From Azolla caroliniana (taxonomy: Eukaryota > Plantae > Polypodiophyta), in assembly GCA_043228905.1 (NCBI GenBank), contig JBHGNT010000004.1, forward strand, positions 10,044,001 through 10,108,000: a stretch of DNA of 64,000 nt. Reading direction: 5' to 3'. The notes beneath the pieces were generated by a model. The model had not been told where the DNA came from, made no database searches, and was given only the letters and a program-made list of their open reading frames with translations. The position numbers and the translations under genes are program-made. This document shows, piece after piece, positions 1 to 64,000 of the stretch. Position 1 is the first letter of the stretch; every line of letters starts with the position of its first letter.

Positions 1-1107
1 ACTTCGGCGGCTGTGCCCGTGCACCAACGTGAGACCGGAGAGACGGAATGTGTCGGTGGAAAAGTGGAGGACCGGAAGGGCAACGAGGAAGACAAAGTAA
101 ATGAGCACGAACGAAGGGATTCCTTCACCATTGTTTCGGAGACTTCGGTACTGGAGCCCGGGTGTCGACATAACACCGAAGATAAGGAAAGTGGCAGCAA
201 CGAAACGAAGGTCGAAGCCGATGCATACGAAGGAGAGATAGCCAAGGAGAACATGGCTATGGGTGAAACAATGGAAGATGATAATACCGAGGATTCCTAC
301 CCACTAATTCTAGAGACTTCGGCAGTTGTGTCCGAGAACCAACGTGAGACCGGAGAGACGGGAGGTGGCAGCAAGAAAGGTAATATCGGAAGCCGGTTTG
401 GATGGAAGGTGATCCGGACGGGATTTCGATCCGAAAGAAAGCCGAACCGGGTAAAAGAGGATTCGACCAAAAGTCGACCCGAAAGAAAGCTGAACCGAAA
501 GGAAGAGAATTCGGCCGAAAGACGACACAAACGAAAGCCGAACCGGGCGAATGAGGATTCGGCCGAAAGACGACCCGAAAGAAAGCCGACCCGAAAAGGG
601 GTCGACTCGGTCAAAACCGATCGACTGAGTCTGACTTGGCCGAACGCGAATATGGATGGAAGCCGACCTAGCCGAAAGCCGATCGGACGAAACCGATCCG
701 AAAAGAAGCTAATCCGACTCAACCGGAGGTTGGACCGGTCGAGGCTGGTGAAAACGAGAAAAAGAAAGCCAACCGAAACCGAAACCGATAGATCGAAACC
801 GGGGCGGAAGGAGACCGACTCAATCAAAACCGAACAACCGATTCCGATTCGGCCGAATACGAATCCGATCGGAAGCCGATCAAACCGAAAGTTGATCGGA
901 CGAGAGCGATCCGGAAAAAAGTCAAGGTTGATGAAGACAAGAAAGAGGCCAGTAAAAGACACTACCACGAATGACAAGGGCCAAGAATATGACGAGAGAG
1001 AACAAAGAATATGGTGGATCGGATGGCGACAATGGTTCGGGTGGAAAGAATGGGTCTACTCAAAATGGAGAGACAAAGTTGACATAGCGGGACAAAACGG
1101 AGGATGA
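1..1107 (+). CDS. C-terminal part of Gag-derived protein with acidic region, Arg/Lys/Pro-rich repeats and Trp-rich tail (5'-partial)
   Basis: Frame open from base 1; almost identical to the C-terminal part of ORF 22432-24090. Confidence 0.75.
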   Translation, partial: TSAAVPVHQRETGETECVGGKVEDRKGNEEDKVNEHERRDSFTIVSETSVLEPGCRHNTEDKESGSNETKVEADAYEGEIAKENMAMGETMEDDNTEDSYPLILETSAVVSENQRETGETGGGSKKGNIGSRFGWKVIRTGFRSERKPNRVKEDSTKSRPERKLNRKEENSAERRHKRKPNRANEDSAERRPERKPTRKGVDSVKTDRLSLTWPNANMDGSRPSRKPIGRNRSEKKLIRLNRRLDRSRLVKTRKRKPTETETDRSKPGRKETDSIKTEQPIPIRPNTNPIGSRSNRKLIGRERSGKKSRLMKTRKRPVKDTTTNDKGQEYDEREQRIWWIGWRQWFGWKEWVYSKWRDKVDIAGQNGG

Positions 1108-1174
1108 AGGGGAGACAACGAGCATCGGCAACTTCGGCACATACCGGAGGATGTGCGGGTTCGGAGGGGGCGAG

Positions 1175-2078
1175 TGTCGTAGTGTATTTCGTACACTACG
1201 TGAAAAAGTAAAAATAATATAACCGATTTAATTACATATAAATAAATAAAATAAGAATATTAAGATATTTATCACCAATAAATAAAATAAGAATATCAAG
1301 ATATTTATCACGTGCATAGGGCAAGATTCGAACCATGTACCTCCACGTAGCCAAACTTCAACTTTACCATTATGCTACCTTATCTTTAGTGTTCTATAAA
1401 TAGATTTAATAACTATAAGTGCTTTATTTGCGCCTACCTTTATTAAAAGGTAAATCATGTATTTTTAGAGTGCGTGAATATTTTATAGAAAAACGCAAGC
1501 GACTAAAAAGTGACTCATGCACATCTAGCGTGCATGAGCACTATATTTAGCAAATAAAAGCAAGGATTAGAAAAGCATCACATGCACATTTAGTGTGCAT
1601 GAACATATTAGAAAAAAAGCATGTAGCTATGCTTAGTCTCTCCCATCACTACATAAGGATGGGGAGCACAATGTAATAGGTGTGTGAAAAATATTTGGGA
1701 AATTGGATATATTTCCTAAAACACCAACAATCAATAAAATATACTCGTGGGATTCACGAAGTTTAAGATAATCTATCTCTTTCAATCTAAATTCATATTC
1801 TTACATAAATATTGATTAATGTAATACTTGTGGGATTCACAAGGTTTGATCTCTTTTCTCAATCTACTCTAATCTATTCTAAATTATTTCAATTTATTAC
1901 TACGATTTAGATAAACTAAAACAATTATACTTGTGGGATTCACAAGTTTCTATATCTCTTTCTTATAATCTATTCATATTCATAACTAGATTAGCCTCAA
2001 ATTCTTCCTCCTCCTAGTCCAAAACCTCGGTGGTTCCCACCCGACTCACGCAACGATCCGGAGCCGAAAGGCACGACA
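1175..2078 (+). repeat. LTR (904 bp) of the Gag-only element
   Basis: TGTCGT/ACGACA termini, preceded by PPT; homologous to 19067, 21811 and 24158 LTRs. Confidence 0.92.
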
Positions 2079-2157
2079 ACGTCAAATCACAAGCTTCAAG
2101 AGAGTTGTCGCCAACAACATCCAAAGGCGCGTCATCGAGCTTCAAGTAGGGAAGACA

Positions 2158-4068
2158 ATGTGGTTGGAGTTCGAGAAAGCGATATTAGCGGAGTTCGCGA
2201 TGGAAGATTTGTCAAGGATGACTCAACATGCCTTGATGAAGTGGATAGAAAAGAAGAATAAGAAGATGAGCGCTTTGAGGGTGTACGACGAATTCGACCA
2301 AATGTTTCGTCATCTCCCCAACACGGACCAAGTGCTGCTTGAAGAGGACAAGACTTTGTACTTCTTGAAAGCTGTGGACATGAAGGATAGAAGAGAATTG
2401 GGGACTCTTCTCGAAGTCGATACCCAAGCAAATGGGCTTGTAGCGGACTGGATCGCGGTGAAGCGGGCGTGCAATAGGCTCGACAAGCGTCGCCAATGGG
2501 TTGATGACACCGACTTGACGGGATCGACTGTCACGGAGAAAGCAAGACCGCCGAAAGTAGTTGAGCCGCCAAAACAAAGTGACGTGGAAGAAAAGAAGAT
2601 TGGTGATGACATCATCGAAGAACTGGCGAAGAAGTTCGAGATGGTCACGCTAGCCAACAGGAATCGTCGGGGCCCCAAAGGAAAAGAACCCTTTAGATGC
2701 ATGTGGTGCGATGGCATGGACCACATGAGAAGGGATTGCGCGAGCCTTCGAGAGGCGATCCGACAAAATATCGTATACATAGATGACAACATGATCTGCT
2801 CGACTGAAACTCGAAGACCCCTGCAGGTGAATTTCGGAAGAGGAAGAATGAAGAAATCTATAGAAGATGTTGAGGCGACTCATGTGGATGCGATGCACTA
2901 TGCTACAACGGTCGGAATAAGAGTCGGGAAAGACAGAAATGAAGCTGCGAAAGTGGGAGAAAAGTTTTGGTCTTCCGTTCTCGAGTATGAGAAGATGGGA
3001 AAGGTCACATCGAACGAGGTAGAGCTTACAGACCGAAGCATGCAAAGCATAACCGGGTGGTCGGATCCGGTGGATGACACCACCATACTCGCGGAAGTGA
3101 TATGCGACAACCATGACGTGTTTGTCGAAGAAAAGAGAAAAAGAATAGAAGAGCAAGGCCCATCAAAAAGACATGAAACAAGGAACACGAAAAAGAAAGA
3201 AGATGCAAAAACGAGTCAATCTTTGCAAATGGAGGAAGGAGATGCTAGCCGAAAAGCGGAGTCAAGCAAACGAGTCGAAGAAACGGTTCGGCCCATGAAG
3301 ATTGGTGTCGAAGACCCCGCTCGAAAGACAAGGACTATGCCTACCTATAAGCTAAGGTCGGACATAGAGCAGACGACAGACCTAAAGAAGATTCTCGAGG
3401 AACACGTTCTTGACAACCACGTGACCTTGTCCTTGAGGGAATTACTCAGCATTATGAAGGAGTTCCACGACACGATCGTGGACCTTGTTAAGTGGAGAAG
3501 GCAACAATCGAACGAAGACGAAGAGAAGCCACTAAAAGCGAAAGCAAATGCCATAACGATGGCAAGAGACGAAGTCGATGAAGAAATGGTCGACAACCAC
3601 TATACCCGACCTCATTGGGCACGAGCGACAACGGAGAAGCCGGTGAAGATCGGGGAGAAGAAAGAGACAATGGTAGCCTTGATCGACCACGGCTCGGAGA
3701 TAAACCTCATGTCAACCGACTTCTACAAAAAATGAAGATGGCCAATCAATACAAATCACAGATGGAAGATTCGCCCGACAACAAAGACTACGGAGGACTT
3801 GTACAGAGCTTGTCCCAATGTTAAAGTCGCGATTGGGGATGTGGAGATGGATCAACACTTCTTCGTGCAAGAATCGGCGTCGCATCCTGTCATCCTAGGA
3901 CAACCGTATATTACATCATCTCGGATGGAAATCAAAGTGTTCGACAATGGTGCAGCATTTGCTCGAATAAAGAGTCTTGACAACCAAAGATCTGTTCAAT
4001 TCCTAATAATGCGAGCTAATCATGAAAGAAATCGAGATAGTCTTGGAGGTGAATCCTCGGATTTTTAG
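2158..4068 (+). pseudogene. gag-protease ORF, disrupted
   Basis: ORFs 2158-3735 and 3799-4068 carry the zinc knuckle and both halves of the aspartic protease (DHGS; VILGQP). Confidence 0.85.
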
Positions 4069-4121
4069 AGCGGACTATTGAAACATGGGGCACAAATAGT
4101 CTGAGCGATCACAAGTCCCCA
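4059..4121 (+). promoter_or_regulatory. Putative -1 ribosomal frameshift signal (G_GAT_TTT plus stem/pseudoknot)
   Basis: In-frame G GAT TTT immediately before the TAG at 4066-4068. 9-bp stem 4071-4079/4095-4103; loop TGGGG (4086-4090) complementary to CCCCA (4117-4121). The -1 frame is open to about 4313. Confidence 0.65.
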
Positions 4122-4293
4122 CAAGAAAGAGGAGAGCGTGGATTGCGAGGAGAAGCAACATGTGTCACACCTAGTGGCACATGTAAACTAGTACTACCCG
4201 ACAAGAAGGACAAGCGTCGAATACAAGAATTCGAGAAGATGCTGAAAGAAGAAAACATAATAGAAGAAGAAGAGTTTGTGACTCATACATATT

Positions 4294-7200
4294 ATGGAAG
4301 AAGCCTCATTTAACGACACCATCGGCGAAATCGAGGACGTCGTGGACTTGAGCTATCTTGACCACCAATGCATGATTTCGGTTAAATCTGTCAACATGTA
4401 CGCTATCATCGATGAATACTATCGTGACATCTTGATGGACGAAACCGAAGTCAACACAAAATATAAAACGGTGGATAAGAAGATCAAGCCAGTTGCGGTT
4501 CCGTTACCGGAAGATAGCTGGCAAAAGATGAAGGAAGTTGCTAATGATCCAAGTTTAAGAGATCCGAAGACAATAGGTCATATCTTCACTGAAGAGACGA
4601 AGGGAAAGTTACGAGTTGGAAGGGAGGATTTCCTCCTCCCTGAAGAGGAGCGAAAGTTTCTTGAAATGATTGAAAGGCATGGGAAAGCCTTCGTGTTCTC
4701 TCCCCAGGAAATCGGATGTGCTGACCCAAAGATTATAGAGCCGATGGTGATCTTCACAGTGCCGCATGTGCCTTGGAATTTGAAACCGATACCAGTTCCA
4801 AGAGTGCACCTTCCGAAGCTGATCAAGCTCTTAAAGGAGAAAGTGAATATGGGTATTCTAGAACCGTCGAATGCTCCTTAATCTAATAGGTGGTTCACGG
4901 TGTCGAAGAAGAATGGATCATTGCGATTCATCCAAGATCTTCAACCCGTCAACAAGGTGACAATTCGGAATGCTGGAATCGGTTTGAGCGTGGACGAATT
5001 TGCTGAAGCGTTTGCGGGGTGGTCCATCTACTCCATTGGCGATCTCTACGACTAATTCCAATTGGCGATCGACAATCGTGACATTACAACCATGAGGACT
5101 CCGATCGGGCTTGTGCAGATGTGTACCTTACCTCAAGGTGCAACGAACTCGGTGGCTGATATGGTGAATACCATGAACAAGGTCTTGAAGGATTGCATCC
5201 CGGATATCACAATGCCATTCTTGGATGATATTCCGATAAAAGGATGTTTGGATGAGGAGAAAGATGAATCGAAAGATAAGGAAGGGTGTAGAAAGTTTGT
5301 CGTGGATCATATGAAAGATTGCAAAAAGGTGCTTCAAAGGCTCGAAGATGCGAATTTGACATTTTCGGGAGGAAAATCCACTTTCGGGCAACTAGAGATC
5401 TTGGTGGAAGGTCACTTGTGTGGGGCATATGGCCGGAAGCCTTCGCCATCCAAGGTGAACGTGATCCAAGATATGCAAGAAGAATGCGTAAACCAAACGG
5501 AGGTTCGAAGGTTCCTTGGAGCATGCGCATTTTACCATATTTGGATTCCGCACTACGCCCATGTCGCCGAGCCTTTATATGGGTTGCTAAAGAAAAGAAT
5601 GAAGTTCGAATGGCGAGACGAGCACACGAACGCGATGCGAAGATTGAAGAAACTACTTCTTGAAGCTCCAACACTAAGAAAATCCGACTATACCGAAGGA
5701 AAGCCGATTTATATGACTGTCGATATGAGCCCAACTGGAATCGGGTGGGTCATCAACCAAGAAGGAGAAGATAATGTGCGGTATGCCATCCGGTTCAGAG
5801 CAAAGGTTCTCAGCGAACGACAACAAAGATACGCCCAAGTCAAGCGAGAACTTTGGGGTATTGTGTCGGCAGTGAAGACGGACAAAGACGACCTGATCGG
5901 ATCGGAAGTAATAATTGAGACAGATTGTCTCCCAATCCTCGGAATGATCTCAGGATGTGCAACACCAGATCTAGCTATGCTAAGGTGGATCGCCTATATC
6001 AAGTCTTCAAACCCAGAGATCCGCCATATTGCAAGGAAGAAGAACGCCATGGCTGACATGCTGTCGAGGGCAAGATTTGAGAATGAAGGTGACATGGTTT
6101 CGGAAGATTAAGACGTCACCCTCGACTTCTTCAAGATGGCTCCACTATCGGCGGAAGACAAGGGCACGCTAACCCTCCACGCCTTCAACGAGGACGAGTA
6201 CGAAGGGGAGTGATTACTTATCGATAGATTCCTAAGAACGATGACGGCGGATGCTTCGTTGATGAAGGAGGAGGCCCTACAAATCCGGAAGAAAGCCTAC
6301 CAATACTTCTTGAAGGGAGGATTCCTTTGGCGACACCCAAAAAGAAGGACAGGAATACCACGTTGAATGGTGGTGAAGAAAGAAGAGCAAGTGACACTAA
6401 TGACCGAATTCCACGAGAGTGCCTGGGCAGGTCATAGAGGAACATGGGTGACGTTCAAGAAGTTGAAGGAGAAGTACTGGTGGCCAAGCATGTACAAAGA
6501 TGTACTCCATTTCGTGACCACATGCGAAACATGCCAAGTACATTCGAATATCCATCATCGTGATGAGCTACGACCGACATACCCGCTCACCATATACTTC
6601 AAATGGTTGGTGGATCTGGTCTCAATGCCAATGGGAGTGGGACAAATGAAGTACTTAGCTCTGGCAAGAGAAGACTTGACAAATCAAGTGGAAGGACGAG
6701 CCTTGACAAATAAAACGACGTTGGCTGTTTGCAAATTTCTACTCGAAGAGGTTGTCTGTCGATACGGATGTGTGGGAAAGATAGTTGCCGACCGAGGGGA
6801 GTTGGATGCACACGAAGCAACGGAGCTCTTCGAACGACTAGGTGTGAAGCTCTCCCTTACGACTGCCTACAATCCAGAAGCGAATGGGAAGATCGAGCGA
6901 GGGCATGGACCTATCGTCAAAGCCATCGTACGAGCATGCAACGGTCGAGTAGGGAATTGTCCATGACTATTACCCTATGCCTTGTGGGCTGTAGAACGAC
7001 ACACAGCTCGGTGACGGGGTATATGCCAACGGAGCTTATGTATGGACAAAAGCCAGTAATGCCCATCGAAAGGACGATTGCCTCATGGGTAGCGATACCA
7101 TGGGAGAACGAGATGAGCCGAGAAGAGTTATTAGCAGCACGAATAAGGAAACTTGAAAGGAGACCTGAAGATCTAGAAAAAGCGCGAAAGATGTTGGAGG

Positions 7201-7547
7201 CAACCCAAGTGAAGAACAAAATTCGGTTCGACAAGACGCATCGACTACGTCCCATGAAGATCGAAGAAGGAGATTGGGTATTGGTCTACGACAACAACCT
7301 TGACAACCAACACAGTACAACAAGGAAGTTTGCAAGAAGATGGTTCGAACCGTATATAGTGATAAGTGCCAACGACAATGCAACATACCACCTTGCGGAG
7401 CTAGATGGATCAAGGCTGGCCATACCCATTGCGGGGAAAAGAGTAAAAATTTTCAAGAAAAGACAAGACGAGGATCCTGACCTCGATCACCTCGACGATG
7501 AAGGTAATAGGGCAAATGTGAATGAAGATGTGGAAGAATCTGATTAA
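4294..7547 (+). pseudogene. pol (RT-RNaseH-integrase), disrupted
   Basis: ORF fragments 4294-4881, 5062-6111, 6367-6966 and 6729-7547 with colinear gypsy pol motifs. Confidence 0.9.
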
Positions 7548-7619
7548 TCACCGTCGCTGAAATCTTGCACTCTCTCTTCTTGGCACGTACCGGAGGACGT
7601 GTGGTCTGGTGGGGGTGGA

Positions 7620-8900
7620 TGTCTTGAAGATTTTCGGCAATAGTGTGAAACTTGTAAGGAACATACGAAATCGAGCGTGGTTCTTCTCACGAAATATAAA
7701 ACAATAATAGTAAAGATACTATCTTAAATAAGTTTAATATATTGATACAAAAAGATGGAGGTCTTGAAGAGCTTCTAAATGTGCTTTACTACGTAGGAAA
7801 CAGACATCTAAGTGTCAAGTTGTGTGGGTATGAAGTTTGCAAAGAAGAAGAGAAAAATATGTGATATCCCACATAGACAGGACAAATAAGGAACCCACCA
7901 TATATAATGAAGAGCAAAAGCTATTATCTTTGTGTTTATGTGTGGAGTATAGAAAAAGTTAAGTTGTATGACTTAACGAATAGATGAAGTTGAATGCATA
8001 TAACTATGTGTTTTGGACAAATCCGGCAACGGTGTCCGACGACGGTGACTAATAATAAAAAACATATATATATGTGTGTATATTCAAAAGGAGTGCAAGT
8101 GAAGACTTGATCCTTGCACCTCCACATTGAGAGTTTATAGAATTACCACTAGGCTATGTTATTTCTTTAGAATTGTTTTCCCTATCATTATAGTTTTACA
8201 TGTAAATTCTCATACTAGAGCTTAATTGAGTGAGATGTGATGCATGAGCGCCAAATGGCAAACATGCATCACATGCATTCCATGCATTGTATGCATGACT
8301 TGTACCCTCACATGCATCATGTGCATGGGTGTGTCTATAAGAGGATGGATGAAAAGGATAAAAGGGATGTTATGTTTTTTTTCAAGAATTTAAGAAGAAA
8401 AATTCGTTCTCTATTTGATTATATATCTTGTCTCTCAAATCTAAAGTTAAAAGTTCGATCTTATCTCTCTCACTCTCTATCTCTCGCCATATTAATCTTA
8501 TCTCAATCTCTCTCCCTCAATCCATCTTAAATCATTTCTCGCTAAACATGCATTGTATGCATGACTTGTACCCTCACATGCATCATGTGCATGGGTGTGT
8601 CTATAAGAGGATGGATGAAAAGGATAAAAGGGATGTTATGTTTTTTTTCAAGAATTTAAGAAGAAGAAAAATTCGTTCTCCATTTGATTATATATCTTGT
8701 CTCTCAAATCTAAAGTTAAAAGTTCGATCTTATCTCTCTCACTCTCTATCTCTCGCCATATTAATCTTATCTCAATCTCTCTCCCTCAATCCATCTTAAA
8801 TCATTTCTCACTAAAGCTAGTGTGTGCTTCGAGTCCTTCCGGTCTAGAACCTCGGCGGTTCCGCCTCACGATCCACACATAGTGTCGGATCTTCACAACA
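7620..8900 (+). repeat. 3' LTR of the gypsy element, with internal ~267-bp tandem duplication (8281-8546 / 8547-8815)
   Basis: Starts TGTCTTGAAG after the PPT and ends CTTCACAACA; shares AACCTCGGCGGTTCC with the U5 of a Gag-only LTR. Confidence 0.85.
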
Positions 8901-9198
8901 ACGGTACCAATTGAGAGTGAGAGAGAGAGCGTGTGTCTGTGTTGTAACTCTACCGTTGTATGTTAGAGGAAGACGAGTTCAAGGTCGTTGCCTCAAAGTC
9001 TCCTTGTATTCCTCTCTTCATATGGTGGTTTGTTTCTTGGGGTTTGTGGACCCCATGGTTTTTCCCTTTCAGATTTTCCACATAAATATTTGTGTCTCTG
9101 TACTTTTTGTTTTCTGTTTGTCTGGGCACTAGCGTTCTCGATCTTTGCACCCACATACGGACAAGTGTTAACCGGTTGTGGCCGGTCGATTCTCAACA
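8901..9198 (+). repeat. 3' portion of a Copia-type LTR interrupted by the gypsy element
   Basis: Ends TCTCAACA; contains GGTTTTTCCC...TTTTCCAC.TAAAT, resembling the U5 of the 13514 Copia LTR. Confidence 0.55.
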
Positions 9199-11253
9199 CT
9201 ACGTGCCACCTAGAGATCTTTCGGGCATCGGCTCACAAATGTCACTATGGATCGGTTCTAGTGGCATTCGTACCGTCTCATACTGTGTGGAGTGAGGAAT
9301 TTGGGTTTATTTCCCATATTGGCAATGCTCGCAGAAGTCAAACTCGACATGATTGAGCTTTGAGATGTAGCTGAGTACCAAAAGCCTTTCGAGCCCAGTT
9401 TGTGACACATGGCCGAGTCGACCATGCCACAATGATGGAGTCAGCAATTCGGCTCCATTTAGTGATCCCTCCCGACTGATCATAGTGAGTTGATAAAGGT
9501 TGTTGTACCTGACGCCATGGTTGATATGAAGGTTTCCTTTTGCAATTTTCCATGACGACTCACTAAGTGTCGTCTTGTACCCGTCTTCAACTTACATGTT
9601 GATGGAGATAAGGCTCCTTTTTAGTTCGGGTACGTGTCGGACTTGGTGCAAGGTAATCACATTTCCATTCGGCAATCGAATGGGTATTTCGTATATTCCA
9701 ACAATTCAACACTCTTGCCCATTGTCGAGTCAGACAAAGCCGGCACCGGTTAATTAGTCCGAAAACCATTCTTTTTGGGGGGTAACAGAAACCGTGGTGC
9801 CCAAATTGAGCTGCCACATTTGTGCATCTTGTGCACTGAACAAAATCTCTCTAGTCGACAAGCCTTCTAGTGAAAGGACTTCTCCTAACTGGGATTCAGC
9901 AATGTGTATTTGGTTGCCAATCGAAAGGTAATTTGAGTCGAAAGAGCTTGTATTCCGTGTTGAGAATCAAGCTCAACCTAGTGCAACGTGTGAACACACC
10001 CTTTGAAAATCTATGATCACTCAAAGGTCAAGGGTCACACCACTACTCTCTACACATTAACTATGTGTCATAGAATCATATTCTATGACACATAACTAAT
10101 AAGTTCCATATTCCCCATGACTATGAGTCTTCACATTCCCCAAGAGAGTGTAGTTGTTGTAGTGGATTAATGAAGAGAGTGGGTTAATGAGTGTCAGTTG
10201 TGACTCCTTGTAATCCTACATTTTGTAATTGGTATTCTCCTTATGAATATACACCTTCTTCTTGAGCACTTCATTTCCTCTTTTATCTATCTTGTGTTTT
10301 CTCTTCTCTCCTCTCTTTTCTCTCACACACATACACACACATCTCTTCCGCTGCACAAGAATCATATATGATTCTTTACATGGTATCAAACTTGTTTGGT
10401 AGCTTGATCTAGCCCATCCGCGTGTGTTGTGTTCTACGCCGACATTCAAGAAGAATTGGCTCATCGCTATTGTAGTGCGACTACATAGCTCGTGTTCGAG
10501 AGAGAAGGAAAAGAAGAAAGAAAGCTCCATCGACAATGAATACTCAAATGGGGAGCGCTCTCCCTAGTGAGAAGTTGGATTGAAACAACTTTGCATCTTG
10601 GGAGTACAAGATGCACCAATACCTTGTCGGTCAAGGATATTGGAGCTACATCAAAGGAGCATAAGAAAATCAACCCGACCTGAAAGACGCCACTACTCAA
10701 CATGGGAGCAAGTGGCCTCGAAAGGCCACATGCTCTACACATATTCGAACGGAGGAAGAGGACATGGCCGAGCAAGAGGCGGATTCGGCCAAGGATGAGT
10801 CGGACGAGGTCTGACTTACGAAAACAACTTGCAATTTCAGCAACAAGGCGGAAGCCATCGAGAAACCTTTAGAAGAAGGGGGAGCTTCCATTCCGGTCCG
10901 AGCCAACAAACCTCAATCGAATGTAGATATTGCGGCAAAATCGGCCACCACGAAGAAGAGTGCAAAAAGAAGAAACGCAAGTCGGCTTCCACAAGCCGAC
11001 AACTCATGAATTACGTCACCAACTCCGACTATGACGATCGTGGCAGAATGTTCGTGATGTGACATAGAGCAAATTCTATGTCGGTTTCTACTTCGAATAG
11101 TGCCTCTAGTTCGAAAGATGTATGGTTCGTCGACTCTGGTACCTCGAACCATATGACGTCTCATCAAGAATAGTTCCAAGAACTTCGAGAGTTGGATCAA
11201 CTTGGCTATGTCGAAACAGGAGACGACACTACTCATCTTATTCAACACATCAG

Positions 11254-12614
11254 TGTCGCGAAAAAATGACGAGGATACTTGAACTTGAGGCAGGACCCCG
11301 GGGCCTCCGACTAGAGGATATCACATTCGTGTGTTTATACTTTAAGAATTAACGAAAATGAGAAAATTTAATAAAGTTTATTAGTAAAGGAAAAGAAAAT
11401 TTACAATCTATCCCAGATTAATAGATAAGAAAAATTAGGGTTTTTGGTTTCGATAAGAAAATTAGGTTTCAAATTGATGAGATATGGCTTTCATAAGAAA
11501 AAAATAGGGCTATTTGAGAGATATGGTTTCCGTAAGGAATATTATGGTTATATGTGAGAGATATGGCTTCCGTAAGGAAATTATTAGGGTTCCAGTTTTT
11601 GAGAGATACGTTCCGTAAGGAAAATTAGGGTTTATGTGAGCGATAGCTTCCGTAAAGAAAATTAGGGTTTATCGCTTCGATAAAAGATTAGGGTTTCATA
11701 AGATAATTAGGATTTATGAGTGATATCGCTTCCGTAAGGAAAATTAGGGTTTATGAGTGTTATCGCTTCATGAGATAATGGAACCGAGAAGAAAAAAATA
11801 AAAATGGAGAGCCCCCCCTTTTAGTTGCATGGCCTCCACTTTTAGTTGCTTGGGCTTTATTTTTAGTTGCATGGCCTCTTTTTTTAGTTGTTTTGCCTTT
11901 ACTTTTAGTTGCATGGCCTCTTTTTTTAGTTGCTTCGCCTTCACTTTTACTTTACTTTTCTTTACTTTAATTCGCCCCATGATCCTATCATCCGTTCATC
12001 TCGACCGTCGCCCATTCGATCCGTCTGATCCGCATTCGGTTTCCGTTCCGTTGTCGTCCGGTTGCCGGTTACCGGCTCCGTCCAATAGGTTGCCGGTTGC
12101 CATTTCCGTCGCCATCCGATTTCTGGTTACTGTCTCCATCCGGTTTCCAATTCCCAACTATGTTGCCGATTTTATCCTGTTGCCGGCTCCATCCAGTTTC
12201 TGGTTCCCAACTTTGTTGCTGGTTCTATCCGGTTGCCAACTCCATCCGATTTCCGGTTGCCGGCTCCATTCGGACGCCGGTTCTTTCGCCACATTTGTCC
12301 ATGTAGACAAATTGGTCCAAATCCAACCATTCCTTTTGTGCTCTCAACACATAGATAAAAACTAATGGTTCTCAATCTGTTTATATCGATAGATCCTAAA
12401 GTTTCCTATCTATGTGGGATATTTCACAATTCTATTTTCCTTATCTTCTTAAACTTTATATTCACATATCTTAATACTTATTTATTCGTTTCATGTGTAG
12501 TAAAAGGCGTTATGAAGATCTTGAAGACATCTATCTTTCCATATCAAACCATTAAGCTAATCTTCAATAATTATTTTACTAGTTTTCATATTGTATGTGA
12601 AAAACCACACGACA
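11254..12614 (-). mobile_element. Solo LTR of the Trp-primed gypsy group
   Basis: TGTCGCG...CACGACA termini; flanks TCAG/TCGG (4-bp TSD, one CpG transition); host copia sequence rejoins on removal; internal minisatellites. Confidence 0.8.
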
Positions 12615-12890
12615 TCGGCAGTGTTCCATTCGGAAAAGAAGGTAACCAAACTTACATTAAGAATGTCTTGCATGTACCAACCATTACGACGAATTTGGTC
12701 TTTGTCAGCCAAATTGTTGAGCAAGGGATGCAAGTTCAATTTAATCAAGGCGGTTGCTTCATCGAGAAAGAGGGTCAACTCATCGCTCGTGGACGAAGAG
12801 AGGGCCGAATGTTCATTCTCGACTCGCACGAGATGAAATTGGCCATGTTTGCAAAAGGCACCAAAGCCGACATCGACATTGGGTTGTGGC

Positions 12891-13263
12891 TAACAATCGA
12901 CAACGGTTCGGTTCAGTTCGAGACAATCCAAACCATTAAATTTTTTTGAAACCTGAACCAAACCGAACCGAAGCACGAAACGATTGAACCGAACCGTTAA
13001 ACCATTAAACCGTAAAAACTGCGGTTTCGTGGTTCGGTTTCAGTTTTCAACATAGGTCAAAATTTTAATTTTTTAAAATTTATAATATTTCATTTTTAAA
13101 ATTTTTTAAAATTTTTAAGATGTTCCTAAAATGGGAGAATAAGGTCTAAAAATGAAAAGATTGTTTAAAAACATTTTTTAGATTTTTTATAATTTTTTAT
13201 AATTTTTTTAAAATTAAAAAAAAAACCATTAAACCATTTAAACTGAACCATTGCCGATTGTTA
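12891..13263. mobile_element. hAT-type MITE
   Basis: TIRs TAACAATCG(A/G)CAA(C/T)GGTTC; 8-bp TSD GTTGTGGC (12883-12890 / 13264-13271); AACCG subterminal repeats; AT-rich core. Confidence 0.9.
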
Positions 13264-13513
13264 GTTGTGGCACAAGCGGATTGGCCACATCAACCTCCAA
13301 AAGCTCTAGGCAATGCAATCGAAAGGAGTCATCATCGGACTCCCAACCTTCAAAGAGAAAGAGATTGAAGGTGTATGTGTAGCATGCCAATTCGGCAAGC
13401 AACATCGGCACCTGTTTCCGAAGGAGAGGAACGTGAGCAAAGGCATACTCGACATGATTCATTCCGATGTATGGGGACCGGCTCAGACGGCTACATTCGG
13501 CGGATGTCGATAC

Positions 13514-16500
13514 TGTTGGGATTACGGTCCCTTCGGATGGGATGGTCGGATATCGGAGATGAATGCCGACAAGCCCGGTTGCGGTTTCGGAACCAGATGA
13601 TGAAGACCCCGGCTTCGGAGCCGGATGACGAATGTACCCGGAGAGAGATCCGGATGCGGGGACATATCTGTGAATATGTTTGCCAAGGGCCCTTGAGGCT
13701 ATAGTTGTAAATAGCCCCAAAGTCATATGTGTATAAATATGACTTAGGGCAAACAGTTTTAACGTTGCTACTCATTTTTCTGTTTTTCCACTCAAGAGGA
13801 GTGAAGAGAGAGCAGCCGTGAGAGAGATAGAGCGTGAGAGAGGAAGAGGTCGACGCCTCTGTGTATTTCCGCCGCCTGTGGCGAGGACAGCGAGCTCAAG
13901 GTCGTCGCCTTGCAGCTCGCCATTGTATACTTCTCTGTGCATAGTTTTGGTTCGGAGTCTTGTACTCCCGTGGTTTTTTCCCGTACAGGGTTTTCCACGT
14001 TAAATCGTGTGTCCACTCTATTTTTCGCATTTCCCATTTTCTGCAACAATGATTCGTGTGTTTCCTTGGTTGTGGCCGAGAGGTGAAGTTTGGAAAGTGT
14101 CGATTAATTTTCCATCAATTTGGTATCAGAGCGAGCTGCTGCAGAAAATGGAAGGCGGCGGCAGAGGGCAGCCGGGGATGATGGTGCTGAATGCGCAGAA
14201 TTACGCCGACTGGAAGATCAAGATGGAGGATCTTCTGATTGTTCGGGACCTGTACGAACCGATTGACAGGTCGGAAATACCGAAGGGAGTACTTGAGTCG
14301 GAATGGAGGCTTCTGAACCGGAAAGCCGTTGCAACCATTCGGCAATACGTGGACGTGAGCGTTCTACAACATGTGGCGAACGACATCAACGCATATGAGA
14401 TGTGGCGGAAGCTGTCGGGCCTCTACGAGAGGAAGAATGCGTTGAACCGGACCTCCCTGATGAGGAAGATAGTGAACCTCAAGTACCGGGACGGCGAGAG
14501 TATGGTGGAACACGTAAGCACGTTCATGGGATTCGTGAACCAGCTTGCGGCGATCAAGTTCCCGCTGGAGGATGCAATGCAAGCCATCATTCTGATGTGT
14601 ACACTGCCGGAAAGCTGGGAGAACTTGGTGGTGACTCTCAGCACCTCCTGCACGGAAGATAACTTGTCCCTACAAACAGTAAAGACAAGTATTTTGAACG
14701 AAGAAGCGCGTCGGAGAGATAAAGAACCGGCCTCCGACTCGAAGGCGCTGCTTACCGAATCGGAACGGGGAAGACAATGGAACCGGAGTCCGCAAAGACG
14801 GGAGAAGTCGGGGACCCGGTCGCAGTCAAGAGGAAGACCCACATGCTTCCACTGTGGGAAGCCGGGGCACTTCCGGAAGAATTGTCGGCATTACCGAAAG
14901 GACAACGGAGCCGACGACACCGATTCGAAGAGGTCACCGGAGAGAAACGGTGCATACCGGGGAGCCACGGACCGGAGAGGTCCGGATCGGCGAGGGCAGG
15001 ACCGGAAAGGAACGACGGCACTCGCGGCAAGTGAGGAAGAAATCATGCTCATCACCGAAGAAGGTGAACTAAACATTGCCGGCGATGAGATGACCTGGGT
15101 GGTCGATTCCGGAGCATCGTTCCACCTGACCCCGGAGAGAAGATACTTCTCATCCTACACAGCCGGTGAGCATGGCTGTGTTCGGATGGGAAATGAAGGT
15201 ACGTGCCGGATTGCCGGCATAGGAGACGTGTGGTTGACAACCTCGACCGGATGCAAAATGCTGCTGAAGGATGTCAGACACGTTCCGGAGGTTCGATTGA
15301 ACCTGATTTCGGCCGGGAGGCTAGACGATGAAGGCTACACAGGTAGCATCCGGAACGGCGTAATGAAGTTCAGCAAGGGGAGCCTGATAGTGGCTCGGGC
15401 CCGGAAAGTCAACACACTATACCTTATGAATGCCTGGTTGTGTTCGGAAGAGTTGAACGTGGCAGCCGACACTGCCGGTGAGCTGTGGCACAAGAGACTG
15501 TGCCACATGAGTGAGAAGGGGATGAAGAGGCTTGCAGAAGACAACCTTATTCCAGTGAAGCATGTGCACCTGGAGAAGTGCACCGATTGTCTGGCCGGTA
15601 AGCAGAACCGAACCTCCTTCCATTCAAGGCCACCGACGAGACGTAGCGCACCATTGGAGTTGGTGCACACTGATGTGTGTCAGGTAGAAACGAAGTCACA
15701 TGGCGGAGCCCAGTACTTCGTAACATTCATTGATGATCACAGCCGGAAGCTGTGGACGGCACCGTTGAAGACAAAGGACCAAGTGTTGTGCGTCTTCAAA
15801 GAACTCCACGCGAGAGTGGAAAGGGAATCCGGCAAGAAGCTGAAAGCGATACGAGCGGATAACGGAGGGGAATACCGGGGGCAGTTCGCGGAGTACTGTC
15901 GCTCGAAGGGAATCCGGCTCGAGTTTACTGTGCCGAAGACGCCGGAACTGAACGGGTTGGCCGAGAGGATGAACCGGACCATAATGGAGAGGGTCCGGAG
16001 TATGCTGGCGCATGCGAAATTACCCAAGGGGTTTTGGGCTGAGGCAATGTCGACGGCGACATACGTGATAAACAGATCACCCTCAGTACCTTTGGACGGA
16101 GACACGCCGCAGAGAGTGTGGACCGGCAGGGAAGTATCCTACCGGCATCTGAAGGTGTTCGGGTGTCTCGCATATGTGCATGTGGCTAAGGACCGGAGAG
16201 GAAAGCTAGATCCAAAGACCCGGCCATGCATATTCCTCGGTTACGGCGATGACGAGTTCGGCTACCGAGTATGGGACCCGGTCGACAAGAAGATATTCCG
16301 GAGTCGTGATATCATCTTCATGGAGAACAAGACACTCGCCGACTGGGAGTCGGAGAAGAAGATGAAGAGCTCCAAGTCGACCGGTGAGGATCAACTCTAC
16401 GAGGAGCAGTCCCGACCGGCGAGGGACCGGTTAGCACTCGAGGATCCGGCCGAAGACGGTGAAGAAACAGAACCGGCCGAAGAAGATGAAAATGATACCG

Positions 16501-18832
16501 GAACCGGCCCCGATCCCGAAATGGATTCGGATGAAGAAGAATCGGAAGAACCGGTTACCGAAGCTCCGGAACGGAGATATCCTCTAAGAGAGAGAAGGCC
16601 CCCCCGGAGATTTCCGGAACCAGAGCACGTGCTGCTAACCGACGAGGGGGAGCCGGAGAGCTTTGAAGAAGCAAAGCATGACACCCAGAGCCGCAGGTGG
16701 TTGAGTGCCATGCAGGACGAGATGGATTCCCTGCATGAGAACCACACATATGAACTTGTGGAGTTGCCGAAAGGAAAGCGGGCACTTCGAAACAAGTGGG
16801 TGTTCAAGCTGAAACCGGGAGATGCCGGAAACCCCCCGAGATACAAAGCCAGGATCGTGGTGAAGGGGTTTCAGCAGAAGAAGGGCGTCGACTTCGACGA
16901 GATATTTGCCCCGGTAGTGAAGATGACCTCCATCCGGACGGTGCTGAGCATAGCGGCAAGCATGGACCTCGAGGTAGAACAGATGGACGTGAAGACGGCA
17001 TTCCTTCACGGTGACCTCGAAGAAGAGATCTACATGCAGCAACCGGAAGGATTCGAGAAGAAAGGGAAGGAGCACCTGGTATGCCGGTTGAAGAAGAGCC
17101 TTTACGGACTGAAGCAGGCTCCCCAGCAATGGTACCGGAAGTTCGACTCTTTCATGACCGACGAAGGGTACCTCAAAACGCAGTCCGACCACTGCGTGTT
17201 TGTGAAGAAGTTCGAAGGAGGAGACTTTCTAATACTCCTCCTGTACGTGGACGACATGTTGATCGTCGGACGGGACCAGGTCAAGATACGGATGCTGAAG
17301 AAGGCTCTTCACCGAACCTTCTCAATGAAGGACTTGGGTCCGGCGAGACAAATACTAGGGATGCACATCATCCGGGACCGGAGCAAGAAGCAGTTGTGGC
17401 TGTCACAGGAGAAGTACGTGACAAAGGTGCTTAAACGGTTCAACATGTCGGAAGCAAGACCGGTCGGATCGACCCTCCCGGCAAACTGCAAGCTGTCCAG
17501 CAAGCAAAGCCCCAAGACAAAGGCTGAGAAGGAGGACATGATGAAAGTGCCATATGCCTCTGCCGTCGGAAGCTTGATGTACGCAATGGTGTGTACAAGA
17601 CCGGACATTGGATACGCAGTCGGAGTGGTGAGCCGGTACATGAGCAATCCCGGCAAAGAGCATTGGAACGCGGCCAAGTGGATACTCCGATACCTGAAGG
17701 GCACGGCAAACGTGTGCCTCCGATTCGGCTCCGGTAAGCCCGAACTCGACGGCTTTACCGATTCGGATATGTCGGCTGATGCAGATACCAGCCGGTCCAC
17801 ATCAGGGTATGTGATGACGTATGCAGGGGGAGCTGTTTCATGGCAGTCGAGGCTGCAGAAGACGGTTGCGTTGTCAACCACGGAGGCGGAGTACATGGCG
17901 GCTGTTGAAGCCGGCAAGGAAATAATATGGATGAAGGACTTCATTAGAGAGCTCGGTATCGAGCAGGAGGAGTACCGACTCTACTGCGACAGTCAGAGTG
18001 CCATCCACCTTGCGAAGAACGCGGCCTATCACTCCCAGACGAAGCACATCCAGCGAAGATATCACTGGATCCGGGAAAGGATAGAAGACAAGGAGTTCGT
18101 GCTGACGAAGGTCCACACGGACGAGAACGGGTCGGATATGCTGACCAAGGTGCTCACACCCGACAAGCTGGAAGCATGCCGGAAGAGGATCGGATTGGAG
18201 AGACATCCCATGCCGAAGTGAAGGGGGAGTTTGTTGGGATTACGGTCCCTTCGGATGGGATGGTCGGATATCGGAGATGAATGCCGACAAGCCCGGTTGC
18301 GGTTTCGGAACCGGATGATGAAGACCCCGGCTTTGGAGCCGGATGACGAATGTACCCGGAGAGAGATCCGGATGCGGGGACATATCTGTGAATATGTTTG
18401 CCAAGGGCCCTTGAGGCTATAGTTGTAAATAGCCCCAAAGTCATATGTGTATAAATATGACTTAGGGCAAACAGTTTTAACGTTGCTACTCATTTTTCTG
18501 TTTTTCCACTCAAGAGGAGTGAAGAGAGAGCAGCCGTGAGAGAGATGCGTGAGAGAGGAAGAGGTCGACGCCTCTGTGTATTTCCGCCGCCTGTGGCGAG
18601 GACAGCGAGCTCAAGGTCGTCGCCTTGCAGCTCGCCATTGTATACTTCTCTGTGCATAGTTTTGGTTCGGAGTCTTGTACTCCCGTGGTTTTTTCCCGTA
18701 CAGGGTTTTCCACGTTAAATCGTGTGTCCACTCTATTTTTCGCATTTCCCATTTTCTGCAACAACGATTCGTGTGTTTCCTTGGTTGTGGCCGAGAGGTG
18801 AAGTTTGGAAAGTGTCGATTAATTTTCCATCA
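13514..18832 (+). mobile_element. Intact, young Ty1/copia retrotransposon (Tnt1/Tork-like)
   Basis: LTRs 13514-14117 and 18232-18832 differ by about 3 substitutions and one small indel; PBS TGGTATCAGAGC 14121-14132; PPT 18220-18229; TSD GATAC. Confidence 0.97.
14148..18221 (+). CDS. Copia Gag-Pol polyprotein (gag, PR, IN, RT, RNase H)
   Basis: Uninterrupted ORF from the first ATG after the PBS; CFHCGKPGHFRKNC, WVVDSGAS, LWHKRLCH, DNGGEY, YVDDML, TDSD, KHI motifs. Confidence 0.95.
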   Translation: MEGGGRGQPGMMVLNAQNYADWKIKMEDLLIVRDLYEPIDRSEIPKGVLESEWRLLNRKAVATIRQYVDVSVLQHVANDINAYEMWRKLSGLYERKNALNRTSLMRKIVNLKYRDGESMVEHVSTFMGFVNQLAAIKFPLEDAMQAIILMCTLPESWENLVVTLSTSCTEDNLSLQTVKTSILNEEARRRDKEPASDSKALLTESERGRQWNRSPQRREKSGTRSQSRGRPTCFHCGKPGHFRKNCRHYRKDNGADDTDSKRSPERNGAYRGATDRRGPDRRGQDRKGTTALAASEEEIMLITEEGELNIAGDEMTWVVDSGASFHLTPERRYFSSYTAGEHGCVRMGNEGTCRIAGIGDVWLTTSTGCKMLLKDVRHVPEVRLNLISAGRLDDEGYTGSIRNGVMKFSKGSLIVARARKVNTLYLMNAWLCSEELNVAADTAGELWHKRLCHMSEKGMKRLAEDNLIPVKHVHLEKCTDCLAGKQNRTSFHSRPPTRRSAPLELVHTDVCQVETKSHGGAQYFVTFIDDHSRKLWTAPLKTKDQVLCVFKELHARVERESGKKLKAIRADNGGEYRGQFAEYCRSKGIRLEFTVPKTPELNGLAERMNRTIMERVRSMLAHAKLPKGFWAEAMSTATYVINRSPSVPLDGDTPQRVWTGREVSYRHLKVFGCLAYVHVAKDRRGKLDPKTRPCIFLGYGDDEFGYRVWDPVDKKIFRSRDIIFMENKTLADWESEKKMKSSKSTGEDQLYEEQSRPARDRLALEDPAEDGEETEPAEEDENDTGTGPDPEMDSDEEESEEPVTEAPERRYPLRERRPPRRFPEPEHVLLTDEGEPESFEEAKHDTQSRRWLSAMQDEMDSLHENHTYELVELPKGKRALRNKWVFKLKPGDAGNPPRYKARIVVKGFQQKKGVDFDEIFAPVVKMTSIRTVLSIAASMDLEVEQMDVKTAFLHGDLEEEIYMQQPEGFEKKGKEHLVCRLKKSLYGLKQAPQQWYRKFDSFMTDEGYLKTQSDHCVFVKKFEGGDFLILLLYVDDMLIVGRDQVKIRMLKKALHRTFSMKDLGPARQILGMHIIRDRSKKQLWLSQEKYVTKVLKRFNMSEARPVGSTLPANCKLSSKQSPKTKAEKEDMMKVPYASAVGSLMYAMVCTRPDIGYAVGVVSRYMSNPGKEHWNAAKWILRYLKGTANVCLRFGSGKPELDGFTDSDMSADADTSRSTSGYVMTYAGGAVSWQSRLQKTVALSTTEAEYMAAVEAGKEIIWMKDFIRELGIEQEEYRLYCDSQSAIHLAKNAAYHSQTKHIQRRYHWIRERIEDKEFVLTKVHTDENGSDMLTKVLTPDKLEACRKRIGLERHPMPK

Positions 18833-19793
18833 GATACTATGTGGCCTTCATTGACGACTTCTTCAAGCACACCTGCATCTACCCCATGCGGCAAAAGAGT
18901 GAAGTGTTCGGACACTTCCAAAAATTCAAGAGTGGTGTCGAAAAGGAAACAGGTCAACATGTACGATGTCTTCAGTTGAATGGAGGAAAAGAGTACTTCT
19001 CCGATTAATTTTCGGCTTTTCTCCGGAAAGAAGGAATTCGGCGAGAGTTTTCGTGTTGACATACGTTGTCGTAGTGTATTTTGTACACTACGTGAAAAAG
19101 TAAAAATAATATAACCGATTTAATTACATATAAATAAATAAAATAAGAATATTAAGATATTTATCACGTGCATAGGGCAAGATTCAAACCTTGTACCTCC
19201 ACGTAGCCAAACCTCAACTTTACCATTATGCTACCTTATCTTTAGTGTTCTATAAATAGATTTAATAACTATAACTGCTTTATTTGCGCCTACCTTTATT
19301 AAAAGGTAAATCATGCATTTTTAGAGTGCGTGAATATTTTATAGAAAAAAGCAAGCAACTAAAAAGTGACTCATGCACATCTAGCGTGCATGAGCACTAT
19401 ATTTAGCAAATAAAAGCAAGGATTAGAAAAGCATCACATGCACATTTAGTGTGCATGAACATATGAGAAAAAGCATGTAGCTATGCTTAATCTCTCCCAT
19501 CACTATATAAGGATGGGGAGCACATTGTAGTTTTTGTTGATTATTTTTCTATAATGATCAATCAATCTAAAATATTCGTGGGATTCACGAATTTGCTAAA
19601 ATAATTCTCTCTTACTACCTAAATATTGACTAAATATACTAAACTCGTGGGATTCACGAGATTTTTATCTTATAACTCTTTATACCTATTCTTTACTAGC
19701 CTTATTTGTATTTTTCTTTTCTCCTAGTCCAAAACCCCGGTGGTTCCCACCCGACTCACGCAAACGATCCGGAGCCAAAAGGCACGACATAGT

Positions 19794-19811
19794 TGGTGAA
19801 CCCGACGTGAA
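19794..19811 (+). promoter_or_regulatory. Primer binding site, tRNA-Trp
   Basis: TGGTGAACCCGACGTGAA is complementary to the 3' end of plant cytosolic tRNA-Trp (recalled sequence); identical at 22398-22415 and 61315-61332. Confidence 0.85.
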
Positions 19812-19827
19812 GACGGGTGGCAAGGAG

Positions 19828-21810
19828 ATGGAGAATCAACAAGAGGCAATGAGCATAACGATGATGATGATGTTCGAGCGGATGCTACAAGAACAACGAG
19901 TGATGTCGGAGATCACGGGGGCAGTAAAGCGGCTCGTACAACGAAACGGACAATTCAACGGAAACGATGTGTCACGCTATCTACGTGACTACAAGGCGGA
20001 GATGATACGATGTGGGATACCGGAAGGATTGCAAGTGACATCCTTTAATCGGGTGGCCACGGATGAGCTACAAGAGAGAATCCACAAGATACGGCAACAA
20101 AACTCGACATGGGGGTCATTCGAAGAAGCTTTACGAGAGTCATATGATTACAAGAGATCGAAGGGACAAGATCGGCGAGAATTCGACGAATGGGTGGCAT
20201 CGGAGAAGACCCACCGAAGTGCAACACAAGCATTCCTAGAGTTCGAGCATCGTTTTGCTCGACTCTCGGAGCGGGAACAACGATTGGTGGGAGAAGATAA
20301 AGTCCTAATGTTCGTAAAATCGATCGATCGAAAAGAAAGGATGGACATCGGGATCAAACTCGAAGACGATGAAGGTACGAATGGTCTTACCGAAGATTGG
20401 GCCGAAGTCCAAAGGGTATGCCGGAGACATGATGAGAGGAAGATGAGAATCTTGTCAACGACATGGCCGATGAAGGATGGTCGATTGAAGACAAACGATG
20501 GAGCCGATATGAAGGCCGAAATACAACATGATGGTCCGACGGAAGAGGGTGTAAAACAAGCTACCCTCTTGTCTTGCGAAAGAACAACGACAAAGGATAA
20601 GGCCGATAACCCAAGTGTAGAAGAAGATTTCGGAATACAAGTGTCCGAAACATCGGGTGAAAAAGGGGTAAGCATAATTGATGTTTGCATAATTGATGCA
20701 GTGAAAGAGAGCAAGGAGGACTTGATTGAGGAGGTCACCAAGAAAGATGACATCGAATCGAAGGTGGCTATGGACGAATCAATGGCGGATGGCCATATCG
20801 AGATTTCTCCACCACTGATTCCAGAGACTCCGGCGGTTGCGTTCGAAAGGCAACGTGAGACCGAAGAGACGGAAGGTGGTGGAGAGAAAACAAAGGTCGA
20901 AGCCGATTCATACGACGGAGAGATAGCCGAGAAGGAGGCTATGGTTGAAATGACAGAGGATGATAATACCGAGGATTCCTACCCACTAATTCTAGAGACT
21001 TCGGCGGTTGTGTCCGAGAACCAACGTGAGACCGGAGAGACGGGAGGTGGCGGCAAGAAAGGTAAAGTCGGAAGCCGGTTCGGATGGAAGGTGATCCGGA
21101 CGGGATTCCGATCCGAAAGAAAGTCTAACCGGGTAAAAGAGGATTCGACCGAAAGTCGACCCGAAAGAAAGCCGAACCGAAAGCAAGAGAATTCGGCCGA
21201 AAGACGACACAAACGAAAGCCGAACCGGGCGAATGAGGATTCGGCCGAAAGACGACCCGAAAGAAAGCCGACCCGAAAAGGGGTCGAATCGGTTCTGACT
21301 TGGCCGAACGCGAATATGGATGGAAGCCGACCTAGCCGAAAGCCAATCGGACGAGATCGATCCGGAAAGAAGCTAATCCGACTCAACCGGAGGTTGGACC
21401 GGTCGAGGCTGGTGAAAACGAGGAAAAGAAAGCCAACCGAAACCGAAACCGATAGATCGAAACCGGGGCGGAAGGAGACCGACTCAATCAAAACCGAACA
21501 ACCGATTCCGATTCGGCCGAATACGAATCCGATCGGAAGCCGATCAAACCAAAAGTTGATCGGACGAGAGCGATCCGGAAAAAAGTCAAGGTTGATGAAG
21601 ACAAGAAAGAGCCCAGTAAAAGACACTACCACGAATGAACAAAGAATATGGTGGATCGGATGGCGACAATGGTTCGGGTGGAAAGAATGGGTCTACTCAA
21701 AATGGAGAGACAAAGTTGACATAGCGGGACAAACGGAGGATAAAGGGGAGACAACGAGCATCGGCAACTTCGGCACATACCGGAGGATGTGCGGGTTCGG
21801 AGTGGGCTAG
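19828..21810 (+). CDS. Gag N-terminal domain fused to acidic, Arg/Lys-rich and Trp-rich regions
   Basis: Intact ~660-aa ORF. N-terminus (MLQEQ...FNGNDVSRYL...NGLTEDW) aligns with gags at 61426 and 2158; no zinc knuckle; stop abuts LTR2. Confidence 0.8.
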   Translation: MENQQEAMSITMMMMFERMLQEQRVMSEITGAVKRLVQRNGQFNGNDVSRYLRDYKAEMIRCGIPEGLQVTSFNRVATDELQERIHKIRQQNSTWGSFEEALRESYDYKRSKGQDRREFDEWVASEKTHRSATQAFLEFEHRFARLSEREQRLVGEDKVLMFVKSIDRKERMDIGIKLEDDEGTNGLTEDWAEVQRVCRRHDERKMRILSTTWPMKDGRLKTNDGADMKAEIQHDGPTEEGVKQATLLSCERTTTKDKADNPSVEEDFGIQVSETSGEKGVSIIDVCIIDAVKESKEDLIEEVTKKDDIESKVAMDESMADGHIEISPPLIPETPAVAFERQRETEETEGGGEKTKVEADSYDGEIAEKEAMVEMTEDDNTEDSYPLILETSAVVSENQRETGETGGGGKKGKVGSRFGWKVIRTGFRSERKSNRVKEDSTESRPERKPNRKQENSAERRHKRKPNRANEDSAERRPERKPTRKGVESVLTWPNANMDGSRPSRKPIGRDRSGKKLIRLNRRLDRSRLVKTRKRKPTETETDRSKPGRKETDSIKTEQPIPIRPNTNPIGSRSNQKLIGRERSGKKSRLMKTRKSPVKDTTTNEQRIWWIGWRQWFGWKEWVYSKWRDKVDIAGQTEDKGETTSIGNFGTYRRMCGFGVG

Positions 21811-22431
21811 TGTCGTAGTGTATTTCGTACACTACGTGAAAAAGTAAAAATAATATAACCGATTTAATTACATATAAATAAAAAAAATAAGAATATCAAA
21901 ATATTTATCACGTGCATAGGGCAAGATTCAAACCCTATACCTCCACATAGCCAAACCTCAACTTTACCATTATGCTACCTTATCTTTAATGTTCTACAAA
22001 TAGATTTAATAACTATAAGTGCTTTATTTCCTAAAACACCAACAATCAATAAAATATACTCGTGGGATTCACGAAGTTTAAGATAATCTATCTCTTTCAA
22101 TCTAAATTCATATTCTTACATAAATATTGATTAATGTAATACTTGTGGGATTCACAAGGTTTGATCTCTTTTCTCAATCTACTCTAATCTATTCTAAATT
22201 ATTTCAATTTATTACTACGATTTAGATAAACTAAAACAATTATACTTGTGGGATTCACAAGTTTCTATATCTCTTTCTTATAATCTATTCATATTCATAA
22301 CTAGATTAGCCTCAAATTCTTCCTCCTCCTAGTCCAAAACCTCGGTGGTTCCCACCCGACTCACGCAACGATCCGGAGCCGAAAGGCACGACACAGTTGG
22401 TGAACCCGACGTGAAGGCGGGTGGCAAGGAG

Positions 22432-24090
22432 ATGGAGAATCAACAAGAGGCGATGAACATGATGATGATGATGTTCGAGAGAATGCTACAAGAACAACGC
22501 GAGATGTCGGAGATCACGACAGTAGTACAACGGCTCGTGCAACAGAACGGGCAATTCGATGGAAAGGACGTGTCACGCTATCTACGTGACTACAAAATGG
22601 AGATGTTGCGATATGGTATCTCAGAAAGATTGCAAGTGTTATCTTTCAACCGGGTGGCTACGGATGAGCTTCAAGAGAGAATCCACGAGATACGACAACA
22701 AAGCCCGATGTGGGAGTCCTTTGAAGAAGCTATACGAGACACATATGACTATCTAAGACCGAAGCGGACGAGGACATGGTCCACGAACGGCGGTCAACAG
22801 TGGGTGAAAAGCGGCCACCGACTACCACCGAAGGAGAGCTTGATGCGGAAGGGTTCGGAGATGCATGAAAAGTCGCAAGTCGACATTGAAGGGGAGCTTA
22901 AAACCGAACCAAAGTCGAGGCCAACAAAGGACGAGGAGGAGGAAGATCGAGGACGAAAGGGTATCCCCACACCGGTTCCAGAGACTTCGGCGGCTGTGCC
23001 CGTGCACCAACGTGAGACCGGAGAGACGGAATGTGTCGGTGGAAAAGTGGAGGACCGGAAGGGCAACGAGGAAGACAAAGTAAATGAGCACGAACGAAGG
23101 GATTCCTTCACCATTGTTTCGGAGACTTCGGTACTGGAGCCCGGGTGTCGACATAACACCGAAGATAAGGAAAGTGGCGGCAACGAAACGAAGGTCGAAG
23201 CCGATGCATACGAAGGAGAGATAGCCAAGGAGAACATGGCTATGGGTGAAACAACGGAAGATGATAATACCGAGGATTCCTACCCACTAATTCTAGAGAC
23301 TTCGGCAGTTGTGTCCGAGAACCAACGTGAGACCGGAGAGACGGGAGGTGGCAGCAAGAAAGGTAATATCGGAAGCCGGTTTGGATGGAAGGTGATCCGG
23401 ACGGGATTTCGATCCGAAAGAAAGCCGAACCGGGTAAAAGAGGATTCGACCAAAAGTCGACCCGAAAGAAAGCTGAACCGAAAGGAAGAGAATTCGGCCG
23501 AAAGACGACACAAACGAAAGCCGAACCGGGCGAATGAGGATTCGGCCGAAAGACGACCCGAAAGAAAGCCGACCCGAAAAGGGGTCGACTCGGTCAAAAC
23601 CGATCGACTGAGTCTGACTTGGCCGAACGCGAATATGGATGGAAGCCGACCTAGCCGAAAGCCGATCGGACGAAACCGATCCGAAAAGAAGCTAATCCGA
23701 CTCAACCGGAGGTTGGACCGGTCGAGGCTGGTGACAACGAGAAAAAGAAAGCCAACCGAAACCGAAACCGATAGATCGAAACCGGGGCGGAAGGAGACCG
23801 ACTCAATCAAAACCGAACAACCGATTCCGATTCGGCCGAATACGAATCCGATCGGAAGCCGATCAAACCGAAAGTTGATCGGACGAGAGCGATCCGGAAA
23901 AAAGTCAAGGTTGATGAAGACAAGAAAGAGGCCAGTAAAAGACACTACCACGAATGACAAGGGCCAAGAATATGACGAGAGAGAACAAAGAATATGGTGG
24001 ATCGGATGGCGACAATGGTTCGGGTGGAAAGAATGGGTCTACTCAAAATGGAGAGACAAAGTTGACATAGCGGGACAAAACGGAGGATGA
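22432..24090 (+). CDS. Second Gag-derived protein (shorter Gag part, same basic and Trp-rich C-terminus)
   Basis: Intact ~552-aa ORF from the ATG after the PBS; paralogous to 19828-21810 with a different middle region. Confidence 0.8.
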   Translation: MENQQEAMNMMMMMFERMLQEQREMSEITTVVQRLVQQNGQFDGKDVSRYLRDYKMEMLRYGISERLQVLSFNRVATDELQERIHEIRQQSPMWESFEEAIRDTYDYLRPKRTRTWSTNGGQQWVKSGHRLPPKESLMRKGSEMHEKSQVDIEGELKTEPKSRPTKDEEEEDRGRKGIPTPVPETSAAVPVHQRETGETECVGGKVEDRKGNEEDKVNEHERRDSFTIVSETSVLEPGCRHNTEDKESGGNETKVEADAYEGEIAKENMAMGETTEDDNTEDSYPLILETSAVVSENQRETGETGGGSKKGNIGSRFGWKVIRTGFRSERKPNRVKEDSTKSRPERKLNRKEENSAERRHKRKPNRANEDSAERRPERKPTRKGVDSVKTDRLSLTWPNANMDGSRPSRKPIGRNRSEKKLIRLNRRLDRSRLVTTRKRKPTETETDRSKPGRKETDSIKTEQPIPIRPNTNPIGSRSNRKLIGRERSGKKSRLMKTRKRPVKDTTTNDKGQEYDEREQRIWWIGWRQWFGWKEWVYSKWRDKVDIAGQNGG

Positions 24091-25226
24091 AGGGGAGACA
24101 ACGAGCATCGGCAACTTCGGCACATACCGGAGGATGTGCGGGTTCGGAGGGGGCGAGTGTCGTAGTGTATTTCGTACACTACGTGAAAAAGTAAAAATAA
24201 TATAACCGATTTAATTACATATAAATAAATAAAATAAGAATATTAAGATATTTATCACCAATAAATAAAATAAGAATATCAAGATATTTATCACGTGCAT
24301 AGGGTAGGATTCGAACCATGTACCTCCACGTAGCCAAACTTCAACTTTACCATTATGCTACCTTATCTTTAGTGTTCTATAAATAGATTTAATAACTATA
24401 AGTGCTTTATTTGCGCCTACCTTTATTAAAAGGTAAATCATGTATTTTTAGAGTGCGTGAATATTTTATAGAAAAACGCAAGCGACTAAAAAGTGACTCA
24501 TGCACATCTAGCGTGCATGAGCACTATATTTAGCAAATAAAAGCAAGGATTAGAAAAGCATCACATGCACATTTAGAGTGCATGAACATATTAGAAAAAA
24601 AGCATGTAGCTATGCTTAGTCTCTCCCATCACTACATAAGGATGGGGAGCACAATGTAATAGGTGTGAAAAATATTTGGGAAATTGGATATATTTCCTAA
24701 AACACCAATTAATATAATCGTGGGATTCACGAAAATAATATAATCTATACTTGTGGGATTCACAAGTTTCTTATATCTTTCTTTCAATCTAAATACATAT
24801 TCTTATCTAAATATTGATTAATCGAATACAATACACTCGTGGGATTCACGAAATTTCTATCTCTCTTTGTAATAATCTATTCATTACTAGCCTCATCTCA
24901 TATTCTTCTTTCTCCTAGTCCAAAACCTCGGCGGTTCCCACCCGACTCACGCAAACGATCCGGAGCCGAAAGGCACGACAACGCCACAACAAAACACATT
25001 AACCAAACGAAAGAATTGGCACATGCTCGAAGTAGCACGAGTCATGCTTAACGATAAGCACATGTCGAAGTCGTACTGGGCAGAAGCTGCCAACACAGCC
25101 GCCTACCTAATGAACCGGTGTACAACATCTGACGTGCATGAGGTTACCCCGCACGAGATGTTTTTCGGAAAGAATCTGGATATATCACATGTTCGGATTT
25201 TTGGCTCCATTGCATACCTGCACATC

Positions 25227-28200
25227 TGTTGGAGACAAGGCCGTCAATGCGGAAGATCAAGAAGCATTCGATTCGAGTTTTGTACCTGCGTATGACAGTT
25301 TCCAAGATCGTGCACAGAGAGAGAGAGAGAGAGAGGAGGCACAAAACGACTCTTTCTATTCCATAGAAACAATAATACAACCAACCTTACAAAAAGGTTA
25401 CAAGGTCACTTTATATAGTGACCGACTTAGGGCAACTACCATTTATGCTAATTACACAAATGGCCCAAACTTGATCTATACAAAGGGATAGTGTGAATAC
25501 GTCCATTATACACTTGTATTCGACACTCCCCCGTAATGGGCGTATACATGGGTTATCTAAGATTACAGGTATAAACCTAGGTTCTCGGACATATCAGTTT
25601 TGTTCGAGTCGGCAGGGTCCGAAGGCAGAAGACTGGACTGGTCGGGTCGGAAGAGTTGAAGCCGATCATTAGGGAACTGATGTCAGTTGTCTGAAACCAT
25701 CCTGCGCTGTGTCCGGCTCTAACCGGACTGGTTTGTCCTTACGCCCATCTGATGCCGAAGGGACTGAAAGCGGTCTGCCGAAAGACACTTGGTCATTCCA
25801 TCTGCGACATTGTCGGTTGTGGATATTTTCTCTAGACCGATTTTCCCTGAAATGACGCAGTCCCGAACGAAGTGATATCGAACGTCGATATGTTTGGAGG
25901 CGTTGTGGTGAACCGGATTTCTCGACAAGGCAACAGCACCTTGACTGTCGCTATAGACAACTGGAGCCGAGTCATGGTCGACTTGCCGAAACGTGTGCGC
26001 CAGCCGGCCGAGCCACAAAGCTTCTTTTGCAGCGTCGGACGCAGCTACATATTCTGCTTCGGTCGTTGAGGTCGCTGTGCACTCCTGAAGTTTCGACTTC
26101 CACGAAATTGCTCCATTGCCGAATTTGAAGCAGTATCCGGTTGTTGATTTCCGACTGTCTATACAGCCGGCGAAGTCCGAGTCGGTGTAACCGACTACGC
26201 CTGAGGTTGAGTTCGGACCGAAAAGAATGCCGTGGTCTTTTGTGCCAGCCAGATATTTGAACACATGCTTGACTGCGTTCCAATGCGATCGGCCAGGATT
26301 GTGCATAAATCTGCTAACGACTCCTACGGCATGAGAAATATCAGGCTGTGTCGCGACCATCAGGTACATAAGGGAGCCGACTGCCGGTGCATACGGTACC
26401 GACTTCATATCTTCCCCCTCCGGACCGGATGTCGGGCAGTCTCGCTGAGAGAGCCGAAGATTCATGGGGAGCGGGGTTGAAGCAGATTTGGCTGATTGCA
26501 TGTTGAAGCGTTCCAAGACACGTCCGATATAGTCGGTCTGAGACAAAAAAAGATGTCGTTTATCGCGATGCCGACTAATCTTCATGCCAAGTATGTGTCG
26601 TGCCGGACCGAGGTCCTTCATGGCAAACTTCAACTGCAGTTGCCGAATGAGATCGGCAAGTTCGCCCGCGTGGCGTCCAGAAATTAGCATGTCGTCCACG
26701 TAAATGATGAGGAAGATGGGTGATCCATCTTGAGCTGTGTTGGTAAAAAGACAATGGTCCTCATCGCTTTTTGAGAAGCCGATCGATTGGATGAAGTCGT
26801 CGAACTTCTTGTACCATTGTCGCGGTGCCTGTTTGAGGCCGTATAGACTCTTCCTGAGTCGGCAGACTAGATGTTCTTGGCCAGTTGCCACGAAGCCTTT
26901 TGGCTGCTCCATATAAATTTCCTCTTCAAGATCACCATGGAGGAAGGCTGTTTTGACATCTAGATGAATCAGCTCCAAGTTGTCGGCTGCCACTACGCTG
27001 AGTAGAAAACGAAGGGTTGTCATTTTCACCACTGGTGAAAAAATCTCATCGAAGTCGACGCCATATTCTTGTCGGAAGCCCTTTGCAACTAATCTGGCCT
27101 TGTACTTTGGGGTGGTCGAATCAGACGTCTCTTTTAGTCGATAAACCCACTTGCAAGGAAGAGCACGTCGATTCTTAGGTAATTCGACCAGATCCCAAGT
27201 CTTGTTTGCCCGAATGGAGTGCATTTCCGACTCCATCGCCAGATGCCAGGTGGCTGAATCGACAGATGTCGATGCTTCTTCGTAAGACGTCGGTTCGCCG
27301 GCGTCGGTGAAGAAAATTCCAGGAGAATACCTCTCCGGAGGTTGCAACAGTCTCTCGGATCGTCGAGGTATGATTGGACTGGTCGCATCGGGTATCGAGG
27401 TCGGATGGTCCGAAAGCGAATTATTCTGCTGTGCCGAGTCAGAGTTGTCCGAGTCGGTGGTGTAAGGTTCAGCTACCCGTGAAGCTGACCGTGTGTTAAG
27501 AGCGGGGCCTTCTTGAAGGGTCGGCACATCGGAAAATGTTACCCTTCGGACTTCGATCGGTTTTTCGACTGATGGATTCATAGCCGACTCGTTGAACACA
27601 ACGTCCGAACTTCGAACGATTTGTCTGCGTTCGGGGTCCTAGAGTCGGTATCCCATTTCGCCGTCTGATCCATATCCAAGGAAAATGCATTTCCTGGACC
27701 GAGGTACAAGTTTTCGGCGATCATCTTTCGGAATAAGGGCGTACGCCTCGCATCCGAAGATCCTCAGCTTGTCGTAATTCGGCTTACTGCCGATCCATAG
27801 TTCCTGAGGAATTTGAAGTCCTAGAGGTCTGCTTGGCGACATATTGATTATGTGTACTGCCGTGAGTAGAGCCTCTGCCCAGAAGCCATCCGACAGTCCA
27901 GAGTGTTGGAGCATGGAAACTATCCGTTCTTGGATTGTCCGATTCATTCGTTCTGCAATCCCGTTTTGCTCCGGACTGTGTGGTGCCGTAAATTCACGTC
28001 GGATGCCGCGTTGTCGGCAGAATTTGACGAATTCTTCTGATTTGAACTCTCCCCCATTGTCGATCCGAAAGTATTTCAGCTTTCGGTCAGTTTGATTTTC
28101 TACCATAGCGAGCCAATCGGAGAAGATCGAGAAGACACGATCTTTGGTGCGAATTGGATAAGCCCACACCTTTCGAGTCGAATCGTCAATAAAACTGACG

Positions 28201-30746
28201 AAGTAAGAGGCACCGCCGAGAGACTGATGCGGCATTGGGCCACAGACGTCCGAGTGGACTAAATCGAGAGGTCTCGTTTCTCTTGGTGCTGATGTCGGGT
28301 GTGATGCGGCTGCTTGTTTGCCATACTGGCAGTGTTCGCAGAATTGATGGTCCGAGAAGGAGAGTTTAGGGATGTATCCGGCTCTAGATAGATGCGTAAT
28401 GCCGGCCTTGCTGAGGTGTCCTAATCTTCTGTGCCATAGTGATGACACAGGAATATCCACCAAAAACAGGTTACCCTCTCTGAGCGTAACATGTAACGGA
28501 TACAGTGAGTGTATCTTGGGTCCTCTAGCAAGCAAGAGGTTCCCCCTGTGGAGTGTCCACCCTCCCGAAGAAAAACCGGCACGAATGCCGTCTTCATCTA
28601 GTTGTCCGACTGAGATCAATGGCCTTGAGAGCTCGAGTACATGTCGGACATTGTGAAGTACAAGTGTAGAGCCACCTGCAAGGTTGAGCTCTACTGTGCC
28701 GATTCCAATGATGTCACAGTGTTGCGAGTTGCCGACTCGAACTGAGTCGGAGTGACGGGTCGTATATTGCCGAAATTGGGATCGATGAGGAGTCACATGA
28801 AATGACGCGCTCGAATCTAAGAGCCATGTGCTCGATTCTTCAGTCGTGAGCAGAACTTCTGATCCGACTGGATTTTCGATTGATAGTATATTCGGGTCGT
28901 TTGGTAGCACATCAGCTGAGAAGCTGACGTAATTGATCTCCTCATGCCGGCCACTCTTCTTGTCTGATTTCTGAGACTTGTCGTTCTTGTTCTTGAGTGC
29001 GCGGCAGTCGGCTTTGATGTGTCCGGGTTTCTTGCAATAGTTGCAGATTCGATTATCCCGTGACTGGCTCCGTCTTCGCTGATTGTTCGGCTGCCGTGAG
29101 GAATCTCTTCCTCGTATGTTCGATCGGTTTGTCGAACCTTGTACTACATAAGCGTCGTCTGTTGAGTCTTTGGCGAAAGACTTTCTCCGAGCTGCTTCGG
29201 TCAGGATTGCGCTCGTGACTTCGGAGTATCTAACAGCCGTGGTTGACGCGTTGCACACGGTTGTGACGAAAGTTTCCCATGATGAGGGAAGGCTGCTCAT
29301 GAGTATCATTGCTCTGAGTTCATCCTCGATTGCCGTCCCCTGAGATGAGATTTGGGAGCTTATGCTTTCGTACTCATTGAGATGTGCTTGAACCGAATCT
29401 GATTCTTTCATCCGCAAGTTGTAGAGGCGCCGGATCAGAAACATCTTTGTTGCAGCGACCTTCTTTTCGTAAGTGTCCGACAGTGTTTTCCACAGTTCGA
29501 ATGCTGTCGTACACGATTGCACCGTAAAGTATACCGATTCCGATAGGTGCATCCGAATCGTGGCGCGGACGATTCTGTCCATCTTCTGCCACTCAATTGG
29601 TTTGTATCCTTCTGGAGGTTCTTCATTTTCGATGGGATCGATTTGCCCCTTGACTATGAGATAGTCCTGCATTTGCTCCTTCCAGAAGTTGAAGTTCGAT
29701 CCATCGAACTTTCGTAGACTCATTTCTGACGAGCCGGATGTTGATGCCATCAAATTTGGTTTCGGTTGACGAAGCTCGGTTCGGAGTTGACTACGAACCT
29801 TGTTGGAGTGCAGCCGGTTGGCTCACCCGATATCGTTCTAGTCGGATTTGGACCCGAGTCGGTTCGGCTTCGGATATATGTATTGTTGAACTTGCTCGAA
29901 TTGACTCCGGTAACTTGAGGGACAGAACCGACTGGTCTTCCCGAATGTTGCCGAGTCGGAGTGAGCCCGGTTCGTTTCCGAATATATATGCCAAATACCG
30001 ATTATTGAAACCGATTGTCTGGACCGATTCTGCTTCGGGTGACTGCAGCGACGAGAGAGACGGATCCAACTGATCCTCCCGAATGTCGATCAGCCGGATG
30101 AAGCACGAATTGGGGTTGTTGTCTTGAGACCGATCTGCACCGAGTGGTTACAATGAGCGGCGAGCAGCGTTTGATGACCTCTTCGGATGCCGTTTAACCG
30201 AGTGGAGCACGATCGTGTCAATGTTGCACAAGGGGATTTCACCTCGAGCGGTTACGATCACAAGGAACAGAGTACAACCTGCTGGCTTACTCCAAGCGAA
30301 GATGATCTAACGCGATGAGATGCAAGCCTCGTTTTTCTTCTTCTTCTCTCTTCTTCGAATGACGCAAGAAACCGAATGTTGTGCAGGCTGAGACGACGAC
30401 CGACAGCGGGTTGAAGGACCGAATACTGTGCAGGCTCTGATACCAGATGTTGGAGACAAGGCCGTCAATGCGGAAGATCAAGAAGCATTCGATTCGAGTT
30501 TTGTACCTGCGTATGACAGTTTCCAAGATCGTGCACAGAGAGAGAGAGAGAGAGAGGAGGCACAAAACGACTCTTTCTATTCCATAGAAACAATAATACA
30601 ACCAACCTTACAAAAAGGTTACAAGGTCACTATATATAGTGACCGACTTAGGGCAACTACCATTTATGCTAATTACACAAATGGCCCAAACTTGATCTAT
30701 ACAAAGGGATAGTGTGAATACGTCCATTATACACTTGTATTCGACA
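25227..30746 (-). mobile_element. Young Ty1/copia retrotransposon
   Basis: 299-bp LTRs 25227-25525 and 30448-30746 with one substitution seen; iMet PBS 30434-30445; PPT 25526-25532; TSD ACATC. Confidence 0.97.
25719..29750 (-). pseudogene. Copia polyprotein broken by a single in-frame stop
   Basis: ORFs 27639-29753 and 25719-27599 share a frame; GYRL*D has TAG where TGG (Trp) is expected; all domains present. Confidence 0.9.
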
Positions 30747-31903
30747 ACATCCCCAAGGGGTACGAGTGCTATAACCCCTCGACTTGGAAGGTTCATGTGA
30801 GTCGAGATGTAGTCTTCGACGAATCGACATAATGGTATGAATCCGAGCCGACTCCTCCCGAATATTTTTTAGTTGACCCGGAATCCGCCAAACAAGAGAT
30901 AGAAGATGGAGATCGGCTGGAACACATGTTCGAAGAAACTCTGATTACGACAAGGCTTAGTGGGCGACAAGAACCCCCGAGTGACCAAAGCACATCTCGA
31001 CCTTGTTTGAAGATGGACAAAGGCAAGGTGAAAATGTTGGAGTATGAAGACGATCAATTTGACGACAACGAATTGACTCACTCCCTCGACAATGAGTTCA
31101 GTGGCTTCGATGTACCTATCATGAGGACACCTGGTGTAAAGAAATCCATTGCCACGGCAAACGAAAAACTCTGCCGCTCCACCCGTGAGAAGAATCTTGT
31201 TAGCCAATTCGGCTACAACGATTATATGGCACACCACTATGCCTTTATGATGAAGGTGGTGACAGTTCTAGAACAAGAATGTTTTTCGGAAGTAATCAAG
31301 GATCCACGATGGGTTGAAGCAATGAACGAGGAGATGTAGGCACTATGGAAAAACGAGACATGGGATCTCGTTCCCCACTCACTGCACAATAAGGCACTAC
31401 AAAGCTCGACTCGTAGTGAAAGGATACGCACAAACACATGGAGTTGACTATGAAGAGACCTTTAACCCGGTGGCAAAGATGACTATTGTGCGAACCGTGA
31501 TTGCACTTGCAGTGGCGAAAGGGTGGCACCTCCATCAGATGGACGTCAAGAACGCCTTTCTTCAAGGTGAATTAGAAGGGGAGGTATACATGGTACAACC
31601 ACCCGGTTTCGAATCCAACATTCATCCGAAAGTCGTATGCCAACTCAAGAAGTCTCTCTATGGCCTTAAGCAAGCACCGCATGCTTGGCATTCGAAGATA
31701 ACACAATATCTTCATCAAATCGGCTTTCGAATGTCGAAATTCGACAACTCCCTCTACGTACGAAACGACTCTAGAAGCCTGATTGTCATCATCCTATACG
31801 TGGATGATCTAGTTATTGGAGGTGAGCATTTAGTCGACATCAACAAGGTGAAGTCCCTCCTCTCCAACAAATTCGAGATGACGGACATGAAGGAGTTGCA
31901 TTA

Positions 31904-32620
31904 TGTGAAGTCAATTTTTGCTCATAGGAAAAGACCGTGACAAATACATTAGATGCGAAGGTATAGAAGAATAAAGCACAATATGAATTTAGGTCCAACA
32001 GTTAAAAGATAAATGAAATTGAAAAGGAATAAAGTTAGAGGCGTTTTATAAAAGTAGAAAAAGCAGAAAAAATGAAAAAGAAGAAAAACGCAGGAAATTA
32101 AGCAAAAAAAGCAAGGTAGAGAAAAAAGCTCATAATTTCTTCATCTCTTATCCAAATTTCAAAAGAAAATATTCATAAGAAAGCTGACAAAGAGAGCTTT
32201 CTTGTATGAAAAAATTGGATGAAAACCCAGAAATAATTATAAGAGAAACGCACCACACAATCGAGGATATGTAAAAGAAAAGAAAAGAAAAAAGCAAGAA
32301 TAACGCAACTAAAAACCTATAAATATGCGGTATTCTTAGCAATATGGGGGATGGAGGAAGAATAGAATATCTACAAGGAAGGATAAAATATCTACAAGAA
32401 GAAGTGAAGAAGAAGAAGAAGATTAGAAGAAGTGGGAAGACGATTAGTAGAAGAAAGAGAGAAGGCAAAAAGACTATTTTAGTAATAGTATATTGAAGTA
32501 GTTATTTGGGGTTGTTCCTCTTGGTGTCTAAGAGGATTGTATTCTTTTCTTAATAGTATATTGGAGTATTCTTTTTTCTTCCTCTTCTCTTCTCTATCTT
32601 TTTTCTCTCTCTCTTCATTA
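31904..32620 (+). mobile_element. Solo LTR inserted in copia RT
   Basis: Starts TGTGAAG, degenerate end CTTCATTA, TSD CATTA; removal restores KELHYFLGIE. Confidence 0.7.
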
Positions 32621-32754
32621 CATTACTTCCTTGGCATCGAGGTAATTCGAACTCCGGCCGGCATTATGATCTCTCAACGGCACTACATCCTCAACTTGTT
32701 ATATAAGTTCGGCATGATTGAGTGCAAATATGTGGCAACCCCTCTCGATCGAAA

Positions 32755-35438
32755 TGTCAGAACCAAGAGAAGACTGGAAATTAAAGGTAGAGCATACCTA
32801 TTTCTTATTGTCACTTTATTTAATCCCTGATAATCCACGACCAAACGAAGTGAGTCGTCCTTTTTCTTCACGAAAAAGATAGGAGCACCAGCTGGAGACT
32901 TTGAATGTCGAATAAATCCACTTGCAAGATTCTCGTCAATGTATGCTCGAAGAACCTCAAGCTCCGTTGGTGACAAATTGTAGATCGGACCCCATGGTGG
33001 CTTTTTTCCTGGTTGTAGATCAATGGGACAATCGTATGGCCGATGCTTTGGAAGTACACTAGCTTTGACTTTGTCGAAGACATCAACATATTCTTGGTAC
33101 TTTTTAGGAATGTAGACCTCTGACTTCCCTTGAGTGTCACTAGAAGGTGCAACTAATATGGCAAAGAAGTTGAGTTCTTGGGTTATACCATTTCATCCAA
33201 AGGTATCTTCATGGATCCAACAAAAGTTCAAATAGTATTGGAATGACACTCCAAGTTCCGTTCGCTATGTCCAGTGTTTCCTTGGATTTGCCAACTTCTA
33301 CCGCAAATTCATATGGAATTATTCGAAGATTGTATTGCCGCTTACTCAACTGACCAAGAAAAATCAAGCATTTGTTTGGACTCCTGAAGCAGACAAAGCC
33401 TTTACTCAGTTGAAAGAGGCATTCACATCAACTCATGTCTTAGCTCATGTTGATCCAGAAAAGCCATTTATCATTGAGGCAGATGCATCCGACTTTGCAT
33501 TGGGGAGCATCCTATCACAACCAGGTGAAGATGGGCACTTACATCCAGTCGTGTTTCACTCAAGAAAGTTTAATGTTGCGGAGATCGACTACGAGGTGCA
33601 TGATAAAGAGTTACTAGTTGTGGTTGACTCTTTTGCGCAATGGCGACATTTCTTGGAAGGTTCGCCTCATTAAATCATCATTTATAGTGACCACAAAAAT
33701 CTTACATATTTTCAGACGGCTCGAGTGCTAAATAGGCAAAAAGCTCGGTGGGCGCAATTTTTAACTCATTTTGATTTCAAGATCATTTTCCGCCCAGGGA
33801 ACCAACAAGGGGAAGCAAATGCTCTATCTCAACGCTCATATTTGGCACTTCGCCCAGGAGATCCAACTTTCAATAATCAAAAGCAAGTTCTCCTTGGTCC
33901 AACAAAGCTACAAGCAACCACGGTTTGTGCCACGCCATTGGATTCAAGTCTTCTTGATACTATTCGACAACAACTTAACTCTGATGATTTTGCTAAGGAT
34001 GTCTTCACTCACGTTGGTCCAAATCATGCATTTTGCTCCACATTGCCAGCGACATCTCGACGCTATAAGGAGTTCAAGTGGCAAGATAACTTACTTTTCT
34101 ACAAGAATCTACTTTATGTCCCTGATGGATCGCCATGCCTTCGAGTATTGGAGCACTGTCATGATGCCCATATGGCCGGACACTTTGGTATTTTGCCAAG
34201 ACCATGGAGCTAGTGAAGCGATCATTTTGGTGGCCTCATTTACAACAATTTGTTGAAGATTATGTTCGCACATGTGACACATGTTGTCGAGCTAAAATGC
34301 CTAGGAATCATCCTTATGGGTTGTTACAACCATTGCCGACTCCGAGCAAGCCATGGCAGTCAATTACTATGGATTTCATTACAGATCTGCTACCTTCACA
34401 AGGTTTTGATGTTATTTTAACTGTAGTGGATTGGTTTACCAAGATGGCACATTTTCTACCCTGCGTAAAAAGTATCAGTAGTCAAGAAATAGCAGATATC
34501 ATTATGCGTGAAGTATTTCGCCATCATGGTCTTCCAAACGACATAATTAGTGATCGTGGACCGCAATTTATCTCTCACTTTTGGAAGCACCTATGTGACG
34601 GGCTCCGAATCTCTTGCAAACTCTCTTCAACATATCATCCCGAAACTGATGGCCAAACAAAGTGCACAAATCAAACACTTGAGCAGTATCTTCGATGTTT
34701 CATCAGTTATCAACAAGATGATTGGAGTCATATATTGCATCTTGCAGAGTTTGCATACAATAACACCATACACTCTTCTACCAAGGTCACACCTTTCTAT
34801 GCCTATACTGGCAACCATCCTCGATGGTGTCTCTTGGACATTCCAGTGATCTCACCAAACCCTAGTGCAGAGCAACACCTCCACCGACTACAACACCTTC
34901 AGTCTGAGTTGTCTTCACATCTTCAGAAAGCTCAAGCCCAACATAAGGCCCATGCTGATCGACATCGTCTTCCATCTCCATTCAAGGTTGGTGATCGGGT
35001 ATGGTTGTTACGTCGTCACATAAAGACTACTCAACCGTGTGATAAACTAGATTATAAACGCTTGGGTCCTTTTGTCATCATGAAGAGGATTAATGATGCA
35101 ACATTTCGCCTTGATCTTCCTGCAAGTTTGCGGCTTCATCTAGTCTTTCACAACTCTCTTTTGGAACCTTACCACACCAGCTCGATTCCCAATCGTGTCG
35201 TGCCGCCACCCCCTCCTCTCTAACTTGCTGATGGCCAGAGTATGAGGTAGCCTCCATTCTTGATTCAAAGATTGTGCGCAATAAGTTGTATTATCTAGTT
35301 GATTGGCTAGGCTATACTCCGAGTGATCACACATGGGAACCCGTCGATAATGTTTGTAATGCCCAAGCTCTTATTGACAACTTCCATCGTCGCTATCCCA
35401 ACAAACCCAGTCCTGCATTGGTAACAACTCCTTCCACT
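32755..35438. mobile_element. Rearranged chromovirus (Tcn1-like) pol fragment without LTRs
   Basis: 32755-~33168 minus strand: RT N-terminus ([14 protein letters not shown]). ~33169-35438 plus strand: RT end, RNase H (EADASDFA), integrase, chromodomain (YLVDWLGY...TWEP). Confidence 0.85.
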
Positions 35439-35451
35439 CCTAGTGCAACGT

Positions 35452-35565
35452 TGTCGCGTTGTTACGTGCGTGCATGTAAAACAGGCGAGACCACGGGGGT
35501 CTTGGACGAGGGAGAACGAGACGCCAAGAAAACCGAATTCGGACACGACCCGGAGGCAACCGAAC

Positions 35566-35601
<36 letters not shown>

Positions 35602-36181
35602 AGGGGGAAAGAGTCTGCGCGCGACACCGACTCTTATGCACGGGAAACAAGGGGATATGCTCCCGACACCACCAAATACACCAATATGCACAAATAGATA
35701 TGAGTATATATATTACAAGGGGAAAGATACAACCCCGGCTTCAAGCTAGACCAAGGTAGGGTAGGTTACAACAGCAGTTTGCTGCCAAGCCGCCGATTGG
35801 GAGCTCTCAGGCTCATCACGCCGAGCGGGGTCTTGCACAGGAGACCGAGCAGAAGCAAACCCTGAACATACACGAACTCTCCACACGCATGACGACGAAG
35901 AAGAAAAACTACCTAGATGAAACCCTAGAACGAAGTAAGAAAAAGGGAAACTGCCTAACCCTAAATCTAACGGTATACCCTCCTAACTCAAAATGGGCAA
36001 CCCCTTTACAAAGGGCGCTCCCTTCCTTTTATAGAACAAGGAGAGGGATGCGTAACAATTTGGGATAAATCCCCCTCTTTATTCTATACACCGTTTCCTA
36101 CTTTACACATGCACATGTTGCACACCACCGACTTGCCCATTCCACCCCGGTTTCACACTATAGCCGGAAATCTTCACGACA
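35452..36181 (-). mobile_element. Solo LTR of the Trp-primed gypsy group inside the copia 3' LTR
   Basis: TGTCGCG...CACGACA, perfect 4-bp TSD ACGT; minus-strand start matches the start of the 7620 LTR; the empty site is visible in the 5' LTR near 9986. Confidence 0.9.
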
Positions 36182-37746
36182 ACGTATGAACACACCCTTT
36201 GAGAATCTATGATCACTCTAAGGTCAAGAGTCACACCACTACTCTCTACACATTAACTATGTGCCATATAATCATATTCTATGACACATAACTAATGAGT
36301 TCTATATTCACCATGACTATGAGTCTTCACATTCCCCAAGAGAGTGTAGTTGTTGTAGTGCATTAATGAAGAGAGAGGGTGGCCTTATATAAAGCACCCT
36401 TCTCCTACTTCATAGAGTGTCGGTTGTGACTCCTTGTAATGCTACATTTCGTAATTGGTATTCTCCTTGTGAATATACACCTTCTTCTTGAGTACTTCAT
36501 TTCCTCTTTTATCTATGTTGTGTTTTCTCTTCTCTCCTCTCTTTTCTCTCACACACATAAAAACACATAACACACATCTCTTCCACTGCACAAGAGTCAT
36601 ATCCAATTCTTTACATTCCGCTCAAATTTCCAGCCTTTCCCCTTCTTGTTGGCAAACCAACAACCAGCAACATTATGGCCGGCCTTTTGCAATGTGTGTA
36701 GTAGGTATTTGGCTTCCCCCTTCTTAGCTTCAATCATTGTTTATCATTCCTCCTCCTCAGCTGGTTGTGATCTCGGCCGGTTCCTTGAGCCATTCCCCCC
36801 GGAGAAATGAGCTTCGACACTATTGACGACAGTAAGTACCATCGATTTCCTTCAAAGCTCTTCTGATAGCACTGCTCCGATTGCGTCTTCTAATGTTAGC
36901 TTGGAGGAATTGTTGTTGATTGTCATACAAAAAACTTCCCAACTCGTCGGGAGGCTCGAGAGAAGTTCAAGTTCCTTGATTTCCTCTTCGAAATTCAGGC
37001 CTTGTGAGGAGAGTTTGGTCAACACCCGACTAAAGGTGTTGATATGGGAGGTAGTTGACTCTGTGTCTCTCATCTTCATGCTGAACAATTGCCGAATCAC
37101 GATGATTTTTTACGAGCTTGACTTCTTTTCATACACAGATTGTAACTTCTCCCATAGGGCTAATGCAATCGTCTCCTTGGCATTTGGATGATCAACCTCG
37201 TTATTTCATCGAGTGATCACCATTCTTCTATCGTCATCAATTTTGACTTGTTGTTGTGTCGAATCACCTCTATTTGGCGTCTGATTATCAACACATCTTG
37301 CATCATTTCCGTTAATAAGGCAAAATTTTTGCCGTTGCACTTCCTAATCTCACAGCCTATGCCGAATGTTGAAGGCATAGTTCTCATGGAGGTCTTGATT
37401 AGCCTAGTCTAGTCCTTTCCTTCAGTCTAGAGCTTTTCATCTTTTTGTATTGATGTTGCTTAGTTCCAACAAGCTATGATACCACTTGACGGCACTATAT
37501 GGTGCCTTGGTCGACTAGTGTGTGAGGTTGGTCGACTTATGCAAAATATGTATATGGATCTTCTTAGTAGGAACAAGCAAACATAAGACAAGTAAAGAGA
37601 TGGTGTATTGTTTAATCATTAACAAGTTACACAAAGAATGAGGGTGAAAGACAGTAACACAGTTTCATGAGAGAAATAATGCATTATTCAAATCTTGCCG
37701 AACTTTGTTACAAGGCTTAGTTCCTCTTATTTATACTTAGGGTAAC

Positions 37747-38253
37747 TAACAATCGGCAACGGTTCGGTTTGAACCGAACCGAACCGCGAAACCGCAAATT
37801 AACAGTTTAAACGATTCAGTTCGATTCGATTCAAGTTCGGGTTTTTTTAACGGTTCGGTTCGGTTTCAACTGTTAGAAACCATGGTTTAAATGGTTTAAC
37901 AGTTTTTTATTTTTTATTTTTAAATTTATAAAAACAATTAAAAATTATTTAAAAATTAATTTTAAACAAACTTTTTATTTTCATGCCTTATTCTCACATT
38001 TTAAGAAAATATTTATAATTTAAATAATTTAAATAATGAAATATTTTAAATTTTAAAATTTTGACCTAAGCTGAAAACCAAAATCGAACCACGAAACCAC
38101 GGTTTACCGGTTTAATGGCTTAATAGTTTGAATTTTTTTTAATGGTTCAGTTTAACGGTTTCCTGGTTTGGTTTGATTTGGTTCAAGTTTCAAAATGTTT
38201 AAACGGCTCGGTTTGGACCATCTCGAACCAAACCGAACCATTGCCGATTGTGA
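37747..38253. mobile_element. hAT-type MITE, second copy of the 12891 family in opposite orientation
   Basis: Same TIRs; 8-bp TSD AGGGTAAC. Confidence 0.9.
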
Positions 38254-38879
38254 AGGGTAACTAATCCCTAACTCCTAAGGAGTGTTCACACTTAAGACAA
38301 ATGGTTAAAGTAGGACTTTTAGTCCAACAGATACTTATGTCAAACAAGTAGATTTCTACGTAATGAATCTTCCTACCATTGATATAATATGAGGTTATTC
38401 CATGTTCTTTAATAAAAACTCTTCTTTTCTATTGATTGGGTTCACCATTCAATAACAATTACACTAAAAGATTGTGTCCATTTTATTCAATGTGTTAAAA
38501 AACAATCTCCTTCAATTGTTCCCTCTCCATTAATATTTAGGTTGTCTTATTCTACTTTAATTTATTGTGTAGTTGATTTGAATATTCAAGTTTATAATAT
38601 CAATAGTGCCATGCATAGTATGAACCATACGTACCATATGTGCATTCGTGCTCGAGAATGTTTCAATCATTCAAGTATAGTAAACACACTCGAAGTATGG
38701 TAAATACCATACTTTTGTATTCATTATTTATTATAAGGTAATTTTTTTAAGGTAAAAAGTATAAAATAAACATAAGAATGTTTTGATAACATACACATTT
38801 GCTTGCATTTGTATGAAAAAGAATGTTTGCCAATGCATTCGAGTATATTACGTACTATGTCATGGAATGTTTATCTAAC

Positions 38880-39190
38880 TTTGAACAACTACTCAATGAA
38901 ATCTTAACTAATTTTCGTGATGTTTTTCTAAGTGAACTACCACATGGGTTACCACCTAAAAGTAATATAGACCATCGTATAGATCTTTTACCTAGGGTTA
39001 CACCAATAAGTATATTGTATACCTTTGTATTGATTGAGTCGATCTGAAGAGGATGAAACCTCAAAGCAAGCCAAAAAATATTTATGAATGGGTTATATAC
39101 GTTATAGTAAATCTCCATGGGATACACCAATTTTCTTGGTAAAAAAGAAAGAGGGCACATGATATTATTGTGATGTGGGGTGCACATAGG
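38880..39190 (+). pseudogene. Highly degenerate gypsy RT N-terminal fragment
   Basis: DVFLSELPHGLPPKSNIDHRIDLLP motif. Confidence 0.55.
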
Positions 39191-39833
39191 GGGAAATAAG
39201 TTGAAATAGAAATATTAAAAAAGTTGAAGGATAGATTGAAGGTGTGATAGAAAAGACATGTTTTGAGTTAGAGGGACATCAAAAGGGAAAAATTAGAGCA
39301 TGTAAGAGAAAAAGAAAGCATCCAATGCTAGCTTTATCTATAAAAGGGGTGAAGAGAACACAGACAAAGGGGGGGCAAAAAGGGAGATGCGGAAGCTCTG
39401 TCGGATTAAGAAGCGAGGGTAGTGAATCAATAGGGCAGTAAGACCTACATCAACAAGAGGCGAGATTGTCGTTGATCGTTGGGAGATTACACCGAAACTC
39501 ATGAATGTCCTCTTGAAGCTTCACCCTTATTCTCTTCTTCTTGATCTTCTTCTTCCTCTCCACAACGTATTTGTTGTTTGTGGGTTTAATTTCTTTCTTC
39601 TTTGTGAAATTTACGGTTCTTAGTTCATGATTAATTTTTGAAAATTACCATTGTTGGTTGTAAACAAATACCTCCAAAACTTGTAATCCCTATTTTATAA
39701 AGGGAATCTCTTTCTTAATCTAGCAATTTCAGACTTAATATCCTAAAATCCATTTGTAATTTCATGATCTTTGGGTTAATTACGTGACTGAATCCTAATC
39801 TTATGTGTAATCCATTGTTCGGGTTGTCGCGAC

Positions 39834-40019
39834 CTTCGACTCTAACAAACCTTCAACTCTAACAGATCTTCAACATTGAGGAGTCTTCAGCTTTGAAGAA
39901 TCTTTGACTCTATAGAACATTCGACTCTGTATAGCTTTCTACTCTAACCTATCTTCGACTCTATCTTATCCTCGACTCTTCAGAACCTTCAACTCTAACG
40001 TACCTTCGACTATGTAGAC
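39834..40019 (+). repeat. 17-bp degenerate minisatellite, about 11 units
   Basis: CTTCGACTCT core followed by 7 variable bases, repeated. Confidence 0.8.
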
Positions 40020-40342
40020 TGTTGAGAGATCAAGCTCAACTTAGTTTAGTTAGTTAATCAACCATGTAACTTCGTAGTTACCTAGATAGAATCTAGTTAG
40101 AAGTGTTGACTATAACGCCTTAAATAGGACCTTGTACTTAAGTGGGATATTCTAGATCCTCCACTCTTAAGTACATTTAATATAGAACTTACACTTTTGT
40201 ACCTATATTATCCTCACATATGTGCACCCTTGCATATGAGATCTATATATACCTCATTGTGGGTATTTTTGTATTTGATGATGATGATAATGCTAATTTA
40301 ATATACTTACTCATCCCCCATCTTGTGTTGTTCATAAGTGCA

Positions 40343-40381
<39 letters not shown>

Positions 40382-43300
40382 TATCGCATAATCTTCCGCT
40401 TATCAACTAATCACATAATTAGGTACTAATTAATCCTTGCTTAATTACTTACCTAATTCTTAACATGGTATCAGAGCGTGTGGTTTAGAAAATCCACTAA
40501 GCCCACCCGACTTCATAATTGTGTGTTTGAAACGCCGACGACAAAATTTGGCTATCGGCTACCGTAGTGCCGTTACGTAGCACGTGTATGTGATCGAAGG
40601 GAGAAAAGCAAAACGGAAGACACTACATCAAAATGAACACACAAATGGGTAGCTCACTCCCTAGTGAAAAGCTAGACTGGAGTAATTATTCATCTTGGGA
40701 GTACAAGATGACCCAATACCTTGTCGACCAAGGGTATTGGAGCTACATCAATGGTGCACAAGAAAATCGACCCGACTTAAAGAACGCCAACTACGCAACA
40801 TGGGAGCAAGCGGCGAGTCGAGTCATGTATTGCTTGGCAACATGTGTCCACGACCACATGCTTAGACACATTCGAGACGCCAAGACGCCTAAAGAAGCGT
40901 GGGCGAACTTAAAGAAAATGTTCGCCACCAACACAACTGCCCGAAAGCTTCAACTCCGTCAAGAGTTGAACAACATTCGGCAAAAAGACATATGTCCATG
41001 TCGGACTACACCACCAAGATCAAGAGCATTTGCAACTTACTTGGCTCCATCAAAATAAACGTCGACGAAGACGAGATGGTTCAAGTATGCTTGGGTGGCC
41101 TCGCACAACGATTTGACTCGTTGAGGACGGCAATCTTGGCGAGGGAAAACCCTCCTTCATTCTTCGACCTCCAATCAATGTTATTGGTCGAAGAGAACCA
41201 TGTTCGAACCAAGATGAAGACGTTGGAAGGACAAATGTTCTTCTCAAGTTTAGACGATGGCCGAGGAGGAGGTCACGGAGGAGGGGGTCACTGCGGTAGA
41301 AGAGGTCAATTCGACCCATCACACGAAGGGAACTCAAACCTTCACGGAAGCCATTGAGGAACCTTCAAAAGAAGGGGGAGCTTCCACGCCGAACATGGTC
41401 GGCAAATGAGGCCCGCAACTTGCAACTATTGCGGCAAAATCGGCCATTGCGAGGAGGAGTGCCGAAAAAGAAGAAACGAGTTGGCTTCAACAAGTCAACA
41501 ACTCACAAATTACGTCGTCAACTCCGAATACGATGATTATGGCGGACTATTCGTAATGAGGCATAGAGCGAACTCTATGACGGCCTCCAACTCCACAAGC
41601 ACCTCCAATTCGGAAGACGTGTGGTTCGTCGATTCCGGTGCCTCACATCACATGACATCCCACAAAGAGTGGTTCAATGACTTGCGTACACCGGATTGAC
41701 CTGGCTACATAGAGACGAGAGACGACACCACACATCCCATTCGGCACATCAGCAATGTCCCATTCGGGAAAGAAGGCAAGCAAACTTGCATCAAGAATGT
41801 CTTGCACATGCCCACAATAACGAAGAATTTGGTCTCGGTCGGCCAAATCGTGGAGCAAGGCATGCAAGTCCGCTTCAACAACGAAGGTTGTTTCATCGAG
41901 AAAGATGGCCGACTTATAGCGAAGGGGTGGAGAGATGGTCGAATGTTCATCCTCGAGTCGAACAAGGTGAAATCGGCAATGTACGCTAAAGGTCTCAAAA
42001 CCGAGACAAGCATCGAGTTGTGGCACAAGAGAATTGGCCACATAAACCTCCAACGGCTTCGAGCGATGCAAACCAAGGGAGTCGTCATCGGACTTCCGAC
42101 ATTCGAGTCGAAACGAGTCGACCGAGTATGCGAAGTGTGTGAACTCGGCAAACAACATCGACTCCCATTCCCGAAGGAGAGCTCCGCAAGCAAAGGCCTC
42201 CTCAACGTCATACACTCAGATGTATGGGAACCGGCTCAAACGCCGACGATCGGTGCATGCCGATACTACGTAACCTTCATCGACAACTACTCCCGCTATG
42301 CGTGGATCTACCCGATGAAGAAGAAAAGCGAAGTGCTCTCCCACTTCGAAAAGCTCAAGGGGCAAGTCAAAAAAGAAACCGGTCGGCACATTCGATGCCT
42401 ACGATCGGACGGAGGAAAGGAGTACTTCTCCGACGAACTCACCTCCTATCTCCAAAGTGAAGGCATTCGGAGAGAATTCTCATGCCGACACACACCCCAA
42501 CAAAATGGAGTAGCCGAAATGAAGAATCGGCAAATACTTGAGGTAGCACTCGCCATGATGCATGAGAAGCACATGTCGAATTTCTATTGGGCCGAAGTGG
42601 CATCCACGACCGTCTATCTCATGAACCGGTGTACCACCAATGGAGTCCATGAGCTAACTCCCTATGAGCTCCTCGAAAGGAAGCTGATCCTGTCACACCT
42701 CAAGGTGTTCGGAAGCATTGTGAATGTACGCATCCCGAACGAAAGCCGACAGAAGCCCGACGCGAAGTCGGAGGAATGTATCCTTATAGGATACTCGTCC
42801 GAGAAGAAGGCATACAAGTGCTACAACCCTTCTACCCGAGCGGTTCGGGTAAGTCGAGACGTAGAATTCGACGAGTTTGCATCCTGGTACGCACCAGAGA
42901 CAACTTCGACTCCGACTCCGCTCAACCCGGAATCCGCCGAACAAGAGGTAGAAGATGGAGATCGCTTCGAACACATGTTCGAAGAAAGTCCGATTACGGC
43001 AAAGCCTAGTGGGCCACAAGAGCCCCCATGCGACCAAAGCACGTCGCGGCCAAGTATGAACTTGGACAAAGGCAAAGGTAAGATGCCCGAATACGAAGTT
43101 GACCACCTCGATGACAATGATTCGGATGGATAGGCTCCCTCACTAGACAATGAGTTTGGTGTACCCATCATGCGTACACCCGGAGTAAAGAAGGCGCTCA
43201 CATCGGCGAGCGAAAAACTTTGACGCTCTTCTAGAGAGAAGAATTCTGTCACTCGGCTTGGCTACAACGAGTATATGGCCCATCACTACGCCTTCACGAT

Positions 43301-43832
43301 GAAGGTAACGGCCGAACAAGAGCCCAAGAGCTCCGCCGAAGCGGCTCGTAACCCATGATGGGTGGAAGTAGTCGACCTTCGTCCACACACTACAAGCCTT
43401 CGTCATCAGCTTGAGGGGGAGGAACCGAGATTATCACGGCGAAGAAGCACATGAAGCCGACAAAAGCCAAAGCGGATGTCGCACGCCTCACACTTGAGCT
43501 TGAGGGGGCGTGTTGAGAGATTCAAGCTCAACTTGTTTAGTTAGTTAGTCAACCATGTAATTTCGTAGTTACCTAGATAGAATCTAGTTAGAAGTGTTGA
43601 CTATAACGCCTTAAATAGGACCTTGTACTTAAGTGGTATATTCTAGATCCTCCACTCCTAAGTACATTTAATATAGGACTTACACTTTTGTACCTATATT
43701 ATCCTCACACATGTGCACCCTTGCACATGAGATCTATATATACCTCATTGTGGGTATTTTTGTATTTGATGATGATGATAATGCTAATTTAATATACTTA
43801 CTCATCCCCCATCTTGTGTTGTTCATAAGTGC

Positions 43833-43872
<40 letters not shown>

Positions 43873-43964
43873 TACACACATATCGCATAATCTTCCGCTT
43901 ATCAACTAATCACATAATTAGGTACTAATTAATCTTTGCTTAATTACTTACCTAATTCTTAACA
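40020..43964 (+). mobile_element. Internally deleted Ty1/copia element (gag-PR-IN, no RT/RNase H)
   Basis: LTRs 40020-40465 and 43511-43964, PBS 40466-40477, PPT GAGGGGG, TSD TAGAC. ORF fragments 40633-43133; coding sequence stops just after the EP..WVE motif. Confidence 0.93.
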
Positions 43965-44741
43965 TAGACTATTGCCAACTCGTACATCTCAACGAGAATC
44001 AGGTATGTAACAATGACAAATAATAATGGACTCAATGGGCATCCTAGTCTAAGCGACATTGTCAATGGCATCAATTGCCTTACAACTCCACCATTTTAGA
44101 CATAACATGTCATGTGACATTGTACTTAAGCCCAACATCTCTCTCTCTCTAAACTCAAAGACATTATCATAGCCTCATATTCACTATTTTGCAAAAAACA
44201 GATTATGCATAGATGATGTCAAGCTTTCCAATAATTAAGAATAAGTTTCTAATGCCACAAGCTGCAACACTTAAAAGTTGCATTGCCAATGTTGGGTTGA
44301 AAGAGCTTTGAACCCATACACCTTTTGCTAACCAACACACAAAGATTATCTCTAATTAAGCCACTATAACTAGAGATTTATTCAAATATGGCCATTAAAC
44401 ATGCACATGGGTACCCTAACACTATTGTGATTTCATATGCCTTACTTTGTTATCAAGTGCTAATTGCAATACCAATATACTACTAATAATAGTTGCTATG
44501 TTATGTCACTCGTGTCATTATAAGGCTGATAAGTTTCAATATTCTGAAAGAATGTCCAACGTGATGTTATTACAATCTATTGTACTCACATGAGTGTGAA
44601 TGCATTCTTCTCCCTTTCTCTCTTCCTTTTATTAGTGGTTACACTACTAGCCCTAGATATTGGGTTCAAAACCCAATTTCCTCTCACCACTCTATTACTC
44701 CACAAATATCTCTTAATGTACGAGATGCCACTATGGAATGT

Positions 44742-45291
44742 AGGGGTTGAACCCATGACCTCCTGGTCTCCATCCGGCAACCTTACCAACTGAGCTACAT
44801 CCAGGGGTTGAACCCATTATCTCATGGTCTCCATCGGCCAACCTTACTAATTGACCTACATCCAGGGGTTGAACCCATTATCTCCTGGTCTCCATCGGCC
44901 AACCTTACCAACTGAGCTACATCCAGGGGTTGAACCCATTATCTCATGGTCTCCATCGGCCAACCTTACCAACTGAGCTACATCCAGGGGTTGAACCCAT
45001 TATCTCCTGGTCTCCATCGGCCAACCTTACCAACTGAGCTACATCCAGGGGTTGAACCCATTATCTCATGGTCTCCATGGGCCAACCTTATCAACTGAGC
45101 TACATCCAGGGGTTGAACCCATTATCTCCTGGTCTCCATCGGCCAACCTTACCAATTGAGCTACATCCAAGGGGTTGAACCCATTATCTCCTGGTCTCCA
45201 TCGGCCAACCTTACCAATTGAGCTACATCCAGGGGGTTGAACCCATTATCTCCTGGTCTGCATCGGCCAACCTTACCAATTGAGCTACATC
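44742..45291 (-). repeat. Tandem array of 9 x 61-bp tRNA-like (A box/B box) units
   Basis: Units start 44742, 44803, 44864, 44925, 44986, 45047, 45108, 45170, 45231. Minus-strand unit: TGGATG-TAGCTCAGTTGG-TAAGG...GGTTCAACCCC. Confidence 0.9.
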
Positions 45292-45482
45292 GAGATCCAT
45301 CAATATGGGCTCTTCTCTCTCTCTCAAGACGTTAATACATCTTTCTTTCTTTCTTTCTCTCTCTCTCGGAATTGGAGTCTCGGAGGAGGATTGTCCAAAG
45401 AGAATTCTTTTCCATTAAAATGAATTAATCTGCTTCCCTCGGAGAATTTATCAGAGAGAGAGAGAGATCGATCCATGGCGAC

Positions 45483-45491
45483 CTAGGGTTT
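45483..45491 (+). promoter_or_regulatory. Telo-box-like motif in putative 5' UTR of host gene
   Basis: CTAGGGTTT within a CT/GA-rich leader, followed by a candidate donor (GTATGC, 45534) and acceptor (TTAG, ~46137). Confidence 0.4.
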
Positions 45492-46143
45492 CTTCCTCCT
45501 TCGACGCTCTTGTGTTTTCCTGTGCAAAAGACGGTATGCGCTACCTCTCGCCACTCTGACCGCCTTTCATGAATCCTTCTTGCACCGCTTTCCTTCAAAG
45601 AAATTTGTTTGTTGTGCTGAATTGGGATCTTCGTCTTGTTCTTTGGTAGAATATTATACGAGTAGGATGAAACATACACCGGTGATGGAAGTGTAGGTTT
45701 TGTTGGTCTAGTGGAATGTTTCTGTTTCCGTTGGGAATGTAGATTGTGATTATATTCTCTTTTTTCGCTTCTTTGATGGATTATTATCTGTTCGCAATGA
45801 AACTTATGGTGCATATATAGTGGTGATGGGGATATATCTGTTTGTGATGGAAACATAGATTCTGTTTACGAGGTAAATACAGATGTTACAATGAAATTAT
45901 AGATTCATTTTCCAAGGAGAATATAACTTTTTGCGATGGAAATATAGAAGCTTTTGTGATAGAAATGTAGATTCTGACTGTGCTGAAATTATCTATTTCC
46001 TTTGTGAGGAGATTGTCACGCTTTCATGGCAATGTTTTGATGACAATATGATATTTACAAACACATAATTTTGGATGCGGTTTTTCATTCTTGCATGCAT
46101 GATGAAGGAGATAGTACGGAACATTCTTCTTGATTAGATTCAT

Positions 46144-46660
46144 AATTACTATTCATCAGGTGAACTTAACACGATGGCATCGAAGATCTCTGACATGACA
46201 ACTTGCAATGAAGAGAAGCCAAGGGAGAAGAATGCTCAAGAAATTGTCGATCCATCCAGCAAAACAAAAGAAAATTACTATTCATCAGGTGAACTTAACA
46301 CAATGGAATCCAAGATCTCTGAGATGACAACTTGCAATGAAGAGAAGCCAAGGGAGAAGAATGCTCAAGAAATTGTCGATCCATCCAGCAAAACAAAAGA
46401 AAATTACTATTCATCAGGTGAACTTAAGACAATGGAATCGAAGATCTCTGATATGACAACTTGCAATGAAGAGAAGCCAAGGGAGAAGAATGCTCAAGAA
46501 GTTGTTGATCCATCCAGCGAAACAAAAGAAAATTACTATTCGTCAGGTGAACTTAACACAATGGCATTGAAGATCTCTGATATGACAACTTGCAATGAAG
46601 AGAAGCCAAGGGAGATGAATGCTCAAGAAATTGTTGATCCATCCAGCAAAACAAAAGAAA
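46144..46660 (+). repeat. 4 x 129-bp coding tandem repeat
   Basis: AATTACTATTC units start at 46144, 46273, 46402 and 46531. Confidence 0.95.
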
Positions 46661-47766
46661 TAGAGTTTTTTCCTATCAATGATCACCATGCGCAAGGAGT
46701 TAATTCGGGAGAAGAGAGCAATCATGAAGCACTGAATACAATACGACACAATAAGAGTAAGGTGTTAGGTCATGATGCTGAGGAAATAGATGATAAACCA
46801 CAGGATACAAGTCTAAGAGGCACAGATGAAAAGAGAAACAATGAACCTCGAAACACAGAGTTTGTAATCTGTATAGGAAACTTGCTAGATTTGTCCAGTT
46901 GCACTGGGAAAAGATCAAGGACTCAAAACATAGTAACTAATCAATCTGCTAACTCCAACCACATGAATGATGAAATAGATGGTGGAGGAGACCACTTTGT
47001 TAACCTGTTTGATAAGAAAAGGTTGAAATGTGAGGCTTTCGATTTAAACTCAAGCATAAATGAAGAAACTTGTTACGATCCCATGAAGAGTACAATATCT
47101 AAATCAGAAATATTAGGAAATGTCAAAGGTAATACAACTCAGCCTTCATCTACGCAAGAAATTGTATGTGAACTAGATCTCAAGAAATTTCAATGTGATA
47201 GATGCTCAGTATTATGTACAAGTGAAGTCGACTTCAGTAATCATTTGAATGGAAAAAGACATGCGCGAATTTGCAAGAAATCTACAGAAGACTCCAGCAA
47301 CCTTTTCCTGTCCAAAGTGAACACTGAAAACGGTCAAGTTCAGAATGAAGCCCATTTTAAGGAGAATGAGGCCCGTAAGGAGCGTTCTGGTAGCAATGAA
47401 TCATTTGACATTTTGCTTAAAGAGAACAGGAAGAAGTTCTGTTTTGAGCCACTAATTACATCATTATTGTCTTTGAATGGTGGGGATGATTGTATAGTGA
47501 AGTCTTTGAATTTAGCGTTAGCGGCAACTATATGCCCTGGAATTGAAAGCATTAATAATGGCAATGATAAAGAACAAGCTTGCCAATCTTCAAAAGTGGA
47601 TTTTATGCATCATAACTTTGTAACAATGCATAGTTTGTGCCTTCTTAATATGATGAAGGATTTACGAACTGCTCGACTAGAAGATCTCCTGCGGTCTTCT
47701 TCTTCTTCTTCTGTTTTGAAAGAAAATGATGGCACAACTATTCCCTGTATATCTGGAACAGATTAG
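46174..47766 (+). CDS. Host protein with 43-aa tandem repeats and a matrin/U1-type C2H2 zinc finger; possibly truncated
   Basis: 530-aa ORF; FQCDRCSVLCTSEVDFSNHLNGKRH finger; FDLN (EAR-like) motif; no TE motifs; two more finger remnants after the stop. Confidence 0.65.
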   Translation: MASKISDMTTCNEEKPREKNAQEIVDPSSKTKENYYSSGELNTMESKISEMTTCNEEKPREKNAQEIVDPSSKTKENYYSSGELKTMESKISDMTTCNEEKPREKNAQEVVDPSSETKENYYSSGELNTMALKISDMTTCNEEKPREMNAQEIVDPSSKTKEIEFFPINDHHAQGVNSGEESNHEALNTIRHNKSKVLGHDAEEIDDKPQDTSLRGTDEKRNNEPRNTEFVICIGNLLDLSSCTGKRSRTQNIVTNQSANSNHMNDEIDGGGDHFVNLFDKKRLKCEAFDLNSSINEETCYDPMKSTISKSEILGNVKGNTTQPSSTQEIVCELDLKKFQCDRCSVLCTSEVDFSNHLNGKRHARICKKSTEDSSNLFLSKVNTENGQVQNEAHFKENEARKERSGSNESFDILLKENRKKFCFEPLITSLLSLNGGDDCIVKSLNLALAATICPGIESINNGNDKEQACQSSKVDFMHHNFVTMHSLCLLNMMKDLRTARLEDLLRSSSSSSVLKENDGTTIPCISGTD

Positions 47767-50449
47767 CTGGTTTGTAAGGTAAGTCATATTAAGTGTGGAA
47801 ACAAATCTGAGGTCACATCACATCTTTCTGGAAAACGACATGATTCTCTCATTAGGAAACTCATCAACTTGTGAAGTATGTAACAAACAGTGTAATATTG
47901 AGAAAGAACTGGAAACTTGTATAGCTGGGCAGAAACATGCATCTCTAAAGTCAGGCAGACACTTATACATTTGGGTTTCAAACGATCAAATGAGGAAGAA
48001 AAATCTGCATGGTTCAGATAGCTTCATAGTCATCCTGTATTACGTCTACCAGTTGTGCACACTGTTGTATGCTGGAAATGGCGTATGCACTCGTATAGAA
48101 CAGGTGAACAATGTGCTGGAGGAACAAGTCTGCTTTGCCTTTTATCTATGTGATCAGTATGTATTCTTACATTAGCTGCAGTAAGGATAACGGTAATTTC
48201 AATGTTATGAAAATGCATACATCTAATCAGATGGAATTAACACTTTACGTTGTCTTGTTTGTGTCAACTGGCTGCCATATATTTTCTGTTTGCTTGTTTG
48301 ACAAGCATTTTCAACTTTTCTCCTATGCTATAAAAGTTGCTGTATGTTGGATAAAGCGTCCCCTTGGATGCTTTATGCAATGTACAGTGATTGCCAACAG
48401 ATTTTATAGCACAAAGCATGGGAAATAATGTTTCTTAGATGAGACGATTAATCTACAGTTGAATTGAAGGGTGCAAGTAGACATTCAAAGATACTCACTC
48501 CACTGGTTATGAAATTCATTTGTATGTTTTGGTTTGACGAATTTTTTCTAACTTTCTTGGACTGTATTTTCATTAAAGGGACAACCATCCAACTATTGTT
48601 ATGCTAATCTTGTGTGTTTCACTAATTATGTATGTTTCATATTGTAATGCCATCCGCATGCTTGTGTTGAGAAGTAATACAGTTCTTTTAAGGTAGTTTG
48701 ATAGATTTTCAAATAAAATGGCGTGGGACTGCTCGTTCATTGGAATGATGATGAAGGCAGATGAAAATATGTTTCTATAATGCAATATAGAAGAAAACAA
48801 GGTTGAGTGTACTTTTTGATTTGATGTAAATTTATTGCTACCATGAATTATTTGTAGTGCTCTTTTTATTTTGCTTGAATGATACAGCTTCTGTACTCCT
48901 CTGATGGTGTATTGGATATTCTCTTGACAGTCAGGTAAAAGGATTCTCTGATATTTGCTGTTCGGTTTAAAGATATCTTCTTCATATGGTCTGCATCATT
49001 AATTTATGTGTGGATATGCTGATATGCTCTAACAGTGCATGTACATGTATGCTTTGTCATATAGAATGAACTTTTTCAGGGCATATGTTACAATTAGGTA
49101 ATGCAATACATATATAAATGTTTAGCATATGTTTAAGTAATGCCATATTTTTGGGATCAAGGATTCCAATAGAATTTCCACTAAATCAATGCATTAACTT
49201 AAGAGCAGTTTACATGGGTTCTATTTATTGCCCTAATTATAATTAGGCAAGGACAATCAAGCATATTAGGTTGATGGATCATCAATTTGTATTTATATAC
49301 CAGCCACTTCTCTCTATTGCTTGAGTGCATTTGCCCTGCACTAAATTTCTTCTCTCCTTTTATGATAGTAATAATGTAGTCACGGTACTTGCAGTGATTT
49401 TGTCACTGCTTTATCTACATTTGATGCATCAAAGTGGGTATGTTTTCCATTCTAGGATTGGCTAAAAGGGCATGCACATTTGTACAACAAGTAATCTTTA
49501 TATTTATTGAATATGAGTTTAACGAAATACTAAATTAGAAACCATACATGTATGTTGAAAGTGTTTGCAAACTGTTGGTTTTGTGAAGCATCAATAGTGA
49601 AATGCTATAAAAACACAAAACTGGGAATCTAGTCGTCTTGAATTGTGCAATAGTTTCAAGTCATTAATTTAAGGGTGATGTAAATTCCAATCCAATTGTA
49701 GTCTTATCGTCATGATTTATACTAAATTCCATTGTTCCATGCATGAAGTTTAATCAGAAGGGTTCACAACAAATTTGAGGCAAGTGGTTTCAATGTAGAC
49801 ACCTCAACTTGTTGATGGGAAACCCCTAGACACACAATAAAAACTTCAAATGGTAGACTACAAGGTGAGCATTAAATAGAGTAATGGAGATCCATGAAGC
49901 CCTTATTCATGTAAAAACCTCAAGCCATTAAAATATAACACTTGATAAGAGTAAACACGGGATGCCCCTTGTAACATTTTTTTCTTCAAAAGTTGTCCTT
50001 ATTTATACTTGGATTGTAAATGCCCTTGTTCTCTCTTTGCTCTTTAAAGTGCAAATGCCACCACATGGTTGGTGAGATGCCAAGGTTTTTCTTGAAAATT
50101 GGTGTTGCGAGTTTGCCCTTGCCATTCACAAACTCCTTTTGCTCCTTAACTTCCTCTCAAAACAAAAAACTCTATTAGTGAACCAATTTTTTTGCCATGA
50201 CCATAGAATTCTCAAGATGATGTTGGCCCAGGCTCCTTAATGTGTGAAATTGAAACCTGTCTCACGCCAATTTAAGATATTTTTGTGTAAAATGTCACTT
50301 GTTGCATTGTTTAAAAAGTCAAATTTTCTCTCTCAATCTTTGTTCAAGCATAGATCATGTGAACATAATTACATGTCTTCCATCAAGATTATAGGGTTCA
50401 ATACAAGTGGATAAGTGTAAACTTCACATATCACTTTAATTTCGAGGAA

Positions 50450-52583
50450 CTTGGAAATCTCTTTGTGGTAACTACGGACCATTAGTCCTTGAAATATTTT
50501 TGTTACCAACAAAACTTGAAAGGTCGTAAGGCACGATGGGTTGATCTCATCCAGGACTTTGATTTTTCCATACGATATCGTAAAGGTTCCATGAACACTG
50601 TCGCTGATGCACTAAGTCGCATCCGTGAAGTTAACATGCTTAGCTTCACTGAAATATCATCAGATCTTTATGATCACCTTCGAGGAAAGTATCCTGATGA
50701 CAGTTATTTCGCAAAATACTAGGCAAGAGTTGAGTCTGGAACAGACATCACCACATCCTCGAAGGAATACTTCCACATTGCTAACGGTCTGCTCTACCGT
50801 AATGGGAAGGTTTGTGTTCCAGCTTTACCCGAGGTAAAAAAGAGGATTCTTTTTGAATGCCATGATGCACCCTCAGCAGGGCACCCTGGAATACATCGTA
50901 CACTCGTTCTCATCTCCACTCAATTTTATTGGCCTAAGATGCGTCCTGACATACATAGCTATGTGACTAAATGTCACCAATGTCAGGTTAACAAAGCCGA
51001 GCGACTTAAAGACGCATGACTTTTACATCCCTTGGACATTCCCAATAATAAGTGGGAAAGTATATCCATGGATTTTATTGTTAGCTTTCCTCACACCCAA
51101 AAAGGCCATGACGCCATCTGGGTTGTGGTTGATCGACTAACTAAAATGGCCAGATTTATTGCTACTAAAACCACGGTAACAGCTCCTGAATTGGCTTACC
51201 AATTCGTGGACGAGTTATTTCGTTTTTATGGGCTGCCAATGGATATCGTGAGTGATCGAGATCCAAAGTTTACTAGTGACTTCTGGACGCAAGTCTTCAA
51301 GAAGTTAGAAACTACGTTGAGCATGAGCTCCACGGATCATCCTCAATCCGATGGACAAACAGAACGAGTAAATCAAATTATTGAGGACATGCTTCGAGCA
51401 TATGTTGGTATAAAACCGACAAAATGGGAACGTTATCTCCCAATTTTGGAGTTTGCTTATAACAACTCCAAGCATACATCGACGGGATATAGTCCTTTTA
51501 TGTTGATGTATGGTTTTCAGCCACGAGCCCCAATTGATGTTAATATACATCATGATGAGTTGCGAAGTACGCAAAACTTTCTTCGGGATATGCAATATAT
51601 GTTGCATATTGCACGAGATAATATAAAAACAGCTCAAGATAGAGCATGTTTTTATGTCGACCATCATAGGCAACCTCGTGTATTCAACCCTGGACAGAAG
51701 GTATTTTTACGTGTACCTCATAATTCTAAGACATTGTCTACGGGTAAGTGCGCTAAGTTAGCCCCACAGTTTTGTGGACCTTTTACAGTCCTCAAACGCA
51801 TTGGGTCATCAGCCTATTGTCTCGCTCTTCCCGATGGTGTTGGAATTCATCCAGTCTTTCATGTGAGTCGTCTAAAAGAACTTCTAGGTTCTGGCGACAA
51901 TACAGTTACAACTGAAACTCTGGTTACTTCTGAAGAATTATCTTCTAAACCACATGTACTAGAAAGAATTCTCGATGTTAAAACAAAAAAATTACGTACT
52001 AAAGAAATCCGAGAATTTAAAATAAAATGGATGGATAAATCAACAAAAGATGCCACCTGGGAACGTGAGAATACTCTCAGAACTAACTTCCCTAACTTTC
52101 CATTGCAAGAGTGCAATGTTTTAAAGAGGGGGAGTATGTTACAGGCATGACCATATAATATCCCGTGGTGAGAATTTACCGTAGTATTCTATACACGTGG
52201 ATAAGTGTGAGGGTTAAACGAGAGTTTAAAGAAGGGGAGGATTACTTTTTAATCCTCGGGATTGAGACAACCCCATTAGGCCAAGTGTGAACATGGCTGG
52301 GGGCCTTGGGTATCGCTATAAATAAGAGGTCTAGCTACCCTCATTTGATGATCTGGTTGACTACGTCGAGACTCTGTCTTGTAGTGGGTCAACTCTTGTA
52401 GCGAGCGCGCCAGCACCAGGTACGACTCGATGCCACGGAGGTGGTATGGGACGCCGATCGAGGCTCGAGTCCATCTCGATCCCTTCACTCGGGGGTGGTC
52501 GGGTGGATCGGCACCCTTCTTTCTCTCTCTCCTTTCTTTCTATCTACCTAGATCTATCCTTATCTAATGCTTACTTTAGTACA
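50450..52583 (+). mobile_element. 5'-truncated chromovirus gypsy element (RNase H end, integrase, chromodomain, 3' LTR)
   Basis: WESISMDF, SDRD, DGQTER, GPF and IKW...TWE motifs; PPT ~52123-52134; LTR starts TGTTACAG at 52137 (its end is uncertain). Confidence 0.85.
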
Positions 52584-55500
52584 TATCTCTAATAGTAATG
52601 ATGAGCCCTCTTGCACATTCGCTAGCATTTTGGAGCTCCTACCTCAAATAAAAATAGTGGCGCTTCTTTTATCATGTGCATCATCGCTTTCTCTTTTCGT
52701 ATGCACCTATTCTCGTCCTAGCAAGGGCATGTAATGCGAGATCAAATGTTTTTTACTTCATTATGTCTCAGAATTTCCCTTCGTCAACCCTAGCCATGTT
52801 CAAACCATTAACCTCATCATTCAAGGGGACAAGTCTCATCCCTTGAGCTATCTTCATCAATTTTTCTTAGGACAATCTTCCTTCAAAATCTTCCTCTATT
52901 GCAACACTAGACCTCTAGGCACTTTTCTCACTTTGGATATGCCACATCCAGAGGCTAATAAGGACATCAAGGACCAAGTGAAAGGAACAAACGTAGTTGA
53001 AAGGGGCAAAGAGCAAGAAAAACCCACAGTAAGAAAGCTATATATAAGTAACTTTATTGTGGAATTTTAGTTTCTTCTTGAAGCTTAAATCTTGCCTCCT
53101 AATACCTAAGTCTTCCATCCTATCTGTAGAGTGATTGATTAAGGTTAAGTTTTCATTCACTTAATCTTAATCACTCACTATCTTGCACGTTGTTGTGATG
53201 TATGTATGTGGTGTATCGAGAACTGTAGTTTGACAAAGAGGTGACTCAACTCTATATCAAAAGCTCAACCATTCTCCATCTACCACTGCATGTATTTCTC
53301 ATTTAATCTTAGGGGTCATTTTGTAAAAACCACCATATTCGTGGGTATTATTTGGTGAACCCATTTCGTAAAAGGAGCATTTCTTGATTAAATCAAATGT
53401 TTAAGGTCTTAACCTTCCATTACTGGTGTTATTATTAATCATGTGTGTTTTGTGCAAATAATCTGTGATTAAATCTGATGACTATTAATTAATTCTACAC
53501 CATTATTTGCAAAACGAGAGGGGAGGGAGAGGAGGAACACAGACAGGGCTGGCGGTTTAGCCCCCGAAAGTCACCCACCTCAAACCTTCGTTTCCGCGGG
53601 GATTTATACCTCCTTGGAAGAACACAGAACATTCGCCCCACTCTAATCCTCAAATTCCTGAGCTACGAAACGAACAAAAAACCCCAGCTCTATATCTACG
53701 AAACACTAATAAAAGGGATTTTACAAAAGGACATCTTGGGGAGAGGTGAGAAGAGTGAGTAGTGTTCACACATCGAGAAGCAGTTCGCATGACTCTTGCA
53801 TCTTGACACTTGATAGGAGGATACTCGGACACGGTAAAGTTCTATTGTTCCTCAAGGTAGTGGATTCTCGAGAGAGGGAGAAGAAGGGCATCCTGCTTGA
53901 GAATGAAGACAAACACACCACGGATTGGGTCACAGTAAAAAGATAGTGTAGTTGCTTTGCTAAGCAATGACAATTGTATGGTGGGAATCATCAAGCAGTC
54001 AAGGTATGTGGGAAGGGAACCCTATGCATGATACAAAGGGCACCAAAATGATGGAACGTAGAGGACACGCAAACGTGGGCTCAAGGCCAACAATGAAGGT
54101 GGTAGAAGAACCAGTTGGGGGTTGGGGAATAGATGGACTCACGAAGATGGTAAGGGAGCACCAAATAGCCCAAGCAAGGAGAGATGACATGTGCTCTCCT
54201 TACGATTGACGGACTCTACATTTCTGTAGAGATGTATGTGGTGCGATAACCCCGACCACCAAAGAAGGGAATTTGAAGGCTTTCATTTGGCTCTAGGAAA
54301 CAAGGTTTATTCGATGAAAACGAGACGCCCCTTGAATTTGAACTCTAGTTAGAGGTATGAAGAGGCTAAGACGTAGAATGTCGAAGCCATCCACTACCCG
54401 ACATTGGCTTGGATTCGAGTTGGGAAAGAGGCCTAGAGCCAAGAAGAGGAGGCGGAGTTTTGGCCATCTATCATTAAGATTCTCACAAAGGGGACACTCT
54501 AAAAGGATGAAGCGGACCAAGCCGAAAAAAGGTTCCAAGATGCGGCACGTGGTACGGTAGAAATAGATAAAAGTAAATGTAAATATGTATTACGGAAAAT
54601 GAATAATAATATATAATGACAAAAGGTAAATAATGTTTATTTGATCTAGTAATTGCGATATGTTTGTTCGATCTCGCCCAAATGACTATTTAGTTGGAAA
54701 AAAAATTCGTCTTCATTTCATTCAGCGAATCACACGTAGGGATATCGAGAAAACGCAAAATGCAAAAGGGATTTCATAACTGATTGATTGAGTAGTTGCT
54801 CTCAAACCACCCGAAAATGAATATTTGTTATTTGACCCATATCCAGCAATTAAAAAACCCAAGGTGTTATGTGCATAACCATAAGTAATGATGAAGTAGG
54901 TTTTCCGTAGTTTTTCCTAATCTTCTGATGAGTGTGTGTGGGTTAATTCTGAAAGGAACGAGAGTATGAATTGTAATATTCAATTCCACGCGGTGGGATA
55001 ACTATTAAGTGTGTTATCACTTGACAACTTCAAATAAAGCAATCAATTCCGAACAGAGTAGGGCCCAAGGTTTTTGTTGATATAAAGAACAACAAACGAC
55101 ACATGTTTTCACATATTTGTTTGAGTGATTCCTAGAACAACAAACGAGGCCTAACTACTCGATCCAGAAACGATGGGAGCGCGAAATTCGGACATTATGC
55201 AAAAAACAACTCTCTCTATTCTTTCTTATCATATACAACTATGTCTTAGAATTCTATGTGTTCGCGTACTCTAAATTAAATTTGTGTTCCTTATAGATTA
55301 CCTATACGTTGGTGTGTATGGTTGTGTTTTTGCATCCATATTTTTAATCACCTCAAAGAGTTTGATTACTTTTTGGCATCAAGCTATGTCTGATTAGAAC
55401 TACCTCGCCTATATGGAAACCCAAAGAAAAAAAGAATTTGAAAAAAAAAACTTGTGTTTTTTTCCCCAGTGGGATGTGCGAGAGAAAAAAATATTATGCT

Positions 55501-58296
55501 TCAAATTGATGGCTCCAAATATTCATATATATGGAGTGATTTTATTTTCTATATATATGACTTGTTTTTTTAAGGGAGTCTACTTTTTTCTCAATGTATA
55601 TTTATCCTACATTCACAAGCTATGTATATTTGCCGCTTTTAAGCTCTATGGAATGTACTTTTTTCTAGTAGATATACATACATCTACTCAAGTTAATAGC
55701 TAGGTGTACTTTTTCTAATCAATAGCTAGGTGTTTTTTTTTCTCGTCACTAGTGCATTTTCCGAGTGGGATATGATTGATATAAATGTCTATCCATAGCT
55801 CCCACTAGTGTTTTTTCCCAATTGGATATGAGATATATAAATATTCATCTTTATATATATACCTAGCTAATGATACAACGCCCATGATTTACATGCTCCC
55901 CACCACCGTTCAGGAATTTTCGAAGAATGATATGCACAATATTTTTATTTATTTTCCAAATGTGATTTCCCAATTTATGTGCCTCACATTTGGGCACTAT
56001 AAAATAGAGCACCAGACACATTACTTGTTTCCCACTACTACGTCTTTTGGCATGACCAAATAGATTCCCTAGTTCATTCTATATCTCCCGTCTCCGATCA
56101 TTGAAATGTTATTTGGTCGTTCTTGAAAAAAAGAAAAAGTTTTCAAGCTAGGGCAAACCTATTTTGCATTGGCCAACCTAAGGCCCTGAATCGAAGAAGT
56201 TGTCTAAGTCACACAACTCACGTACGGACATTGGGAAAACAAATTTCTTTTGTTACAAGGACATATATCATAGACTATGTTGCACACATATCTTGGTGAT
56301 CCATATTTTCTAAATAGTTTTACACATACATATATTGAATTCCCTATTCAAATTTGGTTGGTTTATTTGTCATATATTGCTCGTGACAACATATCTACCA
56401 CCACATTATGCTTTCCTGTTACATGTCGTATTTTTGGATTAAGTCACTTGATATACGCAATCCATCGCAACATAGTGATGTTAGAAGTGGCGTGCTTGGA
56501 AATCATACCAAGTATGGGTAGGCACTCTATCTCGATTATGACCTCCATTCCAATAAGATAATCACGGTTGTCGTTCACATAAGATACAACCCCCCATAGC
56601 CCCCTCTTTACTTGAGTGTACTTCCTTTGTCGGTCACTCAACACCTTCACACCGAATCGAATCGAATCTCATATCGATTCTTTTCTTTGTCTTCTTAATT
56701 GATAACCCATCTAATCCTGGTTGGGCTCGTATCCACGGTCACATATATTGGCTTATCTTCGACATAGTCAACCTTTCGTAGTGCCGGAGCTTCAAGTAGT
56801 AGTTACTTCAATCTTCGTATCGCATTTGTATGCTCATCTAAGTTGCCATTCAAACTTCTTCCTTTTCTTCAGTAATCCATATAATGGCTTGGCGATATGA
56901 GCGTAGCACTGAATCATGCTCCCAAGAATCTTCGCTCCTCTATCTAGGTTATACTTTCTTCCGTCATCTCCTGGATAGCATCCACTTTGGTTGGAGACAG
57001 TTTCCGACCATATGATCCACACAAGTGCCCTACTACCAATACTTCTGGTTGCACGAATGCAGACTTCTCTCCCAAAAGCATGAGGTTCATGTCTTCTAGT
57101 TTCTACAATACCTTCTCACAATCCTTAATGTGCTCTATCACAAATCTTCGACACCCAACTTCATCCTTTGATTCATCTTTTTCTTCTTCCAAAGAACACT
57201 TGATTTGTATGTCACCAAAAATGACATCATTATCTCGGGAATGCAATCTCTTAGTACTTTATTCATCGCATTTACCATGTGCACTATAGAGTTGGTTGCA
57301 CCTTGAGGTAAGGTGCACATTCGTACCTATCCACTCGGTGTCCTCATCGTTGTAATGTCTCTATTGTCGACTGCTAGTTGAAATCAGTCATAGCGTGAGT
57401 AGAGATCACCAATAGAATAAATGGATCTTGCCTCAAATGCTTTTGCGAACTCATCGGTACTTGGACAATTCCAACATAATTTGCGGATCGTCACCTTATT
57501 CACTAGTTGAAGGTCTTGTATGAACTTTAAGGTCCCATTCTTCTTTGGTACTATGAAGCACCTATTTGAGTAAGGAGCATTCGACGGTTCTAGAATTCCC
57601 ATCTCAACCTTATCTTTCAAGAGCTCGATTAATTTTGGAATGTGCGCTCTTGGGACCAATATCGGCTTTAGGTTCCACGACACATGCGGTATTGTGAAAC
57701 ATGTCCGCGTTCACAAGTGGAAGGATCACACACAAATGGAAGGATAAGGAATATTTCGTTTGATTTTGGGGCATTTTTGGCCATTTCACAAAACACCTTG
57801 ATACTAGTATCTCACGTTCTCAAAAACTTGATGAAAAAGTTGAAAATTTCATTGTTTGGTTAAAATTGGAAAATGTCAGAATTTCGCCAAATACGAAAAG
57901 TAACTTTGTGTATTTTTAAGGAAAAATGAGAACAAATAATTTTTTAGATCGTAAAGAAATCAAAAGCGAAAGACTTCAAAACAATTAGCTTTTGAGTATC
58001 ATTGAATAATATGTTGTCTAAATTTGTTACATATCGTTGCACAAAATATACATTTAGGAGTTATTTGCATCACTGTGATCATTCCTTTCATGAGAGTCAC
58101 TATTATAGCTAATATACAATTGTGACTCTTCCTCCTCATTTTCAAATGTACCAATCAAAGCATTGTCTTCATCGAAAACCAGATGGTGTCTCCAAATTAT
58201 GTGCACTAAATCTTGTTTGCATTCAATTTGAGCCACCTTCTAGACTTGGTAATTTCTCTTTTATTATTTCTATTGTTGACATCCTTAAACGTCCAA

Positions 58297-58658
58297 TGTG
58301 TAAAGTCATACACAATTATTACCATTGACACAATTATTTTAAAAACAGAGATTTCAGTACAATTCGATATGTCAATGTAACGAATTCAAATTGCAGTACA
58401 ATTCAAAGTATTTTCATCACAATTCGGTTCTTAGTATCGAATTCACGTTCACAGTTTTTACTTTCTTTAATTATAGTTTTTTTTGAAAAAAAGAAACGGT
58501 AAACCTAAATTCGATATTAAGTATCGAATTGTGATGCAAACGGGATGTTTTCATCAAAATTCAACACTAAGTATCGAGTTGTGAGGAAAACAGGGTGTTT
58601 TCATCACAATCAGGTTTCGAATTGTGATGATTTTTCATCACAATTGGATACTTACTGT

Positions 58659-58724
<66 letters not shown>

Positions 58725-59470
58725 TAGAATATTCTAGAGTGTTATCTATTACTTATAAATTGGGATCTACCACTCATCCCAAACCTAAATTGGTTCTTCA
58801 AACTGTCAAGAGAGAGAGAGAGAGAGAGAAAGAAGATAGAGAGATAATTGAAAAGGAATTATTATATTGAAGAGTAAATGGATTACAAAGAGTAGGCAAC
58901 AGAGTACTACAAAATGGCGTTGAACCAATTTAGGTTTGGGGTGAGTGGTAGATCCCAATTTATAAGTAATAGAGAACACTCTAGAATATTCTAGGTTATC
59001 CTAGAATGTAGAGTAATCTAGAAGATCTCTAGAGTATTCTAGAAGGTTCTAGTGTATAGAATATTCTAGGTCATTCTAGAATGTAGAGTAATATAGAATA
59101 TTCCTATGATATTAGATTTCATATTCTAAAAACTATAAAAGAATATTAATACAATGGCTAAGGATTTGACATGTGTACAACAATGTCATGGGTTCAAATC
59201 CTTTCGAGGCATGATGTGAGTGTTATCATGACACTTACGAAAATAAATAAATAAATACTTTAAACCTGAACTCAATACTATGTATCGAAGTTAGGTTTCT
59301 AATTGTGATATTTTAATCACAATTCGATATTGAGTAACGAATTTAGATTTAAAGTTTTTTTTTCTCGAACCAAATTGTGATGGAAACACTTTGAATCTGA
59401 GTATCGAATTGTACTGAAATCTCTGTTTTTTAAATAGTTGGATGATAATCATTGTGTATGACTTTACACA
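58297..59470. mobile_element. Inner foldback/MITE-like element
   Basis: Inverted ends TGTGTAAAGTCATACACAAT extending about 70 bp; many ACAATTCGATA subrepeats; no TSD seen. Confidence 0.6.
58656..59233 (-). mobile_element. Aberrant solo LTR of the TGTCATGA family
   Basis: TGTCA...TGACA termini, TSD CTTAC; homologous to 63377-63854; contains an internal inverted duplication. Confidence 0.85.
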
Positions 59471-60367
59471 GATAAAAGTTGGATGACCAAGTGCATTTCA
59501 TTCACATGAGGATTAAAGCCATAACGTTTTCACCATGCATCGCATGAACCAATTGCTCCATTAGCTGGTGAACTTAAAGAGCTTATTGATTTTGACGACG
59601 AGCTAGTAGAGGACCTTACCATTGCCAGCCTATGTGGAGTAGATACTACTTCACAAATTTTGGAGGAGAGTTCTCAAAAAGAAGAAGAGGAGAGTAGTGT
59701 GGATACCCTGATAACTATGTGATATGTTCCAATGATATATTAATGTTCACATCTAGGTTTGATAGTTCATGAATATTGTCTACATTTTTGGAGTTCTGAA
59801 TTTATGGATGTTGATGAGCACTAAATTTATAGATGTTGATGAGACTTTTGGTACCTACATCTCTTCAAGATAGTGAAACCATAAATCTTAACTTGTGATT
59901 TGAGTTAACCATTGTGATTTTCCTTAAGTTAACTACATTTCATATTAGTAGATCTTCAATGTTTAAACATTTATCGAAAAACTATTGAATTTTAGAAATT
60001 ATCATTTTGACACTTGTTAAATGTCAAAAAATCGGCAAAATTTATATGTTATTTACGACATGTGATATTGGTGTATCAACTTTTTGACATTTCCTAAAAT
60101 CGCAAGATTATAAAAGGAATCTAATAATGGAATGCGAGATCCTTCCACTTTAGAACGCGAACGTGTTGTGAATATCACCATCGGTTCTATTATCCTTGGA
60201 TTGGTCCATCCAATTTTGTTTGGATAGAATGCAAATGCTTTCCCATGTCTTTTGAGCATTTCCCGAAATGCGACTTCTTCTTCTAGCAAGAGAAACTCAT
60301 CTTTCCCGACACGAAGCTTCACTCTTATCTTTTTAGTGAAGGTATGCCTGATTCCTCTTGGATCCGT

Positions 60368-63300
60368 TGTTGTGAAGTTGTTGCTTCATGATGTCAAAAC
60401 AATGTCAAAAATCTATAGAAGTACATTTCCCATATGAAGCTTATGACGAGGAGCATATGTAAATTTTCGGTTTGTGAATCGAAGTTCAGGAGCCCAAGAT
60501 ACAACCTTCAGAAAGATTAATGTTACTCGGGACACAAATGTAATTATGTCAAAAGGGGGAGTCAAAATTAAATGAGGGCTATTTCTATAATTTCTCAAAT
60601 GTACAACTACAAAATCGAATTTGTAGAATCAATAGATAATAATAATAATAATATATATATATAAAAATACAATTGCCTCAAGAGGGTGGTAGGGCAATTG
60701 ACCACCCTATAAAAGCCACGCCCATGGTGGTTAAAGAGGAAGAGTAGAGGGAGAAAAGGAAGAGGAGAAGGAAGGAGGAAGAAAAGGCGAGTGAGGAAGC
60801 TCACGTGGGTGTGGGATGCACAACTTGCCAAAGAAGATGGTGGCTTGCATAAACAAAGACAAAAGTTAAAGAAAAGAAAAGAAATACAAGGAAAGGAAGA
60901 ACTTGAAGTGGTGTATCACAAATGCCTCTTTGCAAACAAAAGGTTGTGAGTTTGAATCCTCTCAAAACAATTTCTTTTGGTAATCAATTTTTGTAATATA
61001 AATTTGGTTTGTATAAAGAGAAAGAGAAAGAGAAGTAAATAAATAGAAATAAAAGAAGTTGAAGTGGTCTACCTCAAACACTTCCTCTCAAACAGAGGTC
61101 GTGAATTCAAGTTTGCCAAGTAACTTTTGGCAAATAAATATTATAAGTGGTGTTTTACAAATAAATTTCTTTTCACGTCAACGTCGCATCTATCTTCCTT
61201 TCTCGGCTTCTTGTCATCGCACCATTTGCGATTATGCCTTGTCATCCTGATCATCCCCGAGTCACAGAACCCCGACAGTTGCGACACACAACCACAATCT
61301 TTACGACATAAATTTGGTGAACCCGACGTGAAGTGTCGCCGACAAGGGGAGTTTCGGAGTTAAAATTTTCCAAAGAGAAGGTCGGAAAATCAAAGAAAAA
61401 GGCGGATAAAGGTGCCAACACAGAGATGGCGAATAAGGGCTTCAATGAAGAGATGGCAAGTTTCATGATGACGATGATGAATTAGATGCTGCAGGAGCAA
61501 AGTGCGATGAATCGGATAGAAAGTGAGTTAACACTCGCCGTACAAACGGTCATCGAGAGGATAAGCAGATTTGATGGCGAGGACATCACTCGGTTCCTCG
61601 AGGTCTACGAATACAAGATGGCCAGTAGAGGGGCAACCGGAGTACAGATAGTGTCACATATCAACTGGGTGTGCACAGTTGATGTCCGAGCAAGGGTAAC
61701 AGAATTATTAGAGAAATTCCGTGAAGATTGGCCCGGGTTTCGTCTAGCATTACTTGATGAATATATGCTAGACGATCGAACCAGAATGTCAAAGAAAAGC
61801 TTTCTTGAATGGACCGAGAAAGGGGGTAAAGGACTCTTAGTCTCAGAGTTGTTGAGGGAGTTCGAGAAAAGATATAATGCGCTCTCGGTAAAAGACCGAG
61901 AACTATTACAGTAAAAAAAGGTGGATTTATTCATCCGAGCGGCAGATAAATCTTTTAGAAAAGATATCACTATCCTTCTAGAAACCAGACAAACACGACT
62001 AGTTTGGTGTCCAATTGGGCGAAAGTACCCGAGGCTTGTCGAGTACTAAGGAGGGAGCTAAGGATGGAGGATGGCTATGACAATAGAATAATGATAACAA
62101 CCAAAGAACATCCAAAACAAGAATCGGGAACCCGAACGGATGTTGGCAAAGGAAAGGAGCCAAAATCTGGGATTGATGAACTGATAAAGGGAATGCGGGA
62201 TCTACAACTCAAGTTCACAAAGCTTGAGAAGGGTGAAAGCTTGGGTGTGAGACAAAAGCCCAATGAAGGAGAAAAGGGTGAATTCATCCGTTGATGCATA
62301 TGGTGCGATAGCACGAAGCACTAAAAAAGGGATTGTCAGAGCCATAAGGAAGCATTAGAAAGAAATGTTATCTTCTATCAAAATGGGAGAATACACTTCT
62401 CGGAGACCCGAAAACCCCTAAAAACCCACTTTGGCAAAGGTGGGATGAAGAAAGTGATGGAGGACAAAGAGTCGATGAATGTTCAGGCAATGTACTATTT
62501 CCGGATTGAAGGTTGATGATCCCCAAATTGGATCAGAATTCTGGGGGAAAGTGATAAAGTCTACTAACGACAAACGAGTCCAACCACAGGACTTACGGAA
62601 GGTCGACGATGAGATCAGGAGTAGAACTGGGTGGAATGACCCAGTAGAGTCACTCAATGCAATCACCAAGATAGCAGGGGTGAATGCCCACGAAGTGACA
62701 ACAGAAGAAAAGAGAAGGAGAACTGAGGAAGCGGGACTTTTAAGAAAACCTGAGACCCGAGAGCAAAAGACACGGGAAATGGAACGAGTTGCTGCGGAGG
62801 CAATGAAAGAAGACAAAGGTAAGTAGAAGGTCGCCCCGTCATTCAAACTCGCCTCCGACATAGAAACATCCACCAACCTAAAGCATGCACTTGAATCTAG
62901 GATTCTCGATAGTAAAGTTGAGTTAACACTCCGAGAAGTACTAGGGATCGCGAAGGTGGAATTTCATGAAGTGATCATTGATGTGATTCGTAGAAAAAGA
63001 CAAGTGATTTAAGAAATGGGTGGAGTAAATACCGTCACAATATGGGAGGAAGATGAAGATATGGAGACTGCATTGTTAGCCGGGGTATGGAGAGCTGACA
63101 TACAATGTAGTCATGAAGAGGAAAGTAGCCATTACACCCGCACACACTAGGATCGGGCGACAACCCAGGCTCCAGTCAGAATTGGTGATCAGATGGAACC
63201 GTGTGTGGCACTCATCGACCACGACTCCGAGATTAACATCATATCATCTGATTTCTACAATCCGGGGAGATGACCAATAGAAAGAAACCACGGGTGGAAG

Positions 63301-63376
63301 GTCAGAGCAACGACTGAGGTCGTGGAGGATTTATGTAGCGCATGCCCCAATATTAAAGTTACAATTGGGAACGTGT
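60368..63376 (+). mobile_element. 5' part of a degenerate Trp-primed gypsy element (LTR, PBS, gag-PR)
   Basis: LTR 60368-61308 (TGTTGTGAAG...TTTACGACA), PBS 61315-61332, gag from 61426 with stops, CIWCD knuckle, ALIDHDSE; interrupted at 63377. Confidence 0.88.
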
Positions 63377-63746
63377 TGTCATGATGACACTTACATACGA
63401 TTTGGATTTACAAGGAATAGAACCCACAACCTTATTATATACGTGTGAAGTTCTTAACCATTGTAATGATATATTTATGTGTAAAGAATTTATAAACTAT
63501 ATAGAATATCATAAAGTATTCTAAAGTACTCTATGTTCTAGAATATTCGAGAGTGCTCTATATTCTAGAACGTTCTAGAATATTCTAGCATAATCTTTAC
63601 TCTAAGATTTTCTAGAATACCCTAGTAAGACTTATAAATATGCATCTAATAATAAGGGATGAACCAATTTGGTTTAACGCCATTCTAGAGCTCCCTTGTT
63701 GTTTATTGTATTCCATCTTCTAGTGCAATACATTATCTTTACAATA

Positions 63747-63781
<35 letters not shown>

Positions 63782-64000
63782 TCTCTCAGTCTTGACAATA
63801 TCTTCTAGTGCAATACATTATCTTTACAATATACTCTCTCTCTCAGTCTTGACAGTTTGAAGCAAAATTTTCTTTCCTCCCTCATTTCTTTCTCTTCCAA
63901 GAACCTTAATAAGCTTCTTTCTTTCTTTTTCTCTTCCCTGGTAAGATATGGAGTCCGTGATCAAACAAGAATATATGCACGTCCTTTCTGAGCTCGACAT
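63377..64000 (+). mobile_element. 5' LTR (63377-63854) and leader of another LTR element running off the window
   Basis: TGTCATGA...CTTGACA, TATAAAT, TCTAGA-rich U3, duplicated 3' end; followed by GTTTGAAG rather than a TGG PBS. Confidence 0.75.

Follow-up and report, generated by a model that had tools for sequence, protein, structure and literature searches.

Retrotransposon families and A/B-box modules in the window

The window, that is the whole stretch of 64,000 nucleotides of Azolla caroliniana DNA analysed here, holds seven LTRs in which an A box and a B box are paired at tRNA spacing on the strand antisense to the LTR. Matching pairs arose in 0-1 of 300 dinucleotide shuffles, which were made separately for each LTR. 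Four of the modules lie in LTRs of a family that we call A. These are found on the minus strand at 1324-1377 (LTR 1175-2078, in U3; E 1.9e-9), at 19180-19233 (LTR 19067-19789), at 21924-21977 (LTR 21811-22393) and at 24307-24360 (LTR 24158-24980), each with 0/300 shuffles. The second and third have a T at C56 and the last has perfect boxes, including the perfect B box reported for it before. Family B has one module at 8103-8156 (minus strand) in its 3' LTR, with a score of 49.9, an E-value of 3e-11 and 0/300 shuffles. The module at 59147-59201 in family C is on the plus strand and thus antisense to its minus-strand LTR; its A box has two mismatches and its shuffle count is again 0/300. A degenerate copy at 63414-63468 (minus strand; E 0.054, 1/300 shuffles) lies in the family C-like LTR 63377-63854. 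Coordinates and sequences of all seven agree with the original prediction, as does their spacing of 43 or 44. The E-values come from a sequence-only model trained on 24 modules from other loci and are rough, with 3e-11 for B, 2e-9 to 1e-5 for A, 0.004 for the first and 0.054 for the second family C module.

Two weaker copies had also been proposed. The free copy at 44305-44363 was not recovered, as scores in 44000-44740 reached 3.2 at most and 256 of 300 shuffles did equally well. The region 60900-60963 fails the test for spacing 43/44 (294/300 shuffles), but it does contain a sense module with spacing 48 (or 47-48) at 60901-60959 (plus strand; B half only, E 0.033). This module belongs to LTR D (60368-61308), which is Phygy-like and has a putative TATA at 60707, upstream of the module; it is kept in the relative L037. 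A second, weaker sense module with spacing 47 is found in the same LTR at 61057-61114 (plus strand). Another degenerate module at 52796-52850 (minus strand; E 0.015) lies 711 bp beyond the point where a chromovirus 3' LTR starts and may fall inside or outside that LTR.

The original prediction overlooked a tandem array of nine 61-bp A/B units with spacing 44 at 44742-45291 (minus strand), which lies outside any LTR. Its last unit matches the Rfam tRNA model with 15.8 bits (E 4.4). For the ORF at 46138, no relatives were found among longer proteins, which is weak evidence. Four further LTR families of the window have no module; three of them flank Copia coding regions and the fourth has a Met-type PBS.

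Family A includes a tandem LTR-internal-LTR-internal-LTR arrangement at 19067-24980 (plus strand), a non-autonomous Phygy-like element with gag-like remnants that sits in a Copia between the flanks ACGT/ACGC; the internal parts are 1.8-2.0 kb long and have gag-like sequence. Family B is a broken Phygy-like gag-pol element with its 3' LTR at 7620-8900, followed by ACGG (2079-8900, plus strand). The family A PBS of 18 nt (19794-19811, plus strand) is repeated at 22398 and is identical in D at 61315; its complement is identical to miR894 reads given in PMC5846777. Phygy elements are non-chromovirus Ty3/gypsy elements of non-seed plants with a preference for NCGN target sites, as described by Neumann 2019 (PMC6317226). 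Families A and B both have NCGN targets (ACGT/ACGC, ACGT and ACGG), their LTR ends are related and the PBS of A is shared with relatives of B, so both appear to be Phygy-like; D likewise seems to fit this lineage. RT relatives are known from Riccia and Adiantum, with 52-64% identity. Neither the integrase of family B nor that of the chromovirus had relatives in scans of viral contigs.

The solo-type LTR of family C (58656-59233, minus strand, oriented by TATA and CT-rich cues only) has an internal duplication and a 5-bp TSD, CTTAC, instead of a 4-bp NCGN site, and no internal domain was found for it. Of families A, B and C, only this TGTCATGA family is a separate lineage. Convergent capture between A and B is not supported, as both are Phygy-like and the module occurs across that lineage; only the TGTCATGA family and the LTRs of loci L009 and L067, which resemble it, are plausible cases of convergence or cassette transfer.

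The modules might also be landing pads or decoys for integrases that target Pol III sites, so that other elements, or further copies of the same element, are directed towards the LTR or kept from it. TRE5-A is described as targeting TFIIIC/IIIB sites. None of the seven window modules has an element directly upstream, though, the family A insertions in the window occupy NCGN sites within gag and within a Copia, and no junction is shared among the matches listed for the reads, all of which makes this explanation improbable.

Distribution and conservation in related Gypsy elements

In 42 kb of DNA adjoining the LTR ends of related Gypsy elements from metagenomes, we found 19 A/B pairs with at most two mismatches and a spacing of 43/44, one of which (L079) lies outside the LTR proper. 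No pair was found in 50 shuffles or in 85 kb of coding DNA, so the modules are well above chance here as in the window. The 19 pairs at spacing 43/44 compare with two across the other 44 spacings and 0.0 in shuffles, and 38 kb of flank DNA has one match. In these relatives the modules flank gag-pol elements. They are present in 12 of 24 informative families, absent in the other 12, and antisense in 10 of the 12 positive families. The module is thus widespread over the Phygy-like lineage with a patchy distribution, and families with near-identical RTs have U3 cassettes both with and without it. From these absences and differences it follows that the module is dispensable. Copy-level statistics refer to metagenome contigs. 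The modules of L009 and L067 (both with spacing 44), L079 and L020 were rejected as Phygy-LTR modules because they belong to other repeats.

Across 13 pairs, the box cores are 0.90 identical, compared to 0.57 for the spacer and 0.64-0.65 for the flanks, so across families the boxes are better conserved than their surroundings. Positions 44-47 (0.92) are highly conserved although they are absent from the seed pattern, and tRNA positions 33 and 38, single-stranded and outside the boxes, are likewise conserved. The spacing is constant among families with 71-93% RT identity. Between the family A LTR and that of the distant L069 the match is restricted to the B-box block, and between family B and L022 to the module. 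Sense and antisense modules retain the same boxes. Among 36 matches scored without positions 56 and 57, C56 is retained in 29, and A57 is seen 18 times versus 3 times for T56 (p 0.0015). No B-box variant at 3% or more was among those listed for family C in four runs. In family A, T at C56 accounts for 22-26% of the depth in three of the runs and for 20% in the remaining one; among the 40 of 78 variants listed the module is no poorer in variants than its flanks.

The modules are derived from tRNA and conserved in the LTRs of Phygy-like Gypsy elements as well as in one or more further LTR lineages. They have the A and B box consensus (PMC12498455) at a workable spacing, as in a type 2 Pol III promoter; moss tRNA permits A or T at position 54, as seen in family B. 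They are not functional tRNA genes, because across loci the pairing of the cloverleaf stems is at the level of permutations and shuffles. ARAGORN detected no tRNA gene in the window, nor in any of 57 loci. The Rfam scan gave no tRNA match for the family A module or for the LTR of L080. Rfam matches to miRNA families were rejected, as they are below the gathering scores and resemble inverted repeats.

Neutral relics of ancient SINE insertions, carried passively in LTRs and selected by our box search pattern, could account for the patchy distribution, the decay at C56 in family A and the similar modules outside Phygy LTRs (the array, L079 and L020), and detection by boxes does inflate apparent box conservation. 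Such relics do not explain why the unseeded positions 44-47 are 92% identical when spacers are 57%, why the spacing is fixed over that range of RT identity or why flanks are almost free of matches. There is no poly(A) adjoining the modules and no convincing TSD in 18 modules, which speaks against sporadic SINE insertions; the repeats found in 6 of the 18 are AT-rich, 8-12 nt long and at chance level, and the one A run is 230 nt away. Aged SINE2 insertions could have lost both TSD and tail. We disfavour passive relics and give them little weight.

Since yeast TFIIIC accepts box spacings of 32-93 bp (PMC12409998), canonical boxes fail to explain the fixed spacing of 43/44, and they do not explain the conservation of positions 44-47, 33 and 38 either. 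These single-stranded tRNA positions would suit pairing with a tRNA, either as a further segment for primer binding, like that of the bipartite PBS of Ty3, or as a general pairing site that aids packaging or strand transfer. An antisense module in genomic RNA is complementary to the D and T arms of tRNA, the U3 of Ty3 is described as base-pairing with its primer at both the T arm and the D arm (PMC5371799), and antisense modules predominate. On the other hand, the PBS of 18 nt is already complete and implies A62 and G64, so by stem pairing the primer is expected to have T52 and C50, while T52 and C50 each occur in 0 of 22 modules and A62 in 1 of 22. C61 is present in 22 of 22 even though the PBS already occupies that base of the primer, and sense modules have identical boxes. 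Of three scans that looked for the gene of the primer tRNA by pattern, two gave 0 matches and one gave 8, which are chance matches in bacterial sequence and not tRNAs. We regard tRNA pairing as rather unlikely.

Placement relative to the putative Pol II promoter

From the positions of putative TATA boxes we infer that the window modules lie in U3. The module usually lies upstream of the putative Pol II TATA, at a distance of about 150-200 bp: 10 of the 20 antisense modules, the non-Phygy ones of family C (the first) and L009 among them, have their A box 147-197 bp from a putative TATA, as judged by patterns that were picked after inspection of the LTRs. The main antisense module is typically upstream of an RY cluster as well, 55-142 bp away from it, and in five families there is an additional, outward-facing copy downstream on the 3' side. 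RY (CATGCA) palindromes and a putative Pol II TATA are at 1516-1657 (plus strand) in the family A LTR 1175-2078; in the family B LTR the corresponding cluster and TATA are at 8241-8343 (plus strand), 85-179 bp from the module, and in both cases a promoter function is presumed. The RY/TATA core is deleted in the family A LTR 21811-22393. With this arrangement the modules cannot be the element's own promoter.

The 30-bp stretch from -40 to -11 has an A+T content of 0.78-0.85, and a TATA-like word is present in 8 of 20 modules compared to 3.6 expected (p 0.015). This upstream composition and the retention of both boxes are what would be seen if the modules were active Pol III genes whose antisense RNA of about 100 nt is functional, for example by pairing with U3 of the genomic RNA and so tuning the element. 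Foamy-virus LTRs do hold Pol III units that depend on A and B boxes (PMC3993851). In 12 of the 20 antisense modules there is a T4 run no more than 40 nt from box B, and none of the 20 has one inside; the proximity compares with 8.3 expected from shuffles (p 0.067), and LTRs without a module have the same strand skew of T4 runs. The spacer, which would be most of the RNA, is only 57% identical, and no fold is conserved, as the mean folding z across 19 modules is -0.53 with one below -2. For the plant CAA start motif there is no enrichment (1 of 20). A functional Pol III RNA is unlikely, although of the alternatives to a barrier we would rank it first.

We put at roughly 50% the probability that the modules are selected DNA sites for TFIIIC/Pol III which act as chromatin barriers and hold the element's Pol II promoter open. 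Shielding of the promoter from silencing, as first suggested, would agree with the module geometry. Host TFIIIC would bind the B box and position TFIIIB in the AT-rich DNA that separates the module from the promoter core; this complex may keep nucleosomes out and stop heterochromatin or read-in transcription, comparable to yeast tDNA barriers, with Pol III RNA, if any, as a by-product. In S. pombe, the tDNA barrier is described as working in either orientation (PMC2040200). As a counterpoint, a strong roadblock in U3 would impede the synthesis of genomic RNA across the 3' LTR. The modules probably originated from an ancient capture of a tRNA or SINE2, followed by loss, duplication and swapping of U3 cassettes.

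More tentatively, the modules might be a portable insulator of coding LTR retrotransposons in non-seed plants, in which outward TFIIIC/Pol III sites flank the Pol II promoter on both sides and allow it to be active within heterochromatin. Unrelated LTR lineages would have made use of the same module, and the nine-unit array, located between a pile of transposons and a host gene, would be its amplified form. We hold this broader proposal to be possible and clearly less probable than a barrier as such. If true, this would give plants their first Pol III chromatin barrier and retrotransposons a cis-acting strategy against silencing. If the modules protect the promoter, a retrotransposon could be active in silenced DNA without an anti-silencing protein, and a plant insulator of 55 bp would be on offer. 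Natural variants of these LTRs (with or without module, single or paired, C56 intact or mutated) make the function directly testable. Regardless of function, tRNA-derived LTR modules are extended from non-coding TRIMs to coding Gypsy elements.

Comparison with known systems

Families A, B and D resemble the Phygy lineage in being non-chromovirus elements of non-seed plants that prefer NCGN sites, and tRNA-like LTR modules go unmentioned in the portion of its description at hand (PMC6317226).

Cassandra had been named as analogue. It is a plant LTR element with Pol III boxes in its LTRs and tandem LTR-internal arrays like those of family A, but it is a TRIM whose 5S (type 1) promoter makes its own RNA (PMC7215508), while the modules here are of type 2 and antisense, and the Rfam scans gave no 5S match. 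Foamy-virus LTRs likewise contain A/B-box Pol III units within a coding retroelement; these yield hairpin miRNAs and have terminators (PMC3993851), whereas the modules here have no conserved hairpin or significant terminator. The U3 sequence of Ty3 is complementary to the T and D arms of tRNA and specific to the primer (PMC5371799); in the present elements the PBS is complete, and their modules mismatch the primer at positions 50, 52 and 62.

At tDNA barriers and extra-TFIIIC sites, A and B boxes affect chromatin or Pol II neighbours in either orientation, and in C. elegans the extra-TFIIIC sites lie within tRNA-like CeRep3 repeats that have both boxes (PMC2040200, PMC6950938, PMC12409998, PMC4228148). 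Those barriers are host loci or dispersed repeats of yeasts and worms demonstrated by ChIP, while the ones proposed here are LTR-embedded, from a plant and putative. For plants, no chromatin-barrier function of Pol III is described in the relevant part of PMC13578239.

Helenus/TRIMp3 (Kojima 2024, PMC10886601) fits better than Cassandra, as its LTRs have tRNA-derived sequence with conserved A and B boxes and a non-functional tRNA, and the LTRs described here also have such sequence and boxes. A SINE2 insertion was proposed as the origin of Helenus, and one family is from a non-seed plant, Selaginella. Helenus elements are non-coding TRIMs of 311-1263 bp whose boxes are proposed to transcribe the element. 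The elements described here are not short non-coding TRIMs of up to about 1.3 kb; their modules lie in 0.5-1.5 kb LTRs of gag-pol elements, are mostly antisense and often multiple, and adjoin a putative Pol II promoter. Their boxes are not placed to transcribe the element, as the main module is antisense in U3, taking the Helenus orientation by description. The same study states that "not a few LTRs" in Repbase contain partial tRNA and confines its analysis to TRIMs. Boxes derived from tRNA in LTRs are thus known from Helenus TRIMs, and new here are their occurrence in coding elements and as antisense modules.

Modules in the window

Plant LTR retrotransposons are piled up in the window, among them Copia, chromodomain Gypsy and Gypsy ORFs with DUF4100, and the named reverse transcriptase (RT) relatives come from Riccia and Adiantum, which makes a non-seed land plant the likely host. 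Family A forms a tandem LTR-internal-LTR-internal-LTR arrangement at 19067-24980, with an additional LTR at 1175-2078, and the family B LTR at 7620-8900 is the 3' LTR of a broken gag-pol element. Both families have NCGN sites at their ends, which is the target preference of Phygy in the available text of Neumann et al. (PMC6317226). The related loci L028 and L029 are relatives of the non-autonomous family A. Family C (TGTCATGA) is a high-copy repeat with a 5-bp TSD, and in four runs its end at 59233 is sharply defined; an AT-rich, MITE-like inverted repeat with sub-threshold miRNA-family matches (58415-58536) adjoins its insertion. A Copia insertion with an uninterrupted 1405-aa ORF (14004-18221) and 99% identical LTRs (13514-14117 and 18232-18832) is young.

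The original prediction placed seven main modules, antisense A and B box pairs, in these LTRs, and all seven positions are correct. In per-LTR controls, none of 300 shuffles equalled the module in the four family A LTRs, in B or in the family C LTR C1 (58656..59233), and one of 300 did so in the second family C LTR, C2 (63377-63854). A sequence-only model trained on 24 modules from other loci gave E-values of 3e-11 for B, 2e-9 to 1e-5 for A, 0.004 for C1 and 0.054 for C2. Two weaker copies had also been proposed. The copy at 44305-44363 is unsupported, since 256 of 300 shuffles of 44000-44740 score as well. At 60900-60963 there is a sense module (60901-60959, spacing 48) that is retained in locus L037; in the shuffle control at spacing 43/44, 294 of 300 shuffles of its LTR, the Phygy-like LTR D, score as well. 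For four other LTR families, 95-300 of 300 shuffles did so.

Spread among related loci

We collected 80 related loci from one metagenome scan, and the 63 with usable flanks were parsed for primer-binding site (PBS) and PPT. RT sequences were grouped into families at 95% identity, and each family supplied a single 5' and a single 3' piece; with pieces below 150 nt excluded, the test set comprised 42 pieces from 28 families with 42,099 bases. Scanning these with a generic box pattern, at most two mismatches and spacing free over 25-70, we found 19 pairs at spacing 43/44 and two at the remaining 44 spacings; among the 19, one (L079) does not belong to a genuine LTR, and some count a module twice, in the 5' and 3' pieces of a single family. 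The mean over 50 shuffles was 0.0 (maximum 0), and coding DNA gave no match in 84,661 bases. At up to three mismatches there are 22 distinct modules. Counting LTRs only, and leaving out five more families too short to judge, 12 of 24 informative families have the module, ten of them antisense. In this count flank DNA gave one match in 38,045 bases, and scoring with each family left out in turn led to a closely similar result. The module is a real, conserved and lineage-wide feature.

RT identity across the module-positive families is 71-93%. On a tree of 25 rows, presence and absence of the module need six changes, at least four of them forced by strong branches. Even where RT is near-identical, families may differ in their U3 cassette, one version having the module and another lacking it; in L041, L042 and L046 the LTR ends alone are in common and the U3 middles differ. 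LTR B (7620-8900) also looks mosaic, with an L003/L005-like 5' part joined to an L011-like core. Together these patterns suggest that promoter cassettes may be swapped between elements, a grade we keep at suggestive because the contigs are collapsed assemblies. The convergent capture proposed for two LTR families can apply at most to the Phygy-like lineage versus TGTCAT-type LTRs, whereas families A and B are both Phygy-like.

An 18-nt PBS present in family A and LTR D (19794, 22398 and 61315 in the window) recurs in most of the related loci, and we take it to be that of tRNA-Trp. It is perfectly complementary to miR894, as given by reads in the accessible part of PMC5846777, where moss is the first report; this makes miR894 look like a fragment from the 3' part of a tRNA that may be able to target PBS-bearing elements. 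In Ty3 the genomic RNA pairs with a tRNA (PMC5371799, in the part available). Similar pairing of the module in genomic RNA with a tRNA is unlikely, as the primer-specific positions fail to fit.

Conservation of sequence

Over 13 hand-picked pairs, the box cores are 0.90 identical, compared with 0.57 for the spacer, 0.64-0.65 for the gapped flanks and 0.51 for an unrelated baseline, so the boxes are indeed more conserved than their surroundings, a result that is partly circular for the boxes themselves. Positions 44-47 (tRNA numbering) lie outside the seed pattern and reach 0.92 (p 0.0002 against the spacer); in the 22 modules they read A in 20, G in 18, G in 22 and T in 20. A pyrimidine occupies position 33 in all 22, and 18 have A at position 38. 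With positions 56/57 left unscored, C56 was kept in 29 of 36 matches. Stem pairing did not exceed the permutation level, ARAGORN found no tRNA in any of 57 loci, and the mean folding z was -0.53.

That the module is a neutral relic is very unlikely. Family C has no B-box variant at 3% or above at any position in four runs; at 59184 the window copy differs, and nearly all depth has the tRNA-like base. Family A speaks against conservation: T is found at C56 in 20-26% of depth, and among 40 of 78 variant rows those in the module are no rarer than surrounding ones. No convincing TSD or tail was seen around 18 modules.

LTR architecture and possible function

Among 20 antisense modules, 13 are promoter-proximal with an RY (CATGCA) motif 55-142 bp on the LTR-3' side. 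A putative TATA, by patterns picked after LTR inspection, lies at 147-197 bp in ten, at 272 in family A and at about 300-340 from two distal modules, and none is in the available sequence for seven. The non-Phygy distances also fit (C1 181, C2 163, L009 159). Five families (L010, L023, L038, L039, L080) combine an antisense module with a sense module further 3', and the pair thus faces outward around the core. A sense module alone is found in L012 and, within the available piece, in L017; in L022 a sense copy lies close to the 5' end. The comparison shows sequence conservation of a putative type 2 promoter, which can face either way and keeps a fairly constant position next to the putative Pol II promoter of coding elements.

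RY is a binding motif of ABI3/B3-domain proteins. CATGCA/TGCATG palindrome clusters (1516-1601 and 8241-8327 in the window, and many loci) are common in Phygy-like LTRs, irrespective of module presence. One family A LTR (21811-22393) is without the RY/TATA core and keeps the module and both ends.

Upstream of the A box, the stretch at a distance of 11-40 bp is 78-85% A+T, and TATA-like words occur upstream in 8 of 20 modules (3.6 expected, p 0.015). CAA was found in one of 20, and a T4 run within 40 nt downstream in 12 of 20 (8.3 expected, p 0.067). An antisense Pol III RNA as the functional product is improbable, though the likeliest of the alternatives.

The B box is the high-affinity site of TFIIIC. 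We favour, at about even odds and from sequence, that TFIIIC would occupy the module, probably together with TFIIIB, and so keep the LTR promoter open. The parts available of the respective papers describe barrier activity of tDNAs and ETC sites (PMC12409998, PMC2040200, PMC6950938), and also that these restrict adjacent Pol II transcription (PMC4228148). That the module instead serves as a landing pad has little probability.

Modules outside Phygy-like LTRs

Nine tandem 61-bp A/B units, absent from the original prediction, lie on the minus strand at 44742-45291; in the Rfam scans only the last unit matched tRNA, at 15.8 bits (E 4.4). On one side of the array is a Copia LTR region, on the other a probable host gene, whose ORF (46138-47766) contains four repeats of 129 bp and matches a zinc finger; its units point away from the gene, a geometry equal to that of modules in LTRs. 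Facing the array is an internally shortened module at 44630-44697 (+), 81% like the L079 module. The latter (1353-1428) lies between microsatellites and outside a Phygy LTR, so the module is present in another repeat family as well. LTRs of a non-Phygy family that begin with TGTCATAACC (L009 3827-4116, there inserted into Phygy pol; L067 1661-1856) resemble family C: close to their 5' end they have an antisense module, and beyond it an RY palindrome and, for L009, a TATA. In L020 a Copia RNase H-like fragment is followed by a module of antisense type whose A box is weak (12014-12073).

Comparison with known systems

In the literature covered by our search, outside which most subscription papers fall, we found no account of this arrangement for LTRs of Phygy or of other coding elements of plants. 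Cassandra has a 5S-based LTR promoter (PMC7215508, available part), and the products of foamy-virus LTR units are hairpin miRNAs (PMC3993851, available part). Closest in kind are the Helenus TRIMs, which according to the accessible text of PMC10886601 have tRNA-derived A/B boxes within their LTRs; the same text states that "not a few" Repbase LTRs contain part of a tRNA, and argues for Helenus that autonomous partners must rely on Pol II. The modules are a new form of tRNA-derived LTR module, differing from Helenus as described in that main text, whose supplements may show orientation or longer elements, in size, coding capacity and orientation.
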